Shown one piece after another: positions 1-64,000 of a DNA stretch of 64,000 nucleotides; positions within the stretch are counted from its first letter, which is position 1, and each line of letters opens with the position of its first letter. Source of the stretch: Chiloscyllium plagiosum (lineage: Eukaryota); assembly GCF_004010195.1 (NCBI RefSeq), contig NC_057739.1, forward strand, positions 26,270,500-26,334,499, given 5' to 3'. The translations under genes and the position numbers were made by a program. The notes under the pieces are model-generated. The model worked only from the letters and a program-made list of their open reading frames with translations. It was not told the origin of the DNA and did no database searches.

Positions 1-1169
1 TCTCCTTCCTTTAGTGCAGTGTACGGAGTTTCTTCATTATTTAATTAAATGATTCTTCACTGTCAGTCAAACAACAATTTCCTTGTTTCTAATACAGTTA
101 TAGGAAATGGAAGTGCTTCTAGAGCATGAAATCAATTATATACAGTTGTTATAAAAACTTTGGTGATTTTTCTCTTGGTTCTCTCAGGAAGGCAGCCTGG
201 AGGTTAACCTTTAATTTCTCAACACTCGAGGCCATTCCTGGAACATCAGCAGCCTCAAGGCTGTGCTTTTAGATGTAGAGCCCTACCCTCTGAGGCCTCC
301 TCTGTACAACTCGCTACCTCTCATTCTCTTGCAATCTACCACGTTGATCAAGCACTTGAGAAGCAAATGCACAGGAGGGATTTAATAGTCAAAACACTAT
401 TTTCAAAAGAGAGAAAGAAAATGATAGCTAACCTGTAACAAAATTTATTTTTTAAAATTTAAAAGCCAAGGTGAAAAGTTAAAGGTAAACACTGGAGTAC
501 AAAGCTGCAGCGATGTTGTAATAAGTTAAAGAAGACCAGATTGATAAATCCGCTTGCAGTAATTGAGTAATGTTGAGCCTGCCTTGTAAAGGCTGACAGA
601 TTGTGCATGATAGAAGTAAGTGAGATGTGATAAAGGCTCATAATACGTTCTTGTTGCTTGGAAACTTGGGTTCCATAGTGGAGGAAAATGCATAGCTTTA
701 ATTTGTATTTGTGGATTGTTTGTATGAAGAAGAGTTTTTAGTTTCATTTTATATTTGCTGTGTGAGTGGCTTGGATGTCTGAAGATTTGTTTACATGCAA
801 TTAAATATGTCTTTAAAAGACTTGGGGTGAAGAGTTCAGTGTATTAGAACAAAAGATAGAAGAGGAAAAATAAACTACTGTTGCCTAATGACAGATGTTC
901 AGCAACACAAAGTCAAAACCATCCAGAAGCAGTTAAGCAGTATGCAGGTCTATTCAGAGAGAAAAGGTCTATACCAGCAAAAGTGCCGTTAATAGCAGTC
1001 TTCAAAGCAGTGAGTGATGAAGAAAACTACTCCGAGCTGCTTAGAGAAAAAAACCCTCCAGAAACAGGATATTGTGAAAGGCATGAATGTAATGAATCCA
1101 AGTTAAATGTTAGAGGGTTTCAGTAAGAGACATTAACTAACAAAAATAGCATAGAGTGAATGCGTAAAT

Positions 1170-1655
1170 AGAGTCCGAGAGATGTACAGCATAGAAACAG
1201 ACCCTTCAGTCCAACTCACCAATCCAACCAAATATCCTAAATTAATCTAGTCCCATTTGCCAGCACTTGCCTTTATCCCTCTAAACCCTTCCTATTCATG
1301 TACCAATCCAGATGCCTTTTAAATGTAATTGTACCAGCCGCCATGATTTCCTCTGACAGCTCATTCCATACATGCACCACCCTCTGCATGAAAACATTGT
1401 TCCTTAGGTCCCTTTTAAATCTTTCCCCTCTTACCCTAAACCTATGCCCTCTAGTTCTGCACTCCCACATCCCAGAGAAATGACCTTGTCTTGTTACCCT
1501 ATCCATGCCCTTCATGATTTTATAAACCTCTATAAGGTCATCCCTCAGCCTCTGATGCTCCAGGGAATACAGTCCCAGCCTGTTCAGCCTCTCCCTATAG
1601 CTCAAATCCTCCAACCCTGGCAACATCCTTGTAAAGCTTTTCAGAACCCTTTCAA
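1170..1655 (-). mobile_element. CR1/HER1-type LINE, 5'-truncated 3' fragment
   Basis: ORF 1273-1626(-) has the CR1 ORF2 C-terminal signature (LSYRERLNRLGLYSLE..RLRDDLIEVYKIMKG..TRGH..F..RVV..WNEL), followed by the 3' UTR tail. Confidence 0.93.
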
Positions 1656-2767
1656 TCTTCTAAAAATAAACCAACAACAGCGATACCAAGTGAACAAGCA
1701 GTATTGGAGTGGAGACGGTTGTGGGCACCTCAAATGTAACATACAGAAAATAAACAGAAACCACACAGTAACAGAAGCAACAATGATCAGTCTTTGTCCA
1801 AAGTGACTCCGACAGTGATCCTCTTAGCAGTGATGTCCTTCAGTCAGGTCTGATTGGCCACCATGGTTTCTGCAATGGATTTTGTGTGGAAAGTAGAAAT
1901 ATGGCAAATAAGTGTTCAATGTTAAGATTAGTGCATTAGATGGTGAACAGTCCATTGATGGTAAACTAAGCCATTATCTTTATCTTTCTCAGTTAACAAA
2001 AGATGTGAGGTTCTTTTAAGAATTTCTGTTGATCTGTGATACTTCCAGTTTTTCCTGAACTTTCCAGTTGCAGTGTTCATTTTCCTAATTCCATGTCTTA
2101 AACCATTACTGTTCACCTTGATCGTTATCTTGCAACAGCATGCTAACGTACCTCCCAGTCATTTGTAGAAAGTAAAAGATTATTCTGTGATTGGTTTTCC
2201 AGGTTAAAAAAGAGGAGTGAAACATAGTTTGCTTGGGATGGAGATCCATTTTGGAGACATATCAAAGAAAACTGTCGTTAGAGGTTCTGATTTGTGAAAC
2301 TGTTGCTTTAGGAGTCTGGGGACCTCCTGCATAACAGTGTAACGACATTGTTGAGGTGGAAATATCCACAATCTGAGGAAGAGGTAACAGTTGCTTGGGA
2401 AGGAGTATCTAGGAATAAAATGGTGACTTAGCTCAGACAGAGGTAATGGCAGTTGGGAAGGAAAAGCCTGCAAAAGGGGCATTTTGAGAAATGCCAGTGA
2501 AGGATTTCTCCGTCTGGTCTGAATGAAATCAGCTCCTTTCTTAATTTCTTGCCTTCTGCGCATTGCGTGGCAGTGCAAAACCCTGGAACATTCAAGGAAA
2601 ATTCAAGCCCTCCTCATTTACAGTGGGCTAGGAAATAAAGAGCCATACATTCAAGAAAATTCCATATAATCATGTGAACAACCAAAACTGCTGGAATGGG
2701 AAGTGGTTGACACATTGCGTTTTATCATTGCCCCCCCCCCCCACCTTCGGCCATGCCTTTTGGTCTA

Positions 2768-3040
2768 ATTACTCACAGGATGTGGTTGTCACTAGTTGAA
2801 TCAACATTCATTGCTCATCCCTAGTTAGCCTTGAGAAGGTGGTGGTGAGCTGCCTTCTTAAAATGCTGCAGTCCATTTGGTATAGGAGCACCTACGATGA
2901 CACTAGGGCGGTGTTCCTGGATTTTGACACAGCGACAGTGAAGTTATGGCAATGTATTTCCAAGTCAGTTCAGTGACAGACTTGGAGGGGCACTTCAAGG
3001 TGGTGGTGTTGCTATTACCTGCCGAATGCTTTCTTCCAGA
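2768..3040 (-). mobile_element. old CR1/L2-class LINE 3' end (second family)
   Basis: ggatgtgg...catccctagttagccttgagaaggtggtggtgagctgccttc matches the copy at 42240-42775 and the SINE tail at ~31160-31230. Confidence 0.65.
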
Positions 3041-3050
3041 TGTATAATAG

Positions 3051-4085
3051 TGTCAACTATGGCTCAGGTGCTACCACATTCGACCATTGAGCTAAAGGGA
3101 GAGGCTGAACAGGTTAGGGCTGTTTTACCTGGAGCGTTGGAGGCAGAGGGGTGACCTTATAGAGGTTTATAAAATCATGAGGGGCATAGATAGGGTAAAT
3201 AGACAAAGTCTTTTCCCTGGGGTGGGGAAGTACAAAACTAGAGGGCACAGGTTTAGGATGAGAGGGGAAAGGTATAAAAGAGACCTAAGAGGCAAAGTTT
3301 TCATGCAGAGGGTGGTGCTTGTGTGGAATGGGCTGCCAGAGGAAGTGGTGGAGGCTAGTACAATTGCAACATTTAAAAGTCACCTGTATGGGTATATGAA
3401 TAGGAAGGGTTTGGAGGGATATGGGCCGGGTGCTGGCAGGTGGGACTAGATTGGGTTGGGATATCTAGTCGGCATGGACGGGTTGGACTGAAGGGTCCGT
3501 TTCCATGCTGTACATCTTTAGGACTCTACGACTCCATGATTCAATAAATTGTGGATCCAGGGAGCAAGCCAGGAATTAAACACAAGAATCTAGGCTGACA
3601 CTGTCTGCCAGATCATGTGCCATGGAATCTTTTAAAAGAGGAACAGAGAACGTCTTCCATGTTTAAACAAGATCACTTCAAGCATTCTGAATGCTGTTGA
3701 AATGTTTATGTAATTGGAATGCTCAGTAATAAAGAATGCATCAGCTCCAGTGCTTTAATTAGGCCATATAGCTTGTTATTGCCAAGATTCTCACATACAC
3801 TTTGGTTTTGAAACTGATCAGGTGATCATTTTGAAGTAAATGATGGAATTAGCAATGTGCTATGACACTGACTGCACCCTATCAGATGGACATAAAGGAT
3901 CCCACGCACAATTTGAAGAGGAAGGAAGTTCTGCAACATTTATCTCCCATCCAGTTATCAGATTGTCTGGTCATTGCTGTTTCTGGGAGCTAGCTGGGTT
4001 CAGTTTAGTTGCAGTGTTTTCTATTACAAAGCACTTGATTGGCTACAAAGTATTTGGATTATCTGAGGGTGGTGAAAGATGCCAC
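3051..4085 (+). mobile_element. SacSINE1/DeuSINE-like SINE fragments, tRNA head split by a CR1 insertion
   Basis: Head tgtcaactatggctcag.. at 3051-3092 resumes at ~3541-3605 (aatctaggctgacac); Deu-domain-like body at ~3870-4085; similar to 45818-46270. Confidence 0.6.
3093..3540 (+). mobile_element. CR1/HER1-type LINE 3' fragment
   Basis: ORF 3177-3449 (MRGIDRVN..KTRGHRF..QRVV.VWNGLPEEVVEA) plus the CR1 3' UTR and tail. Confidence 0.93.
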
Positions 4086-4334
4086 CCCAATTGGCCAGAG
4101 TTGAACGGTGGTTCAGGTGGTTCTATCATGGTGTTAATAATGCCAAAGCTGCGGGTCCAAAATCCTACACACGCACTCTCACACACACAGTTTGTGTTGA
4201 GCCCCAGTGTGGGGGTGTTTACCATGGAAGGCTTGTTTAGACAGATTTTTAGTCTTACAAGGAAGTCGGTATGAGGGTTATTGCTGGGATGGGAGGTGTG
4301 CACGTTGACACAGTGATGACAAGGAAAGTAAGTT

Positions 4335-4910
4335 TAAAGTGAACGTCAAGACAAAATAGGGATACAAATAGGTTAAGTGAATGGCAAAATTTTGGAAGAT
4401 GGAGAATACTGTGGGAGAACTTGAAGTTTTCCATTTTGGCAGGAAGAATAGAAAAACTGTACATTATTTAAATGGTGAGAGACTACAGAGCTCTGCAGTG
4501 TGAGGGGAATCTGGGTGTCCTAGTACATGAGTCAAAAAATTGGAGTATGCAGACTCAACAAGTGATTTAAGAAGGTGAATAGAATGTTGCCATTCATTAC
4601 AGGAAATCAAATATAAAGGTAGGAACGGTTTTTTCAACAACTATAAATGAGCCTGTATTTGGAGCACTCTGTCCAGTTTTGGTCTCTTTACTTGAGAAAA
4701 GTTACAAGTGCATTAGAGACAATTCCAAGAATGTTCACGCGACTGAATCCTGGCACAAAAGGGTTAACCTATGTGGAAAGGTTGGACAGGTCTGACCTTC
4801 TATCTGTTGGAGTTTACAAGAATGAGTGGTGATCTTATTGCAAAACGTAAGATCCTGTGACAGTTCGACACGCTGAATATAGAGTTGATGTTTGCCCTTG
4901 TGGGAACATA
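4335..4910 (+). mobile_element. degenerate CR1 LINE ORF2 fragment
   Basis: ORF 4647-4832 LEHSVQFWS.YL.K...LE.I.R.FTR is a CR1 motif; the flanks are frameshifted CR1 sequence. Confidence 0.8.
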
Positions 4911-6299
4911 TTTTTCTCTCAGAGCCTCATCATCGTGTTCCCCTGACCTGAAACATTAATTCTCTTTCTTTACACAAACGTTATCTAGCCTATTGAGCTT
5001 TTCCAGCTTTTTTGTTTCTTTATAATGTCATTTTAGAGAAATGTAGAATACCTATTGTTGTCCACGTACAGCAGCTATTTCCTCCCTAACACGTTCCATC
5101 TCTGTAAGAATACACAAGTGTTCAATGAGAAAGGGACAAATACAGTCCACAAATGAGTTGACATCATCTTTCCCCAAACTCAAGATACTTCTCAAACTTA
5201 TATTCAGACAAAGTGAGTTGTTCGCAAATATAAACATGTCAGAAATGCTTGACAAGTCAATTAACATCTGGTATAAAAGCTAGGCTAACATCTCATTAGA
5301 ATAGTCTCACTCAAAGTGTTTATTAGTCTTCCTCTTTCACTTTCTGGGTAATCTTCAGCATTGTTGGAGCAGTGCCAGTATTTGTTGCTTAGTTATATAT
5401 CTCTGGGCTAGTTTCTACTTCGCTTGTTCAACCAAATTCAGGTTTGTTAGATTCTTTCCGTAAGCTCATGTAACTTGGTTAAATTACTGCTTCATAATGT
5501 TAGGTTCTGTTGTTATTTCCCACCAGTATTGCTGACGAAGTGATGAGCGTTTTATTTCTATTAATTAGGTTTAATTTTTTTTATTAGGAAAAATGAATTC
5601 ATTATAATTCTTTGCATCTGCATTATGTTAAAGAAGATTTCTGATGGGCATACTCTTTTTCTCAATCTTGTTCAAAATATTCTTTAAAAATTTGATTAAT
5701 ATTCATTGTTGTGAGCATTTTCTGTGCTGCAAGTATTTCACAAGTTAGATCTTTTTAGAAACAGCAGATTCCATAAGATTATTCATGCATTCCTGTAGCA
5801 GCCTTGTTGCAGATGAAATATTGATAACAGCTTGATCTTCATTCTGATCCGTTGTTAATGAAGGTTTGATTTTTAATAGTTTTGTAAGGAGGATGAGCCT
5901 TCAAGAGATGAGCAGTAATTTGAATTGAACATTTACATTATTCTGGCTTCCTGATTAAAAAAGCAAATTCATCACTTCGCCAGTGAACCCAGAGAGTGAC
6001 TTCCACAAAACATTTTTAACAGCAGCTGCTAGAATGGGTCCTTGCTGACTGTAACATGTAACAGTCTGTGATGGCGATGAAGTGGATGAATTGTAAACAC
6101 TTTCTTTGTATATTTGAGTGTTCAAGGCTGTAGGTCACATGGTGGGGGGTAGGGGGGAGTCATGGGTGTGCTGAAAGTGCGCAGCTGAAAAGCATCATAT
6201 TAAGTCCAAGCAGAAAGATGTGGAAGGGTTGAAGTGATAATATTAGCCTCTGTACTGGTGCTTGGAAATTATTTCTGTGTTTGATTTGCCTCCAGATGG

Positions 6300-8415
6300 A
6301 CCTGATGGAATCCCTTTGGTTTAGGTGGCACATGTGAGAGTTTGAGGTAAGAGGTCAGCTTCTGTTGGTACTTTGGGAGACTACTAAGGTGTATTTACGA
6401 GCCCTGATCATTTTGTATTCAACAAGTAGAAGGAGGCAGAGAGGGGAGCAACAATGAATGCTGGAGGCCCAGCTGAAGGTAGCTGAAGAAGCACATTATA
6501 TTAGGCCTTCAGTGGTGAAACTGTAGCAGGTCATGGCTGTCCGGGCTGCTCTTGAGTCATTGCTCATACAGGTGGCAAAAAAAGAGGTCTCCTTTGCTAG
6601 TCAAAGATTGTTTGTTTGAATTTGGAAATAAGCCAGTTAGATATCTGGCATATCTGGCTAGAAAGAAAAATGCTTCTCAGTCCATTATATCTATCAGAGA
6701 GTGAGCTGGTACAATGACCTGTGAGTTGAGGAAGATCAATACTAGATTTAGGGAATACTTTGCAGTGTTATACCGGTCGGAGGGCGGTGAAGATGGTGCA
6801 GTGAGAATGCAGTACTTTTGTGAGAACATGGATCTCCCCAGTATAAACACAGAACATGCCTCTTATTAAGTGTGCATGTGACGATACAAGAGGTGCAGGA
6901 AGCAATAAAGCATCTCCAGGGTGGCAAAGCACTGGGACCAGGTGGATTCCCGGGTGAATTTTGTAAGGAGTTCATAAATGTGTTGGTAGAGCCACTTTTG
7001 GGGATGTACAGCCATTCACCTACACAGGATTGTCTTCTGTCCTCTCTCAGGGAGGCTAACATCTCCCTCATTTTAACAAAGGGGAAAGACACCGAAGATT
7101 GTGCTTCTTACAGACCAATTTCACTGTTGAATGTGGACTTTAAATTTCTGTCAAGTTTGCCGGCCCTGAGGTTGGAAAAGCTATTGTCCTATATTATGAA
7201 AGAAGGTAAGACTGGTTTTATCAAGGGCCGCAGCTCTTCCAGCAATATCAGGAGAGTACTGAACATAGTGTAGGCATGCCAGCGAAGATTGATCCCTGGT
7301 TTGGTCGTCTCCTTAGGCGTGTAGAATGGCCGTACGTGTTTGGGGTCCTAGAACGTTTGGTCTGGGGGGAGCCTTTGATAGGTGGCTGGCGGTGTTGTGC
7401 AATGATCCTGAGGTGGCAGTCGTTACAAATGGTACTAATCGGATAACTTTAGTATTGGGAGAGACAGTCGACAGGGATGTCCTCTTTCACCACTGTTATT
7501 TATCTTGGTAATTGAGCTATTAGCCGATGCCATCAGGAGGGACCCGGAAATAGTGGTGCCAAGGGTAAGAATGGGGGAGCATAAGATCACTCTCTACGCT
7601 GACGATGTCATTTTGTTCTTGGCCAATCCGGAGAAATCTCTACCCCAATTGATTCAAAAAATTAATTTATTTGGCACTTTCTCTGGATACAGGATTAACT
7701 TCACAAAATCAGAAACCATGCTGGTGGGGCGATTAGTGGAGGTGCCTGATCTGAAGGATGGAGTGCAGTTCCTGTTTAGATGTTCGTCAGAAAGGTTTTC
7801 ATATTTGGGAATTTCTATTACCCCTACCTTCCACCAGCTGTACAAAGCTAACAATGCACAATTACTGGAGAGGATAAACAGGATTTGCAGTGGTGGGAGG
7901 GACTATCGTTATCATGGTTAGGCCGAATAGCCCTGATTAAAACGAATGTTCTTCCTTGCCTGTTGTACTCCATGAGAATGCTACCCAGACGAGAGTTACG
8001 GAGGCTCAGTGGTTGGCTTGGGTCCTTCATTTGGTGTCGTAGGTGCCCCCTAATTAAATTTACTAAATTGCAATTCCCGCAGGGTGAGGGGGTAGGGGTG
8101 GACCTTCTGGACTTGAAGAGATATCAAATAAGCACCCTGTTAGTATATGTGGGTGACTGGAAATTGGGGTCAATTTGGCTTGACGTTGAAGCCTCACAGT
8201 CAAGATGCCCCCTCAGTTAATCTATTATTCATGAATAAGATGAAATCCGTGACCGAGCAGTGTAAAAGCACAATCATTTTGAATACGGTGGAAGCTTGGA
8301 GGATAATGAGGTAAGACGAGGGCAATTGGCTTAAGACCTCACCATTTACCCCATTGGACTCCGGCTTTAAGGCATGGGAGAATAAGGGAATCTCCTGTCA
8401 GGGAGATTTATTCTT
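6300..8415 (+). mobile_element. L1/Tx1-clade LINE ORF2 (reverse transcriptase) fragment, pseudogenised
   Basis: ORFs 6872-7273 (GKALGPGGFPGEF, YRPISLLNVDFK, TGFIKGR), 7505-7921 (ITLYADD, FSGYRINFTKSE, YLGI) and 7885-8220 (LSWLGRIALIK..VLP); LWETTKVYLRALII upstream; stops and frameshifts between them. Confidence 0.92.
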
Positions 8416-8524
8416 GGACCTTGTAATTGCACTGCTATAGGCTGTAGATAATTTTTCTTTATTTATGTTATGCTCTGGAAAACTAACTGGTATATTAACA
8501 CTCACCCTGTATCAAGCTTGATGA

Positions 8525-9710
8525 GGTGACAGAAACCTGCTGGGAATTGCTGGAAAAATGCAGAGGATCTGGAGCATTTGTGGAGGGAAATCAGAGTTAC
8601 AATGCAGCCTCTGAAATGTCCAACTTCTTCTTCGACTGAGGATTCCTCACTGTCGTGCTTGACAGGGCCCTTGGCTGCCACACTTCGGCCCTCATGCCCT
8701 CTCTTCCCTCCCACAACAGTGAGTGGGTCCCCATTGACCACACCTATCATTCCACCAGCATCCACATCCAGAGGATCATTAGCTGTCATTTCCGCCACTT
8801 CCAGCAGGATGGCACCACCAGCACATTCCCCTCCCCCCACCTCCCCTGTCAGCCTTCTGCAGGGACCATTCCCTCTGGGACACCTTGGTCCATTCCCAAC
8901 ACTTCCCCATATCCCCACGGTACTTTTCTGTGCAATGCCCATTTACATTCTCCCTCCTCAGCATCCAAGGTCCAGGTGAAGCAGTGATCCACCTGTCCCA
9001 CTGTATTCACTGCTCACAAAATGGTCTTCTCTACATTGGGGAGACAAAGTACAGACTGGGCAGCTGTTTTGCAGAACACTTATGTTTTGTCCACAAAAAT
9101 GATCCTGAGCTTCCAGTTGCATGCCACTTCAACACCCCACCCTGTTCCCTGGCCAACATCTCTGTCTCGGGCTTGCTGCAGTGCTCCAGCAAAGTTCAAA
9201 GCAAGCTGGAAGAACTGCATCTCATTCTTCTATTTGGGGACTCTGCAGCCTTCAGGACTCTGTATTAAGTTTAACAATCTTGGGGCTTGAGCACCTTTTC
9301 CCATATCCTTCCACGACCTCCCCCACACCAATCCCCACACACCAGGCCTTCTCACAATTACTCACAATAGCATCACATGGGATGCTATCACAACCGCCCA
9401 ATACAAATACAAAATGGCACTCATTAGAAGCTATTGATTCTCCCAGGCTGATTATTGCCTGTGTTTTGCCCGACTGTTGGGTCTGTCTCTCTGGGCTCCA
9501 TTTCCACCTATTGTTTACTCCCCCCTTCTGCTCCCCACTTTATCTTCAGCATATATACAAACCTTTTCTTAGCTATCTTCAGTTCTGAAGAAGGGTCATT
9601 GGACTTGAAATGGTAAGTCAGCTTTCTCTCCACAGATGCTCTCGACCTGCTGAGTTTCTCCAGCTATTTCTGTTCTTGTTTCAGATTTCCAGAATCCATC
9701 GTTCTTTGGC
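8525..9710 (+). mobile_element. Penelope-like element (GIY-YIG end) with inverted 5' copy of its terminal repeat
   Basis: ORF 8885-9268 CIHCSQNGLLYIGETKYRLGSCFAEHL..PVACHFN; 8525-8600 is an inverted, diverged copy of 9610-9700. Confidence 0.85.
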
Positions 9711-10845
9711 CATCTCGTGAAAAAAAACCCAATGATTTAAATATCTTGTCAGAAGTCTGGATGACATTTCTTTTTGGAGGTCTGTCTTCCGTTGTAGGCT
9801 GTTCAGCGTCATTAACCCATTGTGCTGTGTGAGGTACTATTTAACCTGGTCTTGCTCTGTATTCCAACGCATTTTCTGGAAGTGACTTACTGACTCACAA
9901 ATCTTTTTTAATAGGTGTTCCCCACTTGTGCTTGTGAGATTTTCATGCTCCACATATTGTACCGGTGATTGCTCGGGTTGAGTATGATTGTCCTCCATAA
10001 GGGACGCCTACCTGTGGGCCTTTAGATGGCGAAGAGGCCAGTTCTGGGATCCACAGTTTCTATTGCAGTGTGGGTATTGCTGGATGATAATGGAGGTTGG
10101 AAATGATGGTGGGTGGGCCTTCTTGACGCTCTGTCTCTCCTTGCGCAAGAGTCAGTGGCACAGTGGAGAGAGTTTTGGTAGTGTATCGTTCCCTGCTGGA
10201 TGATGTCTCTCCAGTGATTCCGGTTTGTGGCCATGATCTTGCAGTTTTTGATGCTGAGATGAAATTTTTTGAGGTTGGTCCAGATGTTATCTTTGAAGCA
10301 TTTCTTTTGGCCCCTGGAGCACGCTGGCCTTCCTTCAGCTGGGAGTACATGATCTGTTTTGGGAGGCATGTGTTGGGCATTCAGATAACATGACTGGTCC
10401 ATCAGAGTTGCTGGTGAATTATGGTGGTGATGCTGGCTCTGCTGGCCTCCTCTCTGACGCTGGTTTTAGTGCACTTGTCTTTCCAGGTGGTTCACAGGAA
10501 TGTTTGGAGAGATCTCTAGCGTTGTTCCAGTGTTGTAAGGCACCAACTGTAGGAGGTCCACGTTTCAGCTCCATATAGCAGTGTGGGAAGGATAGTGAAT
10601 TTAGTTTGAGCCTAGGTCATGGTCTTCAAACACCATTCTTCTGAGTCAGGCATGGGCTCCACTAGCATTGGTGTTGCATTTCTGCAGTGAAGTTGGCCAT
10701 GGAGGAGAGAAGGCTGCCATGTTATGGGAAGTAGCCCATGTTTTCAAGGGGATGGTTGTTGACCCATATTGTAGGAGGCAAGGAGGATTATTGGGTGGAG
10801 GTTGATGGAGTACGAGAGTCTTTTTTTATATATTAAGGGTATGGC

Positions 10846-11032
10846 AAGATGGGTGGCATGGTGGCTCAGTGGTTAACGCAGCTGCCTCACAGCACCAGGG
10901 ACCCAGGTTCAATTCCAGCCTCAAGCTACTGGGTGTGTGGAATTTGCACGTTCTCCCATGTCTGCATGGGTTTCCTCTGGGTGCTCTGGTTTCCTCCCAC
11001 AATTCACACTGTAGGCATTCTATGATTCTATG
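10846..11032 (+). mobile_element. HE1-type tRNA-derived SINE (internally deleted) inserted in the RTE
   Basis: A box ggtggctcagtggtt, B box ggttcaattcc, ctatgattctatga tail; flanking aagggta duplication (10835-10841 / 11033-11039). Confidence 0.85.
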
Positions 11033-11521
11033 AAGGGTAAGGCCTAGGAGCTTATATGCCTTCGCAAAGCCATCCAAGATACACTGCAGGTCTATGGCGG
11101 AGCGTGCTGCGATGGTGTTGTCAGCATATTGAAGCTCCGAGATGGAAGTAGTGGAGACCTTGCCCTTGGCCTTGAACCTATTAAGGTTGAGTAGCCTGCC
11201 GTCCACGGTAAATGATTTGTATTCCCGTGGGCCGGTTTTGGCCAGTGAGATGGAAGATGGCAGTAATGAAGATGATGAACAGAATGGTTATGATAATGCA
11301 GTCCTGCTTTACCCCGTCTCCACGGTGAAAGGCTCCGACTCCAACCCATGGTTGCTAAGCACTGTCTGAGACATGTCATCATGCAGCAGCCTTGGCAGCT
11401 GCCCGAGAGCCTGGTGGTTATGTTAAAAGGCCCTAGTTAGGTCGATGAAGGCCATGTAAAGCAATTGTTTCTGTGCGTGACATTTTTCCTACAGTTGATG
11501 TGCTGTAAAGAACATTCTTCT

Positions 11522-11748
11522 CCCCCTCCAACTCTATTTTGATTTAGTCCCTACCCTCCCCTTCACTGTTTTGATCACACAGCACTGCCCTTTGATGTGA
11601 AGGGCAGTGCTTGTCACTGGCCACTCGGGTGTTTTCCTATCTTCCTGGAGGTGGAAATTGAATAAAGATTCGTACACCTTGTGTCTCTCACTTTGTCTCA
11701 CACCTGCACACACACACCATGGGTGCTGGGGAAAAAAAAAACAAAAAG
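11522..11748 (+). mobile_element. poly(A)-tailed retroposed fragment (probable L1/Tx1-type 3' UTR) inserted in the RTE
   Basis: 15-bp TSD aaagaacattcttct (11507-11521 / 11749-11763), AATAAA at 11661, A-rich tail. Confidence 0.8.
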
Positions 11749-12514
11749 AAAGAACATTCTTCTGGATGGATGGAAGCCATTCTGCTTTTCAGGGAGTATT
11801 TCCTCAGATAATGGCAGCAGTCTATTGACAAGGACACATACAAGTACTTTGCCAGTGGTTGAAGGAGATGCCTCTGCAATTGCCACAGTCAGCCTTGCCA
11901 CTCTTCTTAAATATGGTGCCAATCTGATCATGCGTGAGCTCCGTGGGGAGTTTTTCTTTGAGCCATATCTTCAAGGGCAAAGCTTGCATGTGTTCATGGA
12001 ATTGTGGGCCACCCTCCTTTAGGATCTCTGCAGGAATCCCATCAGGCCCTGCATCCTGGTTGTTTCTTAGGCTCCTTATGGCATCTTGTACTTTCGTTAC
12101 ACTGGGAAACTCTCCCATATCATTTTGCTGGATCTCTGGAGAATTTGGTTGATGATTTCCAAGGTAACACTGGTAGTACAATTCAGGAGTTCTTGTAAAT
12201 GCTCTCTCCAGCAGGTGTTTATTGCCTCATTGTCCTTAAGCAGATTTTGTCCATCTTTAGAGCCTGGGGGTGGAGGGGGGTGTTTGAGCACAAGTAGCTT
12301 GGAACAAGTACTACCTTGGTGGTGCTGAAGACGTCTCTTGTGTCACCGGCATCTGCTGCTGCTGGATTTCCAAGGCCTTATCAGTCCAACAGTCAGTTTT
12401 GAGCTCCCTTACCCTTTTCAAGATGTCAGCCTTAGCTTTGGCATCAGCCCCATTGTCATTCTGCCAGTCACAGACGGCTGTCCTTTTCTTGGTGATGAGT
12501 TGTTCAATTTCCAT

Positions 12515-12716
12515 CAAGAGTGTGGTGTTGGAAAAGCACAGCAGGTCAAGCAGCATCTGAGGAGCAGGAGAATCGAATTTTCAGGCAAAAGCCCTTCCTC
12601 AGGATTTTGCCCAAAATGTTGATTCTGCTTCTCCTTGGATGCTGCCTGACCTGCTCTGTTTTTCCAGCACCACACGTTCGACTCTGATCTCTGGCATCTG
12701 CAGTCCTCATTTTTCC
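12515..12716. mobile_element. short Penelope-derived inverted-repeat insertion
   Basis: 14-bp TSD tgttcaatttccat (12501-12514 / 12717-12730); head-to-head arms of the Penelope terminal sequence. Confidence 0.85.
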
Positions 12717-13443
12717 TGTTCAATTTCCATGTCATTCTCCTCGAACCAGTCCATATTTTACTGAGAATGGTCAATTTAAGCAGACTCCAATATTTTCTTA
12801 GTTCCTCTGGGTATTTCCAGGGTAGGTTCCTTTTAGCAAGTGAGACCTGTAGTTGTTGAATAGTGACTGTGTAACCCAGACTCTCAATGTTGAATCTTGG
12901 CCAGGCCTGCTTCTTCTGACCTTTCTTCTTTCTCTGTAGTCTGATGGACATTGTGGAACAGATAAGGTGGTGATCAGTCTGGCTGATCATAGCCCTGGTG
13001 ACATTCACGTCCCAATGGTCCCTGGAGTGAACAATGACATAATCTATGAGATGCCGTTGTTTTGAGTGTGGGTGCCTCCAAGATGCTTTGAATTTGTTTA
13101 TCTGATGGAAGAGTGTGCCTGAGATTGTGAGATTGTACTCCGTGTATTTTGTGAGAAGGACTCCATTGGAGTTGTTGTTGCCAATACCTTCCCTTCCCTT
13201 CCCGTGGTGCCATTCCAAAGGATGTAGTCTCAACCAACCCTCGCATTGAAAGTCTCCAAGAAGAATTATCTTCCCCTCCTTGGGGAATTACTTGATTACA
13301 GAGTGTGTCAAGGTTGGCATAGAAAGCATCCTTTGCTTCCTCCTTGAAGTCAAGGGGCAAAAGTGATCACACTTGTGGCTATCTGGTTGTTGGTGAGCAT
13401 TAGGCGGCTTGTCACGAGTCAGTCGTTGATCCCCATGGGAGGT

Positions 13444-13689
13444 TCAATAGACAATAGACAATAGGTGCAGGAGTAGGCCATTCTGCCCTTCGAGCCAGCA
13501 CCACCATTCATTATGATCATGGTTGATCATCCTCAATGAGTATCCTGTTCCTGTCTTATCCCTATAATCCTTGATTCCACTATCCTTAAGAGCTCTATCC
13601 AACTCTTTCTTGAAAGTATCCAGAGACTTGGCCTCCACAGCCTTCTGGGGCAGAGCATTCCATACACCCACCACTCTCTGGGTGAAGAA
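13444..13689 (-). mobile_element. CR1 LINE 3' end inserted in the RTE
   Basis: ORF 13444-13674 VVGVWNALPQKAVEAKSLDTFKKELD; (caataga)n tail; short gaggt duplication on both sides. Confidence 0.88.
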
Positions 13690-14025
13690 GAGGTAACTGA
13701 TGAGTTAGTTCTGAATTGCTAATCCAACACCGTCAATTGTTGGCTCATGAGCAACCTGCCCTTTCCAGAAGAAGGTGTAACTACCTTTCACCTCCTTCAG
13801 TTGCCCTTCATCTGTAAGGTGGGTTTCCGAAAGAGCAGCGAGGTCAATTTGACATCTCTTCAGTTCTCTGGCTACAATCGCACTTCTCTCGAGTCAGTCA
13901 CTGTTAGCTGGGACCTTCAGGGTTCTTACATTCCAGGTTCCCCAGTTGATTATTCTTCATTTCTGACTGCATGTGGGCGATCCCTCTGGACGCGGTAACC
14001 CAGTCAGGGGTTTTGAGGCAGGCTA

Positions 14026-14355
14026 CATTGGGGAGACAGGCCGCCTACTTGCGGAACGTTTCAGAGAACACCTCTGGGACACCCGCACCAACCAACCCAA
14101 CCGCCCTGTGGCTGAACACTTTAACTCCCCCTCCCACTCTGCCAAGGACATGCAGACCATGGCAACACGACACCTGGAGGAAGAGCGCCTCATCTCATCT
14201 TCTGCCTAGGAACTCTCCAACCACAAGAGATGATTTATCTTAGCCTGCTTGGCACACCCTCCTCATTCCTGAAGAAGGGCTTATGTCCGAAACTTTGATT
14301 CCCCTGCTCCTTGGATGCTGCCTGACCTGCTGCGCTTTTTCAGCAACACATTTTT
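14026..14355 (+). mobile_element. Penelope-like element 3' fragment (GIY-YIG) inserted in the RTE 5' region
   Basis: YIGETGRLLAERFREHL..RPVAEHFNSPSHS; flanked by caggcta (14019-14025 / 14356-14362). Confidence 0.88.
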
Positions 14356-14814
14356 CAGGCTATCTTTAGGGCAGCTTTTCCAGTTCCGCTCACCGCAGTG
14401 ATCCTAAACAGGGCTGCCCAGTGGTGAGCGGAGCTGCTGAAACGCTCTATCCGCCTCATCCAGGAGCAAGACATTGGGATCTGACACCCTCACCCAATGT
14501 GTCCATTTGTGACTAGGGGCTTCCCGCTACCCCAGTCCTGCCCTCTCTGCCACTAGCTGATCATCATAGGACTTGTGTCCAGGATGTAAGTAGGACCGGT
14601 GCCTTGGGAGGGTGACTCTGTGTGATATGTTTTGATGTGGGGAAGCTGGTGCACAGACAGCCACTACATGGACCTTGGCCGACAGGGGTCAAAGCCCAGT
14701 GACATGGAGACCAAGACAACTGGTGGCTCTTCCCTCTTGCAGCCCTTTGCAACTGTTGCGATGCTCTGATGTAAGCTCCGCTTTCATCCTCTGCCTGCTC
14801 CTTCATTGAAGTCT

Positions 14815-15008
14815 TAGATTAGATTAGATTAGATTCGATTGCCTACAGCGTGGAAACAGGCCCTTCGGCCCAAACAGTCCACACCGACCCTCCGAAGAGT
14901 AACCCACCCCTCTCTGACTAATGCACCTAACACTATATGGGGCAATTTAGCATGGCCAATTCACCTGACCTTCACATCTTTGGACTGTGGGAGGAAACCG
15001 GAGCACCA
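14815..15008 (-). mobile_element. HE1-type SINE, 3' part
   Basis: (tagat)n tail; gggcaatttagcatggccaattcacctgacc..ggactgtgggaggaaaccggagcac. Confidence 0.88.
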
Positions 15009-15011
15009 CAG

Positions 15012-15122
15012 AGGCTCCCTGCCTCATTCCTGATGAAGGGCTTTTTTCCGAAATGTTGATTTTCCTGCTCCTCGTGTGCTGCCTGACCTGTGGTGCTTTT
15101 CCAACACCACTCTAATCTTGAC
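15012..15122 (+). mobile_element. Penelope terminal-repeat fragment
   Basis: cctcattcctgatgaagggc..gctgcctgacctg..ttttccaacaccactctaatc, the same family as 43698-43840. Confidence 0.8.
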
Positions 15123-15316
15123 TGCTAATGTGTACTATTGTACTGTGGTATATCAATGCTGCTTATGTGTGCTGTTATACTGGAAGCCTTTCCTGCTCTT
15201 TTGCAGTCAAAATGGAGAATTCTCACCTTTTTTACAGGTAGAATAGAGGGTTCCTGCCAACTGTGAGCAGCTTTTTTGCTGTTTTTGTGGATGAATCCCA
15301 TTCATGCCTTAAAGAA

Positions 15317-15662
15317 GAATCACAGAATCCCTACAGTGTGGAAACAGGCCATTAGGCCGAACAAGTCCACACCGACCCTCTGAACAATAACCCATCCAGA
15401 CCCATTCCCCTACCCTATGACTCTGCGTTTACCCCTGACTAGCGCAACTAGCCTACATCCATGATCATTGTGGGCAATTTAGCATGGCCAATTCACCTAA
15501 CCTGCACATCTTTGGAGTGTGGGAGGAAACTGGAGCACCCGGAGGAAACCCACGCAGACCCAGGGTGGATGTGCACACTCTACACACAGTTGCCCAAGGC
15601 TAGAATCAAACTCTGGTCTCTGCCGCTGTGAGGCAGCAGTGCTATCCACTGAGCCACCATGC
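15317..15662 (-). mobile_element. HE1-type SINE, full length
   Basis: Complete V-domain body and tRNA head (ccactgagccacc) on the minus strand. Confidence 0.9.
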
Positions 15663-15669
15663 TGACCAG

Positions 15670-15882
15670 AAGAGAAAGGAACAGGAGGTCGTCATTTGAT
15701 CTCTCGGGCCTGCTGTGCCATTCAATAGGATCATGGCTGATCTGACATTCCTCACATCCACACTCCGACCTGCTCCCAGTAATCCTTGATTCTCTTACTG
15801 ATTGAGAATCTACCTACCTCAGCCTTAAACGTACACAAGGATCCTGCCCCCAGAGCACTCTGTGGCAAGGAGTTTGAAAGAG
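15670..15882 (-). mobile_element. CR1 LINE 3' tail
   Basis: ggaacaggagg..ccattcaataggatcatggctgatc..agcactctgtggcaaggagtt, similar to 13444-13689. Confidence 0.75.
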
Positions 15883-16979
15883 AAGTGCATGATTCCTGTT
15901 CCTGTTGGCTTCACTAAATGAATCTTGATGCGTTATGGTTAGCTGTTCTCTTCACGGCTTTAATCAATCAGTCCTGCCCTTTGTGGCTCCATAGAAGAAT
16001 CCTGATCCTTTACCTGATTTCCCGAGACAATTTGCATTGTTTGTGCATGACTAATAATCCCTATTCATTCACTGTTTTTCCCTGGAAGAATCCAGCCATC
16101 TGTGTGGCTGAAATAATGGAAATCTTGCCTTTTCTGTGGCTTCAGTTGTCTCCTGACTTTCTTCTTCCAGGAGAATTTTGTCTGTTTAAGCTTCTAATTT
16201 GCCCCTCTATCCCTTTAGTTCTGGCTTTTTAACATTCCCAGATCAATGGTCTCATTGTAAGTTGCTTCTGTGGTCTTTTATGTCTCTTACGGTTGCCATG
16301 TCTTGTGTGTGTTGCTGTGGTGGTGACGCTCAGTCTGAACTCCAAGTACTTTACTCATTTCTAGCTTCCCAGCTTGTAAACTGCACCTTGTTGTTTTGGA
16401 AATTTCCTTTTGCCCATGAGAGATTTCAACTTTACTCATGGAGCCTCCGAATTCCATGCACTCTCTGGACTTGACTAAAAAGATTCAGTTTCTTGGCACC
16501 CAATGCAATCTTGAGCCATTATTAAGGTTTGACACCTGTTCCAGCTCCATGGGGTTGCTAGCTCACTGCTGTGCCTGTCTTACTGTGTGGGAAATGCTTT
16601 TTATTTTTTGGCTGAGATTCTGTTTTATAGAGCCTTGCCACGTGGTTCTCTTCTGCAGGATTTCTGAACGTTCATCTCTTTCCCCCGCTGGCTCTGTGCA
16701 CGAGCAGTCATCTCGAAGTTGTGTCTGAAGAACCTTCAGATATCCAGCATTCTGTGGGATGCGGATAAATGGGATCGCCACCATTTGGCCCCATGTTGTA
16801 AGATGAATCCTCACCACAGTGTAAGGTCCATCTGATAGATTTATCATCTTTACTCCTGTGTGCTACTATCTAATTTTATTGATAGACTGCTAAATACTGA
16901 CGCGTTAAAGGTAACAAAGTGAGATAGTGTTTTTAATTGGTTATTTTAAAATGCACATGGAACATAATTGCATCTAAAA

Positions 16980-17097
16980 GGCTCTTGTGGCACAGCGGTA
17001 GTGTCTGGTAATGAACGAGGAGGCCCATGCTCACGTCCTCCTCACTCCTGGAGTGTGCAAGGACACATCTGAATTGGTTGACTAAAAATATCTATCA
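16980..17097 (+). mobile_element. short (~115 bp) tRNA-derived SINE-like repeat
   Basis: A-box-like tggcacagcggtag and tail catctgaattggttgactaaaaatatc; related copies at ~17250-17335, 43683-43922, and on the minus strand at ~22320-22415 and ~59640-59700. Confidence 0.5.
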
Positions 17098-18020
17098 AAT
17101 AGTTCTTTCTACTAGAAAATAAGTAGAAAAATGGGGACTGAATAATAATAATATAGGACCTGTTAGGGCCTATACTCAGCATGAAAATTGAGACAATCTA
17201 TGATAAATACCTGGATTACATCTTATGTTAAAAAGATACATATAAAGAGTTCTTGTGGTGCTCTGAGACAGGAGCACTGGATTCAAGTCTGACATGCTTC
17301 AAAGCTATGTTAGAATATCTCTTGGAAAATATCTAAAAATACAGGTCAAGAAAAGCCAGCCAAGAGAAGAAGTATACTTGAGTGGAGTGGCAAGCTCTGT
17401 GTAAAGGAAGAAGCAAGCTTGTACAAAGTACGTTGGGTTTTCCTGTGTGTTTCATAAATAGGCTCAAGTCATCTTTAATGAAGCGTGTGAAGATACCCTC
17501 CTTGACCCAACAAGAATAGCTGATGTGCCTGTTGCTTACATTGCATGTGTGTATTGTCCATTTGTATGTACCATTGTATCTAAATGCTTTTATATGCCAT
17601 TGTTCCTTACCTTGTTGAGAGAGAGAGAGAAACTTCTGCATTCCATTCTCTCTCACACAGATTTGCAGGCGGCCTTAAGCCTCAGCTTTTTGCTATTGTA
17701 AGTAGCAAGCTTGACATAAATCCCAGAATACCTCTCCCTTGGTGTCTTTCTATACTTTGCCTTATTCCTAAGATTTCTCATTTTACTTGCCTACAAAAAA
17801 GTTTATCTAATAAAGTCACAGTATTTGTGAATTACAAGATTCAATGTTAATTTCTTAGAATGAAGTTAGATTCTAACCGTTAGGTTGCTAACCAGAATGC
17901 TAATGGTTAAAATCTAACAACCTTAGGTTTAATCTGATTTTATGCAGGTTTCTATCCTAGAATATACATGCATAATCATAAGAAATAGGAACAAGGTAGG
18001 TTTGGCTCAATGAATGGATA

Positions 18021-18156
18021 AGCCCTTCCTGAAGAAGGGCTTATGCCCGAAACGTTGATTCTCCTGCTCCTTGGATGCTGCCTGACCTGCTGCGCTTTTC
18101 CAGCAACACATTTTTCAGTTCTGATCTCCAGCATCTGCAGTCCTCACTTTCTCCTC
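18021..18156 (+). mobile_element. short Penelope-derived insertion
   Basis: 15-bp TSD ctcaatgaatggata (18006-18020 / 18157-18171); Penelope terminal sequence with a small 5' inversion. Confidence 0.88.
18029..18056 (+). ncRNA. putative minimal type-I hammerhead ribozyme core in the Penelope terminal repeat
   Basis: CTGAAGA-a-GGGC-ttat-GCCC-GAAA-CG-TT: conserved core boxes, 4-bp stem II, palindromic ACGT stem III; stem I is only ~2 bp. Confidence 0.55.
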
Positions 18157-18699
18157 CTCAATGAATGGATATGTTTTATGTTTATAAAAATTTCTGTGTG
18201 ATGCTGGATATCTGCTTGCATTTGCTAAACAGACATTCATTTGTTGATAATTGAAAACAGCAGCCATTGGCACTAAGGAAATAAATACATAAAACTGTTT
18301 GTTATGTGATGTATCCTTGTCCATCCTAATACATGTACTCCCAATCAGTGTTAGATGTGTTTGTGTAGGAGTTTAATAAAGATTCTTTGAAGTCCAATGT
18401 GTAATTACTAGTTTGTTAGAAAGAGGCAGAATCTTTTCAGGAATACAATGCATTTTGGTAGAAAGAGTGAGGACAGCATATAGACAATAATGGATAGAAG
18501 GCCAGAGAGATGTCAAAAGATTTTTCAGTGTTTGCAGGTATCAAGAAATGGATCAAAGGTGAGTAAATAGAGTTATGGTACTGATCACTCATGATCTGAA
18601 AGACCAGAAAGAGCCAGAGGTCTCCTTAACAATTCAAATACACCAATCTCTAAACATAGGAAAAGAAAATAGGGAAGCTGTAGAAAGAGACACACAATA

Positions 18700-19060
18700 C
18701 TAGATTTTTTTTGAATAGCAGTAAAAATACAAAAGCAAAGAGCATTGCCAAATCATTGTCTCGTCCACAGTTCCTGTCTAATCAGATGAAAGGAAAAAGG
18801 CTGTAATGTTGTGTCCAGTTTGGAGATTCCTTATCACAAAAATGTCAAGGACATTGAGAAGGTGCAGGAGGGATTCAAGGATGAAAAAGTTTAATTAGGA
18901 GGGGTTATTGTGTATTCTGGGATGTTTTCATATGAATAGAGGGTGTTAAGAGGAAGTACAATGGAGCTGTTCAAATTTGAAATGTTTTGATGAAGTACCT
19001 TGGATAATGGACTTATGCTTGTAGTTGGTGACTCAGGAACAGAGGGCACAATTCCAGACT
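18700..19060 (+). mobile_element. old degenerate CR1 fragment
   Basis: tgttgtgtccagtttggag..cattgagaaggtgcaggagggattc..aacagagggcaca are decayed CR1 ORF2 motifs. Confidence 0.6.
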
Positions 19061-20371
19061 GTCACTGAAATGTTAGACTTGGACTGAAATTTATAGCTTA
19101 CCAGAATACTGATGGCAGCAGAATGTGTTTGTACAATAATATTTTAAGAAGTAAAGAAACAAAAAGGGAGCTGGGAAATAGTATAACAGACTGAGGCAGA
19201 TATCTATTCCAGAGAACTGGTATAGGGTGATGGATGGAGTAGCCTCATTTAGTTCTGTCAAAGTCCGTGCCATTTGTTCCTGAAATTCTGATCTTGAATT
19301 ATCTACATACTCGACTCTGCCTTAATCAGCCCTGTCCTCAATTTCAGCATAACAAATACTGAAATGTTAATTGCTAACAAAATAACATGACTGGCAAGGG
19401 AGCAAGTGGCATCATTAAATTGGAAATATAAACTCTGCTCACTCTGGATATACATATTAAATAAGACCAAATATTAGCAAAAGCATTCTTGCTGCAAAGT
19501 TTTGCTTGTTGTGATCTTGATTACGACTTTGTTTGCGATGTTGCTGGATCATTTGTTTTATAATTTTGCTGACGTTTTGTTAAAAAGAAGCCCTTTTCAA
19601 CAATATTCTTATTAACTTGAGGTCAGTTTAATATATTCCGAAGAAGCCAACCAGAGCTCCTGGTGTTTGCAGGCTAATTAAGAGGCAGATCATCAATAAC
19701 TAGGCTGCAGCAATAAATTTAAAATAACATGAGAAAGAGAAAAATGATCTAAATAAAATACTTCCCAGTCTTTCAACAATTTTTTTATTACACTAACAAA
19801 ACTCCTAATACACGTGGGAGAGAGCTGCATGTTTCAATCTGCATCACAGTGATCGCTCAAAGACAGATGAACAGATCCCGACCTGTATCGCACCAGGCAG
19901 TAAAAGTAGTAACACAGTCTAACGCAGAGATTTCCCCTTCCTGTGAGATCTTTTCTTTAACCTTCTGGGATTTTTCTGATGAAAGCTAAGTGGAGACAAT
20001 GAGTAAGAGTTTCCACTTTGTCAAAACCGAGTGCAGATTAATGACAGACAATTTTCGCACATACTTTGAGTGAAATGAAATCACCTTGTCATGCTTTTTG
20101 GGGTCATCTGGATTTCAGTTCTCGAGATGAGTTGGAGAAAAAAATACTGCCTCTGATCAGGAGCTCACTATTTGGGGTAGTGGGACAGGAAATTCCATGC
20201 CACTGCAGCAACTGCAAGACGTGGTTTGCTGAGAAATATTGCCCTGGATTTTGTGGTTAGAATTGAAACAATAATTGTCTCTATTAATTAAACTTCTAGC
20301 TGCCCACAGACTTGTAATTGATTTTTGTTAGTAACTTCCAGTTAACAGTGATTCTTTCAAGTATGGTGCGG

Positions 20372-20399
20372 GTGTGTGTGTGTGTGAGAGAGAGAGAGA
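20372..20399. repeat. (GT)n(GA)n compound microsatellite
   Basis: Read directly from the sequence. Confidence 0.9.
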
Positions 20400-20665
20400 T
20401 AATCCGGCCTGTAATTTTCAACCAATGACATTGAACTTGGAAAGAGTAAATTTTCAGCACCAGAGAGTTGTTAGCCAATGATTACACCGATGTTTAAATG
20501 GGCAAGTCAAACTTTTCCTATTTTATGGGTAACTTGTGGGTAAGTACTATACTTCATGCCCTGACATGTGGTTTGATACCAAGTCTCTCAATGAGATGTT
20601 GACAGACCACAGTTTGTGGGAGAGCAGAACAACTCTGACAACAACTTGCTGATTTCCATTTTTAG

Positions 20666-20760
20666 CTGTGTGTGTGTGTGTGTCTGTCTGTCTGTCTTTG
20701 AGAGTGTGTATTTGTGTATGTGTGCATTTCTGCATGATGTATGCCTTTGTGTCAGTGTGT
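20666..20760. repeat. (TG)n/(TCTG)n microsatellite with degenerate TG-rich flank
   Basis: Read directly from the sequence. Confidence 0.85.
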
Positions 20761-21791
20761 GGGAATACTGGACATTTCTGTCCAATTTCGACCTAAACAC
20801 TGAGCACTGATAGCTTCAATATTATTCTTAATCTAAACTCTATGCCCATGGGTCACTTTTGACATCACACAGCAGCTACTTAGAAGTAAGGTTTGAACCT
20901 GTAATTATGTTTCTGAATGAAAGAACTGGCAGATTAATGTTTCCTTTTTTTCACTTCTGTTTAAGTATAATCTGTGTCGCTATCCTCTGTACCACAAATA
21001 CTTTTCAAATATCTACAGGAGGGTTGTGAGTCTTCAGTTCAGTCTAGAAGCGAGTGGCATCCTTCATTATAAAGTTAGACAGTAAAGGACCACACTGTTT
21101 GTTTTAAATTTCACATACAGTCCCAAAAGAAGAACAGCATTGAAGCAATTATTGGAATCCAGTGATTGTAGCTGAGCTCTAAGAGCCAGCAAACCACCCT
21201 GCTTGGCAACACAGCCTCAGAATCATTACCATGACCTTCCCAGGGTAACAGTGATAAGCAGAACTCAGTAAAAACCTTACATTGACTCAAATAATCAATG
21301 CTTCTGTTCTGGGCTGTTTGCTGTTGTTTGGCTGGTACAGATTTTCTTGATTCACGAGGCAACTCTGACCTTTTACATCCCAAAACATGGTCAGAGTTTG
21401 AGAAAATCCCAAAAGATGGAGAAAATCAGCACCTGGAATATCTGCTGTGGTTCTCTGAAAGCGATCTATGGATTGGAGTTTTCCAGTTGCCATGTCTCCT
21501 CCCCCAGAGCAGATGGAGGATGTTAAAGTGGGTTGGATTGGTATGGAGATGCTGTGGTCATTGACTGGCATTTTACCAGTGACAGAATATAGGGTAGGCT
21601 GTCTGCTCACCCATGGGACATTCTGAAGCTCTTAAATGACTGAAGCTTGAAGACCTCTTCCCACTGCCAGTGGCTACCAGCAATGGATGGGCACTATGCC
21701 ATCTGGGGATAAAGGCTGCCTGGTAATAGCTGGCAGGCTTGGATTAATGGTACTGGACTGAAGAGCTGCCAGGTCTCCAACTGTCCGTCAA

Positions 21792-21988
21792 TTTAAAGGT
21801 AAAGATAAAGTAGTCTTCCAAACCGTAGGGCTGCTCTCTCATTTGAGTGCTTGTTTAGCATGTGGGTCACCATGCCTCAAGCAAGGGGAAGAGGTTGAGA
21901 AGAAGAGTCCTTCATGGTAACCTGCAGGAATTGAACCCAGACTGTTGGCATCACTCTCCATCACAAATCAGCCGTCTAGCTAACTGAC
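21792..21988 (-). mobile_element. tRNA-derived SINE (family not named)
   Basis: Reverse-strand B box (ggaattgaaccc) and A box (ctagctaactga), with a short (taaag)-like tail at the left end. Confidence 0.6.
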
Positions 21989-22418
21989 GCCACGTCATGA
22001 AGGGGGACCTTGGAAGCCAGAGTTGCAGACATTTAGCTCCGTTGGGACCTTAAAATCTGAGGCCACTGGAGGTGGGTTTGCCCCAAATGTTCCACCCCCA
22101 ATTACCACCCTGTAGAAGCTTGGCCATAGTTTTTTTTTGTCACTGGCTAGATACCCTGTTCACTTGTGAGGTTTGGCCTGTGTACCAAGGCAACAATTTC
22201 ACTCCCAGAGGAAAAGTGCCAGGATGTCAACTCAGTACATTAATCAAGTTTTTCCACCATAACCAAACATCAAGGAGTAAAATATTAAATCTCTTGGTTG
22301 ATATGTTATAGACGTTGTATAATCAAAATACTCAGAGATGTCATTACGCACCTCTGTAGCAGATGGGACTTTAAATCTTGGCCTCCTAGTGTAGAGGAAG
22401 GGAAACTACTACTGATAT

Positions 22419-22513
22419 AGTTAAAAATCACACAACACCAGCTTATAGTCCAATGGGTTTATTTGAAAGCACTAGCTTTCAGAGTGCTGCTCCTTCAGGT
22501 GGTTATGATATGT
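22419..22513 (-). mobile_element. terminal fragment of a second Penelope-like family
   Basis: gttaaaaatcacacaacaccag.ttatagtcca recurs at 63950-64000; flanking tactgatat duplication; reverse strand has a hammerhead-like remnant cac-ctga-aggagc..ctct-gaaagcta-gtg. Confidence 0.6.
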
Positions 22514-24523
22514 TACTGATATGTTATATTCTTATTGACGTGCCTCCATTCATCTTGTGAACTTGTCAAATAATTTAATTAAATTATTAAAGTGAATGCT
22601 TAATGTATGTACTCCTTCAAGAAAAAAATCAGATTAAAAATAAATTGAGATTAAAACAAAACTATTATCTGTATCGTTGAGTTATGTGACAAAAGGATGG
22701 CATTCATATTCAATGTATCCAAACCTTGCCCAGTATTATACCTTTCATCACAACTGTGGGAGTGTGGAGAGGTTGGGCTGTCGATGCACGATGTAAACAA
22801 TAAGGCAATATTTCAAACCTGGTCTTGTACTTTGTTGTCTGAAATGGCTGAGTAATTTTTGAGTCACAGAGATGATAACTGCACCTTTATCTTTTTAATG
22901 ATGTCTGACTGGGAGTTTGGAACAATGGGATGAATTCAGTATTTGTGAAGGTGGAACAGTGAAGTCTTCTATGACAATCATCCAATTCTGTGGCTGTGTT
23001 CATACCAGGCGAGGGCTTGGAAAGGGCTGGCATTCATGTTTTGAAATGCTGAACCCAATGTATGATTAAATTGATGCTATTTAGCAATATCATTTATCCT
23101 TGTTACCCGTAATCATTTTGAATTAACCCTCCTTCAACATCTTCAGCAGGATTTCAGTTGCATTTTCTAATATTTGTTTTTCCTTGTGCACAAATTAGTA
23201 TATATGGAACATGTTGTTCGCCACACTTCTCTACTTAGCTTTTACAAAATTGTCAGAAATTTGCCATTCATCATTGAAAGAATGTCAGCATTTCCTAATC
23301 TCCAGCCCCTTCCCCAGTGCTCCCCCAAACACACTGTCCCACACTCAGCCTCTTCCCCCATGTTGCCCCCATCTCCTTGAAAACAAAAGGGACGTTTTGG
23401 GCAACCGTATTGAATATGGAATAATTCATAATAAATGCTCCATTCCGATGTTTTCTTATTTATTTTCTGCTGGCTGTGCTGAAATTGCAGATTTTGTTTG
23501 CCAGGATATTGTTCTGCTGGTATTGGTTACTCTCAGAATCTCCGTCAGCTGCCAATAGTGTGAACTGACCAGTAAGTGTAGCAAGCGAAATTACTGTGGG
23601 GTGTCAGAATGGAGCTTCACAATCTCGCAGCTTTATGTGATATGACTCTATAGATTCTATAGCAGGAGCTGTCCTGCCATTGAGGTCAATGCTTACTCTT
23701 TTTTTTAGCAGGTTGGAAAAACTTCAAGATAAGATCATTAGCCTTAACGTCCTTTCAGTGCAGGCAATAAACGGGGTCCTGTCTTGTGCATCCAAGTCAG
23801 TTTCAGGTGATGGGGCTCTAGAAATCTGGTTCCATTGGAATAAAGGGGACCCAATTGCTAATTTAGGTGGTAACTGACTGTACCCTACATAGTGCAGCCT
23901 TTAGCCACATGGGATTGTTAAAGCCACTATCTTCTTAAGGGTTACTAGGGACGGGTAACAAACGCTGGTCCAGTCAGTGATGCTTATGTCCCACAAGTGA
24001 AGGAGAAATGACGCAACTAATATTGTTACATTTTATGGGAAGCTGGGTTAGAATTGGGGAGGGTGGGGGGAAGGAAAAATGGGAAGAGGCTTAAGTGGAC
24101 CATAAGCACCACATGGACTGGGTGTATTGAATAGCCTGTTCTATGCCATTTCTCCTACATAACTCGATACAAGTAAGTATGCACACAGAGTGATCCAGAC
24201 TGCCACTACTGTGGCATCCCCACATTTCATGATTATGACCCGACATCTTTCCTAGCGGGTAACTGCAGCCCACTTCGCTCTGACAAATCTGCTAATATGT
24301 TCTGACATTTCTCTCTTACACCCAACTTCCCTGGAACTTTGGATTCTCAAATTCCCGGGCAGCTGAGGCTGGGATGGCCACATCACTGGTCAGGAACCAA
24401 AATGTCAAAATATGCCGGAGGGAGTGGTGGAGGAGAGGCCATTACATCTTTGAAGGGAAAGTTAGATAAATACATGGAGTTGAGGATGCAGCAAGATGAT
24501 GGAAGAAAGCAGGATTAGAATCC

Positions 24524-25022
24524 AAGAGTCATCGAGATGTACAGCATGGAAACAGACCCTTCGGTCCAACCCGTCCATGCTGACCAGATATCCCAACCCA
24601 ATCTAGTTCCACCTGCCAGCACCTGGCCCATATCCCTCCTAATCCTTCATATTCATGAACCCATCCAGATGCCTTTTAAATGTTGCAATTCTACTAGCCT
24701 CTACTACTTCCTCCGGCAGCTCATTCCATACACGTACCACCTTCTGTGTGGAAAACATTGCCCCTTAGGTCTCTTTTATATCTTTCCCCTCTCACCCTAA
24801 ACCTATGCCCTCTAGGTCTGCACTCCCGCACCCCAGGGAAAAGACTTTGTCTATTTACCCTATCCATGCCCCTCATGATTTTATAAATCTCTATAAGGTC
24901 ACCCCTCAGCCTCTGATGCTCCAGGGAAAACAGCCCCAGCCTATTCAACCTCTTCCTTTAGCTCAAATCCTCCGATGCTGGCAACATCCTTGTAAATCTT
25001 TTCTGAACCCTTTCAAGTTTTC
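24524..25022 (-). mobile_element. CR1/HER1 LINE 3' fragment (young), inside an older + strand CR1 tail
   Basis: ORF 24721-24948 NRLGLFSLEHQRLRGDLIEIYKIMRG; older CR1 remnants at ~24410-24520 and ~25030-25070. Confidence 0.93.
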
Positions 25023-28000
25023 CAAACTAACCCCTGCCGGACTGAATGGTCCATCGCTTGTTCTAAATTGCTGACTTCAAGCTGATATTTTCCTGCAACA
25101 GTCATTAGACACTGGTCAAGTGTATAGGCTGAAGACTCTTCTCCATCCCACCCACCCACCCAATGAAGGGCAATGCTCTGCCAACTTGCTGTCCTGTATA
25201 AAACACTGTATGCCTAGAGGTAAAGCCTTCTCCATCATGTCTGTTTAAAACCACTATCAGTCAGAAAGTACATTTATTGAGGAAGCTGAGCCACTACTCT
25301 CTGACTAGTTATCAGCCTTGGTTTGTTTGAGGGCGACTGGGGATGGCAGTGATGGGTACATCTGATGAGAACTTAATCCCACCTCCTAGAAGGAGAACAT
25401 TGGAAGTGTGTCCACTTTGAAATGGAAGGCTTATTTTATTGTTGTTATGCTTACTTCATGTCTGGAAAAACTTTTACCCTGTGGACTTATCCATTCATGG
25501 AATAAATATTCACCAACCAGTTCACTACTGCTATTCTATAGTGTCCTGCCTGAAATGACCAGACTGGAAATACAGCAGCGTGATCTGATGTGTTTCGTAA
25601 ACTGTGGGAACCATTTTGGAAGGTTGAACAAATTGCTATTCCACATCAAGCAGTGCCAACGAATGCCTCCAGCTCCAGATGGCAACCCTGCTCCCAACAC
25701 ATTATCCCAACAAATTATCTTCATTTCATCCATTTCATTTGTGCCAGAGAATGGTTTACTTTCCTTCAACTCTTCCATTTTGGTGTCTTTGAGGAAACAT
25801 TAACATCTGTAGAATGTGCTAATACATTTGAAGGCAGTTTTGTAGCAGGAGCCTGTTGCAAGTGACACGATTCTGCTTCAGGGTTTCAGAATGCATTTGG
25901 ACATTGCTACAGTTAATAACCAGAGTCATTCATCACCCTGCTCCCTTTAGAGGCACAGTCTAAGGGGACTGTTGCCCTTCCATTTGAGTGCATCTGTCCA
26001 GGTAAAAGGGCAGCGATCTGTTACAAACGTCAGCAAAGCCATCTGAAATCAGGGCACACATTGCTATTGTGGTCAATCTGACTGTGAGTTACTTATTCCT
26101 TTTTGAACTGGTTGTAAACCTAAAATAAATTGATAACGAATAACACTAAACACACAAAGGAGAGGGGAAGGTATAATAGTGAAAAGTAATACCCACTCAT
26201 CACATCAATTCCAGAATTTATTTTTTATTAATTGTAGAATATCGAGAACATTGAAATATTAATGGTTCCTTCATGATATTCTTTCACTTGTGTGAACGAC
26301 ATGACACCTGTGGTCTTTGTAAGTTAAGGACCTTTGCACTCTTTATATAATTACATTTAATGGTTTGTAATTTACAATGGTTTGTGCAAATTGGTTGGGT
26401 GACATGTAGTGTTTTCAGTCAAAATCTTGGCACATTACTGGATGTCTAAATTATCCTTAAAAGTGCCACTGAAACTGTTATGCTGGGTGACATGAGCTGT
26501 GTTAATTGCTTCAGGTTTTGTCTGCTTGTAAAATAATCTGTGATGGAGCAGACTGCTCTTGACTGTATGAATAAATATTTACTGCTTTAAGAAGCGTGGG
26601 CATCGTGCCAGTAACTGGAGATGGGTGAATTTTAATTGTAACTTTTTGCAGTCATGTACTGCCAGCCACCCTTGGGCATACTGTTCAAAGTTGCTTTTAT
26701 TAATATTTATACTTTATATTCATGTTGTTGCCTCAAGCTGTTGAGCTCTACTTCAGTGGGACACAGTTATTAGGTGATGGATCAAATACAGAGGAAGACA
26801 ATATGTTTGTCTTTGAAATAGTGTTTCTCAAAATTGAAGCGAGAAAAGCAGACTAGACAAAAATGACAATTGTAATAGGGTTCAGCCATCGAGCAACTGT
26901 AAAAGCTTTCACAAAATTACTAACATTTAGCCAGTTATGAATGTGCTTTTCTTTTTCATATTGTTTTCTTATGACTATTTTGGTGGATTTTTAAAAAATA
27001 ATTTACATTTCTAATATGTTTTTCTACATTGGATGGAAAGCAAAATGAGCTTTAGCTGCCTGGGCTAAACTAGTTAGGACAGTGAACACTTGTATGGATC
27101 TGTACTATTCAAGGAGGTCTTTTGTTCAAATTTAAAATGGGTTTCTAGCAGTGGAGTAAGTAACAACTGTTTTTACAATGCAACATTGTGAGTTGGCAGT
27201 TCTTTTTGTTAACCTGAAGCCTGACACTTGTACACCTGTAGATGTAGGTCGTGCTGTTGTATGTTACAATAGCACTCCTTCATGTAAGCTAGTCCATGAG
27301 TGAACCTCCAAGCATTTTTTCAATAATGCAAATCGCTGTTTTATATTATTGAATAAAGCAAATGAAATGGCGCTTTGGAGAGTTTGATATAAATAGCAAA
27401 CCGTGCAAAGACATCGCAGTGACATATGAGGAACATAAGAAATAGGAGCAGGAGTCAGCCCTTTGGAACTGCTCTGTCATTCAGTATGATTGTGGGGACC
27501 AACATTGACACCTCCAATTGAGGAAATGTACTCCTCCCTCTCTGTTGATGTACAGTAACTAAATATTTACAGTCAACCCCCCACCCGGGTTGTGAACATG
27601 TTCCAATCTTGAGTCCATTTGCAAGTCGATTTGTACACATCAATGCAGGACAATATAAAGCAACCATTCATAAATACAGAAAATGTTTATCTGTCAGGTA
27701 TTTAAAATTCATCCTTGTATGAGATTGCATTCATAAATTGGATGTTTGTATTCAGGGACCCCCTCTATTTGTGAACGTTGCGGATTGCCAGAATTATCCT
27801 GTTTTTATTTCATTTTTGAGTTCCCTCTTACGCTGTAAGAGTCACAAAAGGGAAAAAACCAAGGTCCCTGTTCCAGAGACTGATCTTATTTACAAGCTCC
27901 TTTTTGTTTACATCAGTGAGACATTCCACCAGCCCCAACTCCCCCACTGCTCAAAAAAATCCTTTTATGTATTATGTTCTTTGAATGGGAAAACATTATG

Positions 28001-30883
28001 TTTAAAACTAATTCCTCCCTGTAATAATGTGAGGGTATTAAATACCATGAACTAGAATGAAGTTGGAACTGCCTAGCTATACAATGGGTGCCTTAGAATC
28101 TAAAATTGCAAGCAGAGTGCATGCATGTATTCCTCGCCAGAAATGCAGCACTGCCATATTGGGAAAAGCTCAAATCTGAACATCTAGGGTCCTGAAATAG
28201 TGTTATTTTGAAATATTAAATATTTAAAAATATACTTAATTCATAAAAACCCTTTAGGAACACACATCATTACTGAATCCATGCTGCCTTTATACCTGAA
28301 GCACAAGCAGACATGGGAATTTGGCAATCCCTGCAGTTGAAGAAGAACCCAAGGTATTTATCAGTTATACAAGACTATGTTTCATACTTATGAGACATCG
28401 AGAGGGTCTGATAACTGAATGGACTGCCATTGTATTTTGGCAGAAAGACCTTAGATGAATTTTCCCACTATACCTTGGTGGCAGCTGCCCCAGACTTTAG
28501 TGTGACCCTCAGGTACTCCTGGACCATAGAATGTGCCAGTCTGCAACACACTGTTGAAGTCAATGCTTTGCACTGTAAGACCAACAAGTTTCGTTAAACC
28601 AAAGAGTGTCTTTCCCAAAGCTGACTGCCTGAAATAGTGCTAACTCTTTAACACGTATACAGGGACAACTTATAGAGTCATTGTCATAGTTATCCTTGCT
28701 GTATAATTCTATGATTATCTTCTTGAAACTGGACTGTCCTGAATGAGAGAATCAGATGTACTGGTGAATAACTCTGCCTTACTGCAGTCTCCTTCCAAAA
28801 TGGTGCATCTTATGTTCTTCGCCACTCCCCAGCACCACCCAAGGATATTGCTGGCCCCCGTTATCTCCCTCAGAATCGCCTCTTCCCACCTCCCTCCCAA
28901 CATGTCAGTTCTATACAATTCACTAGCTTAACTTCACTGAGGCTTGAGTAGGGCAGCTGACTGATTTTATGTCTGACTGCCTGATTTTTCACTGCCCTAG
29001 CCACTGGGGTCAGGTGGCTTTTTATCTGACATTTTGTGTCTTAACTCCGTGAAGTACCAGCAGAGACCTTTGCATGTTCTTTTCCATGTTTGGAAGAGCC
29101 TCAAACTAACCGGGACGCAGAACAAAGGTACATTTATATTTTTGTTTCCCCCGACCTCATCATTACTCATTTGTAACTGGCCCTTTTTATCTCAGACAGT
29201 GATGGATAGCTACATAGGCTGGTACATTTTCCAGTTGTGATGGCACCATGTCTGCACATTGCCAAGCTATCCAGTACCATTGGCCTCTGACGCAGTGACC
29301 ACCCCAGGTCCTGTTTCAGTCAGGCCCTTCTGACCTGTCCAATCTGGCACTTGGATCATTCTCTCAGCCAGTTGGTGCCAGTAGGTTTGCATGAGCCAAT
29401 TTCTTCCCTCCTGACTGGTCAATAAGCTTTCTGTTGCATAGCACCGTTCACAAAGTAAAGGCCTATTTTATCCATGGCAGGATAAATGGTGCGATACTCA
29501 TTGTAAGTCATGGTGGATGTATCAGAAAATGCTTGCTTCAGAGAGTTGCAGCTCCAAGATTCTGTGGAATGGTTCAGACATGGGAAAATCCTGAACTGCT
29601 ATGAATTGGCCTTGAGCAGAGGCAATGCACTTCCTCATACGGAAGGAAGAGGCACTGAAAGAAAATTCCTAAGTGCTGTGAAGCACTTCCTCGCTCTTGG
29701 TTGGAAGGCAATGGCAGAGAGCTGAGAGCAGGCAGGCTTGTTGCATATGGCTGCAGTGGGCTAAAGGGCGAGCAGAAGATAAAACAAATACTTTGCAAAA
29801 AAAAACCCATTAAGTTCAATGTTTCATTCATTACTTACAAAAGGTTAATACATGCATTATTCAACAGGTTTTGCTGATTTTCTTTGCTACTCTGCTGCCT
29901 TTGAATTAATATCTGTGCACAGCATTGCAAGCTGTGTAGGAGGCATTAATTTTCAGACGTTGGGGGAGGAGCAGAAAAGAATAGTTCACTGAGCTACAGA
30001 AATCTGATTTAATGGAGAAAATGACAAGAAAAGATGTCTCGTTGCTGATTATTATGCAGCTGAATTAAATAACATTATTAAAAAAAACTGAAACATTGAA
30101 GGAAATCTAGTGCTGAGCTTGGGCTAAAACTGTGCTTAAGAGTCTCCAGGTCTCCCCAAGTGTATCTTGTTCATGTAGCCATACATGAAGGCTAGTCGCT
30201 GTGGTAAACCAGTGGGGGGGGGGGGTCTCGTGCTGGCCCAGAGCACCACCTCAGGCATCACAGATGTACAGACTGAGAATATTGAATCAGTTGCTTTCCA
30301 CTGTGTACTTAGACCAATTTAGAAATGAAACCTTCAGTGAATTACTAAAGCAAAAAGAAATTAAATAACTTTTACAAGCTCAGCGTTATCCTGCCAGCCA
30401 TATGGGAAGATCCCAGCATGGCTTGCCTCTTCTCAATGTAAGGCTGACAGAAATAGCATCATTCTGATATTACCCACAGTGCTAGAAGGCAAGTGCATGC
30501 CCATAATAGGTGGTGTAGTCAGATTCCGTGTCAGTGCTATCATGTCAACCTGAACCTTAACTCAATTTCTTCCCATACGTAGGTTAAATTGGTTAAAATT
30601 GAATTAATGAGAATTTCAGAAATTCTGAGCACTTTTCACACATTTTGATTAACTTACTTCTCATCAATGGCCTTTTGGTTTTGCCTTCACTACAGTTCCA
30701 TTGCCAGTTAGAATATAGATACAAATTACTTCTGTCGACATTCAGGGACAAGTATTTCATGGCCTGCCATCTGTTAACTAAAGGCTGTACTTAGCTTGTT
30801 TATTCTATATACTTTGATACCTCCATTCGAATAGCAGGATGTCTGCAACCAGAATAAACAGTCGTCTGCTAATATCTTCACGG

Positions 30884-31232
30884 AGAGGCAATGGCTGAGT
30901 GGTATTATTGTTGGCCTCTTATCCAGAGATCCATGTTCTGGGGACTGGATTTAAATTCTGCCACAACAAGTGGTGGAGATTCAAATCCAACACAAATCTG
31001 GAATTAAGAGTCTAATGTTGGCCATGAATCCATTGTCAATTGTCAGAAAAACCCATCTGGTTCACGAGTGTTCTTTCCAGAAGGAAACTGCCATTCTTGC
31101 CTGGTTTGGCCTACATGTGACTCCAGACCCACAGCATTAGAGTTAACTCTTAACTGCCCTCTGGGCAATTAGGGATGGGCAGTAAGTGCTGCCTTGCAAG
31201 TTATGCCCACATCCCGTGAATGAATAAAAAGA
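30884..31232 (+). mobile_element. tRNA-derived SINE sharing its 3' tail with the LINE family at 2768 and 42240
   Basis: A-box-like tggctgagtgg, B-box-like ggatttaaattc, tail gggcaattagggatggg..gcccacatcccgtgaatgaataaaaa. Confidence 0.75.
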
Positions 31233-31628
31233 AAACAGCTTCCAGGCTACATTCTCCATTCGAATCATGAAGGCAATGCAAGTTGCATTGCACACCATGA
31301 GAGGACGATCAGCTCTCTCCCCAGGATTTCAATGGCCCTTTCTACCTAGTTCTCCCTGGACAGTCTACCACAACTGAGTGCACATATGTTCCCATCCACA
31401 ACCTCAAACTGATTCCACTCCCCCCCCCCCCCCCCCCCCTCCAAAACAATCAAATTTCTCCTCCATGTGCTGCAGAGCTCCCTTGTTGAGGCTGCGGCAT
31501 CCTTTCTGCCTCCTATGACATCCCATGGCAAATCTTGGACAACCCGCTCTCTCCCTTTTATATTGAGTTTCCCTCCTCACCTGTAACTGTCCTTGCCTCC
31601 TCCACATCTCCGGCTTCTCCCCATGAGA

Positions 31629-31639
31629 CACACACACAC

Positions 31640-31670
<31 letters not shown>

Positions 31671-31710
31671 GTCTATTTGACACACACAGACACACTCACA
31701 CTCACTCATT
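31629..31710. repeat. (CA)n(CT)n compound microsatellite
   Basis: Read directly from the sequence; a poly-C tract lies at 31419-31442. Confidence 0.9.
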
Positions 31711-32024
31711 CCACTGACACACAGGACTGACTGTAGCCCACTTTTTGGACTGTATTGAGTCAGTTCTCCTGAACATAGCCACCCCACACAGACGACTGAC
31801 TCAAGTCCCTGGACTGTGAATGACCATTTACCTGGATTGACTTTACTGAGAGTGCTTGGCTAACAGCAGTCCCCCTTAACTCACTGGAGAACTTTGCTGT
31901 GGCCCCTCCGAGAGATCCCTTGCCATTTGGTTGCAGCACACGCAGTGTATTTCCCACGGACAGCTGAAGGCTGCTGTCCTTTTCTGGGAGAATCGAAAAT
32001 CATAGTTTAATAATAACAGATCAC

Positions 32025-32285
32025 TCATTTAAGACCGAGATGAGGAAATTTATTTTTCTCTTAGAGAGTTGCAATTTTCATTGGATTCCCTTCCTTAAAA
32101 GGCAGTGAACGCAAAACCTTTAAATGTTTTTAAGGCAGGAAGTAGGTGGATTCTTGATTACTGAGAGGATGAAAGATTATCAGGGAGATGCAGGGATGTG
32201 GAGCTGATGTTAAAATCAGAGCAGCCATGATCTTCTTGGAAGATGGCGCAGGCTGGAAGTGCTGAGTGGCCGCCTCCTGAATTCT
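32025..32285 (+). mobile_element. CR1 LINE 3' end (older)
   Basis: tttaagaccgagatgagg..aaggcagtga..tttttaaggcag..tcagagcagccatgatc..gcaggctggaagtgctgagtggcc. Confidence 0.75.
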
Positions 32286-32363
32286 GTTGGACTTGTTACT
32301 CCTTTCATTGAGAAAAGCCTCAATCAACAACCAGCGTGTTATCACAGATTTCTCGCTATAACC

Positions 32364-32672
32364 CACGGTGGCACAGTGGTTAGCACTGATGCCTCACAGT
32401 GCCAGAGACCCGGGTTCAATTCCCGCCTCAGTCACACTGACTGTGTGGAGTTTGCACGTTCTCCCCGTGTCTGCGTGGGTTTCCTCCGGGTGCTCCAGTT
32501 GCCTCCCACAGTCACAAAGATGTGCAGGTCAGGTGAATTGGCCGTGCTAAATTGCCCGTAGTGTTAGGTAATGGGTAAATGTAGGGGTATGGGTGGGTTA
32601 CGCTTCGGCGGGTCGGTGTGGACTTGTTGGGCCGAAGGGCCTGTTTCCACACTGTAATGTAATCTAATCTAA
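32364..32672 (+). mobile_element. HE1-type SINE, near full length, young (CpGs retained)
   Basis: A box tggcacagtggtt, B box gggttcaattccc, V-domain, (tctaa)n tail. Confidence 0.93.
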
Positions 32673-32751
32673 AAACCCATGCCATTTGGAGCCTGGGAAG
32701 GTTCTGTCCAGTATTTGTATTTTGCTTTTATATATTTTGCTGGATATTATA

Positions 32752-33508
32752 ATAGAATCATAGAGATGTATAGCATAGAAACAGACACGTCGGTCCAACT
32801 TGTCCATGCCGACCAGATATCCCAACCCAATCTAGTCCCACCTGCCAGCACCTGGCCCATATCCCTCTAAATTCTTCCTATTCATATACCTTTTAAATGC
32901 CTTTTAAATGTTGCAATTGTACCAGCCTCCACCACTTCCTCTGGCAACTCATTCCGTACACGTACCACCCTCTGCGTGAAAAAGTTGCCCCTTAGGTCTC
33001 TTTTATATCTTTCCCCTCTCACCCTAAACCTATGCCCACTAGTGCTGGACTGCCCCACCCAGGGATAAGACTGTGTCTATTTATCCTATCCATTCCTCTC
33101 ATGATTTTATAAACCTCTATAAAGTCACCCCTCAGCATCCGACATTCCAGGGAAAACAGCCCTAGCCTGTTCAGCCTCTCCCTGTAGCTTAAATCCTCCA
33201 ACTCTGGCAACATCCTTGTAAATCTTTTCTGAACCCTTTCAAGTTCGCAACCTCTTTCTGTAAGATGGAGACCAGAATTGCACGCAATATTCCAACAATG
33301 TCCTGTACAGCCGCAACATGACCTCCCAACTCCTGTACTCAATACTCTGACCAATAGAGAAAAGAATACCAAACACCTTCTTCACCATCCTATCTACCTG
33401 CGACTCCACTTTCAAGGAGCTATGAACCTGCACTCAGCCATATCTACCGCTCTGCCCTCATCAATGCTCTTTGTTACTTCTTCAAAAATCTCAATTAAGT
33501 TTGTGAGA
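32752..33508 (-). mobile_element. CR1/HER1 LINE 3' fragment with internal deletion
   Basis: ORFs 33019-33372 and 33239-33433 (LEYCVQFWSPSY, ERVQKRFTRMLP); a short RT-region piece at 33436-33508. Confidence 0.93.
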
Positions 33509-35380
33509 ATAGGTCTGTGTGTGTGCACATATTTCTCATTCAAGTCTCTGTTTTGATTTCATTATCAATTTTAAGTTTAAACTGCTTACGCAACTGATTA
33601 GATAGAAATCCAGCAAGTAAACAATTACCTATAACTGTTCAAGTAAAAGTCAGAAAGTGCCACTGTAGGACCTGTGTCTTACCTCTCTCTAAGCCAGTTC
33701 TAGCTCTATCTTGAATAGGGAGGAACTTCAAGTTTGGAACTGACTATACCTCATGCCACAGGCAATTTAAAATGTATTTTGGTTTTGAATATTTCTCTTG
33801 TTGAGGAGCTGGCACAGGGATATTGGACTGGATGGCTTGCACTTGCACTGAATTATTGTGCAGTTCTGTGGTTCTTGTACTCTACTGTATGGTGTTGTCA
33901 TTAAAGATGTTATCATCATCGTTTTCAGAGAGATTAAATGTGAATAAAACTAACAAAACCTTGATATACTCAAAAGGGTTAAGGACTTGGCAATGAAAGG
34001 CAACGTCAACAGCCAATGGGACATTTGTGGGACACAAAGTGAATAGTAAAACTGACTCACTTCATGAACATTTAGATCTGAGAACAATCACTTACTTTGT
34101 TCTCAGATGCAGAAATAAATAAATAAAAGCTAACTCAAGGGCACATTCATCCTTTCAGCACATTTTGAGTGAAGGCAAACAACAGAATCATTAAAGAACT
34201 TTGTCAAGGGGAATAAAAAATAACTACGCATATCTTGTTGCGGCAATGGGTATAAAGATTATCAGGAAGGGTAAATATCAGTTATGAATGGGTCGAGTCA
34301 GGGAGGTTTGAGTAAGATACTAGAAAAAGAATTCATGCTTCAGAATGCCTTTCAGTTCCTCTGACTGACTCACTGCCCATGTGTACTCTACTATAGGTCA
34401 CTACAAACGGAAAGGCTGTGGTGAGCATACAGTGACTGACTGTCCCGTAATAAGATCTTATTGTGAGGGAAGCCTTTCTGGAATGTGAGTAGAGAATAGT
34501 AACACACCACATGCTAAAAGGGTTAAAAGGTAAAGTCTGCTTGATTTATCCCGTAAAATCTGGTCTAATGATCCATATATTTGCATGTGGGCGGGAGGTT
34601 TCACAAGACCTTCTGAGTAATCATTTAATGGTTCATTTACAGCATTGCACTAATGATTTGTAGAAGCGTTTGTCAATGTCCAGCTTTGTAGCATTGCGAA
34701 AGCAGGAAGTGGAGCTCATTCTGATGTTGAGCAATGACTGTTTCATGTGGAGTCAAGACACTTGTACTAAGTTACTCAGAGATGCAGAATTCTACTAGAA
34801 GCCTACTTTAATTTTTCACAGCTACCCAGCTTTCTCTTCGAAAAGAAAACTGCAGATTGTTTGGAATTGTACTTTGTCACAGTTTTGAAGGAAGAATAGT
34901 TTCAGGGTTAGTATTACCACAGTTAATGTGATATGTGGATAATTAATCAGGAATAAAATCCTGGCTGAGCATGAGAACTATTGTCCCAGTGATTGTTTTG
35001 GAATGGAAAGGAAATGTGAAATAGCTGATAAAAAATATGACCTTGGAAATGGATATCCAGTCAATGTGTTGTGGAAGAAACTGAAGCTGAATGAATCTAT
35101 TGATTCAAAATGTAATGTAACTCTGCCTTTTTGAATTAGCATTCAGTGGAGCTGGGAAGAAAACAAGTTGGGAAATTAATATGTGGTTACAGAGCTGTTT
35201 GGCAAAGATTTAACTGGCTGGTGTCTTCACAGGATTAACAAAAAAAGCCTCACGGTGACATGCTACAATGGAACAGCAACAGAACCATAACCCACATGCT
35301 CTAGGAATTCAGAACAACCTCCTTTATAAACCAGGCACGGGCTATCAGCAAGAAGCTCAGGTCAGTTCAGCTGCCTTGCT

Positions 35381-35632
35381 ACCTTAAGAGCTTGACTGGT
35401 GTTTAAGATTTTAACATGTGCGCTTCATAAATATTCTTTTCAAATAGTTACAAAAGTTTGACATAGTTTTGGGCAAAGTGTTCAACCAGACAGTGGTTGG
35501 TAACACAACCTTAAGAGCTTGACTGGTGTTTAAGTTTTTAACATGTGCGCTTCATAAATATTCTTTTCAAATAGTTACAAAAGTTTGACAGTTTTGGGCA
35601 AAGTGTTCAACCAGACAGTGGTTGGTAACACA
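35381..35632. repeat. tandem duplication, 127 bp + 125 bp
   Basis: 35381-35507 and 35508-35632 differ by one substitution and a 2-bp indel. Confidence 0.95.
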
Positions 35633-36447
35633 GTAAGAGCAAGTTAAATTATGTACGATATAGGCGTAATTTGTGCTGAGATTAAATTAGCGTCTTGCAG
35701 CTAACAATGCTCCTACCTGAAAGACATTGCATTCTTTGGTTACTGCCAGCTCAGTACAGGAATTCCCCTGAACTGCCTGCATGTAAAATAAAGCAAGTTG
35801 TAGTTACTAATAGGAAGCTTCTGATCCGTGACTCTGTGAAAAATTATGGAATAATTACTAAGCACAGAGTTGGAACATTTATTGCAAGTTGAATTGCAAA
35901 TGGGTTTGGATTATTGCGAAGGATTTTAGATGATCTTAAACTGGAAATAACTTGCTCGAAATACTGAAAAATTACTGCTCAGCATCTACCACAGAATGTA
36001 AGATTAAGTTTGGAATAAAATTTTTATCTGACCGTAGCTGAGAAAGTGTCAAACCTAAAATATTTTCTTCTTCTTCCCTTTCAGACACCAAATAATTTCC
36101 TGTGCATTTTTTTAGCACTTTTCTGTCTTTGTACTGGGGAGCGGGTTGGGGGGTGGTGGGGTGGTTTCCCGGTGTTCATTGCCCTGATACTTTTAGTTTT
36201 GTGAATGTGTTCCTGTTTTGTTGGGGAACAAGTTTTGGTATTCATTCAGCTGGTTTACATTGGGGTGTTGACGAAAATGAATTTCTTTTTTGTGAGAAGT
36301 AAAGCCCCCTTTATGGTCCTTTCAGGATGCATTAGATTTTTTGAAACATAACTCCTTTGAATAGCAAGGAACCTCTGTATGTTAGAAATATTGGTGATGG
36401 TTTACATGCATGCATGCATGTGTCCCAAGATGAGACATTTTTTTAAA

Positions 36448-36840
36448 TTTAGAGTGTAGGAGGTTGAGGGTAACCTTACAAAGGTTTATTAAATCATGAG
36501 AGGTATAAATAAAGTCAATGGCAGGTGTCTTTTCCCTAGTTTGGGGGATTTCAAGACCTCGGGGCATATTTTTAAGGTGAGAGGAAAAAGATTTAAAAAA
36601 TGGCAGGGGAGCAATTTCCTTTACACAGGGTGGTTTGGGCGTGGAATGAACTTCCAGAAGTGGTGGATGTAGGTACAGTTACAATGTTTAAAAGACACTT
36701 AGGTAAGTACATGAATAAGAAATGTTTGGAGGGATATCGGTCAAGAGCAGGCAGGTGGGACTACTTTAGCTTGGGACTATGGTTGGCAGGGACTGGCATG
36801 CCAACCAAAAGTGTCCATTTCCGTGCTGTATGACTCTATT
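36448..36840 (+). mobile_element. CR1/HER1 LINE 3' fragment
   Basis: ORF 36600-36833 RVVWAWNELPEVVDVGTVTMFKRHL; tail gctgtatgactcta. Confidence 0.9.
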
Positions 36841-37757
36841 GTATTGAGGGTGCAGCAGGTTAAGGGTGGGAATAATGACCAACATTTTCCACTAATTTTG
36901 GATTGAGGCCCTGACTGTACACTCTTCCAAAAGCTGGGACCTTCTGTTAAGGAGCCAAATAGTGTCCAGGGACTGTGTTGACTGTCTGAGTAGGTCCAGC
37001 AGGCAGGCTGTTGAAACTGGAATAAGGGAGAAAGAAAAGGTGTCTCCCTCAGGCACCCTCTAAGCAGGTTCATAAAATCCAAAGACAATAACAGCGACAG
37101 CTGCTGGGCTCCCATTGTGGATTGCCACCACATCCTTGCTTTCTCTGGGACGATGGTGCAAGGGATGGTGTGGTGTTATCACACCAGCTAGTGCCACAAA
37201 GTGACGTGTGTTCACTTCCATTTCTGGCCCCATTCTGAGGTAGAAATCCTGCTCTCAATCTCTACCCAGTGACTCTGCTTCATGTGGGTGAAGATCTCGC
37301 ATGACTTCACTGCCATCAGCTTATTCCAATGCAAGATGCTTCAGGATGCATTCGGCTCAGCTTAATCTGTCCAATAATGGCACATCTACGTTCCCTGCGC
37401 CCTCCGTTACTGGAACGACCTGTTGCTGGAATGATTACGGGATGTTTGCTTCCACTGTACTGGATAGAATACTTCCTGTGGGAAGACAAACCTGCCAATA
37501 TCAGTCCTGTTACCTATTTGTCATTTATACCATTGTTCCTATCATAACCACATGGTTTTATGTTTTTAAAGACATTTTAGGCTTATCCTTTTTCATACCC
37601 CTGTAAGATCTGCACTCTGCTACCTGCTTTCCAGACTGAAAACTCAATCAATCAATGGGACATGACTGGTTAAGCAGAAACTGAGCCAGTGGACAGTTAA
37701 AACAGGTAGATCGCATGTGCAGTGTTAACTGCAAGGTTGTGGAAGCAAAAGACGTCT

Positions 37758-38940
37758 AGGTAAAAACAATGACTGCAGATGCTGAAAACCAGATTTTGGA
37801 TTAGTGGTGCTGGAAGAGCACAGCAGTTCAGGCAGCATCCGAGGAGCAGCAAAATCGATGTTTCGAGATTTACCTGGACCATCTCTGACACCTCCCTCCC
37901 CTTCCTAGACCTCTCCATCTCCATTAATGACGACCGACTTGACACTGACATTTTTTACAAACCCACCGACTCCCACAGCTACCTGGATTACACCTCTTCC
38001 CACCCTACCTCTTGCAAAAATGCCATCCCGTATTCCCAATTCCCCCGCCTCCGCCGTATCTGCTCCCAGGAGGACCAGTTCCACCACAGAACACACCAGA
38101 TGGCCACCTTCTCTAGAGACCGCAATTTCCCTTCCCACGTGGTTAAAGATGCCCTCCAAAGCATCTCATCAACATCCGCACCTCCGGCCTCAGACCCCAC
38201 CCCTCCAACTGTAACAAGGACAGAACGCCCCNNNNNNNNNNNNNNNNNNNNNNNNNNNNNNNNNNNNNNNNNNNNNNNNNNNNNNNNNNNNNNNNNNNNN
38301 NNNNNNNNNNNNNNNNNNNNNNNNNNNNNNNNNNNNNNNNNNNNNNNNNNNNNNNNNNNNNNNNNNNNNNNNNNNNNNNNNNNNNNNNNNNNNNNNNNNN
38401 NNNNNNNNNNNNNNNNNNNNNNNNNNNNNNNNNNNNNNNNNNNNNNNNNNNNNNNNNNNNNNNNNNNNNNNNNNNNNNNNNNNNNNNNNNNNNNNNNNNN
38501 NNNNNNNNNNNNNNNNNNNNNNNNNNNNNNNNNNNNNNNNNNNNNNNNNNNNNNNNNNNNNNNNNNNNNNNNNNNNNNNNNNNNNNNNNNNNNNNNNNNN
38601 NNNNNNNNNNNNNNNNNNNNNNNNNNNNNNNNNNNNNNNNNNNNNNNNNNNNNNNNNNNNNNNNNNNNNNNNNNNNNNNNNNNNNNNNNNNNNNNNNNNN
38701 NNNNNNNNNNNNNNNNNNNNNNNNNNNNNNNNNNNNNNNNNNNNNNNNNNNNNNNNNNNNNNNNNNNNNNNNNNNNNNNTACTTTCTCCCCACCCCCACC
38801 CTCCTCTAGCTTATCTCTCCACGCTTCAGGCTCTCTGCCTTTATTCCCGATGAAGGGCTTTTGCCCGAAACGTCGATTTTGCTGCTGCTCAAATACTACC
38901 TGAACTGCTGTGCTCTTCCAGCACCACTAATCCAAAACAA
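37758..38940 (+). mobile_element. Penelope-like element (RT C-terminal part) with inverted 5' terminal repeat, spanning the gap
   Basis: SLPFLDLSI..DIFYKPTDSHSYLDYTSSHP..KNAIPYSQF.RLRRICS; 37758-37865 is inverted relative to 38865-38935; TSD aagcaaaagac(g/a)tct at 37743-37757 / 38941-38955. Confidence 0.92.
38232..38780. other. assembly gap (N run)
   Basis: Run of n characters. Confidence 1.
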
Positions 38941-39884
38941 AAGCAAAAGACATCTGCTTGTTTCGAAAAATGCAACTTAGGGTTGAAACGCTGTGCTCCA
39001 GCTCCTATTTCTTAAGTTCTAAAAGAGACTGTTCAAAGTCTAAAATGTTCTTTTGGAGGCAGGCAGTTCTGATATGAAACAGCCAAATATTGCACAGATT
39101 TATAAAAGATGAGTTGTGAACATTGCGGACGGAGGCAGCTTTATCGCCTGCGCCTAATTGCGCGTAAAAAGTGGCGAAGAGCTGCCTCCTTGAACCACTG
39201 CAGGCCATGTGCTTCTTTTCTGTTCTGTGTCCCTTCCAAAAGTAGATATTGTCTGCAGGTTAGCTATGGATGTAAGACTGTATCTATTCACATGTTGAAT
39301 GCCTGAATGAGCTTTATAAGGATGCAGCAATCAAAATATTCATTATGTTTTATTAGAGCATCGAGTGTTAGCCATGTCCCCTGCAGTGTCCCTCTGAGAG
39401 GAGGGAAGGAAAATGCTCGGAACTACAAGGTCTGGTGCTTTCTGCATTGTTAAGCAATGAATCGCAAAATAGCACACAGGCTGGCTTGAAGCAGCGATAG
39501 TATCAGATGGAAAATGTGGTTGAGTTTGTTAAAGTTACTGGGCTGTTATTATTGTCCCAATTCATTATGCGATGCCCTTGACTGCCTGAACATTATTTTA
39601 TATTCCTCCATAAGATCAGTTCTTTAGCGGGGGACCAATCTTCTTTGTTTGAAAAATCAGGGAGGAAATCTCAGGTTTTATGCAAAATTTCCCTGATCAG
39701 TTTACAAAGTAAAGAGTGAAAGGCATTTTTAAAGCTGACAATACCTAGGCATCTTGCATTAACTTGGGGATGTGCCAGGGATTAAGATGTGCAGGGACTG
39801 AGACAATTGTGTTTGATGGTGAAATGACACGTCACTGCTGCACCAGAACTGGGAATGACAGCTCTGCTCAGGATCACATACAAG

Positions 39885-40010
39885 AATACACAACTTAGAA
39901 GCAGGAGCAGGCCATTCGCCCCTTGAGCCTGGTCCTCCATTTGATAAGATCATGACTGATCTGACTGTGGCCTCAACTCTACTTTGCTGTCTACCTGTCT
40001 CCATGAGCCC
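39885..40010 (-). mobile_element. CR1 3' tail remnant
   Basis: gcaggagcaggccattcgccccttgagcctg..gatcatgactgatctga. Confidence 0.7.
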
Positions 40011-41622
40011 TAGCAAATTCTCTCCTGCTACATTCCCAAACTTGCTCCATTACCTGTCCACCACATCTTTATAGCAGCACAAGTTGTCGTATTTTCCAAC
40101 TCACTGAGGTGAAAGTGCTGGCCTCTGCCATGATCCCCTGGGATTCCTGGCTCTGGCACCATCTTTAAGGTCATGCTATGCACCCGGTTAAGTGCTGGCA
40201 GCTTGTCATTGCCCTCCCTGGTTCCTGTTGATCACCCCAGATACTTTGAGTAGCAGGAAATTGGCACCTGCTTTGCCATCTGGGACCTGGAAGTTCTTGT
40301 GAACAGTGGTGAGGGTCCAGAGGAGCTGGGAGTTGCCAGGATATTGTTCTGACTTTCATGTTGGGAATTATTGCCATCTAGTTTCTGTCCAGCACACGGG
40401 AGATCGAGAAACTGGGTATCAAAGAGGTGAAATGATATAACGAGGATATTAATGCATGCTATTACAAGCAAATAGGCCTCACACTGCTCAGTAGTGACAA
40501 TCTCAGAAAACTGCTCGACACTTGGTTGGAACTTCAGATGTTTTGCTCTCGAATCTCCTCATCCACAAACTTGTGATTCTCCAACTTTCTCACCATTGCC
40601 CTGTCATTCAGGGACTGGGAAGATTCAGCCCTCCTGTTTTTTAAAACATATCTATTGGTCTCAATTCTAATGGCATCCCTAGGAAATTTTCCCCTGAAAT
40701 ATTTCTGCAAATGTGCATATTGTGTTTAGACAGCAAAATATAGCAGACATTGAATTGTATATAACCTTTTTCCATAAAACAGGGCTCATTCGTCACTACT
40801 ATGTAGGTAATGAGCAAAGCTAAAGCTTGGTAATAATTTACGAATTTCAAGATGTTGCCTGGAATATGTTTATATGAGGATTGCATACCTATGGAAACAT
40901 TTATATTAAATTTCAGCAAGTGCAATGGTTTAGATAATGATTTAAAATTGGCAATTGTTTGATGAGGAGACAAATTAATTTTAAGTGTGCCTCCTGGACA
41001 GTGTCTTGGGAGAAATGGTTGGATTGTATATCGCAGCTCCTGTATCATTGCACAAAATCCTGTGGGATACATTGGGGATGAAACACAGACCTCCTCTGCA
41101 ATGCTTGGACAGCGAATTTTTTTTTTTAGGAAAATAAATAATCCTTTGTAGTTGTACCAGGAAATTGCACAATTCTGAACATGGATTCAACTATTAAAAA
41201 ATGTTCAGGAAGTGTGTTCTGTGTGCTGTGTATTTGCATTCATTTTGTACAGGACATCCTCAATCATTTCCTGTGTAACATTCAGAAATGAAAATTGCTG
41301 AGTTACATTGTCAATTTTAGATTAATTCATTTTCATCAATTTAATCAAGAATATACTCATATTTTTCATGATTTATACATTGATTAAGGCTTCTTAAGAA
41401 TGCCTTCTTACATTCCTCCAAGTCCTCTTCCAAATTATCCAAAAGTTGTTTAAGTATTGTAGAGCTGAAAGAGTAATTTTGAACTGGTCTGGTTTTGACC
41501 ACCTGTTCCTTTTTGTAAGTAGATTGGTAGGACAATATTTTTACAAATGGTAAATGATATAAAATATTTGCATATTTTGAATTTTGCTAAACGAGATTTT
41601 GTGCTTGGAGGATTCAACCTTG

Positions 41623-41757
41623 TTTCAGCGCTGGATCAGTGATTTCAGTATTGAATCAGTGATTTCAGTGCTGGATCAGTGATTTCAGTGCTGGATCAGT
41701 GATTTCAGAGCTGGATCAGTGATTTCAGAGCTGGATCAGTGATTTCAGTGCTGGATC
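41623..41757. repeat. 20-bp minisatellite (~6.7 copies)
   Basis: Unit tttcag(t/a)gctggatcagtga repeated head-to-tail without spacers. Confidence 0.95.
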
Positions 41758-41872
41758 CGAACTTAAGAATTGCAAGCTGAGAATTGTTTGCATGATCAGG
41801 AGAATTCAGATTTATTTCGATGTGGTTGGTATCTTTTTATGTTCTTGTTTAGTCAATGGGAAAGATAAAGGA

Positions 41873-42225
41873 AGAACAAATTTGTGTGTTTCCATACCGT
41901 CAGACTCTCAGGATATCCCAAAGTCTTTCACAGCCAATGAATTGTGGTCACGACAAATATAGATGGCAGTTAATTGCCATGACATACAACGCCACCAAGT
42001 GCAACAAGGTAGGGGAAATGTGAAGCTGTCTTCAGAGTACTGGTTGAAGAGCAAATGTTGCTCAGTAAATCAAGACTCGTCCCCTACCCAAGCCTATGAA
42101 CAATGACAAATATCTTTTTTATATATCCATTTGGCAAGATCAATGGAGGTTTCAGATCAATTGCCCATTCAAATATTTGAATTCCTGATAAGGCACCATT
42201 TCCCCAATGTTGCATTGAAACTCCA
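41873..42225 (-). mobile_element. old SacSINE1/DeuSINE-like copy
   Basis: ctcaggatatcccaaagtctttcacagccaatga is the reverse complement of the SINE tail seen at ~46200-46235. Confidence 0.6.
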
Positions 42226-42239
42226 GATCCAATTACATT

Positions 42240-42775
42240 TATTCATTCATGAGCTCTGGATGAGCTAGCTCTGGCTAGCCAAACACTTATTGTTGTCCTT
42301 GAGAAGGTGCTGGTGAGCTGTGCCCATGTACTGTAGGTAGACTCACAAAGCCCTCAGGAAGGGAGATCCAAGACTTTGACCCAGTGACACTGAAGGAATG
42401 TTAATATACACCCAAATCAGGATCGTAAATGTATTAGAAGGGAGCTTACAGTTGGTCTTATTCCCATGTATCTGCTGCCCTTGTCTTTCTGGATGGTATT
42501 AGTTATGGGTTCGGAAGGTGCTGTACAAGGAGCATTGGTGAATTACTACAGGGCATCTCTTAGGTGGTACACACTGCTGCAACTGAGAGTCAGTGATGGA
42601 GGGAGTGAATGTTTGATGATGTGGTGCTAATCAAGAGGACTGCTTTGTCCTGTGATGAGCTGCTTTAATGTTGCTGGAACAAAGTTCATCCAACATACTC
42701 CTGACTTATGCCTGGAAGATGGTAGACAGGCCTTGTGGAGTCATTTGTTAAGTTACTCGCTGCAAGATTCCTATG
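42240..42775 (-). mobile_element. CR1/L2-class LINE 3' region (second family)
   Basis: ttattcattcat..ccttgagaaggtgctggtgagctg..gactttgacccagtgacactgaagg, matching 2768-3040. Confidence 0.7.
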
Positions 42776-43697
42776 GCTGGTACTCAAATGGCTGAAGGGG
42801 AACCTAGATCCACAACCTCTGACTCAAGCGAAGGATGCCAAAGGCAGATAATCAGAGTAGCCTATTGTCTTAATTGGAAAAGATTTTTAAAAATTTCAAG
42901 TACAAAGATGTCTGAGAGAGAGGTCTTCCACAGTGCTGCCTACCTCATACCTATATATCCTGCCAGTCACTACGCAGATCATGTTTAACAAAGTTGAAGC
43001 AAAAAAGTCCTCCTATTTTTTTTTGGAGGATGCACATTTAGAGAAACAGAAAAGGGAGAAAATTAACAACAACATATAATCTTGAGAAAATTATGTTTTG
43101 GGTTCCTGAATAATATGTTTGGTTTTACATTCAATTTTGCTGTTTCTTAAAGGGAGTTTAACCACAAACTCTATTTTTTTCTGCAGTGATTGTAATGAGC
43201 CAGCTGAATTTCATAGAGTATGAGTTCCCTGATTGTGGAAGTTAATCCAGTCCAATCAGGGAGCCGTGACTGACATAAAAGAGAGCAGCAGAGATGCTGA
43301 CACTGTAATACCTGACTCTGTATGAAGCAGTACTATCATGAAGGACCGTAGACGTGTAAATAAAGGATGACATGATACTGGTCTCTGGAATTATTTCACT
43401 CTCAGTATCAAATTTTAATATAAGATAAAATGAGGGTATGGGGCTCAGTGTTTTTGGATATAGTCTCTCAATCTGGCACCTTATCTTTTTAAAATCATTG
43501 TAGGCCACACCCCTTAATTGGGTCATTTTGCTGCCTACATTTAGACAACTGGCTCTGTGCTTTCACAGAAAAAAGGAAGGATTGATCAACACAGAAGAGA
43601 AATTCCACCTGTTGATGATTTTAATACAAAGTTAAAATCAGCAATATTTTAAAAAAAGGTCAGCAATACATAAGACTATTTATGGTGCAGTAGTAGG

Positions 43698-43840
43698 CTC
43701 ACTGCCTTTATTCCTGATGAAGGGCTTTTTCCCGAAACGTCTATTTCGCTGCTCCTTGGATGCTGCCTGAACTGCTGTGCTCGTCCAGCACCACTAATCC
43801 AGAATCTGGTTTCCAGCATCTGCAGTCATTGTTTTTACCT
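43698..43840 (+). mobile_element. short Penelope-derived insertion inside a short tRNA-like SINE
   Basis: Same sequence as 38830-38935 plus the terminus ccagcatctgcagtcattgtttttacct; hammerhead-like core CTGATGA..GAAACGTC at 43714-43741. Confidence 0.85.
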
Positions 43841-44777
43841 CCCTATCTCTCAGCCAAGAGGCCTGGGCTCAAAAAATAACTGCTGCTGAGGTATGTCATG
43901 TCTGAACAGGTTGGTATAAAAATATAATGTCAGTAATACATGGATCGTCCCCTATTGTGTCTGTGATAACTTTCTTAGCAACATTACTAGAAGGAAGAAG
44001 CACACACCCAGAAATTCCTTCCATTCCAGCCAGTGAGAGGTGACCCATATTGTCTATTCAGAACCCAGATTCAGTTTCAGGCAGAATTTCATGTATTTAT
44101 GCAATCGCGTCATCCAGCTGTACAAAAGAACATTAGTACTTGACAAATCAAATAAACTAATAAATTCACCCTGTGTTTAAACCCTACACTGCCACTTCCT
44201 TTTCAGTCATTATAGTTAATTACCACTTCATTGGGAGAATTAAAATCAGCCCAGCAATTTTTTTTCATTGAACATGCTCAGCATCAGTTCTGATCTCGCA
44301 CTGTGTTTGAGGCACCTCTGTACATCTGCGCAAGCATGTCCATAATTTCTAATTACATTGTTGTTAAATATAATGAGCAGCTAACCTCAGACATCTGCTG
44401 TTGCAGTATGATTGAACAAACTGATTAACGTACTTTAGTGGCTGTACATAAAACAAATGAGAGCTTAATGGAAAAGAAAAATAGAAACTGTTCACAGTTC
44501 TTAAATGGCAAAAATATTGTGTTTTTCTATGATTGTTGCATGTTAGTGAATAGTAATCCTCATTCCAATCTCTGGTTAGTATTCCACAGTGTAAGAAGGT
44601 GCTCAAAACCACATAACAAATTAGATTGAACATGATCCTTTTGTAACACTTCAAGTATTCAATTGATTGTAAATTCTAAACTTAAATGGATGCATTCATT
44701 GAGCCTGCATTTCTCCACAATGAATATCATGCAAACAAAGGCAATTTATCTTCTATCAACACATTTTCATTTATAGA

Positions 44778-45180
44778 AGCATAGAGTAATACAGCATGGA
44801 AACAGACCTTTTGGGCAAACTCGTCCTTGCTGATTAATGTAGTCCCATTTGCTAGTATTTGGCTTATATATCCCTCTTCAACCCTTCCTAGTCATGTACC
44901 CATTCAGATGCCTTTTAAATGTTGTAACTGCACTCAACCAGTTCCTCTGGCAGTTCATTCCATACACACACCATCTTCTGCATGAAAAAATTATCCCTTA
45001 GGTCCCTTTTAAAACTTTCCGCTCTCACCCTAAACCTATGCCCTCTAGTTTTGGACTCCCCTACCATGGGGAAAAAAGGACCTTGTCAATTTACTCTTTC
45101 CTTGCTCCGCATGATTTTATAAACCTCCACAAGGTCACTCCTCAACCTCGGACACTCTAGGGAAAATAGCCCCAGCGTAT
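44778..45180 (-). mobile_element. CR1/HER1 LINE 3' fragment
   Basis: Closely similar to 1170-1655 and 24524-25022. Confidence 0.9.
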
Positions 45181-45282
45181 TTCTATCTAGCCTGTTTAAT
45201 GGAAGTTACAGTATTTGAACATTGACAACACTGGCTAAAGGGTGAAAGTTAGCCTCGTGTATTTAAAGGAACATTTGACATC

Positions 45283-45570
45283 TAGATTAGATTCCCTACA
45301 GTGGAAACAGGCTCTTCGGCCCAATAAGTCCACATCAACCCTCAGAAGAGTAACCCACCCAGACCCCTTTCCCTCTGACTGATGCACCTTGCACTATGGG
45401 CAAGTTAGCATGGCCAATTCACCTGACCTGCACATCTTTTGGACTGTGGGAGGAAACCCACGCAGACACGGGGAGAATGTGCAAACTCCACACAGACAAT
45501 TGCCCGAGGCTGGAATCGAACCTGGGACCCTGGTGCTGTGAGGCAGCAGTGCTAACCACTGAGCCACCGA
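45283..45570 (-). mobile_element. HE1-type SINE, full length
   Basis: tagattagatt tail, V-domain, tRNA head. Confidence 0.93.
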
Positions 45571-45817
45571 GCATCTGTTTGAATGCAGCTCTTCTACTTT
45601 TATTAGATTGAAAGTAAAATAGCAAAGTAACAGGAACTGGTGGGCTGACCATAATTTGGAGGATGCCAATAAACTGACTACAAGGAAACAACTTGCTGAT
45701 TCTTCCACTGCTGCTTCTTTACATATTTTACATTCTCTTTGTCCCTGCGATTTCCCACATCCTTGCTCAATCCTTCATCTGACTGATGGCATGATGGGGG
45801 CAGGAGACTTTTCCAGG

Positions 45818-46270
45818 AATGGCATGCTCAGTTGAATCCCTTTGGCCATGGAGTCAGAAGGTTATGAGTCCAAGCCCTGCTCAGCAAGACTTGAGCATAT
45901 ACCTTGAGCGGATACCGACTCATATGGTACTGAGGGAGTTCTGCAAACGTGAATGGGTTCTCATTTCGGAAAGATGTTGAGGTCCAGTCCTATCTGCTCT
46001 CTAGTAGGTGTAAAAGATTACGAAGCTACTATTCAGAGAAGAGCAGGGATTTCTCCCAGTGTCCTTGCTAATAATTGTCACTCAACTAATATTTAAAACT
46101 GACGTTTGTAGTTGTTTATTTCATTGCTATCCATGGGAACCTGCGCACAAAATTGCCACTATAAGTTCCTACAACAGTGACCACATTTTAAAAGAAATTA
46201 ATTGCTTGTAAGATACTTTGGGATATCCCGGGGTCATTGAATGCAGTACATTAACAAAAGTTTTCTTTTT
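45818..46270 (+). mobile_element. SacSINE1/DeuSINE-like SINE, full length, old
   Basis: tRNA-like head (gctcagttg..gagtcagaaggtt), Deu-domain motifs ggtactgagggag..gtaaaagat..gaagagcaggg..ctcccagtgtcc, tail ctttgggatatcc. Confidence 0.72.
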
Positions 46271-48732
46271 TGAATTCAACACAGAAGAGATAATTTGAAG
46301 ATTTTAGTACCAGTTTATGTTTGTTTCCTTCTTGACAATTTCCCAAGAGAGAAATTGACAAACTGGGCATTCAGTCAAAAATTGAGGGGAAAGACAGCTG
46401 AGGTCAATTGATTACCAAGATTAGATTTCATTTTATGATCTCTGGCTAAAAGTCCAACGCTCTTTATTTTAATCACTGTTTTGATTATGATTGATCAAGT
46501 TGTTAAAACCAGTGAATGCTGCATGATTTCTTTAATGATTACAAAAACATAAAGAGAATCTGCAATTAGACTTGAGGACAGCTAACAACACTGGAGGGGT
46601 GTTGCCAATTATTGACCACCTTCTAACTGTGACCAGTCCAATTGTCTCATTCCTCACCTATCTGTGTGATCTAGTTAAAGGACTTATTCTATAAAACTAA
46701 CAAGCAGAACACTGTTCTTTTTCTCATTAATTCATTAATGGTATCTTTATCACACAGGTATCCGTAGACATTGAAAGCCACCTAAATAGGACTAAGCCAA
46801 TAGGCAATGTGCAGTTTAATGATTTATTGAGGAGGAATTGATGCTAATTGTATTACACAGGCAGAGAAAGATATTGTTTAAGTCGACTGCGATGTAAGGA
46901 GCCATGTCCATGGCATTTATCCTGATTGGACATAATGCATTTATGGTCATATTTGCCTTCATTGCTTTATGACTCATTAATAGCCAGTGGTGCACTCCGT
47001 TTCTAAAATGTACAGAATACAAAAGAAAAATACATAGCCATGCAACAACATAATGAAACCTAACATCATTAATGTTAAATAGAAACAGGATATTTAAATC
47101 ACATGGTTGTATATTTCAAGTTCAGGTTTTTATATTCATCAAGGAAAATGTCAAATATAATTTGTTAATGAGACCTCAAAAAGGTTGTTTGCCAATGGTT
47201 TTATCGTAATGTTAAAATGATTTATTTCTGCTTGAATGAAGTATTGGTGTAGTTATGTTTTAAGTTCTAACATTGTACATTTCGAAAAAAAATTATCAAA
47301 ATACACTCTGAATTAACTTACAGAGCTTGGGGATTATAGGTTCTGTCAATAATTGACATCAGCAAACTTTCTTTAGCATTTTGAAACTTAGGGCTTTAAA
47401 TATATTTATTAAAAATTGCATTAATGTGATGCCTGCCTTTGTAAAATTAGTATTATTGGTTTGTTTCCCCACAGGATTCTAATCAGAAAAATAAAATTTT
47501 ACAGTTGGTGCAGAATAGATTCACAAAATGGCAGGATACTTCCTTGCCAAATCATTCTATTATCAGGGAATAATAAGAAGAAAGGTAATAATTTATTGTT
47601 ACATGTGTTTATGAAAATAAAGTAAAATGTAAATAAGTCAGCAAAAGCTGGTGCCATTTTAATTATATAAAGAAATAAATCTTCCAAAGTTTGAATTTTT
47701 TTTGTTTCATACAAGGCTTCTTATTTTCCGAAGTGACTGCGGGATGTCACCAAACTAGTTGGTGAGCCCGCAACACCAAGGAGGAAGCATGCAGAGGCAG
47801 CTCCCGCTGCTACTGACCGGACCCAGAACACCACCTCATGGCTGCCAGCCACCCATTCAGCCACCGCCATAGCCAAGAGGCTGTCCCAACTTTCGAGGAC
47901 CAGGGCCCCATCTGCATTTCTGAGGGCTGATGGACCATTTAAATTAACTCCCAAAGACGGGGGAATCATTCACTCAAAGGATCATTCACTCTGCACATGC
48001 CACCAAAACATCAGAGGGAAAGAACTGACGCCAATCTGTTGACGCTGGCACAGCTGCTGAAGCTGTGACCTCCATGGCCACAAGGACTGGATCCACTGCT
48101 CAGCAGTTGCCCACCACCTCTGCCACAGAAAGAAGCAAAAATGAATTTGAAAAAAAAAAGAAAATGAAAAGTTAAATGAAGGAAAGTAAGTTTTAAAGAA
48201 AAAGCATGTGCCTTGAATAGGAGTATAGCAGTAAGATTAAGAACTGCTAGCCTTTCTTTTGATTTTAAAGAAAATTTTTTTATTCAGCCTGAAAATAACT
48301 TGATAAAATCCCTTCAACCAAGGTACCAAGGCACACTTTACCAAGACAGTTTCTATTGCTTTGTCTCATAAACTAGTTACGGCAAAGCACCTTCAAATCT
48401 GCTAAAAATGATTTAAAGGCCTTTCGATTTTATTATTTGTATTCCTGACAACATAAATTATACAGATCTGTTGTACACTTCTTTCTAAAAGCAATGACTA
48501 ATATAAGAAAAATGTTTGCAAAATAACCATTCTTGAGTATGTGATAGTACTTGTATCTTGAAAGTACACAGTCTGCAGTGGTGTATAGCCAAAATATGCC
48601 ATCTTGCTCCCATGCTAACATGACTATCCTAGGCCTGCTATGTGTTCCAATGCAGCTCAACACAAGCTAAAGAAACAACACCTCATTTGTGCTAAGGCAC
48701 CTTACAGCTTCTAGGCACAGTATTGAGTTTGG

Positions 48733-48860
48733 AGGAAGTAAAGACTGTAGATGCTGGAGATCAGAGTCAAGAGTGTGGTGCTGGAAAAGCACAGCAGGTC
48801 AGGCAGCATCTGAGGAGCAGGAGAATCAACGTTTCGGGCATAAGCCCTTCATCAAGAATC
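48733..48860 (-). mobile_element. short Penelope-derived insertion
   Basis: Reverse complement of the 18021-18156 type; flanking ttgagttt duplication (48723-48730 / 48862-48869). Confidence 0.85.
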
Positions 48861-51259
48861 CTTGAGTTTTGGGATAATGGTTACAGCAGTGTTAGATAGG
48901 GAGTCCAGAAAATAGATATGTGTATCCTGTTTTCCATTGTGACATGTCATCCTTTAAAATCCTGACAACAATAATGTCTTTGAATAATTTGTCAATATGT
49001 CTTAAGAGAAACATTAATGCTGTGTCAATTAACTCCTTTGGAAGGGAAGTGGATTGATAAGAGAAGGATTGAAAGCTATAAGGAATAAGTCAAGTCATCA
49101 AATGCTCTGGAGCCTGATGATTCCTGTGTTGGGGTGGAAATGGGGATGTTTCCACAGCGTAATAATTCTCTTTGAAGGGTTAGAGAACTGAATGCAAGAA
49201 ATTGATCTTGGAAAATTAATACGAGGTTGGAACCAACAGGGTGGGAGCCACATATCCCATAGAAAGACCAGGCTTTATGGGCCAAATGGGTTTATCTTGT
49301 TTCATTCTTTCTTCTACCTCATACTCAGTATGTTTCTGACATCTCATGATGGAAAATCAACTTGAAATATAATTTTATGGACTGCATACATTGTATGGAT
49401 ACCATAGATTCTTCTTAGGTTTCCACTGGATACAATTTTATAGCAATGAGTAACATCGGCGTGGATCACAATTTGAACAGAATACTGACTAGTTTCTCAA
49501 AAATACAAACCACATTTTTTATAGCTTATTGCATTTTATTTAATTCGTCAAATAAATTAAAATTACTGTCGGGAAACCTGTTTACTTGGACACTGTTCAC
49601 GTGAAGATGAGCCATTGAAAGCAGATGACAATTGCTGTCTCTCAGTATTCCCCCATTTGATATTGTTGAGAGCTACAAGTTGCACGTAGAAAAATAACCT
49701 GCTGTCTGGAGCAACATGTCACTTTCCTGCCCTTTTGAACTCTCATTGTGTTTCTTCAGTCAGAGAACATGGGGAAGTTGAATGCTTTAACACAACCTCA
49801 CAAAAGGGACCGTCTGCCTTCCAGTCAGCTATAAGGGGGAAAAAGATCCCCTGTGGTCTTGCACAGGCAATCCATAGTAACATAATATCATTTTAACTTA
49901 CTGAAGATGTCAACACACAAAATATCAATAGCAGAAAGAAAAGATGGCATCTTTGTTTTGATGATTCTGTTGGAAATTTGAGTTTGGATCAAAAACACAT
50001 TGCACACGTCTGCATTGGAATCGATACACTGCATGTACGATATACCACAGTTAGGGCATTGTCTTGTTACAATAAATGCTACTGACTTCTCCCAGAGTTA
50101 AAATGAGCCTATTTTCATTTTTGTATCTAACTTTTTAAAAATATGCAAGTTTGCTCGATTGGTTTGTTACTTTCTAAATGAGCATATTATATTCCAAAAA
50201 GGTCCTCAGCTGAACATAATCTTCAAGTGAATCCTAAAATCTAGAATCACATAATTTCTACAACATTGGAAAACAGCTTTTAAATCCAAATGAAGTCTCG
50301 TCTAGTCTGATGCACTGTTAATATATAGTGGTAAATCTATTCTCTGATTCTAAATATTCTTTCATATGGTATTGCATTCTCTTATTTATTTCTCTCTCTG
50401 TTAAAAACCCTGCAGGCAAATTTCAGGGAACAACTGGAATGGAAATGTTTATTCATATTGCAAGGAATAAGGGCAGATCAAAGCTTGTTCCCAATATATT
50501 TCAATTTAGTGTCCTTAGTCAAAATCATTCAGTCTATAGTCTCACTTATGGAACTGCAGATTCACTTTTTAGGTGATATTAAATGTTAGGCAGAATTAAA
50601 TTGCAACAGAGTGGTGCACAAAGATGAAAATATCAGCTAAGCCAATTATTAGATTGTGACACTGATTAAATTGAAATAATTTGCCACATGGTATATTATT
50701 TTATTCTACTTATGCTACATATCACAATGAAGTCAGTTAAAATACTATCAGCAAGAAATGACCCCTGGGGCCTTTGGAATAACAGCAGCTTCTCCAATTC
50801 TTACACGTCATTCACAGGCCTGGTCTCATCCAATGGCTTAAGATTTTAAGTACATTCTGTGGTATTGTACTGAACCAGTAAAATTCCCAGATCCGGTGTA
50901 ATTGACCTCAGCTAGGACATAAAGTCGTAAAGTCACAATAATCTGAAGGACCCTGGGCCAAGGAAAGGTAAATGAAAAATCATTCAGGTTTCCCATTCCT
51001 AATTCATATCAGTAAAATCAGGGTGCAAAGGTGTTTAATGAGTCTAGATATTGATTTTTGCATTCAATCCCTTTGTGCCTTTGACCTTGAATAGTGCTGG
51101 GAGATCACCAATACTTGTAAATTATACTTCAGCCTGGACTGTGGAACGAAAAGCATCATTTTCACAAAACAAAAATAAATTGTTTGGCCTCAGGAATGAG
51201 CTGTGGCCTCCACAGCACTCCCATATTTATTTACTTCACTTTTCTTCCCATTGCTGTTT

Positions 51260-51569
51260 TAGATTAGATTAGATTACTTACAGTGTGGAAACTTAGTGTG
51301 GAAACAGGCCCTTCGTCCCAACAAGTCCACACCGCCCTGCCGAAGCACAACCCACCCATACATTTACCTCTTACCTAACACTACGGGCAATTTAGCATGG
51401 CCAATTCACCTGACCTGCACATCTTTGGACTGTAGGAGGAAACCGGAGCACCCGGAGGAAACCCACGCAAACACGGGGAGAATGTGTAAACTCCACACAG
51501 TCAGTCGCCTGAGGCGGGAACTGAACCCGGGTCTCTGGCAGTGCTAACCACTGTGCCACCGTGCCGCCC
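51260..51569 (-). mobile_element. HE1-type SINE, full length
   Basis: (tagat)n tail, V-domain, tRNA head ccaccgtgccgccc. Confidence 0.93.
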
Positions 51570-52054
51570 ACTATACTGATTACTGATAGGGATTGGCTCC
51601 TTGGTCTGGTAAAATTCCATGGCCATTTGATTCCTTCCAAAATCTCACCCAGCTTCCATTCTGTATGGGAAGTCACATGTCACGAGAAGACTATTCAATA
51701 ATGAAAGCCACAGCAGCTAAGTCAAAGCCTGACCTTATCCAGTAACTTTATGCACTTTAATTAAGTGGCTTTAGCTCACGATCATGAGTGTGACTGCGAA
51801 TGCACTGGCCACTACCTAACTCAGAGTACTGAAGCCATCACCCTGGCTGAGAGCAACCAACTCAGCACAGAGCAAGGATCACAACTAATGTGTGCCTCAA
51901 CAATTCATTAAATATTAGTGAGCCTTCAGGAGCACAGACCTGAACTATAGTACAGCCTTCTTGACACCAGTAGACAATGAAATGGGCATCTTGCAGTTCA
52001 TGAATGCTTAAGTGAATCCAGGACCCCACCAATATCTACCCTATTATCACTTAT

Positions 52055-52205
52055 CATAGAATCATAACATTCTACATTACAGAAGGAGGCCATTCAACCT
52101 ATTATGTGTGTACTGCTTCCTAAAACAGCTACCCAGCTAGCCCCATTCTCCAGCTCTATCTCCCTGGCCGTCTAAATGCATCGCTTTCTAATGTATATCC
52201 AGCTT
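52055..52205 (-). mobile_element. CR1 3' tail remnant
   Basis: catagaatcata..acagaaggaggccattcaacc.. Confidence 0.6.
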
Positions 52206-52816
52206 TCTTTTAATGGAATATGGAATTACAGCTTCTGTTTTTAACTGATAAAAATTATTCTGCAGAATTCAGTTCAAGATTAATTAATTTTCTTAAGTAG
52301 GTAACCTGATAGTAACAATATCATTCAATTTTAACATCTCTGTGGATTTCAGAATCAATAATCTGCTCACACCTAAGGTGGCTTGTATCTAGCTGCAAAG
52401 CTTTATTTAATATCTCGATCAAAAGCTATTGTTTCATCAGTTAGTAGGTGGTATATAATGTGCCATCCTCACCCTCCAGGCCTTTCCATGTGACAACATG
52501 TCTCTTGTAGAATGTACAAGGTAGCGTGGCAAATAACTTGGCAAGCAGCTGGGGAAGCAGTCATGTTGGCTTGGGGAAATATTTGCATGTTGCAACCAAG
52601 AGCAAGCTGAGCTATAACAGCCAGTCTATACAGATGGAATGCAGGCAGTAGCCAGCAGAAAGAGGGAAGCTTTAACCTGGAAACATTTTACACAAAATGT
52701 CAGGGAGAAAATCTCCTTAAGATTGAAGGACAGGAAGGTGACTCCAGAATCAATCATAAAGACAGTCCACATAATAATCTAGGTGACATAAATGTGTGGT
52801 ACCTATATTGTACTTA

Positions 52817-53400
52817 GAAATATTTGCATTTATATAGTGCCTTTTATGATGTCAGGAAATTTCAAAGCTCTTTGTAGACAATGAGGTACTTTGCAAAGTC
52901 TAATCACCATCATAGGAAATGTGACAGCCAATCTTATCATAGCAAGCAGCCAGAAACAGCAATGTTGTAATTGACTGGATAATTTGTCTTTGTGGTGTGG
53001 ATCTGACCAGGACATCAGGGATAACAATCTCTCTTCCTCCCTTCACCAGCATTACTCACAATATGCCATGACATCTTTTACATCCATCTCAGAGAACAAT
53101 CGAGTGTAATGTCTTATCGAAGTGAAGGCAAGTCCAATGGTGCAAGACTGAAACTTTATTGCTGGAACAGCACAGCAGGTCAGGCAGCTGCCTGACCTGC
53201 TGTGCTGTTCCAGCAATAAAGTTTCAGCTTTGATCTCCAGCGTCTGCAGACCTCACTTTCTCCTCAATGGTGCAAGACTCCTTCAGTAACAAAATTTGAA
53301 TATCAGTTTTGATTTAAGTTCTTGAGTTTTGAGGTGGATCTTAACCCCACAATTTTCTGACTTTGAAGCAAGAGTTCTCAGATCTGAATCATGGCTGACA
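52817..53400 (-). mobile_element. SacSINE1/DeuSINE-like SINE, full length, interrupted by a Penelope palindrome
   Basis: Tail ttgcatttatatagtgcctttt, Deu motif tgccatgacatcttttacatcca, head ..atggctgaca. Confidence 0.72.
53150..53264. mobile_element. short Penelope-derived insertion containing a perfect palindrome
   Basis: 15-bp TSD caatggtgcaagact (53135-53149 / 53265-53279); palindrome at 53148-53227. Confidence 0.9.
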
Positions 53401-53439
53401 TCTAACAAAATTAGTTTCATGCAAATTGCCTTCATATCA

Positions 53440-54212
53440 TATCCTCCAACCCTAGCAACATTCTTGTTAATCTTTTCTGAACCCTTTTAAGTTTCACAAC
53501 ATCCAGAATTGCACACAATATTCCTAAAGTGGCTTAACTTATATCTTGTACAGCCTTAACATGACCTCCCAACTCCTATACTCAATGCCATGACCGATAA
53601 AGGAAAGCATACTAAATGCCTTCTTCACTATCCTATTTACCTGGGACTCCACTTTCAAGGAACTATGAACCTGCCAGGTCTCTTTGTTCAGCAGCACACC
53701 CCAAGACCTTACCATTAAGTGTATAAATCCTGTCCTGATTTGCTTTTTCAAAATGCAACACCTCATATTTATGTAAATTAAATTGCATCTGCCATTCTTC
53801 GGCCCATTGGCCCATCTGATCAAGATCCTGGTGTATTCGGAGGTAACCTTTTTCACTGTCCACGTCACCTTCAATTTTGGTGTTATCTGCAAACTTACTA
53901 ACCATATCTCCTGTGTTCACAACCAAATCATTTATATAAATGATGAAAAGCAGTGGACCCAGCATCAATACTTATGGTACTCTGCTGGTTACAGATCTTC
54001 CAGTCTGAAAACCAACCCTCCACCACCGTCCTGTCTTCTACCTTCCAGCCAGTTCTGCATCCAAATGGCTAGTTTTCCCTGTATTCCCTGTGATCTAACC
54101 TTGCTAACCAGTCTACCATGAGGAACCTTGTCGAACATCTTACTGAAATCCATACAGATCACATCCACTGCTCTGCTCTCATCAGTCCTCTTCGTTACTA
54201 CTTCAATCAAGT
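53440..54212 (-). mobile_element. CR1 LINE RT-region fragment
   Basis: ORFs 53989-54255 (VDVICMDFSKMFDKVPHGRL), 53663-53968 (LGPLLFIIYINDL..SKFADNTK) and 53539-53892. Confidence 0.93.
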
Positions 54213-55820
54213 TGGTAACCCCTACCTGTTTACAGGGAAAAGTGCCCATGGACAAGGGGTGTGTGCAGCTGCTGCCTATATATCATGCCCTGAGGTGTTG
54301 CTGTGTGGTGAGGAATATGGAAGCTGTTTGGAGCCAGTGGTGAGCTGAAGCCACCAACTACCTGCTCTGGTTTCCACCATGAGAATTTTTGATGTAAAAT
54401 TTGCTCGTGGTGATGAGGGGTGGAGGGGAGAGGAAAGCGGATGACAAAATAAAGCTGCAATAAGTGAGCCAAGGTGTATAGTTAATAAGGTTAAGTTGCC
54501 CTTATATAGGCAGCTTACTGCTGCTTGGCAAGAATCTTGTCTTGATGCCTGAAAATTAGTTAAAAGATGCAGCAAGTTGCTTCCAATGTCAGGATCGAGC
54601 TCTGGGCTTCTCTCACACTTTTGCTCATTCCTAACCGTGTTGTTTGGTCTCTTTTAAAACTCCATGCAATGTTCTCAACCAGATGACCGTGTAGGATTGA
54701 GTTTCTGTTTCAATAATTGATCATTTTGACATGATTAAGCAAGTGAGCAATTCAGTTGTACTTTGTTTATTTGTGGTTAGCTGTAACCACTTTCTGCAGG
54801 GGGAAAGAGACGTATGCTCCCAGGTCAAAATTAAAGTTATAGTCTTATTGATGTTTTATAGTGAGGCTAATGTAAACTTAGGCTAGCACAAGAAAATGCT
54901 TTGTGATAAAAAGGCTCTTACTGAAAGGTAGCCCTGTGCTAAAATGGTTTAGTTTTTGAAATGTATGAAGCATGTGATAAGCCTTACATGTATTAGTTTG
55001 TGTGGTTATTGTGTAAGTTGATTTACATATCAGTAGTTAATTGTGGGTCCTACATGTTTGTTTGAAGTTAAACAAAGTTGACAGACTTTGGAGAACATGC
55101 AAACGTATCATTTTGGATGAAAGTTAATCATAAGGAGGCAACACTAATTTTAAGTAAACACAAATGTAGGCGAAATTAGTAAGTTAAGAGTGAATGGGGA
55201 GACGTTAGGAAGTGATGTTACTAAGATGACCATTATTTTTAAATAGTCTACCTAAAATCCAAGATTGACCAGGAACTGTTTCTGCACTGTTCATTACAGC
55301 TCAAACCGGCTCTGATCATGCACATGACATAGTAAAGGTTAATAAGGATTGGATATTTAGTGGCTTCATGCACATGACAGAAACAACTTCAGTCAACAGA
55401 ACAGACTAAGAGACTTCTGCCTAGTCAACCAGTAGCAGAAACTGGCATTCCAATGTGGATAGACTGAAAACTACTGTTTTTATTAAATATAATTTCTTTT
55501 GTACACGTTATGATAAATTTGGAAAACATGTTTGTACCTGGAATTATGTCTTGTAACTACTAATCAGAACTATTAAACTTTCATTCTTTCAAAGCTCAGT
55601 CTATAATTGTAATTGTCTTAAACCTTACAATTAAAGTGCATTTGACAATCTTACAACCTACAGCATAGTTTGTATGTAGTCAAGAAAGTCATGAAATTGG
55701 CAAATATCAGTCTGGATGGAATCCTGAATCCTTGAATACGACTGCAATTTTCTTCTAGCGTCATCATTTCTCCATACAAGATGGAGCTGATGCAGCATAT
55801 TTTTTGACTCACTGTTGTGT

Positions 55821-55858
55821 CACTGTAACAGATTATATTGCACTGTAACAGATTATAT
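55821..55858. repeat. short tandem duplication (20-bp period)
   Basis: cactgtaacagattatat occurs twice. Confidence 0.85.
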
Positions 55859-57147
55859 GTGCAGTCCTGATGTTTTGATCAGAGATTGTGATGTTTCGCT
55901 TGACCTGTAGTCTTGTAGGAATTGCTTTGATTGGCTTTTGAGGAGAAATATTAAATCTCTTTACAACTTTTGGTACTTTTACTGAAGTACTTTGCATCAA
56001 TTTTCATGGTGGAAGATGCCAGCAGCATACCAGAACTTAAGAGAGTCAGGTGGCAGAGGTGAATGTAGTGGTCATCACGAAGGAGAATGTGCTGGGGAAG
56101 CTGAAAGGCCTGAAGGGGGATTAATCACCTGGACCAGATAGAATACACCGCAGAGTTCTGAAGGAGATAGCTGAGGATAAAGTAGAGGCATTGGTGGTGA
56201 CCTCTCAGGCATCACTGGAGTTAGGGAGGATCCCAGAAGATGGAAAATGGCGAATGTAACACCCCTGAAGGGAGGGAGGTGGTAAACAGAAAATTACAGA
56301 CTGGTTAGCCTGACCTTGGTCGTTGCTAAGATTTCAGAGTCCATTGTTAACAATAAGTTTGCAGAGTACTTGGAAGTGTATGGTAAAGTAGGGCTGAGTC
56401 AGCATAGCCTTGTCAAGGGGAGGTTTTGCCTGACAAACCTGTTAGAAGTGTTTGGGGTAACACGCAAGTTTGACAAAGGAGAGCCAGTGGACGTGATCAG
56501 TTTGAATTTCTAGAAAGCCTTTGGCAAGGTGCCACACAGAATACTGCGAAATAAAAGAGGAGCACATGTTATTAGAGGCAAGGTGCTGGTGTGGATAGAG
56601 GATTGGCTGACTGGTAGGAGGCAGAGAGTGGGAATAACGGGGTTTTTTTCAACATGGCAGCTGGTGATTCAAGAAGTTCCACAGAGGTCTGTGTTGGGAC
56701 CACACCTATTCAGGCTAAACATGAATGATCAGGATGAAGGAACTGAGGGCATCACTGCTGAGTTTGCGGATGACACAAAGATAGATGAAGGGACAGGTAG
56801 TGTTCAGAAGTTGAGAAGGCTGCAGAAGGCCTTGGACAGGCTAGGAGAGTGGGCAAAGAAGTGGCAGATGGAGTACAATGTGTGAAAATGTGATGTTATG
56901 CACTTAGATAGTAAGAATAGAGGCATGGATTATTTTCTAAATGGGGAAATCTGAAGACACTTAGGCATTCTAGTTCTCTTAAGGTTAATGTGCAGGTTCT
57001 GTTGGCAGTTAGGAAGGCAAATTCAATGTTAACATTCATTTTGAGAGGGCTAGATTACAAGAACAGAAATGTTCTTGTATAAGGCTCTGTATCATGGGCG
57101 GTTTTGGGTCCCGTATCTAAGGAAAGATGTGTTGGTGTTGGAGGGAG

Positions 57148-57285
57148 GCAAGACTAGAGTGGTGCTGGAAAAGCACAGCAGGTCAGGCAGCATCTGAGGA
57201 GCAGGAAGATCGACATTTCAGGCAGGAGCCCTTCATTGCTCTAATCTTGACTCTAATCTCTACCATCTGCAGTCCTCACTTTTGC
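57148..57285. mobile_element. short Penelope-derived inverted insertion in CR1
   Basis: 16-bp TSD ttgg(t/c)gttggagggag (57132-57147 / 57286-57301). Confidence 0.85.
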
Positions 57286-57446
57286 TTGGCGTTGGAGGGA
57301 GTCCAGAGGAGATTTCCAAGAATTATTTCAGGAATTAAGGGCTTGATATATGAGGAGCAGTTCAGGATTCGGGGGGATCATATTGAAATTTACAAAATAT
57401 TGAGAGGCTTGGATAGAGCAGATGTATAGATGATATATTCTTTTAA

Positions 57447-57760
57447 TAGAATCCCCACAGCATGGAAACAAGCCAAAGAGCTTCCCATCCTGACCCACTC
57501 CCCTACCCTATCCCTATAACTCTGCATTTGCCATGGTTAACACATCTAACCTACACATCCCTGAACGCTATAGGTAATTTAGAATGACTAATCCACTGAA
57601 CCTGCACATATCTGGACAGTGGCAGGAAACCGGAGCACCCAACGGAAGCCCACCCAGACTGGGGGACAACATGCAAACTCCACATAGACAATCACCCATG
57701 AGTGGACTTGAACCTGGGTCCCTGGCTCTGTGAGACAGCAGTGCTAACCATTGAGCCACC
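57447..57760 (-). mobile_element. HE1-type SINE inserted in CR1
   Basis: V-domain and tRNA head on the minus strand. Confidence 0.88.
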
Positions 57761-59789
57761 TCTCCATTAGAAAGAGAGACTCTGACCCGAGGGCACAGCC
57801 TCAGTGAAGGAATGTTGCTTCAGAACTGAGATGAGGAGGGTGGTGAATCTGGGACTCATTGCCTCAAAAGGCCACGGAGTCCAAGCCGTTGACCCCATTG
57901 CTAATCAAGAACCTACCTATCTCTGTCTTAAATATACTCAAAGGTTATGGGGGGAAGGCAGGAGAATTTGGTTGAGAAACATATCAGCCAGGATCAAATG
58001 GCAGAGCAGATTCAATGAAGTGAATGGCCCAAATCTGCTCCTTTATCATATGGTCTTGGTGGTTTTTTTGATAGTATCAATTTGTATTCTTCTATTGAAG
58101 TAGCTGCTGACTGTGATGCATTCAGACTGTGATGGTTCTTTTAAATTCCTCTGGTCATTTTAGCTCTTTGGCGTCCCTGAGGTGTTCTTGTTTGGTAGTT
58201 TTTAACCAATGCTTGTGCATTTCTTCTTCTGTTAATGACTGTGACATAATGTGTCTTTTTACTGCAGATCATACTAATATTGGCATTATTGGATCTGCCA
58301 GGCTTGATAATGCATCTGATATTATTGGGAAGAATTCTTGAAATACGGAACATTTTTCATCAAATGATGCTCTGTTGTTCCAGATAGAAATGAGCAGAAA
58401 CGAAAATGCTGAGATCAAAGGAAAATTACTCCATTATTATCTGTAGACACTACAAACAATAAGCAATGTCTTAGGCTCAATAATATTTATTCATTTAACT
58501 TCTGTTCGTCATGGCTCTTTTAGTTTTTCATTGTCTGTCATGGAGACTCAGATAAGTAATATTTTCTTCCCTTCAAGATGATTTTTAAAGTTCAGCGATC
58601 TCTGTTTGTAACCCCTGTTCATTAAGCTGATGTATATGTTCTGGGGTTCCTCTAATTGGATTTGAGGCACACTGATTCAATAAGCTTCCCTGGCAGAAAG
58701 CAACCTGCCATCCTGTGCCTGCACTAATTCTTCACACTTCTTAAGTAGTTAATCAGCCATTTAATCACCAATACTTAGGGTGAGCTGTAAATACAAAACA
58801 GCTGCGGAGGTTGGATCAATTGAAATTTTCAATACGGTGATCGATAAATTTCTGTAAGGTAGGACATCAAAGAATAGGGATTGAAGATGTGTAATTGAAG
58901 TTAAGGGCAGGCACACCAGGATAGAATTGATTGGTGGAATATCCTTCTAATTGATCCTGTTCCATGAGGGATGAATGATCCTGTGTTTGTGTTAACTTGT
59001 CAGGTTGCCAGAGCACTATTTGCAGTGTAGAACTGAACACTCCAGCAGTCCAGGCAGTGACTGTCGGACAAAGAAACAATATAATTCAGGTGTAAACCCT
59101 TCCTCAGCAAAGGTATTTGATCCAATGCAAATGAGATGTACAAGCCTTTACAAATGTTATTGTTGCTGAAGTAAAGTGATTTACCACCGGAGTCATTGGC
59201 CACAAGTACAGTTTATATCCCTGGTCTCCCAAGAGCCAACCTTTCATATGGTTTAGCCCAACAAATAATGTGATGACATTGGACAGGGTGGAGCTGAAGG
59301 ATCCCGTTGTTGGTAGCTTTTATGACACTGTATCACTCTCTTGGTTGCAGACTCTATATTTTGGCATTCCTCTTTTTAATTCACAACCATTTATAAAGAA
59401 ATGCTCAAATGGCATCTGGGTGTGGTTGGGATATCCCTGCACTTCCCTGCCAGCCGGTTGTAACCAATCCACTTTGCTCCTACTGCCCAAGATTCCCTTT
59501 AAACTCAAAGCTGTGTCAACTGCCACAGTTTGGAATGTACAGAAGCGATCACTTACACTTCCAGCAACAACATTGTTAGTCTTGTTGACCTTACTGCATG
59601 GTACAAAGATTATGAATTATATTCCATGTCAGATCTTTTAAAATAAACCTGTTCAGAGATGTGATTATACCCTAGAGCAGGTAGCATTGGTGGTTTTAGC
59701 TCAAAAAGCAGCCTACATAGTAGGATGTTTGAAAGCTGACTATAAGCTGGTATAATCAGCTGCCTTCAGTTGGGATGGTGAGATTCTGG

Positions 59790-61500
59790 AGCATATTAAG
59801 ATTAATAAAAAGGAGATATTAGATGCTTTTGCAGGCATACAGATGCATATATCCCCTGGGCCTGATGAGATGTATCCTAGGCTGCAATAGGAGGCAAGGG
59901 AAGAGATTGCTGGGGCCCTGGCTGAGATAGTTAATACTTAACTGGTCATAGGAGAAGTCCCAGATGACTGGAAGATAGCTAATGTGGTTCCATTGTTTAA
60001 GAAGGAGAGCAGGGATAGTCCACATAATTACAGATCAGTTAGTCTGATGTCTACAGTAGGGAAATAAATCTGAAGGACAGGGTTAATCAACACTTGGAAA
60101 GGCAGGGATTGGTCAGAGAATTCCGACAGTTTGGAAGCAGTCCATTTGGCCCATCATTTCCACACAGACCCTCTGAAGAGCATCTCACCCAGACCCACAG
60201 TCTGCGTAACTCTGTATTCCCGTGGCTCATCCACCTAATCTGGACATCCTTGGACGTTATGAACAACTTAGCATGGCCAATCCACGTAACGTGAACATCT
60301 TTGGACTGTGGGAGGGAACCAGAGCAGATGACTAAATATGTTGATAAGGGTAGTGCAGTTGATATGGTTTTTGTGGACTTTAATAAGGCCTTTGACAAGA
60401 AGGCTGGTCCAAAATGTAACAGCCCATGGGATCCAGGGAAAACTGGATACAAAATTGGCTTGCAAATAGGAGGCAAAGGTGATGATGCAGGGATGTTTTT
60501 GTGGTTTGAAGCCTGTGACCAACAGTGTAACACAGGAATTGGTGCTGGCACCCTTGTTACTTGTTATGTGCATTAACAATGTGGATATGAATGTAGAAAG
60601 TATAATTAGTAATTTTGCAGATCACATGCAAGTCATTAGTGCTGTTCATAGTGAGGAGGATGGTCTCAGACTACAGTCTGACATTGATCAGCTGGTAAAT
60701 TGGGCCGAGCAATGGCCGATCAAATTTAATCATGCAAAGTGTGAGGAGATCTGCTAAAAGAAGGACATACAGGATTAATGGTAGGTCCTTAGGGAGTACT
60801 GAGGTACAAAGAGACCTTGGTGGACAACTCCATAGATCCCAGAAGGTGTCATCACAGGTATACAAGGTGGAGGAGAAGGCATACAGGCCTTCATTAGCCA
60901 GAAGATAGACATAGGAGCAAGGGAATCTGTTTACAACTTCATCAATTATTGCTTAGTCCACAGGTGGAATATTTTGTGCAGTTCGGATCACCACATTATT
61001 GTAAGGATTTGATTTCACTGGAAAAGGTGCAGAGGAGATTCGCTAGGATATTGCCTGGGGTGAAAAGTCTCAGTTATGAGGAGAGACTGGACAGGCTGGG
61101 TTTGTTTTCTCTGGAACAGAGGAGGCAGAGAGGGTTATCTGATTTGGTATACAAAGTTATCAGAGGCATGGATAGGGCAGATCATAATCTTTTCCCCGTG
61201 GCAGACATGTCTAAGACCAGAGACGGCACAAGTTTAATGTGAGGAGTAAGTGGGTTAGAGGGGATCTGAGAAAACATGTTTTTCACCCAGAGGGAAGTAG
61301 CAATAGGAATGTGCTGCCTGGGAGAGTGGTGGAGGAACATACTCTTGCAACATTTAAAAGGCAACTGGATAAGCACTTAAAATGCCAAGACCACAGTAGG
61401 CTATGGACCAAACGCAGGTAAATGGGATTAGTGTAGTTTGATGTTTTTTGGCCAACATAGACGTGGTGGACTGAAGGGCCTATTTCTGTTCTGTTCGACT
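59790..61500 (+). mobile_element. CR1 LINE ORF2 (RT to 3' end), decayed
   Basis: ORFs 60301-60576 (AVDMVFVDFNKAFDK), 60479-60757 and 60949-61242 (EYFVQFGSPHY..LEKVQRRFAR); 3' tail. Confidence 0.92.
60117..60325 (-). mobile_element. HE1-type SINE 3' part inserted in CR1
   Basis: ttagcatggccaatccac..catctttggactgtgggagggaaccagagca. Confidence 0.8.
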
Positions 61501-61896
61501 TGATATGCAAAGTAACTGGATTAAGATAATGCACAATGGATCCTGCTGTATAAAGACAGCTTGAGAAGTGCTGACAGAAACCTCTGTACCAGGCTGGTTC
61601 AAAGTCTGGCATTCATCATGTGATAGAAGGGAAGGACCTCATATATCAAAATGGAAGTCTTAAGTGTACAGGCATTAAGGGATTTAACTGCATCCCTGTG
61701 GATACTCAATCTAAGATGGTTGGAAGAGGCCACTTCCCATCAGCAAGGGAGTGCTGTATAATGGTGTAGGAGCTAAGCCTGGAATGTGGTTGATTAGGAT
61801 AATTTGAGAAGGCAAAGGATAATTAATGTGAAGTCTGGCAAATACCGTGTGATCATGGGATGCTCGAAAGCTGACCATGGTCTGATCGTGCAGTCA

Positions 61897-62607
61897 CATA
61901 GAATCATAGAGCTGCACAGCACGGAAACAGATCCTTTGGTCCAACTCGTCCATGCCAACCACATATCCTATATTAATCTAGTCCCATTTGCCAGCATTTG
62001 ACCTATATCCCTCCAAACCCTGCCGATTCATATATCCATCCAGGTGCCTTTTAAATGCTGTATTTTTACCAGCCTCTGAAATTTCCTCTGGCAGCTCATT
62101 CCATACACACACTACCCTGTGTGTGAAAAGGTTGCCCCTTAGGTTCCTTTTAATTCTTTTCCCTCTCATCCTAAACCTATGCCCTCTAGTTCCCCACCCC
62201 AGGGAAAAGACCTTGTCTGTTTATCCTATCCATGCCCCTCTGATTTTATAAACCTCTGTAAGGTCACCCCTCAGCCTCCAACACTCTAGGTACAACAGCC
62301 CCAGCCTGTTCAGCCTCTCCCTATGGCTCAAAAACCCTCCAACCCTGGCAATATCATGGTAAATCTTTTCTGAACCCTTTCAAGTTTCACAACATCCTTC
62401 TGATAGGAAGGAGACCAGAATTGCACGCAGTATTCCAAAAGTGGCCTTACCAATGTCCTGTACAGTTGCAACATGAGCCCCCAAATCCTATACTCGATGT
62501 TCTGACCAATAAACAAAAGCATACCAAACACCTGCTTCACTATCCTATCTACCTGCAACTCCACTTTCAAGGTACTATGAACCTGCACTCCAAGGTCTCT
62601 TTGTTCA
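61897..62607 (-). mobile_element. CR1/HER1 LINE 3' fragment
   Basis: ORFs 62328-62588 (LVRPLLEYCVQFWSPSY) and 61978-62169. Confidence 0.93.
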
Positions 62608-63446
62608 TGATTAAGCTGATTGATTCATCTGTGATCAATTCATAACACCATTGGTTTGTAACAGCCAAGGCACGCTAAAAGCAAATCTGTAACAAGTGTA
62701 TGTTTCCCCTTGTTCCCTTGTCTGCCCAAAGTTTTTGTCCCCACTGGTGTAAAACAATAAACTCTAGATTTTTGAAGTGGACTTGGGTGTCGAGTGATTA
62801 TTTAGTCATTCCACCCCGATATATATATATATAGGTTATTTAACTTCTAAACAGCTGTTGTGTGAAACATTGAGTTTACATCCTTTGAGTGAGTAGATTC
62901 TTGACTCATAGCCCTTCATGATTCAGTTGGGCCATAGAGCCAGGTTTGGCACACTGCATAATAGCTTGGCACATTTCTTGTTGCGTTCAAAGGAAAGGCA
63001 TATTAGAAATACCGGAATGTATGGGAAGAATACAACTGAAACATTATGGAGAGTGATTAAACAATGTGGCATTCGTTGTTAAAGTGCAGGACTTTGAGAG
63101 TTGTTATGTTTTGTTTTCTGCCTTTCATATATTGTACAATGTTAAGTGACAGATTATTTATGGTATGTGTGTTCATGGGTTTGCTACATCCATGCCTCTC
63201 CCTATGTTGACAACAGAAGATTTGTGGAGCTGAGGAAAGGCATTAACAGCTCATGTGTTTGAATTGAGCATGAGTCCTATCTAGCTGGGTGTGGTCTGAG
63301 TTTGAGTCTATACTGCGACTTCCGATATGGATATGGGCACTGAGTTAAAAACAACATCTGCAGCCTCGTAAAAATAAACAACAGTTACTCTGGCTCAGTA
63401 AGTACAGTGCGATATAGATCCTGACAATCCATGGCTCATTTATGAT

Positions 63447-63700
63447 ACAAAAACAGAAATTGCTGGAGAGGCTCAGCAGGTCTGGTAGCATCTGTGGGCA
63501 GAAAACAGAGCTAAAGTTTTACATCTGGTGGCTCTTCATCAGAACTGATGGCAGCTCAGAAAAAGTAGCATTTATGGTGAAGATGGGGTTTGGGAAGAGA
63601 TGTGTGGATAGCTGGAGATGGAGTGCAGAGAGAGAGAGAGAGAGAGGGAGATATGAAAGGGATAGGCAGACAAGGTATTGTTGACTGTAAGCAAGGTCAG
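63447..63700 (-). mobile_element. Penelope terminal-repeat fragment (same type as 9540-9710), including a (GA)n tract
   Basis: acaaaaacagaaattgctggagaggctcagcaggtctggtagcatctgtgg..ctcttcatcagaactg. Confidence 0.75.
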
Positions 63701-63934
63701 AAGAGGAGCTGAATAAAGTACTAATGAGGGCTAAGGTTAGAAGCGAATGGGGTAGGATATACTGAAAGCAACTCATCTTAGAGGCAAGGCATCTGCCCAA
63801 TAACCCCCTGTAAAGTGACCTAAAAACATGGGGGTTGACCTAAAAACATCATGTAATCTGAATGGTGTCCTATTGGAAGTAGTGGAATTTTGTGCATCTG
63901 ATCTTTTAGAATGATGAGGAGATGCCGCTGTTGG

Positions 63935-64000
63935 ACTGGGGTGGACAAAGTTAAAAATCACACAACACCAGGTTATAGTCCAGCAGGTTTATTTGGATGT
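63935..64000 (-). mobile_element. terminus of the second Penelope-like family (runs off the window)
   Basis: ggacaaagttaaaaatcacacaacaccaggttatagtcc matches 22419-22460. Confidence 0.6.

Follow-up and report, generated by a model that had tools for sequence, protein, structure and literature searches.

Minimal hammerhead motifs of Penelope-like elements in Chiloscyllium plagiosum: mostly dead short retrocopies and a likely RNA 5' end

The hammerhead motifs scattered through a 64,000-nt window of the Chiloscyllium plagiosum genome (the whole stretch of DNA analysed) are minimal type-I hammerheads in the terminal repeats (pLTRs) of Penelope-like elements (PLEs), of a kind known since 2014 according to the available part of PMC4209133, and ordinary for this class of element. 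The overall reading that we regard as likely is that these end-repeat ribozymes of PLE families are carried mostly by dead short retrocopies, that in Neptune-type families the motif likely forms the 5' end of the RNA, and that this RNA is likely copied mostly uncut, a minority being cut. The end maps of many genomic copies point to the probable start of the template RNA, mostly uncut, while fusions to U6 snRNA at the exact predicted bond suggest that cleavage probably takes place in vivo; both yield exact positions at which direct tests can aim. What hammerheads do in PLEs is described as unclear in the available part of PMC8557442, activity in vitro being low and no anole reads lying at the cut.

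Motifs in the window and their parent elements

The original prediction had listed nine hammerhead motifs, and reading of the window found all nine within 3 nt of the positions given, core base C3 lying 3 nt inside the start given for the motif at 63545(-) and 2 nt inside that for 22500(-). Only one of the nine cores is intact, that at 18029, although its C17 is changed to U (a GUU site) and stem I has 2 bp. The motif at 43714 had also been called intact apart from a broken first stem I pair; that break is real, but one stem II pair is broken as well. The CCGATGA variant reported at 38847 is present and reflects a U4 to C change. Nearly every copy in the window is dead (Table 1). The original prediction did not list 12604-12516(-), whose motif is nearly complete, nor 12602-12717(+), 37865-37758(-), 53149-53267, 57236-57147(-) and, at 63990(-), a tail of family C.

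Table 1. PLE-derived features of the window. Signed end positions, here and in the text, count relative to the hammerhead core, with the predicted cut at +28.
Feature	Position	Strand	Details
Old family B element end	8783..9720 (end approximate)	+	core 9585-9614, U16.1 to G; GIY-YIG-like fragment 8783-9268; TATA-like box ~35 nt upstream of core
Head-to-head family A insertion	12501..12726	.	arms 12604-12516(-) from -2, near-complete motif, and 12602-12717(+) from +9; 10-bp target duplication
Family A2 pLTR piece	14234..14354	+	core 14269-14296; stem III palindrome broken
Family A pLTR piece	15012..15123	+	core 15030-15057; stem III palindrome broken, stem II damaged
A2 stub holding the 18029 core	18021-18156	+	starts at -3; 8-nt inverted piece; 15-bp target duplication 18006 / 18157
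Family A2 minimal hammerhead core	18029..18056	+	intact, GUU site
Family C stub	22415..22507 (ends approximate)	-	starts at -9; AGCU palindrome; CAC/GUG stem I; deletion within CUGANGA
5'-truncated Neptune-type PLE	37758..38937	+	inverted terminus 37865-37758(-), RT-thumb fragment 37872-38213, assembly gap, pLTR core 38847-38874; 11-nt direct repeat 37743 / 38941
Family A3 pLTR piece, long tail	43695..43841	+	core 43714-43741; stem II and first stem I pair damaged
Family A stub from -4	48731..48859	-	core 48855-48828, C3 to U; 8-bp target duplication; two extra G at 5' joint
Palindromic family A1 insertion	53135..53279	.	both arms from +48, no ribozyme; 15-bp target duplication
Family A insertion	57137..57301	.	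arm 57236-57147(-) from +3; inverted tail; 11-bp target duplication
Decayed family B-like pLTR	63443..63645	-	core from 63542; G12 lost
Family C tail, cut by window end	63915..64000	-	tail at 63990(-)

The Penelope origin that had been proposed is borne out by pLTRs linked to reverse transcriptase (RT) and GIY-YIG sequence. Locus L202 carries RT motifs, a Cys linker, a GIY-YIG domain above the cut-off for PF01541, a 14-bp duplication and an inverted piece, and the order RT, C-terminal GIY-YIG, pLTR is found in both L202 and L206. The GIY-YIG-like fragment at 8783-9268 gave no match in a Pfam search. No intact full-length ORF was found among 20 long-frame candidates, which were rejected as the frames were gap artefacts; in subfamily A3 a start codon lies 164 nt downstream of the core. 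Families A, B, C and D can be told apart, in line with the claim of at least three. The Cys-rich linker between RT and endonuclease is present in family A and in the family B fragment and absent from family D fragments; the provisional labels Neptune-type (A, B, C) and Poseidon-type (D) come from comparing this linker by eye with the description in the available part of PMC8557442, family C being placed from one short fragment.

The insertions carry inverted pieces and target duplications of 8-17 bp, and the 3' ends of family A pieces fall at two sites near +90 and +126 (+81..+98 in 81 of 188 pieces, +120..+131 in 89). All of these are features of EN+ PLEs, whose 30-40-bp tail is optional. Matches of the window to the Rfam models mir-15 and mir-2072 are spurious, being the PLE palindrome at 53152-53223.

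Abundance, structure and covariation

Dense seeding of the genome had been predicted, and the family A core alone has 90,551 exact matches in the 3.56-Gb genome, against none for the control. Variants of this core one nucleotide longer number 204. The structural-descriptor search that had been proposed returned 120 matches in 987,512 non-N bases and none in the reversed control, in a non-random sample of about 988 kb (three blocks from C1, a fourth from C30, and the window). With zero matches in the controls, these counts argue that the motifs are not due to chance. An Rfam scan of the window found no hammerhead model at E values up to 10, as expected for a motif without a stem III loop.

Stem III is palindromic, as proposed, and loop-less; at positions 15.2/16.2, which the descriptor left free, the 120 matches have CG in 70 cases, GC in 14, and CA/TG, the products of CpG decay, in 29. 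Such a stem needs two copies or the help of a protein, according to the available parts of PMC4209133 and PMC11167929. An extra nucleotide located after position 9 and before 10.1 is indeed present (A in 107 matches, U in 12, G in 1), but rather than a tolerated oddity, as it had been described, it is a defining feature of PLE minimal hammerheads in the available part of PMC4209133. The G10.1-C11.1 pair is kept in the references for A1-A3, B, C and D, and of 188 family A pieces, 42 have the CUGANGA and GAAA boxes and a UH site, in type-I order, all intact.

Stem I is very short, as predicted (2-4 bp by family), and its pairs change together between families (4 bp in A1 and in B, 3 bp in C and in D, the pairs differing), whereas in A2 and A3 a U-U mismatch follows after 2 bp. 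Stems I and II and the stem III palindrome covary between families while the catalytic boxes are kept, the comparison using family majorities for A1-A3 and B and references plus match lists for C and D, with a B2 row left out because copies of B had contaminated it. The covariation expected of stem II is readable between families only, since within a family the copies undergo neutral decay (core CpG sites are mutated in 56 of 360 cells). The predicted active two-strand core lies 1.6-6.5 kcal/mol above the cofold minimum in A1, A2, A3 and B. Family A shows repeated loss of U16.1. The notion that the deleted copies are all stubs was rejected (9/30 against 7/23 at the -10 limit), as was that of the deletion being a general footprint of the ribozyme, since it occurs in only 5 of 46 cases in family C.

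Where the copies begin

It had been expected that RNA 5' ends would map just 3' of GUC/GUU, yet RNA-derived copies mostly begin at the start of stem I. In family A, 99 of 188 5' ends fall at -9..+11, where about seven would be expected, with the mode at -4/-3, the stem I start, and a single end lies at the cut. Pile-ups are also present in family B (28 of 48 ends, mode -5..-2) and family C (35 of 79, mode -3). The RNA-to-RNA jumps in L265 and L275 likewise begin at -4, where the loose ends of reads and contigs also peak in sets X7, X1, X2 and X9. In family D the TATA box, at about -48, is clear, yet ends pile up neither near -18 nor at stem I (1 of 27). In families A and B, T/A-rich boxes lie 34-40 nt upstream of the core, and the pyrimidine-A-pyrimidine run at -4 is what we take to be an initiator-like sequence.

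That most short copies begin at the first letters of the ribozyme suggests that Neptune-type RNA likely starts near stem I and was mostly copied uncut. One could instead suppose that RT stops, or that joining is favoured, at a folded or protein-bound hammerhead within a longer RNA, and it is true that the mode tracks the stem I boundary better than the TATA spacing in family C (which predicts about -9), that ends continue through the core as far as +11, and that many joints share microhomology with the inverted arm. A structural block, however, should halt RT as it meets the 3' side of the stems, and the counts there (+19..+31) are only background; family D, with its longer stem II, has no pile-up, and an identical ATT word at +29 has no peak. 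We consider such a stop or hotspot unlikely.

The base preceding -4 is more often G (7,596) than A (4,145), but in about 19-20 of 30 loci, judged by eye, the inverted arm or the target duplication has this G too, and as evidence for a cap the excess is weak because it is mostly templated. Starts at +28 number 564, against 319 at +29 and 316 at +27; 16 of 20 inspected are inverted-arm joins or small deletions, and the bump was rejected as a signal of cutting in ordinary copies, being inseparable from microhomology. Annealing at the TCGA palindrome would likewise produce a perfect hairpin with the cut at its centre. The RNA reads of set X7 come from both strands, with no peak of starts or ends and no 5'-UTR splice joint seen; set X8 gave no matching reads.

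In the mechanism that we favour, a promoter in the pLTR would start the transcript near -4, and RT would prime about 95-130 nt downstream and run off the RNA 5' end, producing stubs of 100-135 nt. These stubs would be little more than a hammerhead, which would account for the high density of motifs. Occasional cleavage would remove the first ~32 nt and leave a 5'-OH that may be ligated, for example, to U6; RtcB joins the cyclic phosphate of U6 to 5'-OH RNA (PMC6789731, available part).

U6 joins, cleavage and related systems

In five of 40 fetched U6 loci, U6 is fused with a Penelope end at the position of the predicted cut, and in none at the -4 hotspot, the set being limited to 48 scored matches and the joins to these five. 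They span four subfamilies of A and one D family, with no microhomology, and both arms are present in L383, L393 and L395. Joining of U6 exactly at the cut suggests that the hammerhead is at times cleaved in the animal.

It might be argued that the hammerheads no longer cut, being kept as promoter, protein-binding or structural elements, and that the U6 joins arose from template switching by RT or from a cellular nuclease. Most templates are uncut, the U-U mismatch interrupts stem I of A2 and A3, and the available parts of the literature report that insertion in vitro needs no cleavage and that no anole reads end at the cut (PMC11167929), and that Naiads are without hammerheads (PMC8557442). 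Nevertheless, the five joins, from two clades that differ in sequence, all coincide with the predicted bond, none lying at the far commoner -4, and the catalytic boxes are kept while the stems covary, so that a loss of cleavage appears quite improbable.

A more specific proposal, for which we see roughly even chances, is that the Neptune-type hammerhead is a 5'-terminal switch: transcription would start with the first nucleotide of stem I, the uncut RNA would be the normal template, and germ-line cleavage, recorded in two clades by the U6 fusions at the exact bond, would remove the cap and leave a ligatable 5'-OH. If so, the uncut template yields hundreds of thousands of 'strong-stop' stubs, the genome is a fossil record of the uncut and the cut state, and Poseidon elements depart in the first of these and not in the second.

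The closest known motifs are the metazoan PLE minimal hammerheads of Cervera and De la Pena (2014, PMC4209133), which, in the available part of that paper, are likewise type-I without loop 3, with a palindromic 15.2-16.2, the extra nucleotide 9/10.1, G10.1-C11.1, a short helix I and mostly single dispersed copies, and occur in fish Neptune and Poseidon elements. About 4,000 were counted there in coelacanth and about 9,000 in Xenopus, by another method, against the exact family A cores counted here; end maps and U6 joins are not described in that part. That part names no cartilaginous fish, while the supplements may include chondrichthyan examples. Literature searches returned only an unrelated mention for Penelope hammerheads in sharks, nothing for U6 snRNA with Penelope hammerheads, and nothing for 5'-end pile-ups in titles or abstract openings.

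In PAc, the Poseidon element of Anolis carolinensis (Frangieh et al. 2024, PMC11167929, available part), reverse transcription begins internally, from two neighbouring sites, which yields a 'tail'; both target strands are extended, which fits the inverted arms, and uncut RNA is the main template. PAc differs from the present elements in that its ORF begins at stem II, not beyond the core as in A3, in being a Poseidon where families A-C are Neptune-type, and in having no reads at the cut, where U6 joins are found here. The U6/LINE-1 chimeric pseudogenes attributed to RtcB (Moldovan et al. 2019, PMC6789731, available part) similarly unite the U6 3' U-tract with a 5'-truncated retroelement copied as one RNA, but the L1 joins vary and an unknown nuclease is required for them, whereas all five joins here lie on the bond that the ribozyme is predicted to cut.

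Finally, the short copies might be regarded as a non-autonomous retrozyme or SINE family spreading through hammerhead-cut circular RNA. Non-LTR retrozymes derived from PLE pLTRs, non-coding and hammerhead-bearing, are described from vertebrates including one chondrichthyan (bioRxiv 10.64898/2026.07.22.740005, available part), and short tandem and internally deleted units do exist here (L024, L054, L265). Those retrozymes are tandem units, however, whereas the copies here are single or head-to-head truncation products that carry PLE tails, inverted arms and sequence identical to ORF-linked pLTRs. This reading has a very small probability and is already largely refuted by the end maps, in which the units neither begin nor end at the cut, their ends are heterogeneous, and their 5' lengths run continuously into the ORF.

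Hammerhead motifs and the elements that carry them

The original prediction placed minimal hammerhead cores at nine sites, all of which are present in the window sequence; that the cores are kept holds in full only for 18029, which retains every feature, whereas the other eight each have a defect in the core, stem II or the palindrome. At least five more terminus pieces lie in the window, and Rfam returned no hammerhead match there. A minimal-hammerhead descriptor that left 15.2/16.2, the extra nucleotide and stem I free gave 120 matches, against zero when the sequence was reversed. It was run on 987,512 non-N bases, made up of three C1 blocks (800 kb in all), the window and 200 kb adjoining it on C30. 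Dense seeding of the genome was borne out by 90,551 occurrences of the exact family A core in 3.56 Gb; a downstream 32-mer pattern occurs 170,470 times genome-wide.

The matches sort into families A (A1-A3), B, B2, B3, C and D, in agreement with the claim of at least three Penelope families. Of the 120, 70 have CG at 15.2/16.2, 14 have GC and 29 a product of CpG decay. The extra nucleotide is usually A (107; U in 12), and 92 form a stem I of at least two pairs. By family majority, with copies picked by sequence downstream of the ribozyme, stem I is 4 bp long in A1 and B, which use different pairs; in A2 and A3 it consists of 2 bp and a U-U mismatch. The reference sequences of C and D have 3 bp and differing stems II. 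In 63 family A copies spanning the core, 8/602 non-CpG core cells and 56/360 CpG cells had changed: the core is kept by lineages, and individual copies decay; the intact motif survives in 42 of 188 family A pieces.

The Penelope origin was supported by L202, a truncated, apparently Neptune-type element. Its RT motifs and GIY-YIG (PF01541) are separated by a Cys-rich linker, and the end repeat (pLTR) comes next; a 14-bp duplication flanks the element, and an inverted piece lies at its head. Judged by eye rather than from a tree, the B carrier resembles that of A, and fragments upstream of D are without the Cys-rich linker; the latter read as Poseidon-type. The arrangement, extra nucleotide and palindrome included, was described before by Cervera and De la Pena (PMC4209133), and the motif is correctly called and of an already known kind. 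The A3 start codon is 164 nt past the core; in L262, the A3 tail ends ~128 nt after the core in a pyrimidine run plus AG, splice-acceptor-like and 36 nt before the start codon, and no matching splice joint occurred in the RNA data. Internally deleted partial tandems (L054:1090-1628, L263, L265, L268, L273, L275, L277), in which the ORF start is joined to the pLTR at varying points, are template jumps, not copies of one master.

Where copies begin and end

Family A ends were mapped from 209 anchors downstream of the ribozyme, 188 of them over the score limit and 21 dropped (core C3 is position 0; cleavage is predicted between +27 and +28). The 3' ends cluster at +81..+98 (81) and +120..+131 (89), which agrees with the tail and the pair of RT start sites described in PMC11167929. 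At the 5' side, 58 ends fall at -9..-1 and 41 at 0..+11, against ~7 expected across -9..+11, with the mode at -4 (16) and -3 (12); six lie at +25..+31, only one of them at +28. The interval -9..+11 holds 35/79 ends in C, 28/48 in B (after removal of 133 family A cross-matches, of which a few may persist) and 1/27 in D. Jumps from the pLTR to another RNA's ORF begin at -4 in L265 and L275, and loose ends of reads or contigs in four runs peak there too; the sequences of these runs are likely passively transcribed genomic copies.

The pile-up is most simply read as run-off at the RNA's 5' end, close to where stem I starts. T/A-rich boxes precede the core by 34-37 nt (A, B), 40 nt (C) or 48 nt (D), and Drosophila Penelope has an established promoter in its pLTR (PMC2377424). 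Against run-off, D shows no pile-up despite its TATA box, the C mode lies at -3 and not at the roughly -9 that its TATA spacing predicts, the excess of G over A at -5 (7,596 vs 4,145) is mostly templated, and a start peak sought in RNA reads was not seen.

In ordinary copies, 564 starts fall at +28, 319 at +29 and 316 at +27. One-base deletions account for 46 among the first 100 of the +27 starts, and inverted-arm joins or small deletions for 16 of 20 +28 loci inspected; such copies show no clear cut mark. Among one-base deletions across +20..+28, classed by eye, U16.1 is lost in 44 among the first 100 of 306 in A2 and in 19/63 in A3, neighbouring single bases having 1-5 each; 208 deletions in a control window were distributed across its positions. 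The loss recurs genome-wide in A2 and A3 cores (examples L336-L365; 103 exact A2 copies), on several subfamily backgrounds and mostly on one arm only, with both arms affected only in L354, and no excess was seen in family C (5/46). An RT skip or a DNA hotspot may be responsible.

U6 fusions at the predicted cut

A U6 search gave 48 scored matches, and the 40 regions fetched cover 42 of them. U6 is joined to the family A terminus at exactly +28 in four regions, each of another subfamily (4/4 vs a background of 1/188; Fisher p ~1e-7), and in L395 to the D terminus at the D cut, on the inverted arm, in a match scored below the limit used for family A joins. None of the five joints has microhomology, and none of the 40 regions has a U6 join at -4. 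The joint is on both arms in L383, L393 and L395, so the fusion most likely arose in RNA. Hammerhead cleavage leaves a 5'-OH end. The joins at the exact bond, at five loci, point indirectly to such cleavage. RtcB ligates the U6 cyclic phosphate to 5'-OH RNA (PMC6789731); no paper was found on U6 snRNA, Penelope and the hammerhead together. The value of the finding lies in its footprints: these fusions, and the probable uncut 5'-end templates of the families read as Neptune-type (A-C), which contrast with Poseidon-type D.

Elsewhere (L372, L373, L381, L384, L386-L388, L390, L391 and others), many U6 copies run into the 5' start of a repeat shared between them, which from its sequence looks like a tRNA-derived SINE head; L368 is also tRNA-like.

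Fusion loci, variant hammerheads and other repeats (window positions unless a locus is named)
Feature	Position or locus	Strand	Remark
U6-Penelope fusions at predicted cut	L367, L383, L393, L395, L399		five loci
Three A1 hammerheads in 170 bp	L024-L026 (G000:C4:37091394-37091561)		99-nt direct tandem plus inverted arm; candidate natural dimer
Hammerhead with palindrome AAUU in place of ACGU	12602-12575	-	self-complementarity retained
Broken LINE-type RT frame	6824-8220	+	one of two other kinds, by eye
Broken LINE-type RT frame	10022-13830	-	one of two other kinds, by eye
CR1-like 3' ends	1170-1670, 3087-3530, 24520-25030, 32750-33430, 44775-45180, 61900-62590
SINE-like repeat	14830, 15320, 45280, 51280, 57555, 60110
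20-bp tandem repeat	41603-41782		~9 units
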